This document shows, piece after piece, positions 1-64,000 of a stretch of DNA of 64,000 nt. The stretch is from Squalus acanthias. Lineage: Eukaryota. The position numbers and the translations under genes are program-made. Position 1 is the first letter of the stretch. Each line of letters begins with the position of its first letter. The notes beneath the pieces are model-generated. The model saw only the letters and a program-made list of their open reading frames with translations, was not told the origin of the DNA and did no database searches. The stretch is from contig CM059431.1 in assembly GCA_030390025.1 (NCBI GenBank), positions 135,596,001 to 135,660,000 on the forward strand. Direction: 5' to 3'.

Positions 1-436
1 TGCTGCTCAGTACCCAAAACTCCTTCACACAGTGTTGAATCTCTCCAGAAGTCTCTCTCTCTCTCTCTCAGAAAGCGTGGTTCAAAAATGTCACCAACAA
101 TAAAAGGCAGGAAACGGTCGCCTTTAAGCGCTCCCCCAGTCTCTTCCTGACTGCAAAACGCTCCCCTCAACCTGTCGTTGCTAGCGTCAGGCGGTAAGGC
201 AGGGGGCGCCACTCAATATCCGCTCTGGGGCGATACCGGGGCGTTGCGCACTCAACTGACATCACGATCTGCCGGCGCAGGAGATCGTGGCGGTAGTGTT
301 TAGCGCCACCGCAAAATGTCTAGTTAATTTTGCGAGCGGTGCAAACATCGCCGCGCCCGGGCGCTAGAGGCTTTGCGCCCCATTAGCGCCCTCTTAAGGC
401 GCTAACGGGAGGCGCAACCAACTGAATTTTTCCCCC
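1..436. mobile_element. Non-autonomous Harbinger-like TIR element, family A, copy 1 (cut off by the window start)
   Basis: Collinear with 59531-59968. Ends in the TIR ACTGAATTTTTCCCCC, followed by ATA (437-439) and the CR1 tail remnant gagtcata. Confidence 0.9.
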
Positions 437-1656
437 ATAGAGTCATAATGGCACAGAAGGAGGCCATTTAGCCCATTGAGTCTGTGCTGGCTCTCTGTAG
501 AGCAATCCAGTCAGTCCCATTCCCCCGCTCTATCCCCGTAGCTCTGCAAGTTTATTTCCCTCAAGTGCCGATCCAGTCTCCCCTTGAAAACATTGAGTGT
601 CTCCGCTTCCAGCACTTCCGTTGGTAGTGAGTTCCAGGTCCTCACCACTCGCTGCGTAAAAATGATTTTCCTCACGTCCACCCTGTATCTCTTGCCCAAA
701 AGCTAAAATCTGTGTCCCCTAGTCCTTATACCATCAATTAGTGGGAACAGCCTTTGCCCATCTAGCCTATCCAAACCCGTCATAATCTTGTACACTTCTA
801 TCAAATCACCCCTCAACCACCTTTGCTCTGCACACTCTTTAAAACTGTGCCATTAAGTGTATATTGCCTCTCCCTGTTCCTTCTGCCAAAATGCATCACC
901 TCACACTTCTCTGTATTAAATTCCATCTGCCACTTGTCTGCCCATTCTGCTAGACTTTCTATGTCCTGTTGCAGTCGATTGATATCATCATCACTGTTTG
1001 CCACACCCCCAAGTTTGGTATCATCAGCAAATTTAGAAATTATCCTCTGTATTCCAATATCCAGGTCATTTATATATATGAAAAAAAACAGTGGCCCCAG
1101 CACTGACCCTTGGGGAACACCACTGTCTACCATCTTCCAGTCTGAAAAACAGCCATTTACCACAACTCACTGTTTTCTATCCTTAAGCTAATTCCTTATC
1201 CAAGCTACCACTGAGCCACCTATTCCATGAGCCTCAATTTTGTTAACCAGCCTTCTATGTGATACTTGGTCAAACGCCTTCCGAAAATCCATGTAGACAA
1301 CATCCATTGCATTCCCTTCATCAATCCTCCCTGTTACTTCATCAAAAAATTCAATTAGATTAGTCAAACACGATCTGCCTTTTACAAATCCGTGTTGGCT
1401 CTCCTTAATTAGCTTAAACCTCTCCAAATGCCCGTTAATTTTTTCCTTGATTATTGTTTCTAAAACTTTACCCACCACTGATGTTAAACTGACCGGCCTG
1501 TATTTACTAGGATTGTCCTTAAACCCTTTCTTGAACAATGGTGTCACATTTGCCACTTTCCAATCCTCAGGCACATCCCCGGCATCTAGGGAAGATTGGA
1601 AAATTATGGCTTGTCCTTCTGTTATCTTCTCCCCCAATTCCCTTAGCAACCTAGGA
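437..1656 (-). mobile_element. CR1 LINE, 3' part (RT domain, ORF2 C-terminus, 3' UTR) of the element whose 5' part is 6855-9750
   Basis: Minus-strand translations give [57 protein letters not shown] and FTQRVVRTWNSLP. It has stops, frameshifts and an internal deletion of about 0.3 kb near 829 relative to the copy at 59969-62772. Confidence 0.93.
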
Positions 1657-1826
1657 GGAGGAGGTGGATCTGTGTGGGAGCGGCAGCAGGACCTGAGAGA
1701 AGGCAGAGCGGCCATAAAAGAGCACTGCAGAGGAGGCCTGACACCGGAGGAGGCGGACCTGTGTGAGAGCGGCAGCGGGACCTGAGAGAAGGCGGAGCGG
1801 CCATAAAAGAGTGCTGCAGAGGAGGC
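1657..1826 (+). repeat. Two tandem 89-bp monomers in the CR1 5' UTR
   Basis: ggaggagg(t/c)gga...gcggcagc(a/g)ggacctgagagaagg...gagcggccataaaagag starts at both 1657 and 1746. Confidence 0.88.
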
Positions 1827-2075
1827 TGTGAGTTGGGAAAGAGTCCGAGAGCGGGAGCAGTCAAACAACAACTGCGAAACCGCTAAAGTGATGTCACAAC
1901 CAGGAAAGGAGCTGATTGGTAAGTAGGACCTGGTGAGTATTTCTACAGTCCAGTCATTGAAATAAAAGTAAGGCCTCTAGTTTAGAGTAAGTAGTGTTTA
2001 AAGGGAAGTAAGGTCCCAAGTGTATTTAATATTCTTTAATTTAAAGGAAGTAAAGGGAGTAAATTAAGGGTAGGA

Positions 2076-2998
2076 TATGACAGTGCTCCTCCTGTGCTAT
2101 GTGGGAAGTCAGGGACACTTTATGTGTCCAGTGCGAACACATGTGCAGGAAGTGTCTCCAGTTGCAGCTATTCGAAATCCGCGTTTCGGAGCTGGAGCTG
2201 CGACTGGAGTCACTGTGGAGCATCCGCGAAGCTGAGATCTTCATGGATAACACATTTAACGAGGTGGTCACACCGCAGGTAAAGAGTGCACAGGCAGACA
2301 GGGAATGGGTGACCACCAGACAGAGTAAAAGAACTAGGAAGGTAGTGCAGGAGTCCCCTGGGTCCATATCCCTCTCCGACAGATTTTCTGTTTTGGATAC
2401 TGCTGGGGGAGATGGTTTCTCAGGGGAATGCAGCAAGAGCCAAGTCCGTGGCACTACTAGTGGCTCAGCTGCACAGGAGGGGAGGAAAAAGAGTGGGAGA
2501 GCAATAGTGATAGGGGATTCTACCGTAAGGGGAATAGATAGATGATTCTGTGGCCGCAGACGTGACTCCAGGATGATATGTTGCCTCCCTGGTGCCAGGG
2601 TCAAGGATGTCACTGAACTGCTGCAGGGCATTCTGAAAGGGGAGGGCGAACAGTCAGAGGTCGTGGTCACATTGGTACCAACGACATAGGTAGAAAGAGG
2701 GATGAGGTCCTGCAACAAGAATTTAGGGAGCGAGGTACCAGATTAAAAAGCAGAACCTCAAAGGTTGTAATCTCTGGATTACTCCCGGTGCCACGTGCTA
2801 GTGAGTACAGGAATAGGAGGATAGAGCAGATGAATGCGTGGCTAAAGAGTTGGTGCAGGAGGGAGGGCTTTAGTTTCCTGGATCACTGGGTCTGCTTCTG
2901 TGGAAGGTGGGACCTGTACAAGTTGGACCTGAACCGGAATGGAACCAACATCCTTGCGGGGAGGTTTGCTAGTACTGTTGGGGGTGGGGTTTAAACTA
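2076..2998 (+). pseudogene. CR1 ORF1 (Cys cluster/leucine zipper plus SGNH esterase-like domain), disrupted
   Basis: CxxCAMWE...HMCRKCLQLQLFEIRVSELELRLESL, IVIGDSTVRG, CLPGA, HIGTNDIG (frameshifted) and NAWLKSWCRREGF. Contains stops and frameshifts. Confidence 0.85.
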
Positions 2999-3000
2999 AC

Positions 3001-5885
3001 TTGGCAGGGGATGGGATACGGAGTGGAGCTATAGTAGGGGGTGATGCACAGCCAAATTTAGAGGAAAAAACAAGTCAGCCTGGAAGGCTGAGCAAATATG
3101 TAACGGCACAAGGGAGTATGGCAAGGCTGAATGGCATTTATTTTAATGCAAGGAGTCTTGCGAGTAAGGCTGATGAATTGAAGGTGTTGATGAACACATG
3201 GGAGTATGATATTGTTGCTATCACAGAGACATGGTTGAGGGAGGGGCAGGACTGGCAGCTCAATATTCCGGGGTATAGAATCTTCAGGCGAGACAGAGGG
3301 GGGTGTAAAAGAGGAGGGGGTGTCGCAATATTAATCAAGTTGTCAATTACTGCTGTAAGGAGGGATGATATCTAAGCAGGTTCCTCTAATGAGGCCATAT
3401 GGGTAGAACTTAAAAACAAAAGGGGGCAAGCACTTTGCTGGGAGTGTACTATAGGCCCCCAAACAGTCAGGGGGAGATAGAGGAACAGATATGTAGGCAA
3501 ATCTCAGAGAAGTGTAGAAATAATAGGGTAATAAGAGTAGGGGATTTCAACTTCCCCAATATTAACTGGGATAGTCAGAGTGTGAAAGGCTTAGAGGGTG
3601 CAGAATTGTTAAAGTGCATCCAGGAGAGCTTTTTGAGCCAGCATGTAGAAAGTCCTACAAGAGAGGGGGCAGTACTGGACCTAATTCTAGGGAATGTAGC
3701 CAGGCAAGTGGTACAAGTGTCAGTAGGAGAGCATTTTGGTGACAGTGACCATAATTCGGTGAGATTTAAGGTAGTCATGGAAAAGGACAAAGATGTACTG
3801 GAAATAAAGGTTCTAAATTGGGGAAGGCCGATTTTAATATGATAAGGCAGGATCTGGCCAAAGTGGACTGGGATCAGCTACTTGTAGGAAAATCCACATC
3901 AGAGCAGTGGGAGTCTTTCAGAAAGGAAATAGAGAGAGTACAATGCCAACATATTTCCATAAAGGTCAAGAGTGGAACCAACAAGCCCAGGGAACCCTGG
4001 ATGTCAAGGGATATACAATAATGGATTAGGAAAAAAAGGGAGGCTTTTGGCAGCTACAAAGGACTAAAAACAATGGAAGCCCAAGAGGAGTATAGAAAGT
4101 GCCGGGGGGTACTTAAAAAAGAAATTAGGAGAGCGAAGAGGGGGCATGAAATAACATTGGCGGGCAAAATAAAGGAAAATCCCAAGGTGTTTTATAAGTA
4201 TATTAAGGGCAAGAGGATAACCAGGGAAAGAGTAGGGCCCATTAGGGACCAAAGTGGCAAACTGTGTGTCGAGCCGAAAGATGTGGGTGAGGTTTTAAAT
4301 GAATATTTTGCATCTGTGTTCACTATGGAGAAGGACGATGTAGGCATAGAAATCAGGCAGCGGGATTGTGATATACTTGAACAAATTAGCATTGAGAGGC
4401 AGGATGTACTAGCGGTTTTAGCGGGCTTAAAAGTGGATAAATCCCCAGGTCCAGACGAGATGTATCCCAGGCTGCTGTGTGAGGCAAGGGAGGAGATTGC
4501 AGGGGCTCTGACACAAATTTTCAGAACCTCTCTGGCCACAGGGGAAGTGCCAGAGGACTGGAGGACAGCTAACGTAGTACCATTATTCAAGAAGGGTATT
4601 AGGGATAAACCAGGGAATTACAGGCCAGTGAGCCTAACATCAGTGGTCGGGAAATTATTGGAAAAAATTCTGAGGGACAGAATTAGTCTCCACTTGGAGA
4701 GGCTAGGATTAATCAAGATTAGTCAGCATGGCTTTGTCAGGGGGAGATCATGTCTAACCAATTTGATTTAATTTTTCGAGGGGGTGAGTAGGTGTGTGGA
4801 TGAGGGTAGTGCAGTTGATGTAGACTACATGGACTTCAGTAAGGCTTTTGACAAAGTCCCACATGGGAGACTGGTCAAGAAGGTAAGAGCCCATGGGATC
4901 CAGTGCAATTTGGCACATTGGATCCAAAATTGGCTTAGTGGCAGGAGGCAGAAGGTGATGGTCGAAGATTGTTTTTGTGACTGGAAGCCTGTGTCCAGTG
5001 GTGCACCGCAGGGATCGGTGCTGGGTCCTTTGCTGTTTCTGGTGTACATTAATGATTTAGATATGAATGTAGGAGGTATGATCAGTAAGTTTGCAGATGA
5101 CACAAAATTTGGTGGAGTGGTAAATAGCGAGGAGGGAAGCCTTAGGCTATAGGACAATATAGACGGGTTAGTCAGATGGGCAGAACAGTGGCAAATGGAA
5201 TTTAACCCTGAATACACAATGAATGGTAGGACCCTAGGAAGGACAGAGGATCAGAGGGACCTTGGTGTGCATGTACATAGATCACTGAAGGCAGCAGGAC
5301 AGGTAGATAAGGTGGTTAAAAAGGCATATGGGATACTTGCCTTCATTAGCCGAGGCATAGAATATAAGAGCAGGGAGGTTATGATGGAGCTGTACAAAAC
5401 GCTAGTTAGGCCACAGCTGGAATACTGTGTGCAGTTCTGGTCGCCACACTATAGGAAGGATGTGATTGCATTGGAGAGGGTGCAGAGGAGATTTAGCAGG
5501 ATGTTACCTGGGCTGGAGCGCTTCAGCTATGATGAGAGATTGGATAGGCTGTTTTTTTTTTTCCTTAGATCAGAGAAGGCTGAGGGGGGACCTGATTGAG
5601 GTGTACAAAATTATGAGGGGCATAGGTAGGGTAGATAGAAAGGAACTTTTCCCCTTAGTAGAGGGGTCAATAACCAGGGGTCATAGTTTCAAGGTAAGGG
5701 GCAGGAGGTTTAGAGGGGATTTGAGGGAAAACTTTTTCACCCAGAGGGTGGTTGGAATCTGGAACTCACTGCCTGAAAGGGTGGTAGAGGCAGGAACCCT
5801 CACAACATTCAAGAAGCATTTAGATGAGCACTTGAAACGCCATAGCATACAAGACTACGGACCAAGTGCTGGAAAATGGGATTAG
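3001..5885 (+). pseudogene. CR1 ORF2 (APE endonuclease plus reverse transcriptase), disrupted
   Basis: EN motifs YFNARSL, AITETWL, GVYYRPPN, GDFNFP, LDLIL and SDH. RT motifs [30 protein letters not shown] and FADDTK. Broken into several ORFs. Confidence 0.92.
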
Positions 5886-5957
5886 AATAGACAGGGCTTG
5901 ATGGCCGGCGCGGACACGATGGTCCGAAGGGCCTCTTTCTGTGCTGTATAGCTCTAT

Positions 5958-6839
5958 GGGGGAAAAATTCAGTTGGTTGCGCCTCCCGTTAGCGCCTTAA
6001 GAGGGCGCTAATGGGGCGCAAAGCAACTAGCGCCCGGGCACGGGGATGTTTGCGCCGCTCGCGAAATTAACTGGACATTTTGCGGCGGCGCTAAACACTA
6101 CCGCCACGATCTCCTGCACTGGCAGATCGTGACGTCAGTCGAGTGCAAAACGCCCCCGAGCGGATATTGAGTGGCGCCCCCTGCCTTACCGCCTGCCGCT
6201 AGCAACGACAGGTTGAGGGGAGAGTTTTGCTGTGAGGAAGGGACTGGGGGAACGCTATTTAAAGGTGACCACTTCCTGCCTTTTATTGTTGGTGACATTT
6301 TTGAACCACGCATTCTGAGAGAGAGAGAGAGAGACTTCTGGAGAGATTCAACGCTGTGTGAAGGAGTTTTGGGTACTGAGCAGCACTTTGCAGGTTCATT
6401 TTGATTTGCCCTTCCTTGTATCGATTTAGAAGAGACTGTGGGGGCTGCACTCTGAGCTCTTTCCCTGGGGCTCTCCATTGTTCTTTCCAGCAGATTTGAT
6501 GTACAGGTCTCTCCAGGCCGAGATTCAAGGCTGCAATGAGCAGGATGTGGATGGAAAGCAAGATCAACCCTCCCCTTTAAGAACTGGCCGGCGCCATTGT
6601 GTGTGTGTTCCATTGCTGACTGACATCACATGAGCTTTGCCAGGGCTCTGAGTTAGTGCCTCGCTCCCAGGCCTTTGCGCCTGAAGACAAGTGTGAAGCG
6701 CCTGATTTAGTGCTCCAATCACCTCCAGGGGCGATAAAAGTCAAGTTTGCAGTCGGAGGCGATAATTAGTGCCAGTCGCTAATCTTTGCGCCCGGCCGAT
6801 AATTGCGCCCCAAATGGGGCGATACTGAATTTCTCACCC
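5958..6839. mobile_element. Non-autonomous Harbinger-like TIR element, family A, copy 2 (882 bp, inverted relative to copies 1, 3 and 4)
   Basis: Ends are GGGGGAAAAATTCAGT and ACTGAATTTCTCACCC. TAT is duplicated at 5955-5957 and 6840-6842. Lies inside the CR1 (ctatgact)n tail. Confidence 0.92.
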
Positions 6840-8344
6840 TATGACTCTATGACTCAATCCATCTGGACCAGGCGACTTATCCACTCTAAGCATACCCAGC
6901 CTTTCTAGTACATCCTGTCTATCAATTTTTACCCCTTCCTTTGCTTCTGCCTTTTCCACTTCTACCGATATTTGTCAGCATCCACCTCCGTAGTAAACAC
7001 CGATACAAAGTACTCATTGAGTACTCTAGCCTTGCCCTGCGCCTCTAAGCATATATCACCTTCTTTGTCCCTAATAGGCCCCACTCCGCCTCTTACTACC
7101 TGCTTACTGTTTACAGGCCGGTAGAAGATTTTTGGGTTCCCATTTATGTTAACCGCCATTCTACTCTCATATTCTCTCTTTGCCAATCTTATTTTCATCT
7201 TCACTTCCCCTCTCAACTTATTGTATTTGGTCTGATTTCCCTTGAAGAATTCACCTGACATTCATCATACACCCTCTTTTTTTGTTTCATCTTCTTATCT
7301 ATCTCCCTCGTCATCCAAGGAGCCCTTACCTTGGTTCCCTTACCCTTCCCTCTTGTTGGAATGTACCTAGCCTGTACTTGGAACATCTCCTTAAAGATCA
7401 CCCATTGTTCCGTTACAGTATTTCCTGTCAGTCTTTGGTTCCATTTTACCCTGGCTAGATCCTTTCACATCCCATTGAAGTTAGCCCTATTCCAGTTTAG
7501 AAGTTCCACTCTAGATTGTTCCTTGCTTCTCTCCATTGCTAATCTAAATCTTATGATATGATGATCACTCGTACCCAAGTGTTCTCCCACAGACACTTGG
7601 TCGACCTGGCCCACCTCATTCCCCAGCACCAGATCCAGCAATGTCTCCTTCCTAGTTGGGCCAAGAACATACTGGTCAAGGAAATTCTCCTGAACACATT
7701 TCAGAAATTCCTCCCCCTCCTTTCCCTTTACCCTAGCATTATCCCATTCGATATTTGGGTAATTAAAGTCCCCCAATATCACCGCTCTATAGCTCTTGCA
7801 TATCTCTGCGATTTCCCTGCAGATTTGCTCCTCTACCTCCCTCTCACTATTTGGAGGCCTATAAAATACCCCCAATAGCGTGATCATACCCTTTTTGCTC
7901 CTCAACTCTAACCAAATGGATTCTGTCCTTGTCCCCTCAAGAACATCCTCCCTTTCCAACACTACAATGTCTTCCTTAATCAGCACTACGACCCCACCTC
8001 CCTTTTTTGCTTCCCTATCTTTTCTGAACACCTTGTACCCTTGAAAATTAAGTGCCCAGTCCTCACCGTTTTTGAGCTACGTTTCCGTTATTGCCACAAC
8101 ATCATATTGCCACACGGCTAATTGTGCTTGTAGCTCACCAACCTTATTCACCACACTTTGTGCGTTTAAGTACATGCATTCTAAACCCATTTTTGAATTT
8201 TTTGTAGTCTGCTCCTATCTAATATGGTACTACTTCCACCTCTAGTACTACTTTCTTCTCTAGTAGTATCCAACACACTCACTCTTTTATGCACCTTATT
8301 CCTCTTTTCTACTCCTATATGCTGGTGCCCATCCCCCTGCCAAG

Positions 8345-9298
8345 CTAGTTTAAACCCTCCCCAACAGCACTAGCAAACCTCCCCGCAAGAATATTGGTCC
8401 CGGCTCTGTTGAGGTGTAACCCATCTGGCTTGTACAGGTCCCACCTTCCCCAGAAACGGTCCCAATGCCTCAGGAATCTAAAGCCCTCCCTCCTGCACCA
8501 TCTCTCCAGCCATACATTCATCTGCTCTATCCTCCTGTTTCTGTACTCACTAGCACGTGGCACCGGAAGGAATCTGGAGATTACTGCCTTTGAGGTCCTG
8601 CTTTTCAATCTCTTTCCTAGCTCCCTATAGTCTGCCTGCAGGACCTCATCCCTCTTTCTGCCTATGTCGTTGGTACCGATGTGGACAACGACCTCTGGCT
8701 GTTCACCCTCCACCCTCAGAGTGTCCTGCAGCTGCTCAATGACATCCTTGACCCTGGCACCAGGGAGGCAACATACCATCCTGGAGTCACATCTGCTTCC
8801 ACAGAAACACGTATCTGTTCCCCATACGAATTAATCCCCTATCACTATTACTCTTCCACTCTTCTCCCTCCCTCCCCCCTGTGCAACTGAGCCACCCGTG
8901 GTGCCGTGGCCTTGGCTCTGGCTGCTCTCCCCAGAGGAGCCATCACCCCCACCAGTTTTCAGAACTGTGAACCGATTAGCGAGCGAGATGCACTCTGGGG
9001 ATTCCTGCCCTACCTGCCTGGTCCTCCTTCTCTGTCTGGTGGTCACCCATTCCCTCTCTGCCTGCACATTCTGAGGCTGCGGGGTGACCACTCCTAGATA
9101 TGTGCTTTCCAAGTATTTCTCAGCCTCACGGATGCACTGTAGTGACTCCAGCTGCTGCTCAAGCTCCGAAATCTGGAGCTCGAGTTGCTGCAGTTGGTGA
9201 CACTTCCTGCACACGTGGTCATCCAGGTCGCAAGAAGTGTCCAGGATTTCCCACATGGCACAGGGTGTGCAAATCATGGGACTGAGCTGCCCTGCCAT
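8345..9298 (-). pseudogene. CR1 ORF1 (Cys cluster/leucine zipper plus SGNH esterase-like domain), lightly disrupted
   Basis: MAGQLSPMICTPCAMWE...HVCRKCHQLQQLELQISELEQQLESL...VIVIGD(stop), then CCLPGARVKD, VVVHIGTNDIG and DGLHLN. Confidence 0.88.
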
Positions 9299-9672
9299 GC
9301 CTCTATTTACCAGACTATGGAGGTAATTTAGCAGAAATAAACTTAAAACTTAACAAGAAACACTCAACAGCTACCCACCAATCAGCACTTCCCTCTATTA
9401 GATAGGCTATGCACTACTTAGCAGAAATCTACTCAAAACAGAACAAAAAAACTTACCACAAAAACACACCCTATACTCACCTCTCAGCTCCCTTGTGCCA
9501 GCGACACCTTTGAATTCTGACGCCACTCCTTCGTTGTGTTGCTTGCCGACTGTCTCCCTCGCAGGTAGTCCGCTCACTCAGACTCCCAGGCCTCTGCTCC
9601 GCACTGGTTTTATCCCCGGACTCTGACTCCGTTCCTCCCGCAGGTCCGCTCACTGAGACTGTGCTGCTGCCC

Positions 9673-9684
9673 TGTGACGTCACA
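9673..9684. promoter_or_regulatory. Perfect 12-bp palindrome TGTGACGTCACA containing a CRE/ATF site, in the CR1 5' UTR
   Basis: TGACGTCA at 9675-9682. A related motif (aaagtgatgtcaca) lies near 1885-1898 in the other CR1 5' UTR. Function not shown. Confidence 0.45.
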
Positions 9685-12600
9685 CTTTATTTTTTGGAAA
9701 TCATGGAAGGTCCCGCCACCGCCGCAGGTCTCTCCAATCAGGTCCTCGCTGTTTAAAGTACTCTGCCGCTCTGGCTCTCGACTCCCGCTCTGTTTAAAGT
9801 ACTCTGCCGCTCTGGCTCTCCAAACAGGTCCGCTCTGTTTAAAGTACTCTGCCGCTCTGGCTCTCCTCTCCCGCTCTGTTTAAAGTATTCTGCCGCTCTG
9901 GCTCTCCGCTCCCGCTCTGTTTAAAGTACTCTGTCACTCTGGCTCTCCACTCTCGCTCTGTTTAAAGTACTCTGCCGCTCTGGCTCTCCGCTCCCGCTCT
10001 GTTTAAAGTACTCTGTCACTCTGGCTCTCCGCTCCCGCTCTGTTTAAAGTAATCTGCCGCTCTGGCACTCCTCTCACGCTCTGTTTAAAGTACTCTGTCA
10101 CTCTGGCGCTCCGCTCCCGCTCTGTTTAAAGTACTCTGCCGCTCTGGCTCTCCGCTCCCGCTCTGTTTAAAGTACTCTGTCACTCTGGGTCTCTGCTCCC
10201 GCTCTGTTTAAAGTAATCTGCCGCTCTGGCTCTCCGCTCCCGCTCTGTTTAAAGTACTCTGTCACTCTGGCTCTCCACTCTCGCTCTGTTTAAAGTACTC
10301 TGTTGCTCTGGCTCTCCGCTCCCGTTGTTTAAAGTACTCTGTTGCTCTGGCTCTCCACTCCCGCTCTGTTTAAAGTACTCTGATGCTCAGGCTCTCCACT
10401 CACGCTGTTTAAAGTACTCTGCCACACTTGCTCTGCGCTCCCGGTCTCTTTAAAGTACTCTGTCGCTCTGGCTCTCCTCTCCCGCTCTGTTTAAAGTACT
10501 CTGTCGGTCTAGCTCTCTGCTCCCGATCTGTTTAAAGTACTCTGCCACTCTGGCTCTCCGCTCCCGCTCTGTTTAAAGTACTCTGTCGCTCTGGCTCTCC
10601 GCTCCCACTCTGTTTAAAGTACTCTGTCGCTCTGGCTCTCCGCTCCCGCTCTGTTTAAAGTACTCTGCCGCTCTGGCTCTGCGCTCCCACTCTGTTTAAA
10701 GTACTCTGTCACACTGGCTCTCTGCTCCCGCTCTGTTTAAAGTACTCTGTCACACTGGCTCTCTGCTCCTGCTCTGTTTAAAGTACTCTGTCACTCCGGC
10801 TCTCTGCTCCCGCTCCGTTAAAATTACTCTGACGCTCTGGCTCTCCGCTCCCGCTCTGTTTAAAGTACTCTGTCGCTCTGGCTCTCTGCTCCCGCTCTGT
10901 TTAAAGTACTCTGTCGCTCTGGCTCTCTGCTCCCGCTCTGTTTAAAGTACTCTGTCGCTCTGGCTCTCCGCTCCCGCTGTTTAAAGTACTCTGTTGCTCT
11001 GGCTCTCCGCTCCCGCTCTGTTTAAAGTACTCTGTCGCTCTGGCTCTACTCTCCCGCTCTGTTTAAAGTACTCTGTCGCTCTGGCTCTCTGCTCCCGCTC
11101 TGTTTAAATACTCTTTCGCTCTGGCTCTCCGCTCCCGCTCTGTTTAAAGTACTCTGTCGCTCTGGCTCTGCGCTCCCGCTGTTTAAAGTACTCTGTCGCT
11201 CTGGCTCTGCGCTCCCGCTGTTTAAAGTACTCTGTCACTCTGGCTCTCCGCTCCCGCTCTGTTTAAAGTACTCTTTCGCTCTGGCTCTCCACTCCCACTC
11301 TGTTTAAAGTACTCTGTCGCTCTGGCTCTCTGCTCCCTCTCTGTTTAAATACTCTTTCGCTCTGGCTCTCCGCTCCCGCTCTGTTTAAAGTGCTCTGTCG
11401 CTTTGGCTCTCTGCTCCCGCTCTGTTTAAATACTCTTTCGCTCTGGCTCTCCGCTCCCGCTCTGTTTAAAGTACTCTGTCGCTCTGGCTCTCCACTCCCG
11501 CGCTGTTTAAAGTACTCTGTCACTCTGGCTCTCCGCTCCCGCTCTGTTTAAAGTACTCTGTCACTCTGGCTCTCCGCTCCCCCTCTGTTTAAAGTACTCT
11601 GTCACTCTGGCTCTCCGCTCCCGCTCTGTTTAAAGTACTCTGCCGCTCTGGCTCTGCGCTCCCACTCTGTTTAAAGTACTCTGTCACTCTGGCTCTCCGC
11701 TCCCGTTGTTTAAAGTACTCTGTCGCTCTGGCTCCCTGCTCTTGCTCTGTTTAAAGTGCTCTGCCACTCTGGCTCTCGACTCCCGCTCTGTTTAAAGTAC
11801 TCTGCCGCTGTGGCTCTCCTCTCCCGCTCTGTTTAAAGTACTCTGTCGCTCTGGCTCTGCGCTCCCGCTGTTTAAAGTTCTCTGTCACTCTGGCTCTCCG
11901 CTCCCGCTCTGTTAAGTACTCTGTCGCTCTGGCTCTACTCTCCCGCTCTTTTTAAAGTACTCTGTCGCTCAGGCTCTCTGCTCCCGCTCTGTTTAAAGTA
12001 CTCTGCCGCTCTGGCTCTCTGCTCCCCCTCTGTTTAAAGTACTCTGCCGCTCTGGCTCTCTGCTCCCCCTCTGTTTAAAGTACTCTGTTGCTCTGGCTCT
12101 CCGCTCCCGCTCTGTTAAGTACTCTGTCGCTCTGGCTCTACTCTCCCACTCTGTTTAAAGTACTCTGTCACTCTGGCTCTCCGCTCCCGCTCTGTTTAAA
12201 GTACTCTGTCACTCTGGCTCTCCGCTCCCCCTCTGTTTAAAGTACTCTGTCACTCTGGCTCTCCGCTCCCGCTCTGTTTAAAGTACTCTGCCGCTCTGGC
12301 TCTGCGCTCCCGCTCTGTTTAAAGTACTCTGTCACTCTGGCTCTCCGCTCCCGTTCTGTTTAAAGTACTCTGTCACTCTGGCTCTCCGCTCCCGCTCTGT
12401 TCAAAGTAATCTGTCGCTCTGGCTCTCCGCTCCCGCTCTGTTTAAAGTACTCTGTCGCTCTGGCTCTGCGCTCCCACTCTGTTTAAAGTACTCTGTCACT
12501 CTGGCTCTCCGCTCCCGTTGTTTAAAGTACTCTGTCGCTCTGGCTCCCTGCTCTCGCTCTGCTAAAAGTACTCTGCCGCTCTGGCTCTGCGCTCCCACTC

Positions 12601-15600
12601 TGTTTAAAGTACTCTGTCACTCTGGCTCTCCGCTCCCGTTCTGTTTAAAGTACTCTGTCACTCTGGCTCTCCGCTCCCGCTCTGTTTAAAGTAATCTGTC
12701 GCTCTGGCTCTCCGCTCCCGCTCTGTTTAAAGTACTCTGTCGCTCTGGCTCTGCGCTCCCACTCTGTTTAAAGTACTCTGTCACTCTGGCTCTCCGCTCC
12801 CGTTGTTTAAAGTACTCTGTCGCTCTGGCTCCCTGCTCTCGCTCTGCTAAAAGTACTCTGTCGTTCTGGCTCTCCGCTCCCGCTCTATTTAAAGTACTCT
12901 GTCGCTCTGGCACTCCACTCCCGTTGTTTAAAGTACTCTGTCGCTCTGGCTCCCTGCTCTCGCTCTGTTTAAAGTACTCTGTCGCTTTGGCTCTCTGCTC
13001 CCGCTCTGTTTAAAGTACTCTGCCACTCTGGCTCTCCACTCCCGCTCTGTTTACAGTACTCTGTCGCTCTGGCTCTCCGCTCCCGCTCTGTTTAAATTAC
13101 TCTGTCGCTCTGGCTCTCCGCTCCCGCTCTGTTTAAAGTACTCTGCCGCTCTGGCTCTCCACTCCCGCTCAGTTTAAATGCTCTGTCGCTCTTGCTCTCC
13201 GCTCCCGCTCTGTTTAAAGTACTCTGCCGCTCTGGCTCTCTGCTCCCCCTCTGTTTAAAGTACTCTGTTGCTCTGGCTCTCCGCTCCCGCTCTGTTAAGT
13301 ACGCTGTCGCTCTGGCTCTACTCTCCCGCTCTTTTTAAAGTACTCTGTCGCTCAGGCTCTCTGCTCCCGCTCTGTTTAAAGTACTCTGCCGCTCTGGCTC
13401 TCTGCTCCCCCTCTGTTTAAAGTACTCTGCCGCTCTGGCTCTCTGCTCCCCCTCTGTTTAAAGTACTCTGTTGCTCTGGCTCTCCGCTCCCGCTCTGTTA
13501 AGTACTCTGTCGCTCTGGCTCTACTCTCCCACTCTGTTTAAAGTACTCTGTCACTCTGGCTCTCCGCTCCCGCTCTGTTTAAAGTACTCTGTCACTCTGG
13601 CTCTCCGCTCCCCCTCTGTTTAAAGTACTCTGTCACTCTGGCTCTCCGCTCCCGCTCTGTTTAAAGTACTCTGCCGCTCTGGCTCTGCGCTCCCGCTCTG
13701 TTTAAAGTACTCTGTCACTCTGGCTCTCTGCTCCCGTTCTGTTTAAAGTACTCTGTCACTCTGGCTCTCCGCTCCCGCTCTGTTCAAAGTAATCTGTCGC
13801 TCTGGCTCTCCGCTCCCGCTCTGTTTAAAGTACTCTGTCGCTCTGGCTCTGCGCTCCCACTCTGTTTAAAGTACTCTGTCACTCTGGCTCTCCGCTCCCG
13901 TTGTTTAAAGTACTCTGTCGCTCTGGCTCCCTGCTCTCGCTCTGCTAAAAGTACTCTGTCGTTCTGGCTCTCCGCTCCCGCTCTATTTAAAGTACTCTGT
14001 CGCTCTGGCACTCCACTCCCGTTGTTTAAAGTACTCTGTCGCTCTGGCTCCCTGCTCTCGCTCTGTTTAAAGTACTCTGTCGCTTTGGCTCTCTGCTCCC
14101 GCTCTGTTTAAAGTGCTCTGCCACTCTGGCTCTCCACTCCCGCTCTGTTTACAGTACTCTGTCGCTCTGGCTCTCCGCTCCCGCTCTGTTTAAATTACTC
14201 TGTCGCTCTGGCTCTCCGCTCCCGCTCTGTTTAAATTACTCTGTCGCTCTGGCTCTCCGCTCCCGCTCTGTTTAAAGTACTCTTCCGCTCTGGCTCTCCA
14301 CGCCCGCTCAGTTTAAATGCTCTGTCGCTCTTGCTCTCCGCTCCCGCTCTGTTTAAAGTACTCTGTCGCTCTGGCTCTCTGCTCCCGCTCTGTTTAAATG
14401 CTCTGTCGCTCTTGCTCTCCGCTCCCGCTCTGTTTAAAGTACTCTGCCGCTCTGGCTCTCTGCTCCCCCTCTGTTTAAAGTACTCTGTTGCTCTGGCTCT
14501 CCGCTCCCGCTCTGTTAAGTACGCTGTCGCTCTGGCTCTACTCTCCCGCTCTTTTTAAAGTACTCTGTCGCTCAGGCTCTCTGCTCCCGCTCTGTTTAAA
14601 GTACTCTGCCGCTCTGGCTCTCTGCTCCCCCTCTGTTTAAAGTACTCTGCCGCTCTGGCTCTCTGCTCCCCCTCTGTTTAAAGTACTCTGTTGCTCTGGC
14701 TCTCCGCTCCCGCTCTGTTAAGTACTCTGTCGCTCTGGCTCTACTCTCCCACTCTGTTTAAAGTACTCTGTCACTCTGGCTCTCCGCTCCCGCTCTGTTT
14801 AAAGTACTCTGTCACTCTGGCTCTCCGCTCCCCATCTGTTTAAAGTACTCTGTCACTCTGGCTCTCCGCTCCCGCTCTGTTTAAAGTACTCTGCCGCTCT
14901 GGCTCTGCGCTCCCGCTCTGTTTAAAGTACTCTGTCACTCTGGCTCTCCGCTCCCGTTCTGTTTAAAGTACTCTGTCACTCTGGCTCTCCGCTCCCGCTC
15001 TGTTCAAAGTAATCTGTCGCTCTGGCTCTCCGCTCCCGCTCTGTTTAAAGTACTCTGTCGCTCTGGCTCTGCGCTCCCACTCTGTTTAAAGTACTCTGTC
15101 ACTCTGGCTCTCCGCTCCCGTTGTTTAAAGTACTCTGTCGCTCTGGCTCCCTGCTCTCGCTCTGCTAAAAGTACTCTGTCGTTCTGGCTCTCCGCTCCCG
15201 CTCTATTTAAAGTACTCTGTCGCTCTGGCACTCCACTCCCGTTGTTTAAAGTACTCTGTCGCTCTGGCTCCCTGCTCTCGCTCTGTTTAAAGTACTCTGT
15301 CGCTTTGGCTCTCTGCTCCCGCTCTGTTTAAAGTACTCTGCCACTCTGGCTCTCCACTCCCGCTCTGTTTACAGTACTCTGTCGCTCTGGCTCTCCGCTC
15401 CCGCTCTGTTTAAATTACTCTGTCGCTCTGGCTCTCCGCTCCCGCTCTGTTTAAAGTACTCTGCCGCTCTGGCTCTCCACTCCCGCTCAGTTTAAATGCT
15501 CTGTCGCTCTTGCTCTCCGCTCCCGCTCTGTTTAAAGTACTCTGTCGCTCTGGCTCTCTGCTCCCGCTCTGTTTAAATGCTCTGTCGCTCTTGCTCTCCG

Positions 15601-18600
15601 CTCCCGCTCTGTTTAAAGTACTCTGCCGCTCTGGCTCTCTGCTCCCCCTCTGTTTAAAGTACTCTGTTGCTCTGGCTCTCCGCTCCCGCTCTGTTAAGTA
15701 CTCTGTCGCTCTGGCTCTACTCTCCCGCTCTTTTTAAAGTACTCTGTCGCTCAGGCTCTCTGCTCCCGCTCTGTTTAAAGTACTCTGCCGCTCTGGCTCT
15801 CTGCTCCCCCTCTGTTTAAAGTACTCTGCCGCTCTGGCTCTCCGCTCCCGCTGTTTAAAGTACTCTGTTGCTTTGGCTCTCCGCTCCCGCTCTGTTAAGT
15901 ACTCTGTCGCTCTGGCTCTACTCTCCCGCTCTGTTTAAAGTACTCTGTCGCTCTGGCTCTCTGCTCCCGCTCTGTTTAAATACTCTTTCGCTCTGGCTCT
16001 CCGCTCCCGCTCTGTTTAAAGTACTCTGTCGCACTGGCTCTGCGCTCCCGCTGTTTAAAGTACTCTGTCGCTCTGGCTCTGCGGTCCCGCTGTTTAAAGT
16101 TCTCTGTCACTCTGGCTCTCCGCTCCTGCTCTGTTTAAAGTACTCTTTCGCTCTGGCTCTCCACTCCCACTCTGTTTAAAGTACTCTGTCACTCTGGCTC
16201 TCCACTCCCGCTCTGTTTAAAGTACTCTGTCACTCTGGCTCTCCGCTCCCCCTCTGTTTAAAGTACTCTGTCACTCTGGCTCTCCGCTCCCGCTCTATTT
16301 AAAGTACTCTGCCGCTCAAGCTCTGCGCTCCCACTCTGTTTAAAGTACTCTGTCACTCTGGCTCTCCGCTCCCGCTCTATTTAAAGTACTCTGCCGCTCA
16401 AGCTCTGCGCTCCCACTCTGTTTAAAGTACTCTGTCGCTCTGGCTCTCCGCTCCCGCTCTGTTTAAAGTACTCTGTCACTCTGGCACTCCGCTCCCGCTC
16501 TGTTTAAAGTACTCTGTCACTCTGGCTCTCCGCTCCCGCTCTGTTTGAAGTACTCTATCGCTCTGGCTCTCCGCTCCCGCTCTGTTTAAAGTACTCTGTC
16601 GCTCTGGCTCTGCGCTCCCACTCTGTTTAAAGTACTCTGTCACTCTGGCTCCCTGCTCTCGCTCTGTTTAAAGTACTCTGTCGTTCTGGCTCTCCGCTCC
16701 CGCTCTATTTAAAGTACTCTGTCGCTCTGGCTCTCCGCTCCCGTTGTTTAAAGTACTCTGTTGCTCTGGCTCCCTGCTCTCACTCTGTTTAAAGTACTCT
16801 GTCGCTTTGGCTCTCTGCTCCCGCTCTGTTTAAAGTGCTCTGCCGCTCTGGCTCTCTGCTCCCCCTCTGTTTAAAGTACTCTGCCGCTCTGGCTCTCCGC
16901 TCCCGTTGTTTAAAGTACTCTGTTGCTCTGGCTCCCTGCTCTCACTCTGTTTAAAGTACTCTGTCGCTTTGGCTCTCTGCTCCCGCTCTGTTTAAAGTGC
17001 TCTGCCACTCTGGCTTTCCACTCCCGCTCTGTTTACAGTACTCTGTCGCTCTGGCTCTCCGCTCCCGCTCTGTTTAAATTACTCTGTCGCTCTGGCTCTC
17101 CGCTCCCGCTCTGTTTAAAGTACTCTGCCGCTCTGGCTCTCCGCTCCCGCTCAGTTTAAGTGCTCTGTCGCTCTGGCTCTCCGCTCCCGCTCTGTTTAAA
17201 GTACTCTGTCGCTCTGGCTCTCTGCTCCCGCTCTGTTTAAATGCTCTGTCGCTCTTGCTCTCCGCTCCCGCTCTGTTTAAAGTACTCTGCCGCTCTGGCT
17301 CTCTGCTCCCCCTCTGTTTAAAGTACTCTGCCGCTCTGGCTCTCCGCTCCCGTTGTTTAAAGTACTCTGTCGCTCTGGCTCTCTGCTCCCGCTCTGTTTA
17401 AATGCTCTGTCGCTCTTGCTCTCCGCTCCCGCTCTGTTTAAAGTACTGTGCCGCTCTGGCTCTCCGCTCCCGCTCTGATTAAAGTACTCTGTCCCTCTTG
17501 CTCTCCGCTCCCGCTCTGTTTAAAGTACTCTGTCGCTCTGGCTCTCCGCTCCCGTGCTGTTTAAAGTACTCTGCCACTCTGGCTCTCCGCTCTCGCTCTG
17601 TTTAAATTACTCTGTCGCTCTGGCTCTGCGCTCCCACTCTGTTTAAAGTACTCTGTCACTCTGGCTCTCTGCTCCCGCTCTGTTTAAAGTACTCTTTCGC
17701 ATTGGCTCTGCTCTCCCGCTCTGTATAAAGCACTCTGTCACTCTGGCTCTCCGTTTCCGCTGTTTAAAGTACTCTGTCGCTCTGGCTCTCAGCTCCCGCT
17801 CTGTTTAAAGTGCTCTGTCACTCTGGCTCTCCGCTCCCGCTGTTTAAAGTACTCTGTCGCTCTGCCTCTCCGCTCCCGCTGTTTAAATACTCTGTCGCTC
17901 TGGCTCTCCGCTCCCGCTGTTTAAAGTACTCTGTCACTCTGGCTCTCCGCTCCCGCTCTGTTTAAAGTACTCTGTCACTCTGGCTCTCAGCTCCCGCTCT
18001 GTTTAAAGTACTCTGTCGCTCTGGCTCTCCGCTCCCGCTCTGTTTAAAGTACTCTGTCACTCTGGCTCTCAGCTCCCGCTCTGTTTAAAGTACTCTGCTG
18101 CTCTGGCTCTCCGCTCCCGCTGTTTAAAGTACTCTGTTGCTCTGGCTCTCCACTCCCGCTGTTTAAAGTACTCTGACGCTCTGGCTCTCCACTCCCGCTG
18201 TTCAAAGTACTCTGCAGCTCTGTCTCTCCGTTCCCGCTGTTTAAAGTACTCTGACGCTCTGGCTCTCCGCTCCCGCTCTGTTTAAAGTACTCTGCAGCTC
18301 TCGATCTCCGCTCCCGCTGTTTAAAGTACTCTGCCGCTCTAGCTCTCCGCTCCCACTCTGTTTAAAGTACTCTGTTGCTCTGGCTCTCCGCTCCCGTTGT
18401 TTAAAGTACTCTGTCGCTCTGGCTCTCCGCTCCCGTTGTTTAAAGTACTCTGTTGCTCTGGCTCTCTGCTCCCGATCTGTTTAAAGTACTCTGTCGCTCT
18501 GGCTCTCCGCTCCCGCTCTGTTTAAAGTACTCTGTCACTCTGGCTCTCCTCTCCCGCTGTTTAAAGTACTCTGTCGCTCTGGCTCTGCGCTCCCGCTCTG

Positions 18601-21600
18601 TTTAAATACTCTTTCGCTCTGGCTCTCCGCTCCCGCTCTGTTTAAAGTACTCTGCCGCTCTGGCTCTCCACTCCCGCTCTGTTTAAATGCTCTGTCGCTC
18701 TTGCTCTCCGCTCCCGCTCTGTTTAAAGTACTCTGTCGCTCTGGCTCTCTGCTCCCGCTCTGTTTAAATGCTCTGTCGCTCTTGCTCTCCGCTCCCGCTC
18801 TGTTTAAAGTACTCTGCCGCTCTGGCTCTCTGCTCCCCCTCTGTTTAAAGTACTCTGTCGCTCTGGCTCTCCGCTCCCGCTCTGTTAAGTACTCTGTCGC
18901 TCTGGCTCTACGCTCCCGCTCTGTTTAAAGTACTCTGTCGCTCTGGCTCTCTGCTCCCGCTCTGTTTAAAGTACTCTGCCGCTCTGGCTCTCTGCTCCCG
19001 CTCTGTTTAAAGTACTCTGCGCTCTGGCTCTCCGCTCCCCCTCTGTTTAAAGTACTCTGTCGCTCTGGCTCTCCGCTCCCGCTCTGTTTAAAGTACTCTG
19101 TCGCTCTGGCTCTGCTCTCCACTCTGTTTAAAGTACTCTGTCACTCTGGCTCTCCGCTCCCGCTCTGTTTTGTCGCTCTGGCTCTCCGCTCCCGCTCTGT
19201 TTAAAGTACTCTGTCACTCTGGCTCTCCGCTCCCGCTCTGTTTAAAGTACTCTGTCGCTCTGGCTCTCCGCTCCCGCTCTGTTTAAAGTACTCTGTCGCT
19301 CTGGCTCTCGCTCCCGCTCTGTTTAAAGTACTCTGTCGCTCTGGCTCTCCTCTCCCGCTCTGTTTAAAGTACTCTGTCGCTCTGGCTCTCGCTCCCGCTC
19401 TGTTTAAAGTACTCTGTCGCTCTGGCTCTCCGCTCCCGCTCTGTTTAAAGTACTCTGTCGCTCTGGCTCTCCGCTCCCGCTCTGTTTAAAGTACTCTGTC
19501 GCTCTGGCTCTCCGCTCCCGCTCTGTTTAAAGTACTCTGTCGCTCTGGCTCTCTGCTCCCGCTCTGTTTAAAGTACTCTGTCGCTCTGGCTCTCCGCTCC
19601 CGCTCTGTTTAAAGTACTCTGTCGCTCTGGCTCTCCGCTCCCGCTCTGTTTAAAGTACTCTGTCGCTCTGGCTCTCCGCTCCCGCTCTGTTTAAAGTACT
19701 CTGTCGCTCTGGCTCTCGCTCCCGCTCTGTTTAAAGTACTCTGTCGCTCTGGCTCTCCGCTCCCGCTCTGTTTAAAGTACTCTGTCGCTCTGGCTCTCCG
19801 CTCCCGCTCTGTTTAAAGTACTCTGTCGCTCTGGCTCTCCGCTCCCGCTCTGTTTAAAGTACTCTGTCGCTCTGGCTCTCCGCTCCCGCTCTGTTTAAAG
19901 TACTCTGTCGCTCTGGCTCTCCGCTCCGCTCTGTTTAAAGTACTCTGTCGCTCTGGCTCTCCGCTCCCGCTCTGTTTAAAGTACTCTGTCGCTCTGGCTC
20001 TCTGCTCCCGCTCTGTTTAAAGTACTCTGTCGCTCTGGCTCTCCGCTCCCGCTCTGTTTAAAGTACTCTGTCGCTCTGGCTCTCCTGCTCCCGCTCTGTT
20101 TAAAGTACTCTGTCGCTCTGGCTCTCGCTCCCGCTCTGTTTAAAGTACTCTGTCGCTCTGGCTCTCCGCTCCCGCTCTGTTTAAAGTACTCTGTCGCTCT
20201 GGCTCTCCGCTCCCGCTCTGTTTAAAGTACTCTGTCGCTCTGGCTCTCCGCTCCCGCTCTGTTTAAAGTACTCTGTCACTCTGGCTCTCCGCTCCCGCTC
20301 TGTTTAAAGTACTCTGTCGCTCTGGCTCTCCGCTCCCGCTCTGTTTAAAGTACTCTGTCGCTCTGGCTCTCCTGCTCCCGCTCTGTTTAAAGTACTCTGT
20401 CGCTCTGGCTCTCCGCTCCCGCTCTGTTTAAAGTACTCTGTCGCTCTGGCTCTCCGCTCCCGCTCTGTTTAAAGTACTCTGTCGCTCTGGCTCTCCGCTC
20501 CCGCTCTGTTTAAAGTACTCTGTCGCTCTGGCTCTCCGCTCCCGCTCTGTTTAAAGTACTCTGTCGCTCTGGCTCTCCGCTCCCGCTCTGTTTAAAGTAC
20601 TCTGTCGCTCTGGCTCTCCGCTCCCGCTCTGTTTAAAGTACTCTGTCGCTCTGGCTCTCCGCTCCCGCTCTGTTTAAAGTACTCTGTCGCTCTGGCTCTC
20701 CGCTCCCGCTCTGTTTAAAGTACTCTGTCGCTCTGGCTCTCCGCTCCCGCTCTGTTTAAAGTACTCTGTCGCTCTGGCTCTCCGCTCCCGCTCTGTTTAA
20801 AGTACTCTGTCGCTCTGGCTCTCCGCTCCCGCTCTGTTTAAAGTACTCTGTCGCTCTGGCTCTCCGCTCCCGCTCTGTTTAAAGTACTCTGTCGCTCTGG
20901 CTCTCCGCTCCCGCTCTGTTTAAAGTACTCTGTCACTCTGGCTCTCCGCTCCGCTCTGTTTAAAGTACTCTGTCGCTCTGGCTCTCCACTCCCGCTCTGT
21001 TTAAAGTACTCTGTCGCTCTGGCTCTCCGCTCCCGTTGTTTAAAGTACTCTGTCGCTCTGGCTCTCCGCTCCCGCTCTGTTTAAAGTACTCTGTCGCTCT
21101 GGCTCTCCGCTCCCGCTCTGTTTAAAGTACTCTGTCGCTCTGGCTCTCCTGCTCCCGCTCTGTTTAAAGTACTCTGTCGCTCTGGCTCTCCGCTCCCGCT
21201 CTGTTTAAAGTACTCTGTCGCTCTGGCTCTCCGCTCCCGCTCTGTTTAAAGTACTCTGTCACTCTGGCTCTCCGCTCCCGCTCTGTTTAAAGTACTCTGT
21301 CGCTCTGGCTCTCCGCTCCCGCTCTGTTTAAAGTACTCTGTCGCTCTGGCTCTCCGCTCCCGCTCTGTTTAAAGTACTCTGTCGCTCTGGCTCTCCGCTC
21401 CCGCTCTGTTTAAAGTACTCTGTCGCTCTGGCTCTCGCTCCCGCTCTGTTTAAAGTACTCTGTCGCTCTGGCTCTCCGCTCCCGCTCTGTTTAAAGTACT
21501 CTGTCGCTCTGGCTCTCCGCTCCCGCTCTGTTTAAAGTACTCTGTCGCTCTGGCTCTCCGCTCCCGCTCTGTTTAAAGTACTCTGTCGCTCTGGCTCTCC

Positions 21601-24600
21601 GCTCCCGCTCTGTTTAAAGTACTCTGTCGCTCTGGCTCTCCGCTCCCGCTCTGTTTAAAGTACTCTGTCGCTCTGGCTCTCTGCTCCCGCTCTGTTTAAA
21701 GTACTCTGTCGCTCTGGCTCTCGCTCCCGCTCTGTTTAAAGTACTCTGTCGCTCTGGCTCTCCGCTCCCGCTCTGTTTAAAGTACTCTGTCGCTCTGGCT
21801 CTCGCTCCCGCTCTGTTTAAAGTACTCTGTCGCTCTGGCTCTCGCTCCCGCTCTGTTTAAAGTACTCTGTCGCTCTGGCTCTCGCTCCCGCTCTGTTTAA
21901 AGTACTCTGTCGCTCTGGCTCTCGACTCCCGCTCTGTTTAAAGTACTCTGTCGCTCTGGCTCTCCGCTCCCGCTCTGTTTAAAGTACTCTGTCGCTCTGG
22001 CTCTCCTCTCCCGCTCTGTTTAAAGTACTCTGTCGCTCTGGCTCTCCGCTCCCGCTGTTTAAAGTACTCTGTCACTCTGGCTCTCCGCTCCCGCTCTGTT
22101 TAAAGTACTCTGTCGCTCTGGCTCTCCGCTCCCGCTCTGTTTAAAGTACTCTGTCGCTCTGGCTCTCCGCTCCCGCTCTGTTTAAAGTACTCTGTCGCTC
22201 TGGCTCTCCGCTCCCGCTCTGTTTAAAGTACTCTGTCGCTCTGGCTCTCCGCTCCCGCTCTGTTTAAAGTACTCTGTCGCTCTGGCTCTCCGCTCCCGCT
22301 CTGTTTAAAGTACTCTGTCGCTCTGGCTCTCCGCTCCCGCTCTGTTTAAAGTACTCTGTCGCTCTGGCTCTCCGCTCCCGCTCTGTTTAAAGTACTCTGT
22401 CGCTCTGGCTCTCCGCTCCCGCTCTGTTTAAAGTACTCTGTCGCTCTGGCTCTCCGCTCCCGCTCTGTTTAAAGTACTCTGTCGCTCTGGCTCTCCGCTC
22501 CCGCTCTGTTTAAAGTACTCTGTCGCTCTGGCTCTCCGCTCCCGCTCTGTTTAAAGTACTCTGTCGCTCTGGCTCTCCGCTCCCGCTCTGTTTAAAGTAC
22601 TCTGTCGCTCTGGCTCTCCGCTCCCGCTCTGTTTAAAGTACTCTGTCGCTCTGGCTCTCCGCTCCCGCTCTGTTTAAAGTACTCTGTCGCTCTGGCTCTC
22701 GCTCCCGCTCTGTTTAAAGTACTCTGTCGCTCTGGCTCTCCGCTCCCGCTCTGTTTAAAGTACTCTGTCGCTCTGGCTCTCCGCTCCCGCTCTGTTTAAA
22801 GTACTCTGTCGCTCTGGCTCTCCGCTCCCGCTCTGTTTAAAGTACTCTGTCGCTCTGGCTCTCCGCTCCCGCTCTGTTTAAAGTACTCTGTCGCTCTGGC
22901 TCTCGCTCCCGCTCTGTTTAAAGTACTCTGTCGCTCTGGCTCTCCGCTCCCGCTCTGTTTAAAGTACTCTGTCGCTCTGGCTCTCCGCTCCCGCTCTGTT
23001 TAAAGTACTCTGTCGCTCTGGCTCTCCGCTCCCGCTCTGTTTAAAGTACTCTGTCGCTCTGGCTCTCCGCTCCCGCTCTGTTTAAAGTACTCTGTCGCTC
23101 TGGCTCTCCGCTCCCGCTCTGTTTAAAGTACTCTGTCGCTCTGGCTCTCCGCTCCCGCTCTGTTTAAAGTACTCTGTCGCTCTGGCTCTCCGCTCCCGCT
23201 CTGTTTAAAGTACTCTGTCGCTCTGGCTCTCCGCTCCCGCTCTGTTTAAAGTACTCTGTCGCTCTTGCTCTCCGCTCCCGCTCTGTTTAAAGTACTCTGT
23301 CACTCTGGCTCTCAGCTCCCGCTCTGTTTAAAGTACTCTGTCGCTCTGGCTCTCGCTCCCCGCTGTTTAAAGTACTCTGTCACTCTGGCTCTCAGCTCCC
23401 GCTCTGTTTAAAGTACTCTGCCGCTCTGGCTCTCCGCTCCCGCTCTGTTTAAAGTACTCTGTCACTCTGGCTCTCCGCTCCCGCTCTGTTTAAAGTACTC
23501 TGTCGCTCTGGCTCTCCGCTCTCGCTCTGTTTAAAGTACTCTGTCGCTCTGGCTCTCCGCTCCCGCTCTGTTTAAAGTACTCTGTCGCTCTGGCTCTCCG
23601 CTCCGCTCTGTTTAAAGTACTCTGTCGCTCTGGCTCTCCGCTCCCGCTCTGTTTAAAGTACTCTGTCGCTCTGGCTCTGCGCTCCCGCTCTGTTTAAAGT
23701 ACTCTGTCGCTCTGGCTCTCAGCTCCCGCTCTGTTTAAAGTACTCTGTCGCTCTGGCTCTCCGCTCCCGCTCTGTTTAAAGTACTCTGTCGCTCTGGCTC
23801 TCCGCTCCCGCTCTGTTTAAAGTACTCTGTCGCTCTGGCTCTCCTGCTCCCGCTCTGTTTAAAGTACTCTGTCGCTCTGGCTCTCCGCTCCCGCTCTGTT
23901 TAAAGTACTCTGTCGCTCTGGCTCTCGCTCCCGCTCTGTTTAAAGTACTCTGTCGCTCTGGCTCTCCGCTCCCGCTCTGTTTAAAGTACTCTGTCGCTCT
24001 GGCTCTCTGCTCCCGCTCTGTTTAAAGTACTCTGTCGCTCTGGCTCTCGCTCCCGCTCTGTTTAAAGTACTCTGTCGCTCTGGCTCTCGCTCCCGCTCGT
24101 TTAAAGTACTCTGTCGCTCTGGCTCTCCGCTCCCGCTCTGTTTAAAGTACTCTGTCGCTCTGGCTCTCCGCTCCCGCTCTGTTTAAAGTACTCTGTCGCT
24201 CTGGCTCTCCGCTCCCGCTCTGTTTAAAGTACTCTGTCGCTCTGGCTCTCCGCTCCCGCTCTGTTTAAAGTACTCTGTCGCTCTGGCTCTCCGCTCCCGC
24301 TCTGTTTAAAGTACTCTGTCGCTCTGGCTCTCCGCTCCCGCTCTGTTTAAAGTACTCTGTCGCTCTGGCTCTCCGCTCCCGCTCTGTTTAAAGTACTCTG
24401 TCGCTCTGGCTCTCCGCTCCCGCTCTGTTTAAAGTACTCTGTCGCTCTGGCTCTCCGCTCCCGCTCTGTTTAAAGTACTCTGTCGCTCTGGCTCTCCGCT
24501 CCCGCTCTGTTTAAAGTACTCTGTCGCTCTGGCTCTCCGCTCCCGCTCTGTTTAAAGTACTCTGTCGCTCTGGCTCTCCGCTCCCGCTCTGTTTAAAGTA

Positions 24601-27600
24601 CTCTGTCGCTCTGGCTCTCCGCTCCCGCTCTGTTTAAAGTACTCTGTCGCTCTGGCTCTCCGCTCCCGCTCTGTTTAAAGTACTCTGTCGCTCTGGCTCT
24701 CGCTCCCGCTCTGTTTAAAGTACTCTGTCGCTCTGGCTCTCCGCTCCCGCTCTGTTTAAAGTACTCTGTCGCTCTGGCTCTCCGCTCCCGCTCTGTTTAA
24801 AGTACTCTGTCGCTCTGGCTCTCCGCTCCCGCTCTGTTTAAAGTACTCTGTCGCTCTGGCTCTCCGCTCCCGCTCTGTTTAAAGTACTCTGTCGCTCTGG
24901 CTCTCCGCTCCCGCTCTGTTTAAAGTACTCTGTCGCTCTGGCTCTCCGCTCCCGCTCTGTTTAAAGTACTCTGTCACTCTGGCTCTCCGCTCCCGCTCTG
25001 TTTAAAGTACTCTGTCGCTCTGGCTCTCCGCTCCCGCTCTGTTTAAAGTACTCTGTCGCTCTGGCTCTCCGCTCCCGCTCTGTTTAAAGTACTCTGTCGC
25101 TCTGGCTCTCCGCTCCCGCTCTGTTTAAAGTACTCTGTCGCTCTGGCTCTCGCTCCCGCTCTGTTTAAAGTACTCTGTCGCTCTGGCTCTCCGCTCCCGC
25201 TCTGTTTAAAGTACTCTGTCGCTCTGGCTCTCTGCTCCCGCTCTGTTTAAAGTACTCTGTCGCTCTGGCTCTCCGCTCCCGCTCTGTTTAAAGTACTCTG
25301 TCGCTCTGGCTCTCCGCTCCCGCTCTGTTTAAAGTACTCTGCCGCTCTGGCTCTCGCTCCCGCTCTGTTTAAAGTACTCTGTCGCTCTGGCTCTCCGCTC
25401 CCGCTCTGTTTAAAGTACTCTGTCGCTCTGGCTCTCCTGCTCCCGCTCTGTTTAAAGTACTCTGTCGCTCTGGCTCTCCTGCTCCCGCTCTGTTTAAAGT
25501 ACTCTGTCGCTCTGGCTCTCCGCTCCCGCTCTGTTTAAAGTACTCTGTCGCTCTGGCTCTCCGCTCCCGCTCTGTTTAAAGTACTCTGTCGCTCTGGCTC
25601 TCCGCTCCCGCTCTGTTTAAAGTACTCTGTCGCTCTGGCTCTCTGCTCCCGCTCTGTTTAAAGTACTCTGTCGCTCTGGCTCTCCTGCTCCCGCTCTGTT
25701 TAAAGTACTCTGTCGCTCTGGCTCTCCGCTCCCGCTCTGTTTAAAGTACTCTGTCGCTCTGGCTCTCCGCTCCCGCTCTGTTTAAAGTACTCTGTCGCTC
25801 TGGCTCTCCGCTCCCGCTCTGTTTAAAGTACTCTGTCGCTCTGGCTCTCCGCTCCCGCTCTGTTTAAAGTACTCTGTCGCTCTGGCTCTCCGCTCCCGCT
25901 CTGTTTAAAGTACTCTGTCGCTCTGGCTCTCCGCTCCCGCTCTGTTTAAAGTACTCTGTCGCTCTGGCTCTCCGCTCCCGCTCTGTTTAAAGTACTCTGT
26001 CGCTCTGGCTCTCCGCTCCCGCTCTGTTTAAAGTACTCTGTCGCTCTGGCTCTCCGCTCCCGCTCTGTTTAAAGTACTCTGTCGCTCTGGCTCTCCGCTC
26101 CCGCTCTGTTTAAAGTACTCTGTCGCTCTGGCTCTCCGCTCCCGCTCTGTTTAAAGTACTCTGTCGCTCTGGCTCTCCGCTCCCGCTCTGTTTAAAGTAC
26201 TCTGTCGCTCTGGCTCTCCGCTCCCGCTCTGTTTAAAGTACTCTGTCGCTCTGGCTCTCCGCTCCCGCTCTGTTTAAAGTACTCTGTCGCTCTGGCTCTC
26301 CGCTCCCGCTCTGTTTAAAGTACTCTGTCGCTCTGGCTCTCCGCTCCCGCTCTGTTTAAAGTACTCTGTCGCTCTGGCTCTCCTGCTCCCGCTCTGTTTA
26401 AAGTACTCTGTCGCTCTGGCTCTCCGCTCCCGCTCTGTTTAAAGTACTCTGTCGCTCTGGCTCTCCGCTCCCGCTCTGTTTAAAGTACTCTGTCGCTCTG
26501 GCTCTCCGCTCCCGCTCTGTTTAAAGTACTCTGTCGCTCTGGCTCTCCGCTCCCGCTCTGTTTAAAGTACTCTGTCGCTCTGGCTCTCCGCTCCCGCTCT
26601 GTTTAAAGTACTCTGTCGCTCTGGCTCTCCGCTCCCGCTCTGTTTAAAGTACTCTGTCGCTCTGGCTCTCCGCTCCCGCTCTGTTTAAAGTACTCTGTCG
26701 CTCTGGCTCTCGCTCCCGCTCTGTTTAAAGTACTCTGTCGCTCTGGCTCTCCGCTCCCGCTCTGTTTAAAGTACTCTGTCGCTCTGGCTCTCCTGCTCCC
26801 GCTCTGTTTAAAGTACTCTGTCGCTCTGGCTCTCCGCTCCCGCTCTGTTTAAAGTACTCTGTCGCTCTGGCTCTCCGCTCCCGCTCTGTTTAAAGTACTC
26901 TGTCGCTCTGGCTCTCCGCTCCCGCTCTGTTTAAAGTACTCTGTCGCTCTGGCTCTCCGCTCCCGCTCTGTTTAAAGTACTCTGTCGCTCTGGCTCTCCG
27001 CTCCCGCTCTGTTTAAAGTACTCTGTCGCTCTGGCTCTCCGCTCCCGCTCTGTTTAAAGTACTCTGTCGCTCTGGCTCTCCGCTCCCGCTCTGTTTAAAG
27101 TACTCTGTCGCTCTGGCTCTCCGCTCCCGCTCTGTTTAAAGTACTCTGTCGCTCTGGCTCTCCGCTCCGCTCTGTTTAAAGTACTCTGTCGCTCTGGCTC
27201 TCCGCTCCCGCTCTGTTTAAAGTACTCTGTCGCTCTGGCTCTCCGCTCCGCTCTGTTTAAAGTACTCTGTCGCTCTGGCTCTCCGCTCCCGCTCTGTTTA
27301 AAGTACTCTGTCGCTCTGGCTCTCCGCTCCCGCTCTGTTTAAAGTACTCTGTCGCTCTGGCTCTCCGCTCCCGCTGTTTAAAGTACTCTGTCGCTCTGGC
27401 TCTCCGCTCCCGCTCTGTTTAAAGTACTCTGTCGCTCTGGCTCTCCGCTCCCGCTCTGTTTAAAGTACTCTGTCGCTCTGGCTCTCCGCTCCCGCTCTGT
27501 TTAAAGTACTCTGTCGCTCTGGCTCTCGCTCCCGCTCTGTTTAAAGTACTCTGTCGCTCTGGCTCTCCGCTCCCGCTCTGTTTAAAGTACTCTGTCGCTC

Positions 27601-30600
27601 TGGCTCTCCGCTCCCGCTCTGTTTAAAGTACTCTGTCGCTCTGGCTCTCCGCTCCCGCTCTGTTTAAAGTACTCTGTCGCTCTGGCTCTCCGCTCCCGCT
27701 CTGTTTAAAGTACTCTGTCGCTCTGGCTCTCCGCTCCCGCTCTGTTTAAAGTACTCTGTCGCTCTGGCTCTCCGCTCCCGCTCTGTTTAAAGTACTCTGT
27801 CGCTCTGGCTCTCCGCTCCCGCTCTGTTTAAAGTACTCTGTCGCTCTGGCTCTCCGCTCCCGCTCTGTTTAAAGTACTCTGTCGCTCTGGCTCTCCGCTC
27901 CCGCTCTGTTTAAAGTACTCTGTCGCTCTGGCTCTCCGCTCCCGCTCTGTTTAAAGTACTCTGTCGCTCTGGCTCTCCGCTCCCGCTCTGTTTAAAGTAC
28001 TCTGTCGCTCTGGCTCTCCGCTCCCGCTCTGTTTAAAGTACTCTGTCGCTCTGGCTCTCCGCTCCCGCTCTGTTTAAAGTACTCTGTCGCTCTGGCTCTC
28101 CGCTCCCGCTCTGTTTAAAGTACTCTGTCGCTCTGGCTCTCCGCTCCCGCTCTGTTTAAAGTACTCTGTCGCTCTGGCTCTCCGCTCCCGCTCTGTTTAA
28201 AGTACTCTGTCGCTCTGGCTCTCCGCTCCCGCTCTGTTTAAAGTACTCTGTCGCTCTGGCTCTCCTGCTCCCGCTCTGTTTAAAGTACTCTGTCGCTCTG
28301 GCTCTCGCTCCCGCTCTGTTTAAAGTACTCTGTCGCTCTGGCTCTCCGCTCCCGCTCTGTTTAAAGTACTCTGTCGCTCTGGCTCTCCGCTCCCGCTCTG
28401 TTTAAAGTACTCTGTCGCTCTGGCTCTCCGCTCCCGCTCTGTTTAAAGTACTCTGTCGCTCTGGCTCTCCGCTCCCGCTCTGTTTAAAGTACTCTGTCGC
28501 TCTGGCTCTCCGCTCCCGCTCTGTTTAAAGTACTCTGTCGCTCTGGCTCTCCGCTCCCGCTCTGTTTAAAGTACTCTGTCGCTCTGGCTCTCCGCTCCCG
28601 CTCTGTTTAAAGTACTCTGTCGCTCTGGCTCTCCGCTCCCGCTCTGTTTAAAGTACTCTGTCGCTCTGGCTCTCCGCTCCCGCTGTTTAAAGTACTCTGT
28701 CGCTCTGGCTCTCCGCTCCCGCTCTGTTTAAAGTACTCTGTCGCTCTGGCTCTCCGCTCCCGCTCTGTTTAAAGTACTCTGTCGCTCTGGCTCTCCGCTC
28801 CCGCTCTGTTTAAAGTACTCTGTCGCTCTGGCTCTCCGCTCCCGCTCTGTTTAAAGTACTCTGTCGCTCTGGCTCTCTGCTCCCGCTCTGTTTAAAGTAC
28901 TCTGTCGCTCTGGCTCTCCGCTCCCGCTCTGTTTAAAGTACTCTGTCGCTCTGGCTCTCCGCTCCCGCTCTGTTTAAAGTACTCTGTCGCTCTGGCTCTC
29001 CGCTCCCGCTCTGTTTAAAGTACTCTGTCGCTCTGGCTCTCCGCTCCCGCTCTGTTTAAAGTACTCTGTCGCTCTGGCTCTCCGCTCCCGCTCTGTTTAA
29101 AGTACTCTGTCGCTCTGGCTCTCCGCTCCCGCTCTGTTTAAAGTACTCTGTCGCTCTGGCTCTCCGCTCCCGCTCTGTTTAAAGTACTCTGTCGCTCTGG
29201 CTCTCCGCTCCCGCTCTGTTTAAAGTACTCTGTCGCTCTGGCTCTCCGCTCCCGCTCTGTTTAAAGTACTCTGTCGCTCTGGCTCTCCGCTCCCGCTCTG
29301 TTTAAAGTACTCTGTCGCTCTGGCTCTCCGCTCCCGCTCTGTTTAAAGTACTCTGTCGCTCTGGCTCTCCGCTCCCGCTCTGTTTAAAGTACTCTGTCGC
29401 TCTGGCTCTCCGCTCCCGCTCTGTTTAAAGTACTCTGTCGCTCTGGCTCTCCGCTCCCGCTCTGTTTAAAGTACTCTGTCGCTCTGGCTCTCCGCTCCCG
29501 CTCTGTTTAAAGTACTCTGTCGCTCTGGCTCTCCGCTCCCGCTCTGTTTAAAGTACTCTGTCGCTCTGGCTCTCCGCTCCCGCTCTGTTTAAAGTACTCT
29601 GTCGCTCTGGCTCTCCGCTCCCGCTCTGTTTAAAGTACTCTGTCGCTCTGGCTCTCCGCTCCCGCTCTGTTTAAAGTACTCTGTCGCTCTGGCTCTCCGC
29701 TCCCGCTCTGTTTAAAGTACTCTGTCGCTCTGGCTCTCCGCTCCCGCTCTGTTTAAAGTACTCTGTCGCTCTGGCTCTCCGCTCCCGCTCTGTTTAAAGT
29801 ACTCTGTCGCTCTGGCTCTCCGCTCCCGCTCTGTTTAAAGTACTCTGTCGCTCTGGCTCTCCGCTCCGCTCTGTTTAAAGTACTCTGTCACTCTGGCTCT
29901 CCGCTCCCGCTCTGTTTAAAGTACTCTGTCGCTCTGGCTCTCCGCTCCCGCTCTGTTTAAAGTACTCTGTCGCTCTGGCTCTCCTCTCCCGCTCTGTTTA
30001 AAGTACTCTGCCGCTCTGGCTCTCCGCTCCCGCTCTGTTTAAAGTACTCTGTCACTCTGGCTCTCCGCTCCCGCTCTGTTTAAAGTACTCTGTCGCTCTG
30101 GCTCTCCGCTCCCGCTCTGTTTAAAGTACTCTGTCGCTCTGGCTCTCTGCTCCCGCTCTGTTTAAAGTACTCTGTCGCTCTGGCTCTCCGCTCCCGCTCT
30201 GTTTAAAGTACTCTGTCACTCTGGCTCTCCGCTCCCGCTCTGTTTAAAGTACTCTGTCGCTCTGGCTCTCCGCTCCCGCTCTGTTTAAAGTACTCTGTCG
30301 CTCTGGCTCTCCGCTCCCGCTCTGTTTAAAGTACTCTGTCGCTCTGGCTCTCCGCTCCCGCTCTGTTTAAAGTACTCTGTCGCTCTGGCTCTCCGCTCCC
30401 GCTCTGTTTAAAGTACTCTGTCGCTCTGGCTCTCCGCTCCCGCTCTGTTTAAAGTACTCTGTCGCTCTGGCTCTCCGCTCCCGCTCTGTTTAAAGTACTC
30501 TGTCGCTCTGGCTCTCCGCTCCCGCTCTGTTTAAAGTACTCTGTCGCTCTGGCTCTCCGCTCCCGCTCTGTTTAAAGTACTCTGTCGCTCTGGCTCTCCG

Positions 30601-33600
30601 CTCCCGCTCTGTTTAAAGTACTCTGTCGCTCTGGCTCTCCGCTCCCGCTCTGTTTAAAGTACTCTGTCGCTCTGGCTCTCCGCTCCCGCTCTGTTTAAAG
30701 TACTCTGTCGCTCTGGCTCTCCGCTCCCGCTCTGTTTAAAGTACTCTGTCACTCTGGCTCTCCTGCTCCCGCTCTGTTTAAAGTACTCTGTCGCTCTGGC
30801 TCTCCGCTCCCGCTCTGTTTAAAGTACTCTGTCGCTCTGGCTCTCTGCTCCCGCTCTGTTTAAAGTACTCTGTCGCTCTGGCTCTCCGCTCCCGCTCTGT
30901 TTAAAGTACTCTGTCGCTCTGGCTCTCCGCTCCGCTCTGTTTAAAGTACTCTGTCGCTCTGGCTCTCCGCTCCCGCTCTGTTTAAAGTACTCTGTCGCTC
31001 TGGCTCTCCGCTCCCGCTCTGTTTAAAGTACTCTGTCGCTCTGGCTCTCCGCTCCCGCTCTGTTTAAAGTACTCTGTCGCTCTGGCTCTCCGCTCCCGCT
31101 CTGTTTAAAGTACTCTGTCGCTCTGGCTCTCCGCTCCCGCTGTTTAAAGTACTCTGTCGCTCTGGCTCTCCGCTCCCGCTCTGTTTAAAGTACTCTGTCG
31201 CTCTGGCTCTCCGCTCCCGCTCTGTTTAAAGTACTCTGTCGCTCTGGCTCTCCGCTCCCGCTCTGTTTAAAGTACTCTGTCGCTCTGGCTCTCCGCTCCC
31301 GCTCTGTTTAAAGTACTCTGTCGCTCTGGCTCTCCGCTCCCGCTCTGTTTAAAGTACTCTGTCGCTCTGGCTCTCCGCTCCCGCTCTGTTTAAAGTACTC
31401 TGTCGCTCTGGCTCTCCGCTCCCGCTCTGTTTAAAGTACTCTGTCGCTCTGGCTCTCCGCTCCCGCTCTGTTTAAAGTACTCTGTCGCTCTGGCTCTCCG
31501 CTCCCGCTCTGTTTAAAGTACTCTGTCGCTCTGGCTCTCCGCTCCCGCTCTGTTTAAAGTACTCTGTCGCTCTGGCTCTCCGCTCCCGCTCTGTTTAAAG
31601 TACTCTGTCGCTCTGGCTCTCCGCTCCCGCTCTGTTTAAAGTACTCTGTCGCTCTGGCTCTCCGCTCCCGCTCTGTTTAAAGTACTCTGTCGCTCTGGCT
31701 CTCCGCTCCCGCTCTGTTTAAAGTACTCTGTCACTCTGGCTCTCCGCTCCCGCTCTGTTTAAAGTACTCTGTCGCTCTGGCTCTCCGCTCCGCTCTGTTT
31801 AAAGTACTCTGTCGCTCTGGCTCTCCGCTCCCGCTCTGTTTAAAGTACTCTGTCGCTCTGGCTCTCGCTCCCGCTCTGTTTAAAGTACTCTGTCGCTCTG
31901 GCTCTCCGCTCCCGCTCTGTTTAAAGTACTCTGTCGCTCTGGCTCTCCGCTCCGCTCTGTTTAAAGTACTCTGTCGCTCTGGCTCTCCGCTCCCGCTCTG
32001 TTTAAAGTACTCTGTCGCTCTGGCTCTCCGCTCCCGCTCTGTTTAAAGTACTCTGTCGCTCTGGCTCTCCGCTCCCGCTCTGTTTAAATTACTCTGTCGC
32101 TCTGGCTCTCCGCTCCCGCTCTGTTTAAAGTACTCTGTCACTCTGGCTCTCCGCTCCCGCTCTGTTTAAAGTACTCTGTCGCTCTGGCTCTCTGCTCCCG
32201 CTCTGTTTAAAGTACTCTGTCGCTCTGGCTCTCCGCTCCCGCTCTGTTTAAAGTACTCTGTCGCTCTGGCTCTCGCTCCCGCTCTGTTTAAAGTACTCTG
32301 TCGCTCTGGCTCTCCGCTCCCGCTCTGTTTAAAGTACTCTGTCGCTCTGGCTCTCCGCTCCCGCTCTGTTTAAAGTACTCTGTCGCTCTGGCTCTCCGCT
32401 CCCGCTCTGTTTAAAGTACTCTGTCGCTCTGGCTCTCCGCTCCCGCTCTGTTTAAAGTACTCTGTCGCTCTGGCTCTCCGCTCCCGCTCTGTTTAAAGTA
32501 CTCTGTCGCTCTGGCTCTCCGCTCCCGCTCTGTTTAAAGTACTCTGTCGCTCTGGCTCTCCGCTCCCGCTGTTTAAAGTACTCTGTCGCTCTGGCTCTCC
32601 GCTCCCGCTCTGTTTAAAGTACTCTGTCGCTCTGGCTCTCCGCTCCCGCTCTGTTTAAAGTACTCTGTCGCTCTGGCTCTCCGCTCCCGCTCTGTTTAAA
32701 GTACTCTGTCGCTCTGGCTCTCCGCTCCCGCTCTGTTTAAAGTACTCTGTCGCTCTGGCTCTCCTCTCCCGCTCTGTTTAAAGTACTCTGTCGCTCTGGC
32801 TCTCCGCTCCCGCTCTGTTTAAAGTACTCTGTCGCTCTGGCTCACCTCTCCCACTGTTTAAAGTACTCTGTCGCTCTGGCTCTCCGCTCCCGCTCTGTTT
32901 AAAGTACTCTGTCGCTCTGGCTCTCCGCTCCGCACTGTTTAAAGTACTCTGTCGCTCTGGCTCTCCGCTCCCGCTCTGTTTAAAGTACTCTGTCGCTCTG
33001 GCTCTCCTCTCCCACTGTTTAAAGTACTCTGTCGCTCTGGCTCTCAGCTCCGCTCTGTTTAAAGTACTCTGTCGCTCTGGCTCTCCTCTCCCGCTCTGTT
33101 TAAAGTACTCTGTCGCTCTGGCTCTCCGCTCCCGCTCTGTTTAAAGTACTCTGTCACTCTGGCTCTCCTCTCCCGCTCTGTTTAAAGTACTCTGTCGCTC
33201 TGGCTCTCAGCTCCCGCTCTGTTTAAAGTACTCTGTCGCTCTGGCTCTCCTCTCCCGCTCTGTTTAAAGTACTCTGTCGCTCTGGCTCTCCGCTCCCGCT
33301 CTGTTTAAAGTACTCTGTCGCTCTGGCTCTCCTCTCCCGCTCTGTTTAAAGTACTCTGTCACTCTGGCTCTCCGCTCCCGCTCTGTTTAAAGTACTCTGC
33401 CGCTCTGGCTCTCCGCTCCCACTGTTTAAAGTACTCTGTCGCTCTGGCTCTCCGCTCCCGCTCTGTTTAAAGTACTCTGCCGCTCTGGCTCTGCGCTCCC
33501 GCTCTGTTTAAAGTACTCTGTCGCTCTGGCTCTGCGCTCACGCTCTGTTTAAAGTACTCTGCCGCTCTGGCTCTGCGCTCCCGCTCTGTTTAAAGTACTC

Positions 33601-36600
33601 TGTCGCTCTGGCTCTCCGCTCCCGCTCTGTTTAAAGTACTCTGTCACTCTGGCTCTCCGCTCCCGCTCTGTTTAAATTACTCTGTTGCTCTGGCTCTGCG
33701 CTCCCGCTCTGTTTAAAGTACTCTGTCGATCTGGCTCTGCGCTCACGCTCTGTTTAAAGTACTCTGTCACTCTGGCTCTCCGCTCCTGCTCTGTTTAAAG
33801 TACTCTGCCGCTCTGGCTCTGCGCTCCCCCTCTGTTTAAAGTACTCTGTCACTCTGGCTCTCCGCTCCCGCTCTGTTTAAAGTACTCTGTCGCTCTGGCT
33901 CTCCGCTCCCGCTCTGTTTAAAGTACTCTGTCGCTCTGGCTCTCCGCTCCCGCTGTTTAAAGTACTCTGTCGCTCTGGCTCTCCGCTCCCGCTCTGTTTA
34001 AAGTACTCTGTCGCTCTGGCTCTCCGCTCCCGCTCTGTTTAAAGTACTCTGTCGCTCTGGCTCTCCGCTCCCGCTCTGTTTAAAGTACTCTGTCGCTCTG
34101 GCTCTCCGCTCCCGCTCTGTTTAAAGTACTCTGTCGCTCTGGCTCTCCGCTCCCGCTCTGTTTAAAGTACTCTGTCGCTCTGGCTCTCCGCTCCCGCTCT
34201 GTTTAAAGTACTCTGTCGCTCTGGCTCTCCGCTCCCGCTCTGTTTAAAGTACTCTGTCGCTCTGGCTCTCCGCTCCCGCTCTGTTTAAAGTACTCTGTCG
34301 CTCTGGCTCTCCGCTCCCGCTCTGTTTAAAGTACTCTGTCGCTCTGGCTCTCTGCTCCCGCTGTTTAAAGTACTCTGTCGCTCTGGCTCTCTGCTCCCGC
34401 TCTGTTTAAAGTACTCTGTCGCTCTGGCTCTCCGCTCCCGCTCTGTTTAAAGTACTCTGCCACTCTGGCTCTCCTCTCCCGCTCTGTTTAAAGTACTCTG
34501 CCACTCTGGCTCTCCGCTCCCGCTCTGTTTAAAGTACTCTGTCGCTCTGGCTCTCCGCTCCCGCTCTGTTTAAAGTACTCTGCCACTCTGGCTCTCCGCT
34601 CCCGCTCTGTTTAAAGTACTCTGTCGCTCTGGCTCTCCGCTCCCGCTCTGTTTAAAGTACTCTGTCGCTCTGGCTCTCCGCTCCCGCTCTGTTTAAAGTA
34701 CTCTGTCGCTCTGGCTCTCCTCTCCCTCTGTTTAAAGTACTCTGTCGCTCTGGCTCTCCGCTCCCGCTCTGTTTAAAGTACTCTGTCGCTCTGGCTCTCC
34801 TCTCCCGCTCTGTTTAAAGTACTCTGTCGCTCTGGCTCTCCGCTCCCGCTCTGTTTAAAGTACTCTGTCGCTCTGGCTCTCCACTCCCTCTGTTTAAAGT
34901 ACTCTGTCGCTCTGGCTCTCAGCTCCCGCTCTGTTTAAAGTACTCTGTCGCTCTGGCTCTCCTCTCCCGCTCTGTTTAAAGTACTCTGTCGCTCTGGCTC
35001 TACGCTCCCGCTCTGTTTAAAGTACTCTGTCACTCTGGCTCTCCTCTCCCGCTCTGTTTAAAGTACTCTGTCGCTCTGGCTCTGCGCTCCCGCTCTGTTT
35101 AAAGTACTCTGTCGCTCTGGCTCTGCGCTCACGCTCTGTTTAAAGTACTCTGTCACTCTGGCTCTCCGCTCCTGCTCTGTTTAAAGTACTCTGTCGCTCT
35201 GGCTCTGCGCTCCCCCTCTGTTTAAAGTACTCTGTCAAACTGGCTCTCCGCTCCCGCTCTGTTTAAAGTACTCTGTCGCTCTGGCTCTCCGCTCCCGCTC
35301 TGTTTAAAGTACTCTGTCGCTCTGGCTCTCCTCTACCGCTGTTTAAAGTACGCTGTCGCTCTAGCTCTCCGCTCCCGCTCTGTTTAAAGTACGCTGTCGC
35401 TCTGGCTCTCCGCTCCCGCTGTTTAAAGTACTCTGTCGCTGTGGCTCTCCGCTCCCGCTGTTTAAAGTACTCTGTTGCTCTGGCTCTCCGCTCCCGCTCT
35501 GTTTAAAGTACTCTGTCACTCTGGCTCTCCGCTCCCGCTCTGTTTAAAGTACTCTGTCGCTCTGGCTCTCCTCTCCCGCTCTGTTTAAAGGACTCTGTCA
35601 CTCTGGCTCTCCGCTCCCGCTCTGTTTAAAGTACTCTGTCGCTCTGGCTCACTGCTCCCGCTGTTTAAAGTACTCTGTCACTCTGGCTCTCCGCTCCCGC
35701 TCTGTTTAAAGTACTCTGTCACTCTGGCACTCCGCTCCCGCTCTGTTTAAAGTACTCTGTCACTCTGGCTCTCCGCTCCCGCTCTGTTTAAATTACTCTG
35801 CCGCTCTGGCTCTCCGCTTCCACTCTGTTTAAAGTACTCTGTCACTCTGGCTCTCCGCTCCCGCTCTGTTTAAAGTACTCTGCCGCTCTGGCTCTCTGCT
35901 CCCGCTCTGTTTAAAGTACTCTGTCGCTCTGGCTCTCCTCTCCCGATCTGTTTCAATGACTCTGCCGCTCTGGCTCTCTGCTCCCGCTCTGTTTAAAGTA
36001 CTCTGTCACTCTGGCTCTCTGCTCCCACTCTGTTTAAAGTACTCTATCGCTCTGGCTCTCCGCTCCCACTCTGTTTAAAGTACTCTGTCGCTCTGGCTCT
36101 CTGCTCCTGCTCTGTTTAAAGTACTCTGTCGCTGTGGCTCTCCGCTCCCGCTCTGTTTAAAGTACTCTGCCACTCTGGCTCTCCGCTCCCACTCTGTTTA
36201 AAGTACTCTGTCGCTCTGGCTCTCCGCTCCCGCTCTGTTTAAAGTACTCTGTCGCTCTGGCTCTCCGCTCCCACTGTTTAAAATACTCTGTCGCTCTGCC
36301 TCTCCGCTCCCGCTCTGTTTAAAGTACTCTGTCGCTCTGGCTCTCCACTCCCGCTGTTTAAAATACTCTGTCGCTCTGGCTCTCCGCTCCCGCTCTGTTT
36401 AAATTACTCTGCCGCTCTGGCTCTCCGCTTCCACTCAGTTTAAAGTTCTCTGTCACTCTGGCTCTCCGCTCCCGCTCTGTTTAAAGTACTCTGCCACTCT
36501 GGCTCTCCGCTCCCGCTCTGTTTAAAGTACTCTGTCGCTCTGGCTCTCCTCACCCGATCTGTTTCAATGACTCTGCCGCGCTGGCTCTCCGCTCCTGCTC

Positions 36601-39600
36601 TGTTTAAAGTACTCTGCCTCTCTGGCTCTCCGCTCCCGCTCTGTTTAAAGTACTCTGTCGCTCTGGCTCTCCGCTCCCACTCTGTTTAAAGTACTCTGTC
36701 GCTCTGGCTCTCTGCTCCCGCTCTGTTTAAAGTACTGTGTCGCTGTGGCTCTCCGCTCCCGCTCTGTTTAAAGTACTCTGCCACTCTGGCTCTTCGCTCC
36801 CGCTCTGTTTAAAGTACTCTGTCGCTCTGGCTCTCCGCTCCCGCTCTGTTTAAAGTACTCTGTCGCTCTGGCTCTCCGCTCCCGCTGTTTAAAATACTCT
36901 GTCGCTCTGGCTCTCCGCTCCCGCTATGTTTAAAGTACTCTGTCGCTCTGGCTCTCCGCTCCCGCTGTTTAAAATACTCTGTCGCTCTGGCTCTCCGCTC
37001 CCGCTCTGTTTAAAGTACTCTGTCGCTCTGGCTCTCCTCTCCCACTGTTTAAAGTACTCTGTCGCTCTGCCTCTCCGCTCCCGCTCTGTTTAAAGTACTC
37101 TGTCGCTCTGGCTCTCCTCTCCCACTGTTTAAAGTACTCTGTCGCTCTGGCTCTCCGCTCCCGCTCTGTTTAAAGTACTCTGTCGCTCTGGCTCTCTGCT
37201 CCCGCTCTGTTTAAAGTACTCTGTCGCTCTGGCTCTCCTCTCCCGATCTGTTTCAATGACTCTGCCGCTCTGGCTCTCTGCTCCCGCTCTGTTTAAAGTA
37301 CTCTGTCACTCTGGCTCACTGCTCCCACTCTGTTTAAAGTACTCTATCGCTCTGGCTCTCCGCTCCCACTCTGTTTAAAGTACTCTGTCGCTCTGGCTCT
37401 CTGCTCCCGCTCTGTTTAAAGTACTCTGTCGCTGTGGCTCTCCGCTCCCGCTCTGTTTAAAGTACTCTGTCGCTCTGGCTCTCCGCTCCCGCTGTTTAAA
37501 ATACTCTGTCGCTCTGGCTCTCCGCTCCCGCTGTTTAAAATACTCTGTCGCTCTGGCTCTCCGCTCCCGCTCTGTTTAAAGTACTCTGTCGCTCTGGCTC
37601 TCCTCTCCCACTGTTTAAAGTACTCTGTCGCTCTGCCTCTCCGCTCCCGCTCTGTTTAAAGTACTCTGTCGCTCTGGCTCTCCTCTCCCACTGTTTAAAG
37701 TACTCTGTCGCTCTGGCTCTCCGCTCCCGCTCTGTTTAAAGTACTCTGTCGCTCTGGCTCACCTCTCCCACTGTTTAAAGTATTCTGTCGCTCTGGCTCT
37801 CCGCTCCCGCTCTGTTTAAAATACTCTGTCGCTCTGGCTCTCCTTCCCACTGTTTAAAGTACTCTTTCGCTCTGGCTCTCCGCTCCCGCTCTGTTTAAAG
37901 TACTCTGTCGCTCTGGCTCTCCTCTCCCACTGTTTAATGTACTCTGTCGCTCTGGCTCTCAGCTCCCGCTCTGTTTAAAGTACTCTGTCGCTCTGGCTCT
38001 CCTCTCCCGCTCTGTTTAAAGTACTCTGTCGCTCTGGCTCTCCGCTCCCGCTCTGTTTAAAGTACTCTGTCACTCTGGCTCTCCTCTCCCGCTCTGTTTA
38101 TAGTACTCTGTCGCTCTGGCTCTCAGCTCCCGCTCTGTTTAAAGTACTCTGTCGCTCTGGCTCTCCTCTCCCGCTCTGTTTAAAGTACTCTGTCGCTCTG
38201 GCTCTCCGCTCCCGCTCTGTTTAAGTACTCTGTCGCTCTGGCTCTCCTCTCCCGCTCTGTTTAAAGTACTCTGTCACTCTGGCTCTCCGCTCCCGCTCTG
38301 TTTAAAGTACTCTGTCGCTCTGGCTCTCCGCTCCCGCTGTTTAAAGTACTCTGTCGCTCTGGCTCTCCGCTCCCGCTCTGTTTAAAGTACTCTGCCGCTC
38401 TGGCTCTGCGCTTCCGCTCTGTTTAAAGTACTCTGTCGCTCTGGCTCTCCGCTCCCGCTCTGTTTAAAGTATTCTGTCGCTCTGGCTCTCCGCTCCCACT
38501 GTTTAAAATACTCTGTCGCTCTGGCTCTCCGCTCCCGCTCTGTTTAAAGTACTCTGTCGCTCTGGCCCTCCACTCCCGCTGTTTAAAATACTCTGTCGCT
38601 CTGGCTCTCCGCTCCCGCTCTGTTTAAATTACTCTGCCGCTCTGGCTCTCCGCTTCCACTCTGTTTAAAGTACTCTGTCACTCTGGCTCTCCGCTCCCGC
38701 TCTGTTTAAAGTACTCTGCCGCTCTGGCTCTCTGCTCCCGCTCTGTTTAAAGTACTCTGTCGCTCTGGCTCTCCTCTCCCGATCTGTTTCAATGACTCTG
38801 CCGCTCTGGCTCTCCGCTCCTGCTCTGTTTAAAGTACTCTGCCTCTCTGGCTCTCCGCTCCCGCTCTGTTTAAAGTACTCTGTCGCTCTGGCTCTCAGGT
38901 CCCACTCTGTTTAAAGTACTCTGTCGCTCTGGCTCTCTGCTCCCGCTCTGTTTAAAGTACTGTGTCGCTGTGGCTCTCCGCTCCCGCTCTGTTTAAAGTA
39001 CTCTGCCACTCTGGCTCTCCGCTCCCGCTCTGTTTAAAGTACTCTGTCGCTCTGGCTCTCCGCTCCCGCTCTGTTTAAAGTACTCTGTCGCTCTGGCTCT
39101 CCGCTCCCGCTGTTTAAAATACTCTGTCGCTCTGGCTCTCCGCTCCCGCTATGTTTAAAGTACTCTGTCGCTCTGGCTCTCCGCTCCCGCTGTTTAAAAT
39201 ACTCTGTCGCTCTGGCTCTCCGCTCCCGCTCTGTTTAAAGTACTCTGTCGCTCTGGCTCTCCTCTCCCACTGTTTAAAGTACTCTGTCGCTCTGGCTCTC
39301 CTCTCCCACTGTTTAAAGTACTCTGTCGCTCTGGCTCTCCGCTCCCGCTCTGTTTAAAGTACTCTGTCGCTCTGGCTCACCTCTCCCACTGTTTAAAGTA
39401 TTCTGTCGCTCTGGCTCTCCGCTCCCGCTCTGTTTAAAGTACTCTGTCGCTCTGGCTCTCCTTCCCACTGTTTAAAGTACTCTGTCGCTCTGGCTCTCCG
39501 CTCCCGCTCTGTTTAAAGTACTCTGTCGCTCTGGCTCTCCTCTCCCACTGTTTAATGTACTCTGTCGCTCTGGCTCTCAGCTCCTGCTCTGTTTAAAGTA

Positions 39601-42600
39601 CTCTGTCGCTCTGGCTCTCCTCTCCCGCTCTGTTTAAAGTACTCTGTCGCTCTGGCTCTCCGCTCCCGCTCTGTTTAAAGTACTCTGTCACTCTGGCTCT
39701 CCTCTCCCGCTCTGTTTAAAGTACTCTGTCGCTCTGGCTCTCAGCTCCCGCTCTGTTTAAAGTACTCTGTCGCTCTGGCTCTCCTCTCCCGCTCTGTTTA
39801 AAGTACTCTGTCGCTCTGGGTCTCCGCTCCCGCTCTGTTTAAAGTACTCTGTCGCTCTGGCTCTCCTCTCCCGCTCTGTTTAAAGTACTCTGTCACTCTG
39901 GCTCTCCGCTCCCGCTCTGTTTAAAGTACTCTGCCGCTCTGGCTCTCCGCTCCCACTGTTTAAAGTACTCTGTCGCTCTGGCTCTCCGCTCCCGCTCTGT
40001 TTAAAGTACTCTGCCGCTCTGGCTCTGCGCTCCCGCTCTGTTTAAAGTACTCTGTCGCTCTGGCTCTGCGCTCACGCTCTGTTTAAAGTACTCTGCCGCT
40101 CTGGCTCTGCGCTCCCGCTCTGTTTAAAGTACTCTGTCGCTCTGGCTCTCCGCTCCCGCTCTGTTTAAAGTACTCTGTCACTCTGGCTCTCCGCTCCCGC
40201 TCTGTTTAAATTACTCTGTTGCTCTGGCTCTGCGCTCCCGCTCTGTTTAAAGTACTCTGTCGATCTGGCTCTGCGCTCACGCTCTGTTTAAAGTACTCTG
40301 TCACTCTGGCTCTCCGCTCCTGCTCTGTTTAAAGTACTCTGCCGCTCTGGCTCTGCGCTCCCCCTCTGTTTAAAGTACTCTGTCAAACTGGCTCTCCGCT
40401 CCCGCTCTGTTTAAAGTACTCTGTCGCTCTGGCTCTCCGCTCCCACTCTGTTTAAAGTACTCTGTCGCTCTGGCTCTCCTCTACCGCTGTTTAAAGTACG
40501 CTGTCGCTCTAGCTCTCCGCTCCCGCTCTGTTTAAAGTACGCTGTCGCTCTAGCTCTCCGCTCCCGCTGTTTAAAGTACTCTGTCGCTGTGGCTCTCCGC
40601 TCCCGCTGTTTAAAGTACTCTGTTGCTCTGGCTCTCCTCTCCCGCTCTGTTTAAAGTACTCTGTTGCTCTGGCTCTCCGCTCACGCTCTGTTTAAAGTAA
40701 TCTGCCACTCTGGCTCTCCGCTCCCGCTGTTTAAAGTACTCTGTCGCTCTCGCTCTCCGCTCCCGCTCTGTTTAAAGTACTCTGTCGCTCTGGCTCTCTC
40801 CTCCCGCTCTGTTTAAAGTACTCTGCCGCTCTGGCTCTCCGCTCCCGCTCTGTTTAAAGTACTCTGCGGCTCTGGCTCTCTGCTCCCGCTGTTTAAAGTA
40901 CTCTGTCGCTCTGGCTCTCTGCTCCCACTCTGTTTAAAGTACTCTGTCGCTCTGGGTCTCCGCTCCCGCTCTGTTTAAAGTACTCTGCCACTCTGGCTCT
41001 CCTCTCCCGCTCTATTTAAAGTACTCTGCCACTCTGGCTCTCCGCTCTCGCTCTGTTTAAAGTACTGTGCCGCACTGGCTCTCCGCTCCCGCTCTGTTTA
41101 AAGTACTCTGCCACTCTGGCTCTCCGCTCCCGCTCTGTTTAAAGTAATCTGCCGCTCTGGCTCTCCGCTCCAACTCTGCGTAAAGTACTCTGTCGCTCTG
41201 GCTCTCCGCTCCCGCTCTGTTTAAAGTACTCTGTCGCTCTGGCTCACCTCTCCCACTGTTTAAAGTACTCTGTCGCTCTGGCTCTCCGCTCCCGCTCTGT
41301 TTAAAGTACTCTGTCGCTCTGGCTCTCCTTCCCACTGTTTAAAGTACTCTGTCGCTCTGGCTCTCCGCTCCCGCTCTGTTTAAAGTACTCTGTCGCTCTG
41401 GCTCTCCTCTCCCACTGTTTAATGTACTCTGTCGCTCTGGCTCTCAGCTCCCGCTCTGTTTAAAGTACTCTGTCGCTCTGGCTCTCCTCTCCCGCTCTGT
41501 TTAAAGTACTCTGTCGCTCTGGCTCTACGCTCCCGCTCTGTTTAAAGTACTCTGTCACTCTGGCTCTCCTCTCCCGCTCTGTTTAAAGTACTCTGTCGCT
41601 CTGGCTCTCAGCTCCCGCTCTGTTTAAAGTACTCTGTCGCTCTGGCTCTCCTCTCCCGCTCTGTTTAAAGTACTCTGTCGCTCTGGCTCTCCGCTCCCGC
41701 TCTGTTTAAAGTACTCTGTCGCTCTTGCTCTCCTCTCCCACTCTGTTTAAAGTACTCTGTCACTCTGGCTCTCCGCTCCCGCTCTGTTTAAAGTACTCTG
41801 CCGCTCTGGCTCGCCGCTCCCGCTGTTTAAAGTAATCTGCCACTCTGGCTCTCCGCTCCCGCTGTTTAAAGTACTCTGTCGCTCTGGCTCTCCGCTCCCG
41901 CTCTGTTTAAAGTACTCTGTCGCTCTGCCTCTCTGCTCCCGCTCTGTTTAAAGTACTCTTTCGCTCTGGCTCTCCGCTCACGCTCTGTTTAAAGTAATCT
42001 GCCACTCTGGCTCTCCGCTCCCGCTGTTTAAAGTACTCTGTCGCTCTGGCTCTCCGCTCCCGCTCTGTTTAAAGTACTCTGTCACTCTGGCTCTCTGCTC
42101 CCGCTGTTTAAAGTACTCTGTCGCTCTGGCTCTCAGCTCCCGCTCTGTTTAAAGTACTGTGTCGCTCTGGCTCTCTCCTCCCGCTCTTTTTAAAGTACTC
42201 TCCGCTCAGGCTCTCCGCTCCCGCTCTGTTTAAAGTACTCTGTGGCTCTGGCTCTCTGCCGCTGTTTAAAGTATTCTGTCGCTCTGGCTCTCTGCTCCCA
42301 CTCTGTTTAAAGTACTCTGTCGCTCTGGGTCCCCGCTCCCGCTCTGTTTAAAGTACTCTGTCACTCTGGCTCTCCGCACCCGCTCTGTTTCAAGTACTCT
42401 GTCGCTCTGGCTCTCCACTCTTGCTCTGTTTAAAGTACTCTGTCACTCTGGCTCTCCACTCCCACTCTGTTTAAAGTATTCTGCCACTCTGGCTCTCCGC
42501 TCCCGCTCTGTTTAAAGTACTCTGTCGCTCTGGCTCTCTGCTCCCGCTCTGTTTAAAGTACTCTGTCGCTCTGGCTCTCCGCTCCCGCTCTGTTTAAAGT

Positions 42601-44423
42601 ACTCTGCCGCTCTGGCTCTCCGCTCCCGCTCTGTTTAAAGTACTCTGCGGCTCTGGCTCTCTGCTCCCGCTGTTTAAAGTACTCTGTCGCTCTGGCTCTC
42701 TGCTCCCACTCTGTTTAAAGTACTCTGTCGCTCTGGGTCTCCGCTCCCGCTCTGTTTAAAGTACTCTGCCACTCTGGCTCTCCTCTCCCGCTCTATTTAA
42801 AGTACTCTGCCACTCTGGCTCTCCGCTCTCGCTCTGTTTAAAGTACTGTGCCGCACTGGCTCTCCGCTCCCGCTCTGTTTAAAGTACTCTGCCACTCTGG
42901 CTCTCCGCTCCCGCTCTGTTTAAAGTAATCTGCCGCTCTGGCTCTCCGCTCCAACTCTGCGTAAAGTACTCTGTCGCTCTGGCTCTCCGCTCCCGCTCTG
43001 TTTAAAGTACTCTGTCGCTCTGGCTCACCTCTCCCACTGTTTAAAGTACTCTGTCGCTCTGGCTCTCCGCTCCCGCTCTGTTTAAAGTACTCTGTCGCTC
43101 TGGCTCTCCTTCCCACTGTTTAAAGTACTCTGTCGCTCTGGCTCTCCGCTCCCGCTCTGTTTAAAGTACTCTGTCGCTCTGGCTCTCCACTCCAACTCTG
43201 CGTAAAGTACTCTTTCGCTCTGGCTCTCCGCTTCCGCTCTGTTTAAAGTACTCTGCCACTCTGGCTCTCCGCTCCCGCTGTTTAAAGTACTCTGCCGCTC
43301 TGGCTCTCCGCTCCCTCTCTGTTTAAAGTACTCTGTGCTCTGGCTCTCCGCTCCCGCTCTGTTTAAAGTACTCTGTGCTCTGGCTCTCCGCTCCCACTCT
43401 GTTTAAAGTACTCTGTTGCTCTGGCTCCCTGCCCCCGCTGTTTAAAGTACTCTGTCGCTCTGGCTCTCCGCTCCCGCTCTGTTTAAAGTACTCTGTCGCT
43501 CTGGCTCTCCGCTCCCGCTCTGTTTAAAGTACTCTGCCACTCTGGCTCTCCGCTCACGCTCTGTTTTATGTACTCTGTTGCTCTGGCTCTCTGCTCCCGC
43601 TGTTTAAAGTACTCTGTCGCTCTGCCTCTCCGCTCCCGCTCTGTTTAAAGTACTCTGTTGCTCTGGCTCTCTGCTCCCGCTGTTTAAAGTACTCTTTCGC
43701 TCTGGCTCTCCGCTCCCGCTCTGTTTAAAGTACTCTGCCACTCTAGCTCTCCGCTCACGCTCTGTTTAAAGTACTCTGCCGCTCTGGCTCTCTGCTCCCG
43801 CTCTGTTTAAAGTACTCTGTCACTCTGGCACTCCGCTCCCGCACTGTTTAAAGTACTCTGCCGCTCTGGCTCTCTGCTCCCGCTCTGTTTAAAGTACTCT
43901 GCCACTCTGGCTCTCCGCTCCCGCTCTGTTTAAAGTACTCTGTCACTCTGGCTCTCCGCTCCCGCTCTGTTTAAAGTACTCTGCCACTCAGGCTCTCCGC
44001 TCCCGCTCTGTTTAAAGTACTCTGCCGCTCTCGCTCTCCGCTCTCGCTCTGTTTAAAGTACTCTGCCACTCTGGCTCTCCGCTCCCGCTCTGTTTAAAGT
44101 ACTCTGCCACTCTGGCTCTCCGCTCCCGCACTGTTTAAAGTACTCTGTCGCTCTGGCTCTCCGCTCCCGTTCTGTTTAAAGTACTCTGCCACTCTGGCTC
44201 TCCGCTCCCGCTCTGTTTAAAGTACTCTGCCACTCTGGCTCTCCGCTCCCGCTCTGTTTAAAGTACTCTGCCACTCTGGCTCTCCGCTCCCGCTCTGTTT
44301 AAAGTACTCTGTCACTCTGGCTCTCCGCTCCCGCTCTGTTTAAAGTACTCTATCGCTCTGGCTCTCCGCTCCCGCTCTGTTTAAAGTACTCTGTCGCTCT
44401 GGCTCTCCGCTCCCGCTCTGTTT

Positions 44424-44829
44424 CCATAAGAACATAAGAAATAGGAGCAGGAGTAGGCCAATCGGCCCCTCGAGCCTGCTCCGCCATTCAATAAGATCAT
44501 GGCTGATATGATCCTAACCTCAAATCTAAAGAACACAAGAAGTAGGAGCAGGACCCGGCCACTCAGCCCCTGGGCCCGCTCCGCCACCCACAGGGCCTTG
44601 ACCGATCCGAACTCAGCCTCATGTCCAATTTCCTGCCCGCTCCCCGTAACCCCTAATTCCCTTTACTTCTAGGAAACTGTCTATTTCTGTTTTAAATTTA
44701 TTTAATGATGTAGCTTCCACAGCTTCCTGGGGCAGCAAATTCCACAGACCTACTACCCTCTGAGTGAAGAAGTTTCTCCTCATCTCAGTTTTGATAGAGC
44801 AGCCCCTTATTCTAAGATTATGCCCCCCA
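44424..44829 (-). mobile_element. 5'-truncated CR1 3'-end fragment inserted in the satellite, copy 1
   Basis: Starts with the tail (cataagaa)n and matches the reverse complement of the CR1 3' end at about 53140-53578. gttt occurs on both sides. Confidence 0.9.
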
Positions 44830-45933
44830 GTTTAAAGTACTCTGCCGCTCTGGCTCTCCACTCCCGCTCTGTTTAAAGTACTCTGCCACTCTGGCTCTCT
44901 GCTCCCGCTCTGTTTAAAGTACTCTGTTGCTCTGGCTCTCTGCCCCCGCTGTTTAAAGTACTCTGTCGCTCTGGCTCTCCGCTCCCGCTCTGTTTAAAGT
45001 ACTCTGTCGCTCTGGCTCTCCGCTCCCGCTCTGTTTAAAGTACTCTGCCACTCTGGCTCTCCGCTCACGCTCTGTTTTATGTACTCTGTTGCTCTGGCTC
45101 TCTGCTCCCGCTGTTTAAAGTACTCTGTCGCTCTGCCTCTCCGCTCCCGCTCTGTTTAAAGTACTCTGTTGCTCTGGCTCTCTGCTCCCGCTGTTTAAAG
45201 TACTCTTTCGCTCTGGCTCTCCGCTCCCGCTCTGTTTAAAGTACTCTGCCACTCTAGCTCTCCGCTCACGCTCTGTTTAAAGTACTCTGCCGCTCTGGCT
45301 CTCTGCTCCCGCTCTGTTTAAAGTACTCTGTCACTCTGGCACTCCGCTCCCGCTCTGTTTAAAGTACTCTGCCGCTCTGGCTCTCTGCTCCCGCTCTGTT
45401 TAAAGTACTCTGTCACTCTGGCTCTCCGCTCCCGCTCTGTTTAAAGTACTCTGTCACTCTGGCTCTCCGCTCCCGCTCTGTTTAAAGTACTCTGCCACTC
45501 TGGCTCTCCGCTCCCGCTCTGTTTAAAGTACTCTGCCGCTCTGGCTCTCCGCTCTCGCTCTGTTTAAAGTACTCTGTCACTCTGGCTCTCCGCTCCCGCT
45601 CTGTTTAAAGTACTCTGCCACTCTGGCTCTCCGCTCCCGCTCTGTTTAAAGTACTCTGTCGCTCTGGCTCTCCGCTCCCGTCTGTTTAAAGTACTCTGCC
45701 ACTCTGGCTCTCCGCTCCCGCTCTGTTTAAAGTACTCTGCCACTCTGGCTCTCCGCTCCCGCTCTGTTTAAAGTACTCTGCCACTCTGGCTCTCCGCTCC
45801 CGCTCTGTTTAAAGTACTCTGTCACTCTGGCTCTCCGCTCCCGCTCTGTTTAAAGTACTCTGTCGCTCTGGCTCTCCGCTCCCGCTCTGTTTAAAGTACT
45901 CTGTCGCTCTGGCTCTCCGCTCCCGCTCTGTTT

Positions 45934-46339
45934 CCATAAGAACATAAGAAATAGGAGCAGGAGTAGGCCAATCGGCCCCTCGAGCCTGCTCCGCCATTCA
46001 ATAAGATCATGGCTGATATGATCCTAACCTCAAATCTAAAGAACACAAGAAGTAGGAGCAGGACCCGGCCACTCAGCCCCTGGGCCCGCTCCGCCACCCA
46101 CAGGGCCTTGACCGATCCGAACTCAGCCTCATGTCCAATTTCCTGCCCGCTCCCCGTAACCCCTAATTCCCTTTACTTCTAGGAAACTGTCTATTTCTGT
46201 TTTAAATTTATTTAATGATGTAGCTTCCACAGCTTCCTGGGGCAGCAAATTCCACAGACCTACTACCCTCTGAGTGAAGAAGTTTCTCCTCATCTCAGTT
46301 TTGATAGAGCAGCCCCTTATTCTAAGATTATGCCCCCCA
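45934..46339 (-). mobile_element. 5'-truncated CR1 3'-end fragment inserted in the satellite, copy 2
   Basis: Apparently identical to 44424-44829, with the same junctions, at an offset of 1510 bp. Confidence 0.9.
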
Positions 46340-47323
46340 GTTTAAAGTACTCTGCCGCTCTGGCTCTCCACTCCCGCTCTGTTTAAAGTACTCTGCCACT
46401 CTGGCTCTCTGCTCCCGCTCTGTTTAAAGTACTCTGTTACTCTGGCTCTCCTCTCCTGCTCTGTTTAAAGTACTCTGTCGCTCTGGCTCTCTGCTCCCGC
46501 TGTTTAAAGTACTCTGTCGCTCTGGCTCTCCACTCCCGCTCTGTTTAAAGTACGCTGCCGCTCTGGCTCTCCGCTCCCGCTCTGTTTAAAGTACTCTGTC
46601 GCTCTGGCTCTCCTCTCCTGCTCTGTTTAAAGTACTCTGTCGCTCTGGCTCTCCGCTTCCGCTGTTTCAAGTACTCTGTCACTCTGGCTCTCCTCTCCCT
46701 CTCTGTTTAAAGTACTCTGTCGCTCTGGCTCTCCGCTCCCGCTGTTTAAAGTACTCTGTCACTCTGGCTCTCCTCTCCTGCTCTGTTTAAAGTGCTCTGT
46801 CGCTCTGGCTCTCTGCTCCCGCTGTTTAAAGTACTCTGTCGCTCTGGCTCTCCGCTCCCTCTCTGTTTAAAGTACACTGCCGCTCTGGCTCTCCGCTCCC
46901 GCTCTGTTTAAAGTACTCTGCCACTCTGGCTCTCCGCTCCCGCTCTGTTTAAAGTACTCTGTCACTCTGGCTCTCCGCTCCCGCTCTGTTTAAAGTACTC
47001 TGTCGCTCTAGCTCTCCGCTCCCACTGTTTAAAGTACTCTGCCACTCTGGCTCTCGACTCCCACTCTGTTTAAAGTACTCTGCCACTCTGGCTCTCCGCT
47101 CCCGCTTTTTTTAAAGTACTCTGCTGCTCTGGCTCTCCGCTCCCGCTCTGTTTAAATTACTCTGCCGCTCTGGCTCTCCGCTCCCGCTCTGTTTAAATTA
47201 CTCTGCCGCTCTGGCTCTCCTCTCCCGCTCTGTTTAAATTACTCTGCCGCTCTGGCTCTCTGCTCCCGCTCTGTTTAAAGTACTCTGCCACTCTGGCTCT
47301 CCTCTCCCGCTGTTTAATGTACT

Positions 47324-48932
47324 TTGCTGTCTATTCTTAAAGTTGATAAGTCACCAGAACCGGATGGGATGCATCCTCGGATGCTGAGGGAGGTTAAGGA
47401 GGAAATCACAGAAGTACTGGCCATAATCTTCCAATCCTCCTTAGATAGCGGGGTGGTGCCAGAGGACTGAAAAATGGCAAATGTTACACCCTTTTTCAAA
47501 AAAGGATATAAGGATAAATCCAGCAACTACAGGCCGGTCAGTTTAATCTCGGTCGTGGGGAAGCTTTTCGAAACGATAATGAGGGACAAAATTAACTGTC
47601 ACTTGAACAAGTGTGGATTAATTAAGGAAAGCCAGCACGGATTTGTTAAAGGCAAATCATGTTTAACTAACTTGATTGAGTTTTTTGATGAGGTAACAGA
47701 GAGGGTTGATGAGGGCAATGTGGTTGACGTGGTGTATATGGATTTCTAAAATGCGTTTGATAAAATACCACATAATAGGCTTGCCAGCAAAGTTGAAGCC
47801 CATGGAATTAGTGGGACAGTAGCAGCATGGACACGAAATTGGCTAAGTGACAGGAAACAGAGAGTAGTGGTGAACAGTTGTTTTTTGGACTGGAGGAAGG
47901 TATACAGTGTTGTTCCCCAGGAGTTAGTACTGGGATCACTGCTCTTCTTGATATATATTAATGACTTGGACTTGGGTGTACAGGGCATAATTTCCAAATT
48001 TGCAGATGACACAAAACTTGGAAGTATAGTGAACAGTGCAGAGGATAGTGATGGTTTTCAAGAAGACATAGGCAGGCTGGTGAAATGGGCGGACACATGA
48101 CAGATGAAATTTAATGCAGAAAAGTGCGAAGTGATATATTTTGGTAGGAAGAATGAGGAGAAGCAATATAAATTAAAGCGTACAATCCTAAAGAGGCTGC
48201 ATGAACAGAGAGACCTGGGGGTATATGTGCACAAATCGTTGAAGGTGGCAGGGCAGGTTGAGAATGCAGTTAGAAAAGCATACGGGATACTGGGCTTCAT
48301 AAATAAAGGCAGAGAGTACAAAAGCAAGGAAGTTATGATGAACCTTTATAAAACACAGTGGTTCGGCCTCAACATGAAGTATTGTGTCCAATTCTAGGCA
48401 CCGCACTTTAGGAAGAATGTGAAGGCCTTAGAGAGGGTGCAGAAAAGATTTACGAGAATTATTCCAGGGATGAGGGACTTCAGTTACGTGGATAGACTGG
48501 AGAAGCTGGGGTTGTTCTCCTTAGAGCAGAGAAGGTTGAGAGGAGATTTGATCGAGGTATTCAAAATTATGAGGAGGTCTAGACAGAGTAGATAGAGAGA
48601 AACTGTTCCCATTGGCAGAAGGGTCAAGAACCAGAGGACACAGATTTAAGGTGATTGGCAGCAGAACCAAAGGCGACATGAGGAAGAACTTTTTTACGCA
48701 GCAAGTGTTTAGGATCTGGAAGGCACTGCCTGAAAGGGTGGAGGAGGCAGACTCAATTGTGGCTTTCAAAAGGGAATTGGATAAGTACCTGAAAGAAAAA
48801 AAAATTGCAGAGCTACGGGGAAATGGCCGGGGAGTGGGACTAGCTGGAGTGCTCTTGCAGAGAGCCGGCACGGGCTCAATGGGCCAAATGGCCTCCTTCT
48901 GTGCTGTAACCATTCTATGATTCTATTCTATG
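47324..48932 (+). mobile_element. 5'-truncated decayed CR1 LINE capping the right end of the satellite
   Basis: LKVDKSP..., [35 protein letters not shown] and RTRGHRFKV. Ends in a ttctatga-type tail. Confidence 0.92.
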
Positions 48933-50053
48933 ATCAGCAGCAGTAGAATCGAATTCCACAACAATCTGTAACCTCATGGCCCAGTATATCCCTCACTCTA
49001 CCATTACCATCAAACCAGGAGAACAACCCTAGTTCAATGAGAGTGTAGAAGAGCATACCAGGACCAGCACCAGACGTACCTAAAAATGAGGTGCTAACCT
49101 GGTGAAACTACAACTCAGTACTACATGCATGCTAAACAGCAGAAGCAGCATGCTATAGACAGAGCTAAGCGATCCCACAACCAACAGATAGATCAAAGCC
49201 CTGCAGTCCGCCACATCCAGTAGTGAATGGTCGTGGACAATTAAAAAACTAACGGGAGGAGGAGGCTTCATGAACATTCCCATCCTCAATGATGTCAGAG
49301 CCCAGCATGTGAGTGCAAAAGACAAGACTGAATGGTTCGCAACCATCTTCAGTCAGAAGTGCCGAGTGAGTGATCTATCTCGACCTCCTCCTGAGGTCCC
49401 CACCATCACAGGTCTGTGCTGTCCACAAAAAGCAGGATAAATCCAATCTGGACAATTACCACCCCATCAGTCTATCCTCAATCATCAGCAAAGTGATGGA
49501 AGGTTTCATCAACAGTGCTATCAAGCTGCACTTACCAATAACCTGCTAACCGATGCTCAGTTTGGGTTCCGCCAAGATTACTCTGCTCCAAACCTCATGA
49601 CAGCCTTGGTCCCAACATGGACAGAAGAGCTGAATTCTGGAGGTGAGGTGGGAGTGGCTGCCCATATCATCAAGGCAGCATTTGGCCAAGTGTGACTGCA
49701 ATGTGCACCTAAAAGATGCACTGCAGCAACTCGCCAAGGCTTCTTCAACAGCACCTCCCTAACCTGCGACCTCTACCACCTAAAAGGACAAGGACAGCAG
49801 GTGCATGGGAACACCAACACCTCCAAGTCACGCACCATCCTGACTTGGAAATATATCACCATTCTTCATCGTCGCTGGGTCAAAATCCTGAACCCCCCCA
49901 CCTAAAAGCACTTTGGGAGTACCTTCACAACTCAGACTGCAGTGGTTCAAAAAAGTGGCTCACCACCACCTTCTCAAGGACAATTAGGGATGGACAATAA
50001 ATGCTGGCCTTGCCAGCGATGCCCACATCCCATGAATCAATGAATGAAAATAA
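48933..50053 (+). mobile_element. Old, internally deleted non-LTR retrotransposon of a second family (CR1/L2 group)
   Basis: Degenerate RT motifs: NY.PISL..IISKVMEG (about 49453-49503), QFGFRQ and IKAAF..V (about 49669-49693). The 3' end gggatggacaataaatgctggccttgccagcgatgcccacatcccatgaa is shared with the 54449 element. Confidence 0.7.
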
Positions 50054-50074
50054 AAGGTGGAAGTAAAAGATTCT

Positions 50075-50285
50075 AGGGCACTATTTTGAAGAAGAGCAGG
50101 GGAGTTATCACTAAAGGAGATTATCTGGTCGTTATCACATTGCTGTTTGTGGGACCTTGCTGTGTTCAACTTGGCTGCCACATTTCTTACATTACAACAT
50201 TGACTATACCTCAGAATTGGCTTTAAAGTGCTTTGGGACATCCTGGGGTCATGAAAGGAGCTGTAGCAATGAAGTATTATTTTCT
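50075..50285 (+). mobile_element. Deu-domain SINE remnant (SacSINE1/AmnSINE1-like 3' portion)
   Basis: ttatcacattgctgtttgtggga.cttgctgtg...ttggctgcc...tacattacaaca...gctttgggacatcctg..gtcatgaaagg resembles the DeuSINE 3' region as recalled from memory. Not database-checked. Confidence 0.65.
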
Positions 50286-51058
50286 CCTGCAAAGAACAAG
50301 TTACAAGGCAATTACACCATAAGACTGCGACTTCAGTCAGTTGTATCTAGGCTAGTCATGGGTGAACCTCGTGAGCAAGCTCTGTACTTTAGCAGCTTCC
50401 TCAGCTGTCCACGCTCTATCACCTTTCCATTTAAGTTTTATTACACGCAGACCCATGAGCGGTAGCAATCTACAGCCATACAGCACACACATATTTTGTC
50501 CTTTGCAATCTTCTTGCCATAACTGAAATGTAAGTGCTTTGTAACTATTATCTGAAATCCAAGTTTCTGTAACTGTCCTATAACTTTGAGGAAGTAACAT
50601 ATAGAGTGGATAAAGGGGAACCAGTGGACGTAGTGTATTTAGACTTCCAAAAGGCATTTGACAAGGTGCCACACAAAAGATTATTGCTTAAGGTAAAAAA
50701 TCACGGGATTGGGGGTAATATTCTGGCATGGATAGAGGATTGGCTATCTAACAGAAAGCAAAGAGTTCATTCTCAGACTGGCAATCAGTAACTAGTGGTG
50801 TCCCACAGGGGTCAGTGCTGGGTCCCCAACTCTTTACAATCTATATTAACGATTTGGAGGAAGGGACCAAGTGTAACATATCAAAATTTGCAGATGATAC
50901 AAAGATGGGAGGGAAAGTAGTGAGTGAGGAGGACATAAAAAACCTGCAAGGGGACATAGACAGGCTAAGTAAGTGAGCAGAGATTTGGCAGATGGAATAC
51001 AACACTGGAAAGTGTGAGGTGATGCACTTTGGCAGGAAAAATCCTAGAGCAATTTATT

Positions 51059-52668
51059 GGCCCAGAAATTGATCTCGCTCTGTTCCCGCGGGGGTAAGGC
51101 TTCCCCGCGATCTCTCACTCCGCCTGTGCTTTTACAGATCCAGCTCGCACGAACTTGATGTTCCAGACATCAGCTGGGCAGTGCTTGCGTATCCCACCGG
51201 CGTAGTGAATTCGTGCGAGCTGTGGGATCACGTGACTCAGTTAGAGCCAATGGCAGCACACCATCTTCCATTCATAAGTTTCACATACGTGCTGTGAAAT
51301 CTATGGGGTAGAAATTAGGTCGCGCCCCATTTGGGGCGCAAATATCGTCCGGACGCAAATTTTCGCGCCTGGCGCTAATTATCGGCACTGACGGGAAACT
51401 TCACTTTTACCGCCCCGGGAGGTGAGTGGAGCGCTAAAGCAGGCGCTGCACACCTCTCTTAAGGCGCAAAGGCCGAGCAGTGAGGCGCTAACTCGGAGCG
51501 CTGGCGAAGCTCATGTAATGTCAGTCAGCAATGGAACACACACACAATGGCACGGGCCAGTTCTTAAAGGGGATGGTTAATCTTGCTTTCCATCCACATC
51601 CTGTTCATTGCTGCCTTGAATCTCGGCCTGGAGAGACTTGCACATCAAATGTGCTGGAAAGAACAATGGAGAGCACCAGGCAAAGAGCTCAGAGTGCAGC
51701 TCCCACGGTCTCTGCTAAATCGATACAAGGAATGGCAAATCAAAATGAACCTGCAAAGTGCTGCTCAGTACCCAAAACTCCTTCACACAACGTTGAATCT
51801 CTCCAGAAGTCTCTCCCTCTCTCTCTCAGAATGCGTAGTTCAAAAATGCCACCAACAATAAAAGACAGGAAGAGGCCCCCTTTAAATAGCGCCCCCCCCC
51901 AGCCCCACAGCGATTGATAGCGTTCCAGTCTTCTGGTCGTTGGAAGCGCCAGGCGGTAAGGCAGGGGGCGCCACTCAATTTCCGCTACGGGGCGCCCCAA
52001 GGGCGTTGCACCATGGAATGACGTCACAATCTGCGCGCGCAGGTGGTCGCAGCGGTAAGTTTTAGCGCCGCCGCACAATCTCAAGTTAAGTTCTCGAGCG
52101 GCGCAAACATCGCTGCGCCCGGGCGTTAGCGGCTTTGCGCCCCATTAGCGCCCTCTTCAGGCGCTAACGGGTGGCGCAACCAAGTGAATTTTTACCCCTA
52201 TGAATCTTACACCCCCCCAAAATAACAGCTAAACCTCAATTAAATTTTTTAAAAAACCATCACATTAATAAAATAAGTATAGTTAAATAAATTAACCATT
52301 TTAAATAAAAAATTAAAATTTTGAAAAAATTTTAAATCTTTTAAAAAGTTATAAAAATAAACTTACCTGTCTTTAAAGTCTCTAAAAAAGATATACCTTT
52401 TAAAAAAAATTCAAAAAAATACTTAATTCACTACTTACCTTGTTAAAAGTGGGTCTTACTCCTCCTTTTTCCATTTCTAAAATCTTCCGTACTTAACTGC
52501 GCGTCCAAAGCATGAAGTGCACAGCATGCGCGCAGCCTGTAGCGCGCACGCGATGCACCGAGGAACCGCCCCCTTTTCAAAAGACCAAGTGCCGGTTTTC
52601 AGCGCATGCGCAGGGCATGCAGAAAACCGGCAATTGGAGAGAGAATACGCGAGATGAATTTTTGGCCC
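51059..52668. mobile_element. Non-autonomous Harbinger-like TIR element, family B, copy 1 (contains family A copy 3)
   Basis: Ends are GGCCCAGAAATT and AATTTTTGGCCC, with flanks ATT and AAT (one mismatch). Removing it restores the CR1 frame AIYYLNG. Collinear with 61283-62046. Confidence 0.85.
51305..52198. mobile_element. Non-autonomous Harbinger-like TIR element, family A, copy 3 (diverged subfamily)
   Basis: Ends are GGGGTAGAAATT and AATTTTTACCCC. TAT is duplicated at 51302-51304 and 52199-52201. The empty site aacTATgaat is present in family B copy 2 (about 61534-61543). Confidence 0.92.
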
Positions 52669-53642
52669 AATATCTTAATGGCAAGAAACTGGAGAGTACT
52701 GAAGTGCAAAGGGATCTGGGGGTCCTGGTGCACGAAACTCAAAAGGTTAGTATGCAGGTGCAGCAAGTGATTAAGAAGGCAAATGGAATGTTGGCTTTCA
52801 TTGCTAGGGGGATAGAATATAAAAATAGGGAGGTATTGCTTCAGTTGTACAAGGTATTGGTGAGACCGCACCTGGAATACTGCATACAGTTTTGGTGTCC
52901 TTACTTAAGGAAAGACATCCTTGCTCTCGAGGCAGTGCAAAAAAGGTTCACTCGGTTAATCCCGGGGATGAGGGGGTGGTCATATGAGGAGAGGTTGGGT
53001 AGATTGGGACTCTACTCATTGGAGTTCAGAAGAATGAGAGACGATCTTATTGAAACATATAAGATTGTGAAGGGGTTGGATCGGGTGGATGCGGGGAGGA
53101 TGTTCCCGATGACGGGTGAGACTAGAACTAGGGGACATAGTCTTAGAATAAGGGGCTGCTCTTTCAAAACTGAGATGAGGAGGAACTACTTCACTCAGAG
53201 GGTGGTAGGTCCATGGAATATGCTGCCACAAAAAGCTGTAGAAGCTACATCATTAAATAAATTTAAAACAGAAATAGACAGTTTCCTAGAAGTAAAGGGC
53301 ATTAAGGGTTACGGGGAGCGGGCAGGAATTTGGACATGAGTCTAGGTTCGGATCGGTCATGGCCCTGTGGGTAGTGGAGCAGGCCCAGGGACCGTGTAGC
53401 CTGATTCTGCTCCTATTTCGTGTGTGCAATTCTGTTAGATGCAGGAGATGGTTCTGTGATAGATAGTAGATTGGCGGTTAGGATCAGATCAGCCATGATC
53501 TTATTGAATGGCGGAGCAGGCTCGAGGGGCCGATTGGCCTACTCCTGCTCCTATTTCTTATGTTCTTATGTTCTTATGTAACTCTCTGACACAAATATAT
53601 TTTAAAATATCTTTACAACTTCAATTATTTTTTTAAGTATTT

Positions 53643-54216
53643 GGGCAAAATATTTGTTTAGGCCATTTTTGGGAACAGAATTGATGATGTGCTAAGAGTG
53701 CACACCAGAAGCCGGAGAAACAATGCTTCAGGCCTCAGGCATATTTCTGGCAAGCTGCGGCCGCACATCAGGCGGAGGCATCTCGCCAGTTAGAGCAGTA
53801 ACTATTTGGGCCAGCAGCAGTCCTCAGGTAGGTTGTGGGAGGGAGAAGAGGAATGGGAGCAGCTGCCAATGGCCCTCGGGAGTGCTGTGGAGATGTGAGG
53901 AGCACTCCTGCTCCTCCTGGCTCCATATGAAGGTAAAGTAAAAATGTACCATTTTTCTTGACGGCTGTTGGTTAGCTGCACCAATCGTTGGGAAGCCTGA
54001 CTGGAAAATGAGGCTTTAGGCCTCTCATTAACATATGAAAGGGGCCTAACACCTGTTTAAGGTAGTTGCCCAGGAAGCCTGAATATCGTCTGAGGCCAAT
54101 ATGGCATTGGACGTATTTCAGGCATCCCTGGGTAGCGGGATGTAGCTCCATGAAATTGGACATTTTTGACCCCATTTTACACCCAAAAAATGGGTGAAAT
54201 GATCCATTTCTAGGCC
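53643..54216. mobile_element. Possible old non-autonomous Harbinger-like element
   Basis: Right end atttctaggcc resembles the family B terminus and a degenerate left end reads gggcaaaatatt. No clean TSD and no second copy in the window. Confidence 0.3.
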
Positions 54217-54448
54217 TTTTAGTCCTGAATTTTGCATATGTTTTAGTCTACATATGTCATGCAGGTCCTATGGCTCAGAGTGCAGATGGGCATCCTACTC
54301 CCATGTCTCTATCAATGTCTCTTTGAAGCCAGCTGCTACGAAAAGTAGTCTGATGTTTCCCATTCATTTTTCTTTTCTTCTTGATCTTTGGTTGAAACAC
54401 TATAGTGATGATCAGCTGCTAAACAGTGTGAAGAATTGCACGTTTTTT

Positions 54449-55170
54449 TAATTCATTCCTGGGATGTGGGTGTCGCTGGCAAGGCCAGCATTTATTGCCC
54501 ATCCCTAATTGCCCTCGAGAAGGTGGTGGTGAGCCGCCTTCTTGAACAGCTGCAGTCCGTGTGGTGAAGGTACTCCCACAGTGCTGTTAGGGAGGGAGTT
54601 CCAGGCTTTTGACCCAGCGAGGATGAAGGAACGGCCGATATATTTCCAAGTCAGGATGGTGTGTGACTTGAAGGGGAACTTGGAGGTGGTGGTGTTCCCA
54701 TGCATCTGCTGCCCTTGTCCTTCTAGGTGGTAGAGGTCGCGAGTTTGGGAGGTGCTGTCAAAGAAGCCTTGGCGAGTTGCTGCTGTGGAGGAGGGAGTGA
54801 ATGTTTAAGATGGTGGATGTAGGCTGCTATGTCTTGGATAGTGTCAAGTTTCTTGAGTGCAGGAGCTCCACTTATCCAGGCAAGTGGAGAGTATTCCACC
54901 ACACTCCTTGCTTGTGCCTTGTACATTGTGGAAAGGTTTTGGGGAGTCAGGAGGTGAGACACTTGCCACAGAATACCTAGCCTCTGACCTGCTCTTGTAG
55001 CCACAATATTTATGTGTCTGGTCCATTTAAGTTTCTGGTCAATGGTGACCCCCCTCCCCCCCCCTCCCCAGAATGTTAATGGTGAGGGATTTGGAGATGG
55101 TAATGCTGTTGAATATCAAGGGGTAGGGGTTAGATTCTCGCTTGTTGGAGATTACATGTCACTTATCAGC
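54449..55170 (-). mobile_element. Old non-LTR retrotransposon 3' fragment, same family as 48933-50053
   Basis: Reverse complement matches the 49720-50045 3' region. Minus translations give AGQRLGIL...YKAQARSVVEYSPLAW and KAWNSLPNS. Confidence 0.75.
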
Positions 55171-55407
55171 CCTAGCCTACACCTGACCGTTCCATAGTGT
55201 TAGTATTTGTGCTCGAACAACTTGCACAACCCTGCTGCAGTGCAATTGTAGTTTTTATTTGTGTAAAAGACAGATAAATCCAATGATTTTCTGGTCAATG
55301 AGTTTAAAGCACAAAACTATTGGTATAATCATTCAAATTAATCAATCCTGAATTTTCAAAATCAAGGCATCCCATATCAGTGCTACAAAGGTATTTTAAA
55401 AGTTACT

Positions 55408-55861
55408 AGCCTAGAAATTCGGGGGTTTGGCACCGGCCATTCAGCCTTGTTTTGAAGAAAAAATGGTGGCTGACTCGCTTCCGCCCACTTCCGGCGGGTT
55501 CTGCGGCATCTGCCATTTTGGACAGGCCGGCAGCTCTGCCATTGCCAGTGCTCGCTAGAGAAATGGAATGAGGCACTTTGATGCATGATCTGCCATTTTC
55601 GAAGTCACCGCTCCACTTACCGCCCTCTCTTAATTACGAGCAGCTGACCAAGCATTCAGCAGCAGTAAGGAGTCACCAACAGCGTTATTTAAAACGATCA
55701 TCAACAACAACTTACAGCTGGCATGGTTTCTCAGTTTTACTGGCTCTGTCCAGGTTTCTGCCTCTTGCAGCTTTCTAATCTTGTTTAAAGTTGCTGAGGG
55801 CACAGGGAGTGTTGCTATAAGTGGAGAACGCCTTGATTCTCATTTAAAGGCTTCTACTCAG
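55408..55861 (+). mobile_element. Probable left end (TIR, promoter, 5' UTR) of the Harbinger element whose transposase starts at 58798
   Basis: Begins AGCCTAGAAATT, similar to the family B TIR GGCCCAGAAATT. Contains GCCATTTT twice, CACTTCCGG and tatttaaaa. Only a CR1 insertion separates it from the transposase ATG. Confidence 0.5.
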
Positions 55862-58773
55862 GTCAGGTGAGGAGAAATTTAGAAATCAAAAGGGAAAAGA
55901 CAAGGCAATGGAGCAGTGCAGCGATTTGGGTAAAGATAAGCAGAGTGTGACAGGAAGGGACAGAGAGTTTAACAGTAATAGTACATCAGCAAATAAGGTG
56001 AAAACAGGGAATAATGGTAAAAAGTTCAAATTAAAGGCTCTTTATCTGAATGCACAAAGCATTCATAACAAGATAGACAAATTAATGGCACAAATAGAGA
56101 TAAATGGCTTTGATCTAATAGCCATTAGAGAGGCGTGGTTGCAAAGTGACTAAGGTTGGGAACTAAATATTCCAGGGTACTTGAAGTTTCAAAAAGAGAG
56201 GCAGAATGGAAAAGGAGGGGGTTAGCCTTGATAATAAAGGATGATATAAGGATAGTAGTGAGAAAGGATCTTGGCTCAGAAGATCAGGAAGTAGAATCAG
56301 TGGAGATAAGAAATAACAAAGGGCAGAAAACACTGGTGGGAGTTGTTTATAGGCCCCCAAACAGCATCTATACTGTTGGACAGAGTATTAATTGTAACAA
56401 AGGTAGTACTATAATCATGGGGGCTTTAATCTTCATATAGACTAGGCAAATCAAATTGGCAAAGGTAGTCTGGAGGAACAATTTATGGAATGCATTTGAG
56501 ACAGTTTCCTAGAACAATACATTATGGAACCAACCAAGGAACAGGTTATTTTAGATCTTGTATTGTGTAATAAAACAGGGTTAATTAGGAATCTCATAGT
56601 AAAGGATCCTCTGGGGAAGAGTGATCATAATATGAAGAATTTCACATTGAGTTTGAGAGTGAAATACTTCAGTCCAAAATGAGAGTCTTAAACTTAAATA
56701 AAGCCAATTACATAAGTATGAGGAGTGAGTTGGCTAAGGTAGATTGGGAAATTAGATTAAAAGCTATGATGGTAGATAAGCGGTGGCAAACATTTAAAGA
56801 AATATTCTAAAATTCTCAATGAATATACATTCCATTGAGAAATAAAAATGCCATGGGAAAAGTGATTCATCCATGGCTAACTAAAGAAGTTAAGGATAGC
56901 ATTAGATTAAAAGAAGAGGCTTCTAATTTTGTGAAGAATAGTAGTAAGCCTGATGATTGGGGGAGCTTTAGAAACCAGCAAAGGATGACCAGAAAATTGA
57001 TAAACAGGGAGAAAATAGAATATGAGAGTAAACTAGCAAGAAATATAAAAACAGATTATAAGAGCTTCTACAAGTATGTAAAAAGGTAAAGAGTAGCAAA
57101 AGTAAGCGTTGGTCCCTTACAGGCTGAGACAGGTGAAATTATAATGGGAACATAAGGAAATGGCAGAGACTTTTTAAAGAAATATTTTGTATCTGTTTGC
57201 ACAGTGGGAAGCCTAGGGGCTAATAAGAGTGAGGAATGTAAAGTAATTAATATCAGTAGAGAAAAAATACTTGAGAAACTAATGGGACTAAAAGCTGACA
57301 AATCCCCTGGACTGGATGGCCGACATCCTAGGGTTCTAAAAGAGGTGGTTACAAAGATAGTGGATGTATTGGTTGTGATCTTCCAAAATTCCCTAGATTC
57401 TGGAACGGTCCAAGCGGATTGGAAGGTAGCAAATGTAACCCTGCTATTCAAGGAGGGAGAGAGAAAACAGAGAACTACAGGCCAGTTAGCCTGACATCAG
57501 TCATTGGGAAAATGTTGGAATCCATTATTAAGGAAGTGGTAACAGGGCACTTAGAAAACCATAACTTGATTAGGCAGAGTCAACATGGTTTTATGAAAAG
57601 GAAATCATGTTTAACAAATTTATTAGAGTTTTTTGAGGATGTAACTTGCAGGGTAGATAAAGGGGAACCAGTGGATATAGTATATTTGGATTTCCAAAAG
57701 GCATTCGATAAGGTGCCACGTTAAAGGTTGCTCCATAAGAAAAGGGCTCATGAGGTTGGGGATAATATATTAGCATGGATAGAGGATTGGTTAATGGGAA
57801 GAAAACAGAGAGTAGGGATAAAGGGGTAATTTTCCGGTTGGCAGGCTGTAACTAATGGGGTGCCGCAAGGATCATTGCTTGGGCCTCAGCTATTTACAAT
57901 CTATGTTAATGACTTAGATGAAGGGACCAAGTGCAATATATCCAAGTTTTTTGACAATACAAAGCTAGGTGGGACAGTAAGCTGTGAGGAGGACACAAAG
58001 AGCCTGCAAAGGGATATAGACAGGTTAAGTCAGTGGGCAATGAGGTGGTAGATGGAGTATAATGTGGGGAAATGTGAGGTTATTCACTTTGGTAGGAAGA
58101 ATAGAAAAACAGAATATTTTTTAAATGGTGAGAAACTATGAAATGTTCGTGTTCAGAGAGATTTAGGTGCCCTCGTACAGGAAACACAGAGAGTTAGCAT
58201 GCAGGTAGAGCAAGCAATTAGGAAAGCAAATGACATATTGGCCTTTATTGCAAGGAGGTTGGAGTACAAGAGTAAAGAAGTTTTAATACAATTGTACAGG
58301 GCTTTGGTGAGACCACATCTAGAGTAATGTGCACAGTTTTGGTCTCCTCATCTTGAAAGGACATACATGCCTTAGAGGCGGTGCAACAAAGGTTCACTAG
58401 GATGATCCCTGAGATGAGAGGGTTGTCCTATAAGGAGAGATTGAGTAGATTGGGCCTATACTGTCTGGAGTTTAGAAGAATGTGAAGTGATCTTATTGAA
58501 ACATGTAAGATTCTTAGGGGGATTGACACGGTAGATGCTGAGAGGTTGTTTCCCCTGGCTGGAGTGTCTAGAACGAAGGGGCATAGTCTCAGGATAAGGA
58601 GTTGGCCATTTAAGGTTGAGGTGAGGAGGAATTTCTTCACTCAGAGGGTTGTGAATCTTTGGAATTCTCCACCCGAAAGGGCTGTGAATGTGGAGTCGTT
58701 GATCTTTTGAATGGCGGAGCAGACACAAAGGGCTGCATGGCCTACTCCTGCTACTAATTCTTATGTTCTTATG
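55862..58773 (+). mobile_element. Heavily decayed CR1 LINE, ORF2 region (EN plus RT) through the tail
   Basis: LYLNAQSIHNK, GVVYRPPN, DKSPG.DG.HPRVLKE, YRPVSLTS, YLDFQKAFD and PQGSLLGP. Many stops. Tail ttcttatgttcttatg. Confidence 0.9.
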
Positions 58774-58797
58774 TCCTCACACCACTTGCTCACTGTC

Positions 58798-59063
58798 ATG
58801 TGGGCTCTACTTGCAATCCCCCTCACACTCGAGTATCTTCAGGAGAGGGAGCGGATGCAGCGAAGAGGAGGAGAAGATGCTTGCTGAGGGAGGAGGAGGC
58901 CTTACCCACCTAGGGTTTTCCGAGAGCACTTCACTTACCTCCACTTAAGCGGAGAGTTATGTATGAGGAAGTTTCGCTTCACCAAGGAGGTGGTCATAGA
59001 ACTCTGCCACCTCCTGCAACCAGACCTGCAGCCTCAGAGCTGGGTGACCACGGCTCTCCCAGT
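58798..59063 (+). pseudogene. PIF/Harbinger transposase (HARBI1-like), N-terminal fragment
   Basis: Manual translation from ATG 58798 with one internal stop gives ...RRRPYPPRVFREHFTYLHLSGELCMRKFRFTKEVVIELCHLLQPDLQPQSWVTTALPV, then a CR1 tail cuts it. Confidence 0.8.
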
Positions 59064-59075
59064 CATAGAGTCATA

Positions 59076-59968
59076 GGGGGAAAAATTCAGTATCGCCCCA
59101 TTTGGGGCGCAATTATCAGCCGGGCGCAAAGATTAGCGCCTGGCACTAATTATCGCCACCGACTGCAAACTTGACTTTTATCGCCCCTGGAGGTGATTGG
59201 AGTGCTAAATCAGGCGCTTCACACCTGTCTTAAGGCGCAAAGGCCGAGGAGCGAGGTGCTATCTCAGAGCGCTGGCAAAGCTCATGTGATGTCAGTCAGC
59301 AATGGAACAGAGACACAATGGCACGGGCCAGTTCTTAAAGGGGAGGGTTGATCTTGCTTTCCATCCACATCCTGCTCATTGCAGCCTTGAATCTCGGCCT
59401 GGAGAGACCTGTACATCAAATCTGCTGGAAAGAACAATGGAGAGGCCCAGGGAAAGAGCTCAGAGTGCAGCCCCCACAGTCTCTTCTAAATCGATACAAG
59501 GAAGGGCAAATCAAAATGAACCTGCAAAGTGCTGCTCAGTACCCAAAACTCCTTCACACAGCGTTGAATCTCTCCAGAAGTCTCTCTCTCTCTCTCTCAG
59601 AATGTGTGGTCCAAAAATGTCGCCAACAAAAAAAGGCAGGAAGCGGTCGCCTTTAAATAGCACTCCCCCAGTCCCTTCCTGACTGCAAAACGCTCCCCTC
59701 AACCTGTCGTTGCTAGCGGCAGGCGGTAAGGCAGGGGGCGCCACTCAATATCCACTCCGGGGCGCTGCCGGGGCGTTGCGCACTCGACTGACGTCAAGAT
59801 CTGCCGGCGCAGGAGATCGTGGCGGTACTGTTTAGCGCTGCCGCAAAATGTCTAGTTAATTTCGCGAGCGGCGCAAACATCACCGCGCCCGGGCACTAGT
59901 TGCTTTGCGCCCCATTAGCGCCCTCTTAAGCCCCTAATGGGAGGCACAACCAACTGAATTTTTCCCCC
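59076..59968. mobile_element. Non-autonomous Harbinger-like TIR element, family A, copy 4 (893 bp)
   Basis: Perfect 16-bp TIR GGGGGAAAAATTCAGT / ACTGAATTTTTCCCCC. ATA is duplicated at 59073-59075 and 59969-59971. Lies inside the CR1 tail. Confidence 0.95.
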
Positions 59969-60191
59969 ATAGTGTCATAATGGCACAGAAGGAGGCCGTT
60001 TGGCCCATCGAGTCTTTGCCGGCTCTCTGTAGAGCAATCCAGTCAGTGCCATTCCCCCACTCTATCTCCGTAGCCCTGCAAGTTTATTTCCCTCAAGTGC
60101 CTATCCAGTCTCCCCTTGAAAACATTGAGTGTCTCCGCTTTCACCACTTCCGTCGGCAGCGAATTCCAAGTTATCACCACTCGCTGTGTAA

Positions 60192-60831
60192 TCATAGAAT
60201 CATAGAAATTTACAGCACGGAAGAAGGCCATTTCGGCTCATCATGTCTGCGCCGGCCAACAAAGAGCTATCCAGCCTAATCCCACTTCCCAGCTCTTGGT
60301 CCGTATCCCTGCAGGTTAGAGCATCCCAAGTGCACATCCAAGTACTTTTTAAATGTGGTTAGGGTTTCTGCCTCTACCACCCTTTCAGGCAGTGAGTTCC
60401 AGACCCCCACAACCCACTGGGTGAAGAAATTTCCCCTCAAATCCCCTCTAAACCTTCCACCAATTACTTTAAATCTGTGCCCCCTGGTTTTTGACCCCTC
60501 TGCTAAGGGAAATAAGTCCTTTCTATCCACTGTATCTATGCCCCTCATAATTTTATACGCCTCAATAAGGTCTCCTCTCAGCCTCCTCTGTTCCAAGGAA
60601 AACAGACCCAGCCTATCCAGTCTTTCCTCATAGCTAAGATTCTCTACTCCTGGCAACATCCTTGTAAATCTCCTCTGTACCCTCTCTAGTGCAATCACAT
60701 CTTTCCTGTAATGTGGTGACCAGAACTGCACGCAGTACTCTAACTGAGGTCTGACTAGTGTTTTATACAGTTGAAGCATAACCCCACCTGCTCTTGTATT
60801 CTATGCCACGGCTAATTCCATATGCGTATTC
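60192..60831 (-). mobile_element. Short 5'-truncated CR1 3' fragment nested in a CR1
   Basis: Open ORF2 C-terminus (LYKTLVRPQLEYCVQFWSP...GKWD) and tail (atcataga)n. tgtaa is repeated at 60187-60191 and 60832-60836. Confidence 0.9.
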
Positions 60832-61282
60832 TGTAAGAATGTTTTTCCTCACGTCCTCCCGTATCTCTTGCCCCAAACCTTAAATCTGAGTCCCCTAGTC
60901 CTTGTACCATCAACTAGTGGGAACAGCGTTTCCCCGTCTAGCCTATCCAAACATCTATCAAATCACCCCGCAACCTCCTTTGCTCTAATGAAAACAAATC
61001 CAGCTTCTCCAACCTGTCCTTGTAGCTAAGATCCACCATCCTCAGAACCATTCTGGTAAATCTCCTCTGCACCCTCTCAAGGGCCTTCACATCCTTCCTA
61101 AAGTGTAGTGACCAGAACTGGACGCAATACTCCAGTTGTGGCCTAACCAGCACTTTATAAAGGTTCAGCATAACTTCTCTACTTTTGTACTCAATACCTC
61201 TATTTATGAAGCCCAAGATCCCATATGCTTTGCTAACTACTCTCTCAATATGTCCTGCCACCTTCAGGGACCTATGCACATT

Positions 61283-62046
61283 GGCCCAGAAATTAGACTT
61301 CGATGGTTGCCGCGGGGGTAAGGATCCCCCGCGTTATCGCACTCCGCGCCTGCCTTTATGTTTCGGGCCCACACGAACTTCTGCTCCTGGACCTCTCCCT
61401 GGTGCCGGCGCGCAGTGTGTGCATGTCCCAGAGGCGCAGTTAGTTCGATGCGACCTCTGGGATCACGTGGGCCAGTTAGAGCCAATGGCAGCACACCATC
61501 TTTCATTCATAATTTTGACATGAGAACTGTCAAAACTATGAATACAACTTGCCCCCAAAAGAACAGCTAAACCTTAATTAAATTTAAAAAAAAACCATCA
61601 CATTAATAAAATAACTATAGTTAAATAAATTAACCACTTTAAACAAAAATTTTAATTTTTGAAAAAATTTAAATTCTTTTTAAAAGTTATAAAAATAAAC
61701 TTACCTTTCTTTAAAGTCTCTAAAAAAGATAAACCTGTTGAAAAAATTTTAAAATAATACTTAATTAACTACTTACCTTGTTAAAAGGGGGTCTTACGCC
61801 TCCTTTTTTCATGTGTAAAATCTTGCATACTTACCCTCGCGTTGAAACCTGAAAAAAAACCTAAGTGCGCTGCGTGCGCACAGCCTGTAGTGCACACGCG
61901 GTTCACTTAGGAACCGCCCCCTTCGCAATATCGGAAGTGCCGGTTTCCCGCGCATGCGCAGTGCATGCAGGAAACCGGCACTTCGGGACCGAATACGCGA
62001 GAGTGCACAGTGCGTACTCTCCCGTATTCGGCCGAATTTCTGGGCC
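61283..62046. mobile_element. Non-autonomous Harbinger-like TIR element, family B, copy 2 (764 bp, uninterrupted)
   Basis: Perfect 12-bp TIR GGCCCAGAAATT / AATTTCTGGGCC. ATT is duplicated at 61280-61282 and 62047-62049. Removing it restores the CR1 frame RDLGVNVHRSL. Confidence 0.93.
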
Positions 62047-62772
62047 ATTAACTCCCAGGTCCCTCTGTCCTTGCACACTCTTTAAAACTGTGCCATTAAG
62101 TGTATATTGCCTCTCCCTGTTCCTTCTGCCAAAATACATCACCTCACACTTCTCTGTATTAAATTCCACCTGCCACTTGTCTGCCCATTCTGCTAGCTTT
62201 TCTATGTCCTGTTGCAGTCGATTGGTATCATCATCACTGTTTGCCACACCCCCAAGTTTGGTGTCATTGGCAAATTTAAAAATTCTACTCTGTATTGCAA
62301 TATCCAGGTCATTTATATATATGAAAAAAGCAGTGGCCCCAGCACTGACCCTTGGGGAACACCACTGTCTACCATCCTCCAGTCTGAAACACAGCCATTT
62401 ACCACAACTTGCTGTTTTCTGTCCTTAAGCCAATTCCTTATCCAAGCTGCCACTGTCCCACCTATTCCATGAGCCTCAATGTTGTTAACCAGCCTTCTAT
62501 GTGGTACTTTGCCAAATGCCTTCTGAAAATCCATGTAGACAACATCCATTGCATTCCCTTCATCAATCCTCTCTGTTACTGCATCAACAAATCCATGTTG
62601 GCTCTCCTTAGTTAGCTTAAACCTCTCCAAGTGCCCATTAATTTTTTCCTTGATTATTGTTTCTAAAACTTTACCCACCACTGATGTTAAACTGACCGGC
62701 CTGTAGTTACTAGGATTGTCCTTACACCCTTTCTTGAACAATGGTGTCACATTTGCCACTTTCCAATCCTCA

Positions 62773-63627
62773 GGCGTCCTCAAGGTCACCGCAGCCCTCA
62801 ATTTCTTCACCAGCAGATCCTTCCAGTCTGCAGCAGGAGACATCTCTCAGTTCACTGTCCATCGCTGCATCCGGGAGATCACAGAGGCTCTCTAATCCAG
62901 GAAAAGGAACGTCATTGTCTTCTCTCTGAAAAGAGAAAGCAGGAGAAATGCGCATGTGTCTTTGCTAGGATAGCAGGCTTCCCCATGGTGCAGGGCACCA
63001 TCGACTGCACAGACGTGGCTTTGCGGGCACCATATACTAATCCTGAGATGTTCTGCAACTGCAAAGTTTACCACTCACTTAATGTGCAATTGTTGTGCGA
63101 CCACGTCCAGCGCATCATGATGGTGAATGCCCTCTATCCTTGCAGCAGTCATGATGCCTTCATCCTGCACCAGTCCGGTGTGCCAGCAATCTTCCAGCCA
63201 TCACGCCATGGTGGCTGCTCGGAGACTAGGGCTATCCGTGTGCACCTGGCTGATGACTTCTATCCGCAACCCCACCACTTGTGGCCAGCACTCACATAAT
63301 GACAGCCATGCTGTCACCAGGAACGTCATTAAGCAGACTATCGGGGCGGGGGGGTGGGGGCTCAAGCAATGGTTTTGCTGCCTTGACTGCTCGGGAGGAG
63401 CCCTCCAGTCCACACCGGAGTGGGCGTCCCATTTTGTGGTGGTCAGCTGCATGGTCCACAACTTGGCCATCATGAAGACTCAGCCCTTGCCACCAGGGGT
63501 TGCGGGACCACTGGAGGAGGAAGAGGAAGAGGAAAAGGAGGAGGAAGAGGAAGGGAAGAGGCAGGCAGCAAATCCCTGTTTCGGACAGGCTGCTTGTGAG
63601 TGCCTCATCAGACTCCGATTCGACTGA
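62773..63627 (+). pseudogene. PIF/Harbinger transposase (HARBI1-like DDE domain), remainder, disrupted
   Basis: KVTAALNFF...FQ, GFPMVQGTIDCT.VAL, K.YHSLNVQLLCD, YP.SSHDAFIL, WLLGD*GYP (about 63212), TRNVIKQTIG..LKQWFCCL, VVSCMVHNLA and an acidic tail. Has stops and frameshifts. Confidence 0.9.
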
Positions 63628-64000
63628 ATGAAACCTCAGATCTCCATTGCTCGCCACTTCCACATCATACCATTCCTCTGTCACATAACATCACAGTGTC
63701 CTCCTCGGCACAAAGCTGAAATGAGAGCCAACACAAAACATAAATTCCAAACAAAATTCATAAATTTATCAAAATCCAATCTCAATTACAATCTCAACTA
63801 TTCAGCCCTGTGCATTCCCTTAGTGTCTGTCTTTCTTGTGCCTTTACCTACTCTAGTGCTCCTACACAGTGCTCCCCCAGGTTCCAGCTCCACAGAGGGC
63901 AAGTTTGCACATGAGTTCTGCTCCACAGGACTCATATGATGACCTCAATGGGGCGGCCTTCAGAAGAAGGGTGATGGGCATGCACATGGAAATACTAGGT

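Follow-up and report, generated by a model that had tools for sequence, protein, structure and literature searches.

The present locus raises the question of why a short DNA transposon, here named family A, lies so often in the 3´ tails of CR1-type LINEs, and whether the tails themselves or a DNA motif within them attract it. Four copies of family A (A1 to A4) were identified by blastn and alignment in the window, the whole 64-kb stretch of DNA that was analysed. A2 (5958–6839, plus strand, 882 bp), A3 (51305–52198, minus strand) and A4 (59076–59968, minus strand, 893 bp) are complete, whereas A1 (1–436, minus strand) is truncated at the window edge and comprises the left part alone. The complete copies are 882–894 bp long and non-coding. 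A1, A2 and A4 share 93–95% pairwise identity in the alignment, and each is 83–86% identical to A3, which represents an older subfamily and occupies a non-tail site. The element is bounded by 15-bp terminal inverted repeats (TIRs) with the sequence GGGGGAAAAATTCAG, which begin with GGGG at all seven ends inside the window; the right TIR of A2 is mismatched at 2 of the 15 positions. An Rfam search of the A2 region (5900–6900) and a Pfam search of the two longest A2 frames that are free of stops each returned zero matches, and a coding or structured-RNA role for family A is therefore unsupported. A scan of metagenome contigs with the TIR pattern found no stretches. The CpG observed/expected ratio is 0.72 in A4, compared with 0.34 in the neighbouring LINE at 1657–5957, which is consistent with youth or with a CpG-rich master.

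All three complete copies are flanked by a target site duplication (TSD) of 3 bp. For A2, TAT is located at 5955–5957 and 6840–6842 on the plus strand, as defined by alignment, and the right copy is followed by the remainder of the (CTATGACT)n tail (6840–6854). The TSD of A3 is TAT on the plus strand (51302–51304 and 52199–52201), and that of A4 reads ATA on the plus strand (59073–59075 and 59969–59971), its right copy adjoining the minus-strand tail units at 59061–59075 (blastn and alignment). A1 is visible on one side, where its target half (TAT, 437–439) and the first CR1-alpha tail unit occupy 437–452 on the minus strand. The rebuilt empty sites are TAGCTC-TAT-GACTCT (A2), GAAATC-TAT-GAATCT (A3) and TGACAC-TAT-GACTCT (A4). 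The MITE that hosts A3 (family B, 51059–52668, TIR GGCCCAGAAATT) has a paralog at 61283–62046 in which the A3 site is unfilled and holds a single TAT (CAAAAC-TAT-GAATAC, 61531–61545), which establishes a TSD length of 3 bp. Family B itself is flanked by the TSD ATT, seen at the paralog and as ATT/AAT in one copy, and both copies are inserted in LINE bodies, outside tails.

A1, A2 and A4, that is, three of the four copies, sit in (CTATGACT)n CR1-type tails in one shared orientation, and each occupies the first CTAT unit of its tail. The host of A2 is a near full-length but decayed CR1-beta LINE (1657–5957, plus strand), which spans 1657–6854 with A2 included and interrupts the LINE hosting A1. 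It contains a GDSL-esterase ORF1, an AP endonuclease and a reverse transcriptase (Pfam Lipase_GDSL_2, Exo_endo_phos and RVT_1) and ends in an 8-bp tail unit; we call it CR1 on the assumption that an esterase ORF1, an AP endonuclease with RT and a short tandem 3´ tail are CR1 markers. An 89-bp unit, present in 1.9 repeats, forms its 5´ end (1657–1826). The 3´ part of the CR1-alpha LINE hosting A1 is located at 437–1656 on the minus strand and apparently resumes at 6855 beyond the CR1-beta insertion; contig loose ends just before 6855 resemble 1630–1656 of this host. The CR1-alpha host of A4 (59969–62775, minus strand) is 5´-truncated and is itself split by a further CR1 as well as by a family B MITE. 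The hosts of A1 and A4 belong to one CR1 subfamily, with 90.6% identity over 223 nt, and the two tail events may consequently not be independent; the A2 host is 65% alike. Two unoccupied CR1-type tails composed of CTATGATT units lie at 48908–48936 (plus strand) and 60190–60212 (minus strand). In these respects the first-pass annotation is reproduced: its reconstructed empty sites agree with those rebuilt here for A2, A3 and A4, its 3-bp duplication of TAT/ATA rather than TWA is seen at 3/3 complete copies and in the empty paralog, and its placement of three of four copies in the tails of two CR1 subfamilies with uniform orientation corresponds to CR1-alpha for A1 and A4 and CR1-beta for A2.

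The four sites at CTATGA are not chance: of the 3829 A/T-triplet sites in the window before the insertions, counted outside the satellite, CTATGA accounts for 17. Three of them have the motif in common because they lie in tails, and A3 is the only independent confirmation of a CTATGA-type site. Flanks from elsewhere were read in public sequencing runs. Part of family A is carried by 20 runs from 8 studies, four of which were aligned to 5900–6900 (30,273–70,667 contigs each), and the flank readings are taken from 24 of 2379 loose-end rows, 8 of which concern element flanks. The flank rows of family A derive from two organisms (G and H); for the organism in which the element is best represented (A), the rows listed are of a sister TIR variant only. 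Among the rows listed, the plurality flank at the left end is AAACAC-ATA (267 contigs in X15 and 540 in X16) or AAACAC-ATT (191 contigs in X16), and that at the right end is ATA-ATGTTT (213 contigs in X16). CTATGA does not hold up as the family-wide motif that had been proposed, given that these flanks have T rather than A at +2 and include ATT cores. The mean agreement is 0.38–0.39 over 30 letters (median loose length 255), which indicates heterogeneous flanks from many unrelated loci; contig counts and depth represent neither copy number nor tail share. Because a flank that ends in -AT is identical to the reference, it stays hidden in loose-end rows, where forward tail insertions are not countable. 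Reverse tail insertions would appear as AGAGTC-ATA, from which the ATA-class plurality among the rows listed differs. In three rows (99, 146 and 346 contigs) the tail of the A2 host is empty and continues into unique DNA; empty CR1-beta tails are thus common, and family A is no fixed part of CR1-beta.

The sister variant, with the TIR GGGGGAAAAATTCGG (rows at 5977), exhibits TAA/TTA duplications within the same flanks in all four runs. Its flanks are AAAGAC-TAA in 156 (X1) and 209 (X2) contigs, where the median loose length is 19–21 and only some contigs reach the flank, AAAAAC-TTA in 322 contigs (X15) and AAACAC-TTA in 475 contigs (X16). Termini that are closely related thus appear to be paired with different core triplets.

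The zebrafish element Harbinger3_DR has the target consensus AAACACCWGGTCTTT, with the flanks AAACAC-CWG-GTCTTT (PMC3016246). Compared in one orientation, each of the eight contig flank rows agrees with this element at 5 or 6 of the six flank letters. AT-rich background may partly explain the A letters found from −4 to −6 of the contig consensus; it does not account for the C at −1 and −3. When the window sites are scored against the 12 flank letters of Harbinger3_DR, A4 obtains 8, A2 obtains 7, and A3 and both family B sites (B1 and B2) obtain 6 each; among local A/T-triplet sites, a score of at least 6 is attained by 10% and one of at least 7 by 2.8%. For the three non-tail sites (A3, B1 and B2), the agreement with this outside pattern has a probability of ~0.001 if they are independent. 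Filled tail units score 7–8 of 12, within the top 3% of local sites, and the unfilled tail units listed score 6; at −2 and +2, where tail units have T and A, respectively, they are opposite to the contig consensus. The pattern A-N-N-Y-[TSD]-R-N-N-T fits A3, A4, B1 and, on its visible side, A1. A2 and B2 have G at −4, where the majority letter of the A2 host family (5951) is A. Extended targets are known from plants, where they measure 9 bp, and from vertebrates, where they measure 15 bp (PMC2836001). Judged by sequence, the target of family A is the palindrome already described for vertebrate Harbingers, here with an A/T core, and CTATGA is its tail-biased version. The contig consensus and the window scores support an extended target preference beyond the 3-mer, as the first-pass annotation had suggested, and the tail unit, ACTC-TAT-GACT, is among the best local flank matches, in line with its claim that target and CR1 tail coincide. 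Its assignment of family A to a Harbinger-type cut-and-paste family is likewise upheld by the short TIRs, the 3-bp TSD, the empty sites and the Harbinger3-type flank consensus.

Tail enrichment was evaluated in 23.7 kb of rebuilt non-satellite window DNA, with the A1 site added by hand, as the chance of at least three of four insertions falling in tails. For CTATGA, 9 of 18 sites are located in tails (P=0.31), and for ANWCWWWGWNT 6 of 15 (P=0.18). The values decrease for ANNCWWWGNNT (6/25, P=0.045), for ANWYWWWRWNT, the loose motif implied by the contigs (6/47, P=0.0075), and for CWWWG (9/201, P=0.00035). Across 12 settings of the Harbinger3 score, one extreme is P=0.74 (TAT/ATA core, score of at least 7, C and G adjacent; 3/4 sites in tails) and the other is P<0.0001 (any A/T core, score of at least 6; 7/382 sites in tails); a TAT/ATA core with a score of at least 6 gives P=0.0016 (7/94 sites in tails). 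The excess vanishes only with strict motifs fitted after the fact (CTATGA and ANWCWWWGWNT). The comparison of tail insertions with CTATGA abundance, which had been put forward as a check, therefore divides within the window: there is no excess over CTATGA itself (P=0.31), and there is one over broader motifs (P 0.0075 to <0.001). The answer depends on the strictness of the true motif, which four copies cannot fix, and the window was chosen post hoc. CTATGA-type tails are filled in three of five cases and independent CTTATG-type tails in none of three (Fisher P=0.20).

We favour, at a probability of about 0.6, the reading that CR1 tails are sequence-defined hotspots for family A through motif coincidence, with nothing needed beyond the DNA motif. 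Family A is an abundant non-autonomous Harbinger-type element (PHIS superfamily), presumably served in trans by an autonomous partner. The transposase would cut a 3-nt staggered A/T-rich core, observed as TAT/ATA and also ATT/AAT, and would read a Harbinger3_DR-type flanking palindrome of ~15 bp, AAACAC...GTGTTT/GTCTTT, which is the plurality consensus in related organisms. CR1 ends in 8-bp repeats, and a (CTATGACT)n unit joined to a full second unit would present ACTC-TAT-GACT. Because this unit is among the best local flank matches, every new CR1 insertion would supply a further tail hotspot. Family A inserts widely outside tails as well, and the harmlessness of landing in a tail, read as a safe-harbour niche in the first-pass annotation, would be a by-product.

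A true homing element would instead prefer CR1 3´ tails, recognised by their tandemly repeated 8-bp units or by the 3´ UTR next to them, and would insert in a fixed orientation, and LINE activity would provide it with a renewable, harmless niche. Three of five suitable tails are filled in ~24 kb of non-satellite DNA, all in the first CTAT unit, in one orientation and in two LINE subfamilies, with an excess over loose motifs (P 0.0075 to <0.001); the sole non-tail copy, A3, belongs to the older subfamily (86%), which leaves the young subfamily with three of three in tails. Homing is nevertheless unlikely, and so, to the same degree, is the narrower proposal that the young subfamily shifted its target to the CR1 8-bp tail repeat, in fixed orientation and far above motif prediction. 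Hundreds of contigs from two related organisms have non-tail plurality flanks and hundreds of tails are empty, the uniform orientation of three tail copies has an arithmetic probability of 0.25, the use of the first unit is predicted by the flank score, and the CTATGA test reveals no excess. The shared host subfamily and insertion unit of A1 and A4 would also agree with a single entry of the MITE into a CR1-alpha source tail, followed by joint retrotransposition of LINE and MITE, in which case A1 and A4 are one event and two of three events are in tails. Such copying would fit the persistence of tail units 3´ of the MITE and the divergence of the A1 and A4 MITEs (14/356 non-CpG sites), which is not significantly lower than that of their hosts (45/891, two segments pooled and a third, with 12/144, left out; Fisher P=0.46). 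However, A1 and A4 have no common derived sites against A2 and A3, and the young copies form a star with 11, 12 and 14 private sites, although a composite formed from a fresh copy could also produce a star. At positions where A2 differs from a letter common to A1 and A4, that letter is mostly the one held by the majority of the family. In addition, the A2 host is only 65% alike, and stringent-type LINEs are reported to need a 3´-end structure (PMC3747384), which 890 inserted bases would part from the tail. We regard this composite origin as improbable, somewhat more so than homing; A2 and A3 are separate insertion events. Duplication of A1 and A4 together with their hosts at the DNA level was rejected, since the host ends differ and so do the surroundings.

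The least probable explanation, by a narrow step, is that insertions of any kind are tolerated where repeats are dense next to a large satellite, or that the element hops locally, and that the tail pattern is a small-sample result. The four copies do lie within ~27 kb of nested repeats that adjoin a satellite of 37.5 kb, n is four, and most tests are post hoc. Local accumulation leaves unexplained, however, the score of 6 at A3, B1 and B2, which 10% of sites attain, and the contig consensus, and the motif exists in any case.

Compared with known systems, family A is closest to Harbinger elements in the broad sense. Short TIRs starting with G or A are a criterion of Harbinger/PHIS elements (PMC4482050), and family A has a GGGG-starting TIR, a 3-bp TSD and an extended palindromic target. 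The strict PIF/Harbinger group of Han et al. 2015 has the TSD TWA, whereas family A has TAT/ATA in the window and ATA and ATT in the contig rows. From these sequence features, family A would be placed in the broad Harbinger/PHIS superfamily, outside the strict TWA group. Harbinger3_DR (PMC3016246) likewise has a 3-bp TSD within a 15-bp near-palindrome, and the flank consensuses match at 5–6 of 6 letters; family A differs in its core (TAT/ATA or ATT/AAT, not CWG), in being non-coding and in individual window sites that match at 6–8 of 12. MITEs of the PIF/Tourist type, for example mPing (PMC2836001), and the PIF/Harbinger group (PMC4482050) resemble family A in that their TIRs are short and start with G, their TSD is A/T-rich and 3 bp long, their target preference is extended and their amplification is non-autonomous; family A departs from them in a TSD that is not TWA. 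According to PMC4482050, NuwaII (C|TNA|G) shares the C before and the G after the triplet, and Pangu (ANT) fits the ATT class, but TAT/ATA falls outside the triplets of the PHIS groups (TWA; CWG, NuwaI; TNA, NuwaII; ANT, Pangu). Its supplementary family tables may list TAT/ATA-type TSDs. Nothing on a TAT/ATA TSD appears in the available parts of PMC4122938, PMC12730594 and PMC8437027. A literature search, with most subscription papers and Repbase outside its scope, found no Harbinger with TAT/ATA/AWT/WWW TSDs and, among titles and the starts of abstracts, no DNA transposon in LINE tails.

Preference for repeats is not confined to this family. MuTAnT of Medicago is reportedly a microsatellite-associated MITE and is grouped with the Ac-mMITEs of pineapple. 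Both are Mutator-derived and target (TA)n, in contrast to family A, which is of the Harbinger type and lies in an 8-bp LINE tail unit, with counts from one window. The Ac-mMITEs are, like family A, DNA transposons concentrated in simple repeats, which PMC8449440 interprets as damage-limiting. Dada and Pokey also insert into repeated host sequence, and Pokey elsewhere too (PMC3706591); their targets are RNA genes, however, and Dada is strict and generates TSDs of 6–7 bp. Strict specificity of the Dada kind is not seen in family A, of which A3 lies outside a tail and hundreds of contigs have heterogeneous flanks. Repeat-homing DNA transposons and extended Harbinger targets are known already; on sequence grounds, family A would add a TAT/ATA core and LINE-tail sites.

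The comparison suggests that the 15-bp Harbinger3_DR flank is common to shark-like Harbinger families, with a varying central triplet (CWG, TWA, TAT/ATA or ATT). If the flank is constant and the core variable, flank reading and core choice would be separable, and PHIS groups based on the TSD would miss a class. Harbingers were not found in the elephant shark, and a survey of other cartilaginous fish is called for, according to PMC9179366; family A bears on this gap. If the tail excess is true genome-wide, a DNA transposon has landing sites made by a LINE, and if it is not, family A illustrates clearly how a coincidence of motifs can create a hotspot.

Outside the satellite, the window consists of nested repeats. 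The satellite (9749–47323, 37.5 kb) comprises ~923 copies of a 41-bp unit and starts near the 5´ end of the minus-strand LINE hosting A1; as a guess, it may have arisen by expansion of a 5´ tandem unit of that LINE. Within the satellite, two copies of a LINE 3´ fragment (44401–44860 and 45911–46370), 1510 bp apart, are 100% identical, which reflects either a higher-order duplication of very recent date or an artefact of assembly.

A decayed autonomous Harbinger spans 55408–63609 and is apparently interrupted by two LINEs. A TIR-like end, AGCCTAGAAATTCGG (55408–55425, plus strand), is probably its left end and has an AAATT core in common with family A. The N-terminal part of its transposase is located at 58798–59064 (plus strand; tblastn of P0001, residues 1–102) and the C-terminal part at 62779–63609 (plus strand; Pfam DDE_Tnp_4), the two being split at residue 102/104 of P0001 by the CR1-alpha host of A4. 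Pfam searches of single transposase pieces gave no match for three of four. Two of 18 candidates are homologs, both from a sawshark and annotated HARBI1-like, with 83% and 72% identity, in keeping with DNA of cartilaginous-fish origin, and a transposase scan of metagenome contigs returned 198 pattern matches and no confirmed relatives. Derivation of family A from this element by deletion was rejected, with best matches of 10–19 nt at E values of at least 0.1; between the interior of family A and the window's copy of the transposase, no similarity was found. Two more TIR-like motifs on the minus strand at 54172–54216 are possibly the ends of another Harbinger-type element.

Follow-up and report, generated by a model that had tools for sequence, protein, structure and literature searches.

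The locus analysed here raises the question of whether a satellite array can grow out of the retrotransposon that it adjoins. In the window, by which we mean the whole 64,000-nucleotide stretch of Squalus acanthias DNA, about 900 tandem units of 41 bp run up to the 5' UTR of a minus-strand CR1 LINE, designated CR1 #2. A sequence-only reading had proposed that a promoter monomer of this element expanded in place, leaving a LINE-to-satellite transition still attached to its source. Comparison with related organisms supported the proposal, through contigs that span the junction and through about three units per junction in one relative, organism D.

The parent element and its CR1 neighbours

The ORF1 of CR1 #2 begins with an ATG at 9298 and occupies 8345..9298 on the minus strand. 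It is broken by a stop and encodes a C-terminal GDSL esterase (PF13472, E 2.2e-15, on 8348-8830); its N-terminal 155 aa gave no Pfam match. The 5' part of ORF2 (6856..8340, minus) comprises an APE endonuclease (PF14529, E 3.5e-13) and a linker, and is decayed and cut at GPDGL. The longest stop-free stretch in 6856-9298 has 203 codons. The likely remainder of the element (436..1655, minus) encodes reverse transcriptase (PF00078, E 1.9e-15 and 6.9e-14) from PRLLRE onward, carries an internal deletion at 829, and finishes near 436 in a 3' end that bears a short repeated tail. Codon continuity suggests that these two parts of ORF2, split by a second element, CR1 #1, are likely one element. The description of CR1 #2 as near full-length was thus too generous. 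The nested CR1 #1 interrupts it at 6856, its sequence continues from 1655, about 330-360 bp are missing at 829, and its end lies near 436.

CR1-like elements have an ORF1 with an esterase domain. According to the accessible text of PMC4316615, their 3' ends bear a short microsatellite tail instead of poly(A). By its domains, its tail, and the general features of the group, we classify element #2 as a CR1-group LINE, probably of the CR1 clade rather than L2. The 3' tail runs into a TIR element that is cut by the window start, so the target-site duplication of CR1 #2 cannot be checked.

CR1 #1 (1657..5957, plus) lies within the ORF2 of CR1 #2, to which it is 67% identical. As had been noted from the letters alone, it starts in tandem UTR monomers of 89 bp, of which TRF counted 1.9 copies at 1657-1826; had there been one more unit upstream, its TATA-like patch would lie 33 nt before the first base of CR1 #1. 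The reported resemblance between this 89-mer and the 41-mer is real, yet modest, since 20 of 1000 shuffles reached the score obtained with the 41-mer consensus and 1 of 1000 that obtained with unit 2 of the array. At the far end of the array, a CR1 ORF2 fragment that lacks its 5' part (47326..48930, plus) adjoins the last unit with a 4-nt microhomology. This fragment is likely an older CR1 into which CR1 #2 inserted.

The 5' UTR and its junction with the array

The array had been said to begin about 450 bp upstream of the ORF1 ATG without a junction. This proved accurate, as a 39-bp unit variant matches from 9747 with no foreign bases in between. The UTR string quoted for 9730-9758 was exact, and the early unit quoted alongside it starts at 9816. 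The UTR is not unique, however, because it contains a 76-bp monomer and part of a second copy.

The 5' UTR of CR1 #2 is a composite of 41-mer, tether, and 76-mer modules, all on the minus strand. The monomers connect to the tether through a terminal variant unit (9721..9746), which is present in multiple copies in organisms A, B, and D. The tether (9661..9720), with its palindromic GTGACGTCAC (9674-9683), is common to sister copies in the contigs of relatives that carry another upstream monomer, one with an ATAAAA core. Next to it, 9555..9660 holds one 76-bp monomer (9585-9660) and the start of a second; in most relatives, further 76-mers stand upstream of 9660 in place of the tether. The rest of the UTR (9299..9554) contains a T-rich stretch and, at 9480-9474, the motif GTGAGTA, which resembles a splice donor. 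Searches for the junction motif in metagenome contigs gave 0 matches, and an Rfam search of 9250-10200 gave one chance match only (E 0.29).

The second unit of the array (9794..9838, minus; 45 bp, with the gacctg motif) had been taken for an intermediate between the UTR and the consensus. We rejected it as an evolutionary intermediate because it is rare elsewhere: at 9826 in organism A about 2,950 of a depth of 4,224 lacks 2-4 bases, and in organism B the coverage falls to 12-45 at 9823-9829, from tens of thousands at neighbouring positions. Unit 2 instead likely formed locally, by recombination between the terminal unit and an ordinary one.

Whether the junction exists beyond this locus was determined in sequencing runs of related organisms, of which 7 of 24 were compared, namely X1, X2, X5, X7, X21, X23, and X24; among 20 runs with shared sequence words, the best contained 0.47 of them. 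The raw DNA run of organism F (X21) gave 2 matching reads and was not informative. Bridging was counted in the 8 longest contigs of each DNA run, 24 contigs in all, beyond which the runs yielded 2210 more. With at least 31 letters on both sides, a cut after 9746 was bridged in 5 of 8 contigs from D, 3 of 8 from B, and 2 of 8 from A, and a cut after 9749 in 3, 2, and 0 of 8, respectively. In organism D, all 8 of the longest contigs had at least 20 letters on both sides of the junction. These D contigs have a depth of 3-10 and 11-27 differences each, and so represent several distinct copies. In three related organisms, a multi-copy CR1 subfamily therefore has the monomer-tether junction as its normal arrangement, and the junction is not an insertion scar.

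These contigs bear directly on the alternative that CR1 #2 inserted at the edge of a pre-existing array and shares a motif with it by chance or microhomology. A CR1 3' end did insert into the array, with a 4-bp target duplication, and within the window alone the likeness of unit to UTR is weak (6-12 of 1000 shuffles). However, an insertion scar would be single-copy, whereas the base-exact junction recurs in many distinct contigs of the three organisms, with variants at 9726 and 9730 common to 19-24 contigs per DNA run. Subfamily copies free of the 41-mer, which the sequence-only reading had named as the sign of such an insertion, were not seen for this CR1 subfamily in the relatives. The arrangement it had hoped for, subfamily copies with a few 41-bp units at their 5' ends, was present there, the tether running straight into the 41-mer with about three units per junction in D. 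We regard insertion at an array edge as extremely improbable.

The ratio of peak 41-mer depth to junction depth was 3.3 in D, 124 in B, and 404 in A. Summed contig depth is not copy number and a filter drops records, so the roughly 3:1 ratio in D could be too low. Set against the ratios of about 120 and 400, it suggests that D likely keeps a short ancestral stack. One could also read the relationship in reverse, the 41-mer having first been a free satellite, a piece of which the CR1 lineage recruited as a new 5' end before the satellite was lost in D; the locus would still be an expansion, but its monomer would not be LINE-born. The composite UTR of CR1 #2 is in keeping with such recruitment, recruitment of new 5' UTRs is documented for L1 (PMC5381506, in the portion available), and the 41-mer is abundant in two of the three organisms compared at the junction. 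On the other hand, the 41-mer resembles the 89-mer of a CR1 that is 67% identical, as the shuffles given above indicate, all three monomers have a TATA-like patch in a like position, the sister copies that share the tether carry yet another monomer, and D has about three units per junction. The reverse direction is thus quite improbable, and we hold with high confidence that the monomer of the array originates from a CR1 5' UTR monomer.

Extent and layers of the array

Tiling placed the array at 9747..47329 (minus, the sense of CR1 #2), 37.6 kb made up of 903 units and two 406-bp inserts, and TRF reported 9749-47323 with a period of 41, 923 copies, and 91% matches. The unit count, period, and 37-kb scale given earlier for 9300..47323 therefore stand, although that account did not mention two identical CR1 3'-end inserts. 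These are a 5'-truncated insert of another CR1 subfamily (44424..44829, minus), flanked by a 4-bp target duplication GTTT, and its identical copy (45934..46339, minus), which arose when a 1510-bp block of the array was duplicated. That other CR1s insert into this array counts against the explanation proposed below. All array units have a single orientation, and this head-to-tail organization, together with the short stacks that depth and bridging contigs point to in organism D (a relative, not the same species), places the array among retrotransposon-derived satellite DNA.

The array is layered. A homogeneous young core (19500..32500, minus; 318 units) has 0.13 substitutions per unit and a pairwise divergence of 0.6%, against 8-9% in the flanks: 9.3% in the old flank near the CR1 (9758..18000, minus; 203 units, with local block duplications of 9-26 units) and 7.9% in the distal old flank (36000..47329, minus; 258 units, also with local block duplications). 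Across both flanks the duplicated blocks span 3-27 units and stay inside their own flank, and one of them copied a CR1 insert exactly. In the flanks, CpG sites mutate about 4.5 times faster than other sites. No fixed higher-order repeat was found in the array (best lag share 0.14).

That the length is partly an assembly artefact, a near-identical core having been expanded or collapsed by the assembler while the origin is as we propose, has some appeal. Core units differ from one another by 0.6%, and 7% of them have lost one base of a C pair, a deletion that no flank unit shows and that read errors would produce. Yet the approximately 460 flank units are 8-9% divergent and have a unique block structure, so at least about 20 kb of the array is real, and we judge this explanation very improbable.

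The core and the ends also differ at unit site 9. The derived T is present in 99% of the young core and in 71-78% of flank units, whereas the first 4 and the last 7 units of the array all have the ancestral C. Such runs are rare within the array: 7 of 7 C occurs in 1 of 897 windows, and at least 8 of 12 in 14 of 892. Both array ends retain the C variant carried by relatives, and the young core has T in its place. At 9766, where the window's first unit has C, no C>T change reached at least 10% in the 4 runs; the C>T places counted per run (3, 2, 9, and 3) were all at other rows.

These layers could also have arisen if the array was seeded here and filled from elsewhere, a short stack having come with CR1 #2, and ectopic recombination or gene conversion having copied in much of the array, above all the core, from a larger 41-mer array at a different locus. 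The excess of 41-mers over junctions in A and B shows that large arrays are present in relatives, and such arrays could have supplied units to this locus. The core is unlike both ends at site 9, and the left and right flanks have no ordered blocks in common (best score 7.9, null 7.9-12.1), no mirror symmetry, and no significant correlation of variant frequencies (rho 0.21, p 0.19). Against such filling, the T variant of the core stays below 10% in all 4 runs of relatives and yet makes up 71-78% of flank units, all units face one way, and the duplications found are local. We consider filling from elsewhere unlikely, and growth in place with both ends kept probable. Dating does not discriminate array from element, since divergence is 5-10% between CR1 #2 and a sister copy and 8-9% between pairs of flank units.

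A likely promoter stack, its precedents and its meaning

Measured from the best TATAWAWR match in the respective monomer (7, 6, and 6 of 8 letters), three 5' boundaries follow at distances of 33, 30, and 30-34 nt. The chance of each spacing is 0.08, 0.09, and 0.17, and jointly 0.001, figures that are post hoc and concern weak TATA-like matches. The last is the far end of the array, 30-34 nt after the patch of an absent upstream unit; by its likeness to the other two boundaries in the window, this end (47325-47329) is likely the original 5' end of CR1 #2. The spacings are suggestive of monomers that start transcription. The 41-mer is present in RNA of organism A, and the RNA runs of that organism showed no start cluster at the predicted place in the 41-mer. 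We rejected RNA direction as evidence for a promoter because two runs of organism A show opposite strand bias over the 41-mer (X23, 436-801 against 38-53; X24, 56-58 against 122-132). A sigma-70 scan, which is not suited to a eukaryote, gave 0 sites. From the layout, we lean slightly towards promoter function for the ancestral monomer.

On the basis of these results, we propose that the array represents the monomer stack in the 5' UTR of a single dead CR1 copy. After insertion, unequal recombination likely expanded this stack in place, from a few units to some 900. The three or so 41-mers per element in a related organism indicate that the block likely swelled from a short stack of likely promoter units, which makes the locus a clear example of a satellite that originated in a retrotransposon. 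The subfamily would have arisen by a 5' UTR swap that joined a 41-mer-plus-tether module to the 5' end of a 76-mer CR1. Each 41-mer is likely a small TATA-type promoter whose RNA begins about 30 bases downstream, within the following unit, and a copy would for this reason insert with a few units. The copy that became CR1 #2 probably inserted antisense into an older CR1, its 5' end surviving at 47325-47329. Unequal crossover or break repair between misaligned units would then have enlarged the stack from inside, leaving ancestral-type units at both ends. In the mouse, a 50-monomer L1 promoter has been ascribed to unequal crossing-over (PMC6454616, accessible text). At present the array is likely methylated and inert, carried along by an element that is itself dead.

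As far as the accessible parts of PMC6454616 and PMC5381506 describe them, the mouse L1Md promoters (A, Gf, Tf) work alike: the LINE 5' UTR consists of tandem monomers and a tether to ORF1, terminal units are position-specific, 5' UTRs are swapped between families, and rare very long stacks are ascribed to unequal crossing-over. Here too, tandem 5' monomers and a tether occur on many copies, in bridging contigs of three organisms, with about three units per junction in D. The mouse elements differ in belonging to the L1 clade, in having units of about 200 bp with YY1 or AP-1 sites rather than CR1-clade units of 41 bp with a TATA-like patch, in reaching at most 50 units against about 900, and in that promoter activity is shown there and suggested by layout here. 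With its 41-bp unit, esterase ORF1, and microsatellite tail, the present system is an analogue of the L1Md-type promoters, not a member.

Satellites of Ogre LTR-retrotransposons (Lathyrus FabTR, pea PisTR-A) are similar in that short arrays within a dispersed retrotransposon occasionally expand, relatives keep short arrays only, and later elements insert into the expanded arrays; they differ in coming from the 3' UTR of a plant LTR element rather than the 5' UTR of a vertebrate non-LTR element with both original ends likely surviving, and in their demonstrated centromeric bias (PMC7004042, PMC9659126, as far as accessible). Chicken HinfI/SCR1 and the Cen2, 3, 4, 7, and 11 satellites are likewise CR1-related vertebrate satellite DNA, but HinfI places a 3' UTR and partial ORF2 inside a larger unit and is not an amplified 5' monomer attached to its element (PMC9659126, PMC6947457, in the text available). 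Satellites born from retrotransposons are already known; in the literature searched, no array of CR1 5' UTR monomers and no satellite derived from such an array was found, although Repbase entries, supplements, or subscription papers could hold one. The main text of a 2026 CR1 survey, in its accessible part, uses 'tandem', 'satellite', and 'promoter' 0 times.

The start of a satellite is usually hidden because its seed is lost. This locus preserves the seed and its parent element, likely together with both original ends, and the unexpanded state is kept in a relative, so that the start, growth direction, and turnover of the array become testable against a known ancestor. The layered structure fits a centromeric satellite without showing one. 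A wider reading, which we offer tentatively and hold to be somewhat doubtful, is that, in shark-type CR1s, tandem stacking and swaps of whole promoter modules between subfamilies preserve an upstream TATA promoter across RNA copying, at the cost that every full-length insertion plants a ready-made satellite seed. In that case the locus would record one satellite birth in full and in datable form, the layered 900-unit array still enclosed by both original ends. The relatives would have stopped at about 3, 120, and 400 units per junction with the element, and LINE promoters would be a standing source of vertebrate satellites and perhaps of new centromeres. CR1-group elements make up 22-34% of shark and ray genomes, where they are the dominant repeat class (PMC13343379, accessible text). 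If the proposal is true, the promoter design of CR1-group elements in sharks and rays would feed satellite DNA as a by-product.

The 41-mer array and its host element

The tandem 41-mer block extends from 9749 to 47323, and was reported by Tandem Repeats Finder as a single array with period 41 and 923 copies. Tiling divided it into 903 units with two gaps. Unit length was 41 bp in 719 cases, 39 bp in 107, and 40 bp in 54. The sequence-only reading had joined this array to the 5' UTR of the minus-strand CR1 (CR1 #2), and its landmarks were recovered: the UTR string matched exactly at 9730-9758, the early-unit string was present from 9816, and the ORF1 ATG was found at 9298 on the minus strand.

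Coding potential for an esterase ORF1, an endonuclease, and an RT is recognisable in CR1 #2, which is dead and broken into pieces. Starting at the array, the element continues as far as 6856, at which point ORF2 breaks off at GPDGL; ORF2 picks up at 1655 with PRLLRE. Aligned to the plus-strand CR1 #1 (1657-5957), whose tail holds an 882-bp TIR element, the two parts correspond to positions 2084-4455 and 4465-5205. They are thus nearly contiguous, and CR1 #1 was likely inserted into CR1 #2. Beyond 1655, CR1 #2 has a deletion at 829, then its 3' end and tail near 436, followed by a TIR element cut by the window start. The rest of the window is densely packed with TIR elements and remnants of decayed CR1s, with a DDE_Tnp_4 (Harbinger-type) transposase fragment at 62694-63299. 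Four copies of the TIR element of about 890 bp were found (5958-6839, 59076-59968, about 51303-52198, and 1-436), with 16-bp terminal inverted repeats in both of the two checked. Three of the four are located within the short repeat that forms a CR1 3' tail, a placement suggestive of target preference.

The nested junctions at 6856/1655 and 47326 lie within about 30 bases of one position, which is the DKSPGPDG stretch of CR1 ORF2. Each time, the incoming element has the orientation opposite to that of its target; this stretch is possibly an insertion hot spot. The CRE-like palindrome TGACGTCA occurs in the tether that joins the 41-mers to the rest of the UTR (9674-9683) and in three TIR elements (6130, 52019, and 59789), and the tether of CR1 #1 carries the similar GTGATGTCAC near 1888.

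The 41-mer/tether junction and the composite 5' UTR in relatives

Comparison data came from public sequencing runs. In the 20 listed rows, from nine studies, the share of sampled words present was 22-47%, never half, and the runs therefore represent relatives, not the window's species. Selected runs were searched with 9000-9880 at 85% and with 9610-9800 at 80%. In each of the three DNA runs of the 9610-9800 search, from organisms A, B, and D, 19-24 contigs departed from the window in the same way at both 9726 and 9730, and the junction is multi-copy in these relatives. Among the 8 longest listed contigs of each run, a cut after 9746 was spanned with at least 31 letters on each side by 5 in D, 3 in B, and 2 in A, and a cut after 9749 by 3, 2, and 0, respectively; all 8 in D had at least 20 letters on each side of the cut. 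At depths of 3-10, these D contigs each carried 11-27 letter differences relative to the window; they represent several loci, some perhaps being alleles.

Peak 41-mer depth exceeded junction depth by a factor of 3.3 (D), 124 (B), and 404 (A), and junction depth exceeded single-contig depth by a factor of about 33, 93, and 86, respectively, all rough ratios of summed depth and not copy numbers. Taken as rough ratios, they imply a few dozen elements in organism D, each bearing about three 41-mer units; these would be the dispersed CR1 copies with few units that had been named as support for an origin in the UTR. Large arrays are present in A and B too.

In the relatives' runs, depth was high across the adjacent 76-mer (9585-9660) and about 5- to 50-fold lower beyond 9660. 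Loose ends behind 9660 led in A to a further 76-mer (27 contigs, 10 RNA reads) and in B and D to mixed sequence (agreement 0.48 and 0.43). Most family members thus have more 76-mers or end at 9660; tether and 41-mers are present in a minority. Because 9660 was bridged in all three DNA runs (4, 2, and 4 of 8 listed contigs), the composite UTR is a subfamily feature rather than a peculiarity of the window's copy. Behind 9754, loose ends from B, from D, and from the RNA of A showed the same tether with another upstream monomer. Together with those behind 9660, they indicate that modules are swapped at both joints (76-mer/tether and tether/41-mer); L1 5' UTRs are swapped likewise, according to PMC5381506. 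The loose ends behind 9754 belong to a sister CR1 subfamily in A, B, and D, whose upstream monomer has an ATAAAA core.

The 41-mer was also present in RNA of organism A. Its first-mate strand was biased about 10-25:1 one way in run X23 and about 2:1 the opposite way in X24, and reads across the junction numbered 13 vs 0 and 0 vs 15 by strand, respectively. With the two runs in disagreement, RNA direction does not bear on promoter activity.

Unit 2 (9794-9838, 45 bp) had been read as an early, intermediate form. It proved not to be a family feature: most material of A is without 2-4 bases there, and depth in B was 12-45. Its sequence looks like a fusion between an ordinary unit and the 5' half of the terminal one (9721-9746), and so it likely arose by local unequal exchange, which shows the array and the UTR recombining in register.

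Probable growth in place and homogenisation of the array

Pairwise divergence was 0.6% in the core (19.5-32.5 kb, 318 units), 9.3% in the CR1-proximal left flank (203 units), and 7.9% in the right flank (258 units). The assembled length of so uniform a core may differ from its true length through mis-sizing. Both flanks are composed of block duplications of 3-27 units. One of 1510 bp carried along a 406-bp CR1 3'-end insert (44424-44829, copied base for base at 45934-46339) with its 4-bp target duplication; the insert has an ORF open to its stop, and its similarity to another CR1 3' end, at 53131-53570, is 83%.

A stack of 37 kb in which units of different ages are layered and an insert has been duplicated cannot have arrived as a single RNA, and we infer that the array grew after CR1 #2 was inserted. 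Growth would have proceeded by unequal crossing-over, which the block duplications fit and by which a 50-monomer mouse L1 promoter is explained in PMC6454616. Two results of the flank comparison count against such growth: no ordered blocks common to the left and right flanks were found, and variant frequencies in the two were not significantly correlated. Part of the array may have been imported from another locus.

Site 9 of the unit is T in 99% of the core, C in 22-29% of the flanks, and C in the first 4 and last 7 units of the array; seven C of seven occurred in 1 of 897 windows of units, and at least 8 of 12 in 14 of 892. As no C>T change of at least 10% was found at this site (9766) in the four runs searched, C is the state of the relatives, and T likely spread within the window's array. 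In the first 12 units (9758-10250), four C units are followed by C/T alternation, the vestige of a repeat two units long close to the junction.

CpG sites in the flanks change about 4.5 times faster than other sites, a sequence pattern that points to germline methylation. Observed/expected CpG is 0.79-1.00 in the array, in contrast to 0.32-0.35 in CR1 bodies, and homogenisation therefore outruns CpG decay.

The far end and its implications

The far end adjoins a plus-strand CR1 ORF2 fragment lacking its 5' part; the two share a 4-nt microhomology, and the array's final base falls between 47325 and 47329. In a post hoc test, the best match of each monomer to the TATAWAWR consensus was located relative to its boundary. 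In the 89-mer of CR1 #1 it preceded the 5' end of that element by 33 nt (7/8 letters; chance 0.08), in the 76-mer it preceded the 9660 joint by 30 nt (6/8; 0.09), and in the 41-mer it preceded the far end by 30-34 nt (6/8; 0.17), with a joint chance, likewise post hoc, of 0.001. Should this reading of the spacing hold, CR1 #2 would still have its original 5' end, at the far end of the array, and would contain the array in full; its target would be the plus-strand fragment, the other half of which is predicted to lie left of the window.

The array resembles the mouse L1 monomer promoter in layout and Ogre-derived satellites, as PMC7004042 describes them, in fate, but belongs to neither family. 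CR1-related chicken satellites derive from the 3' part of CR1, according to PMC9659126 and PMC6947457. In PMC4316615 the 5' UTR of CR1 elements is said to be difficult to determine. Literature searches found no satellite from a CR1 5' UTR. The array is real, and a satellite from a CR1 5' UTR is a well-supported novel variation on a known type of system, to which this locus adds a cross-species contrast and two likely intact array ends.
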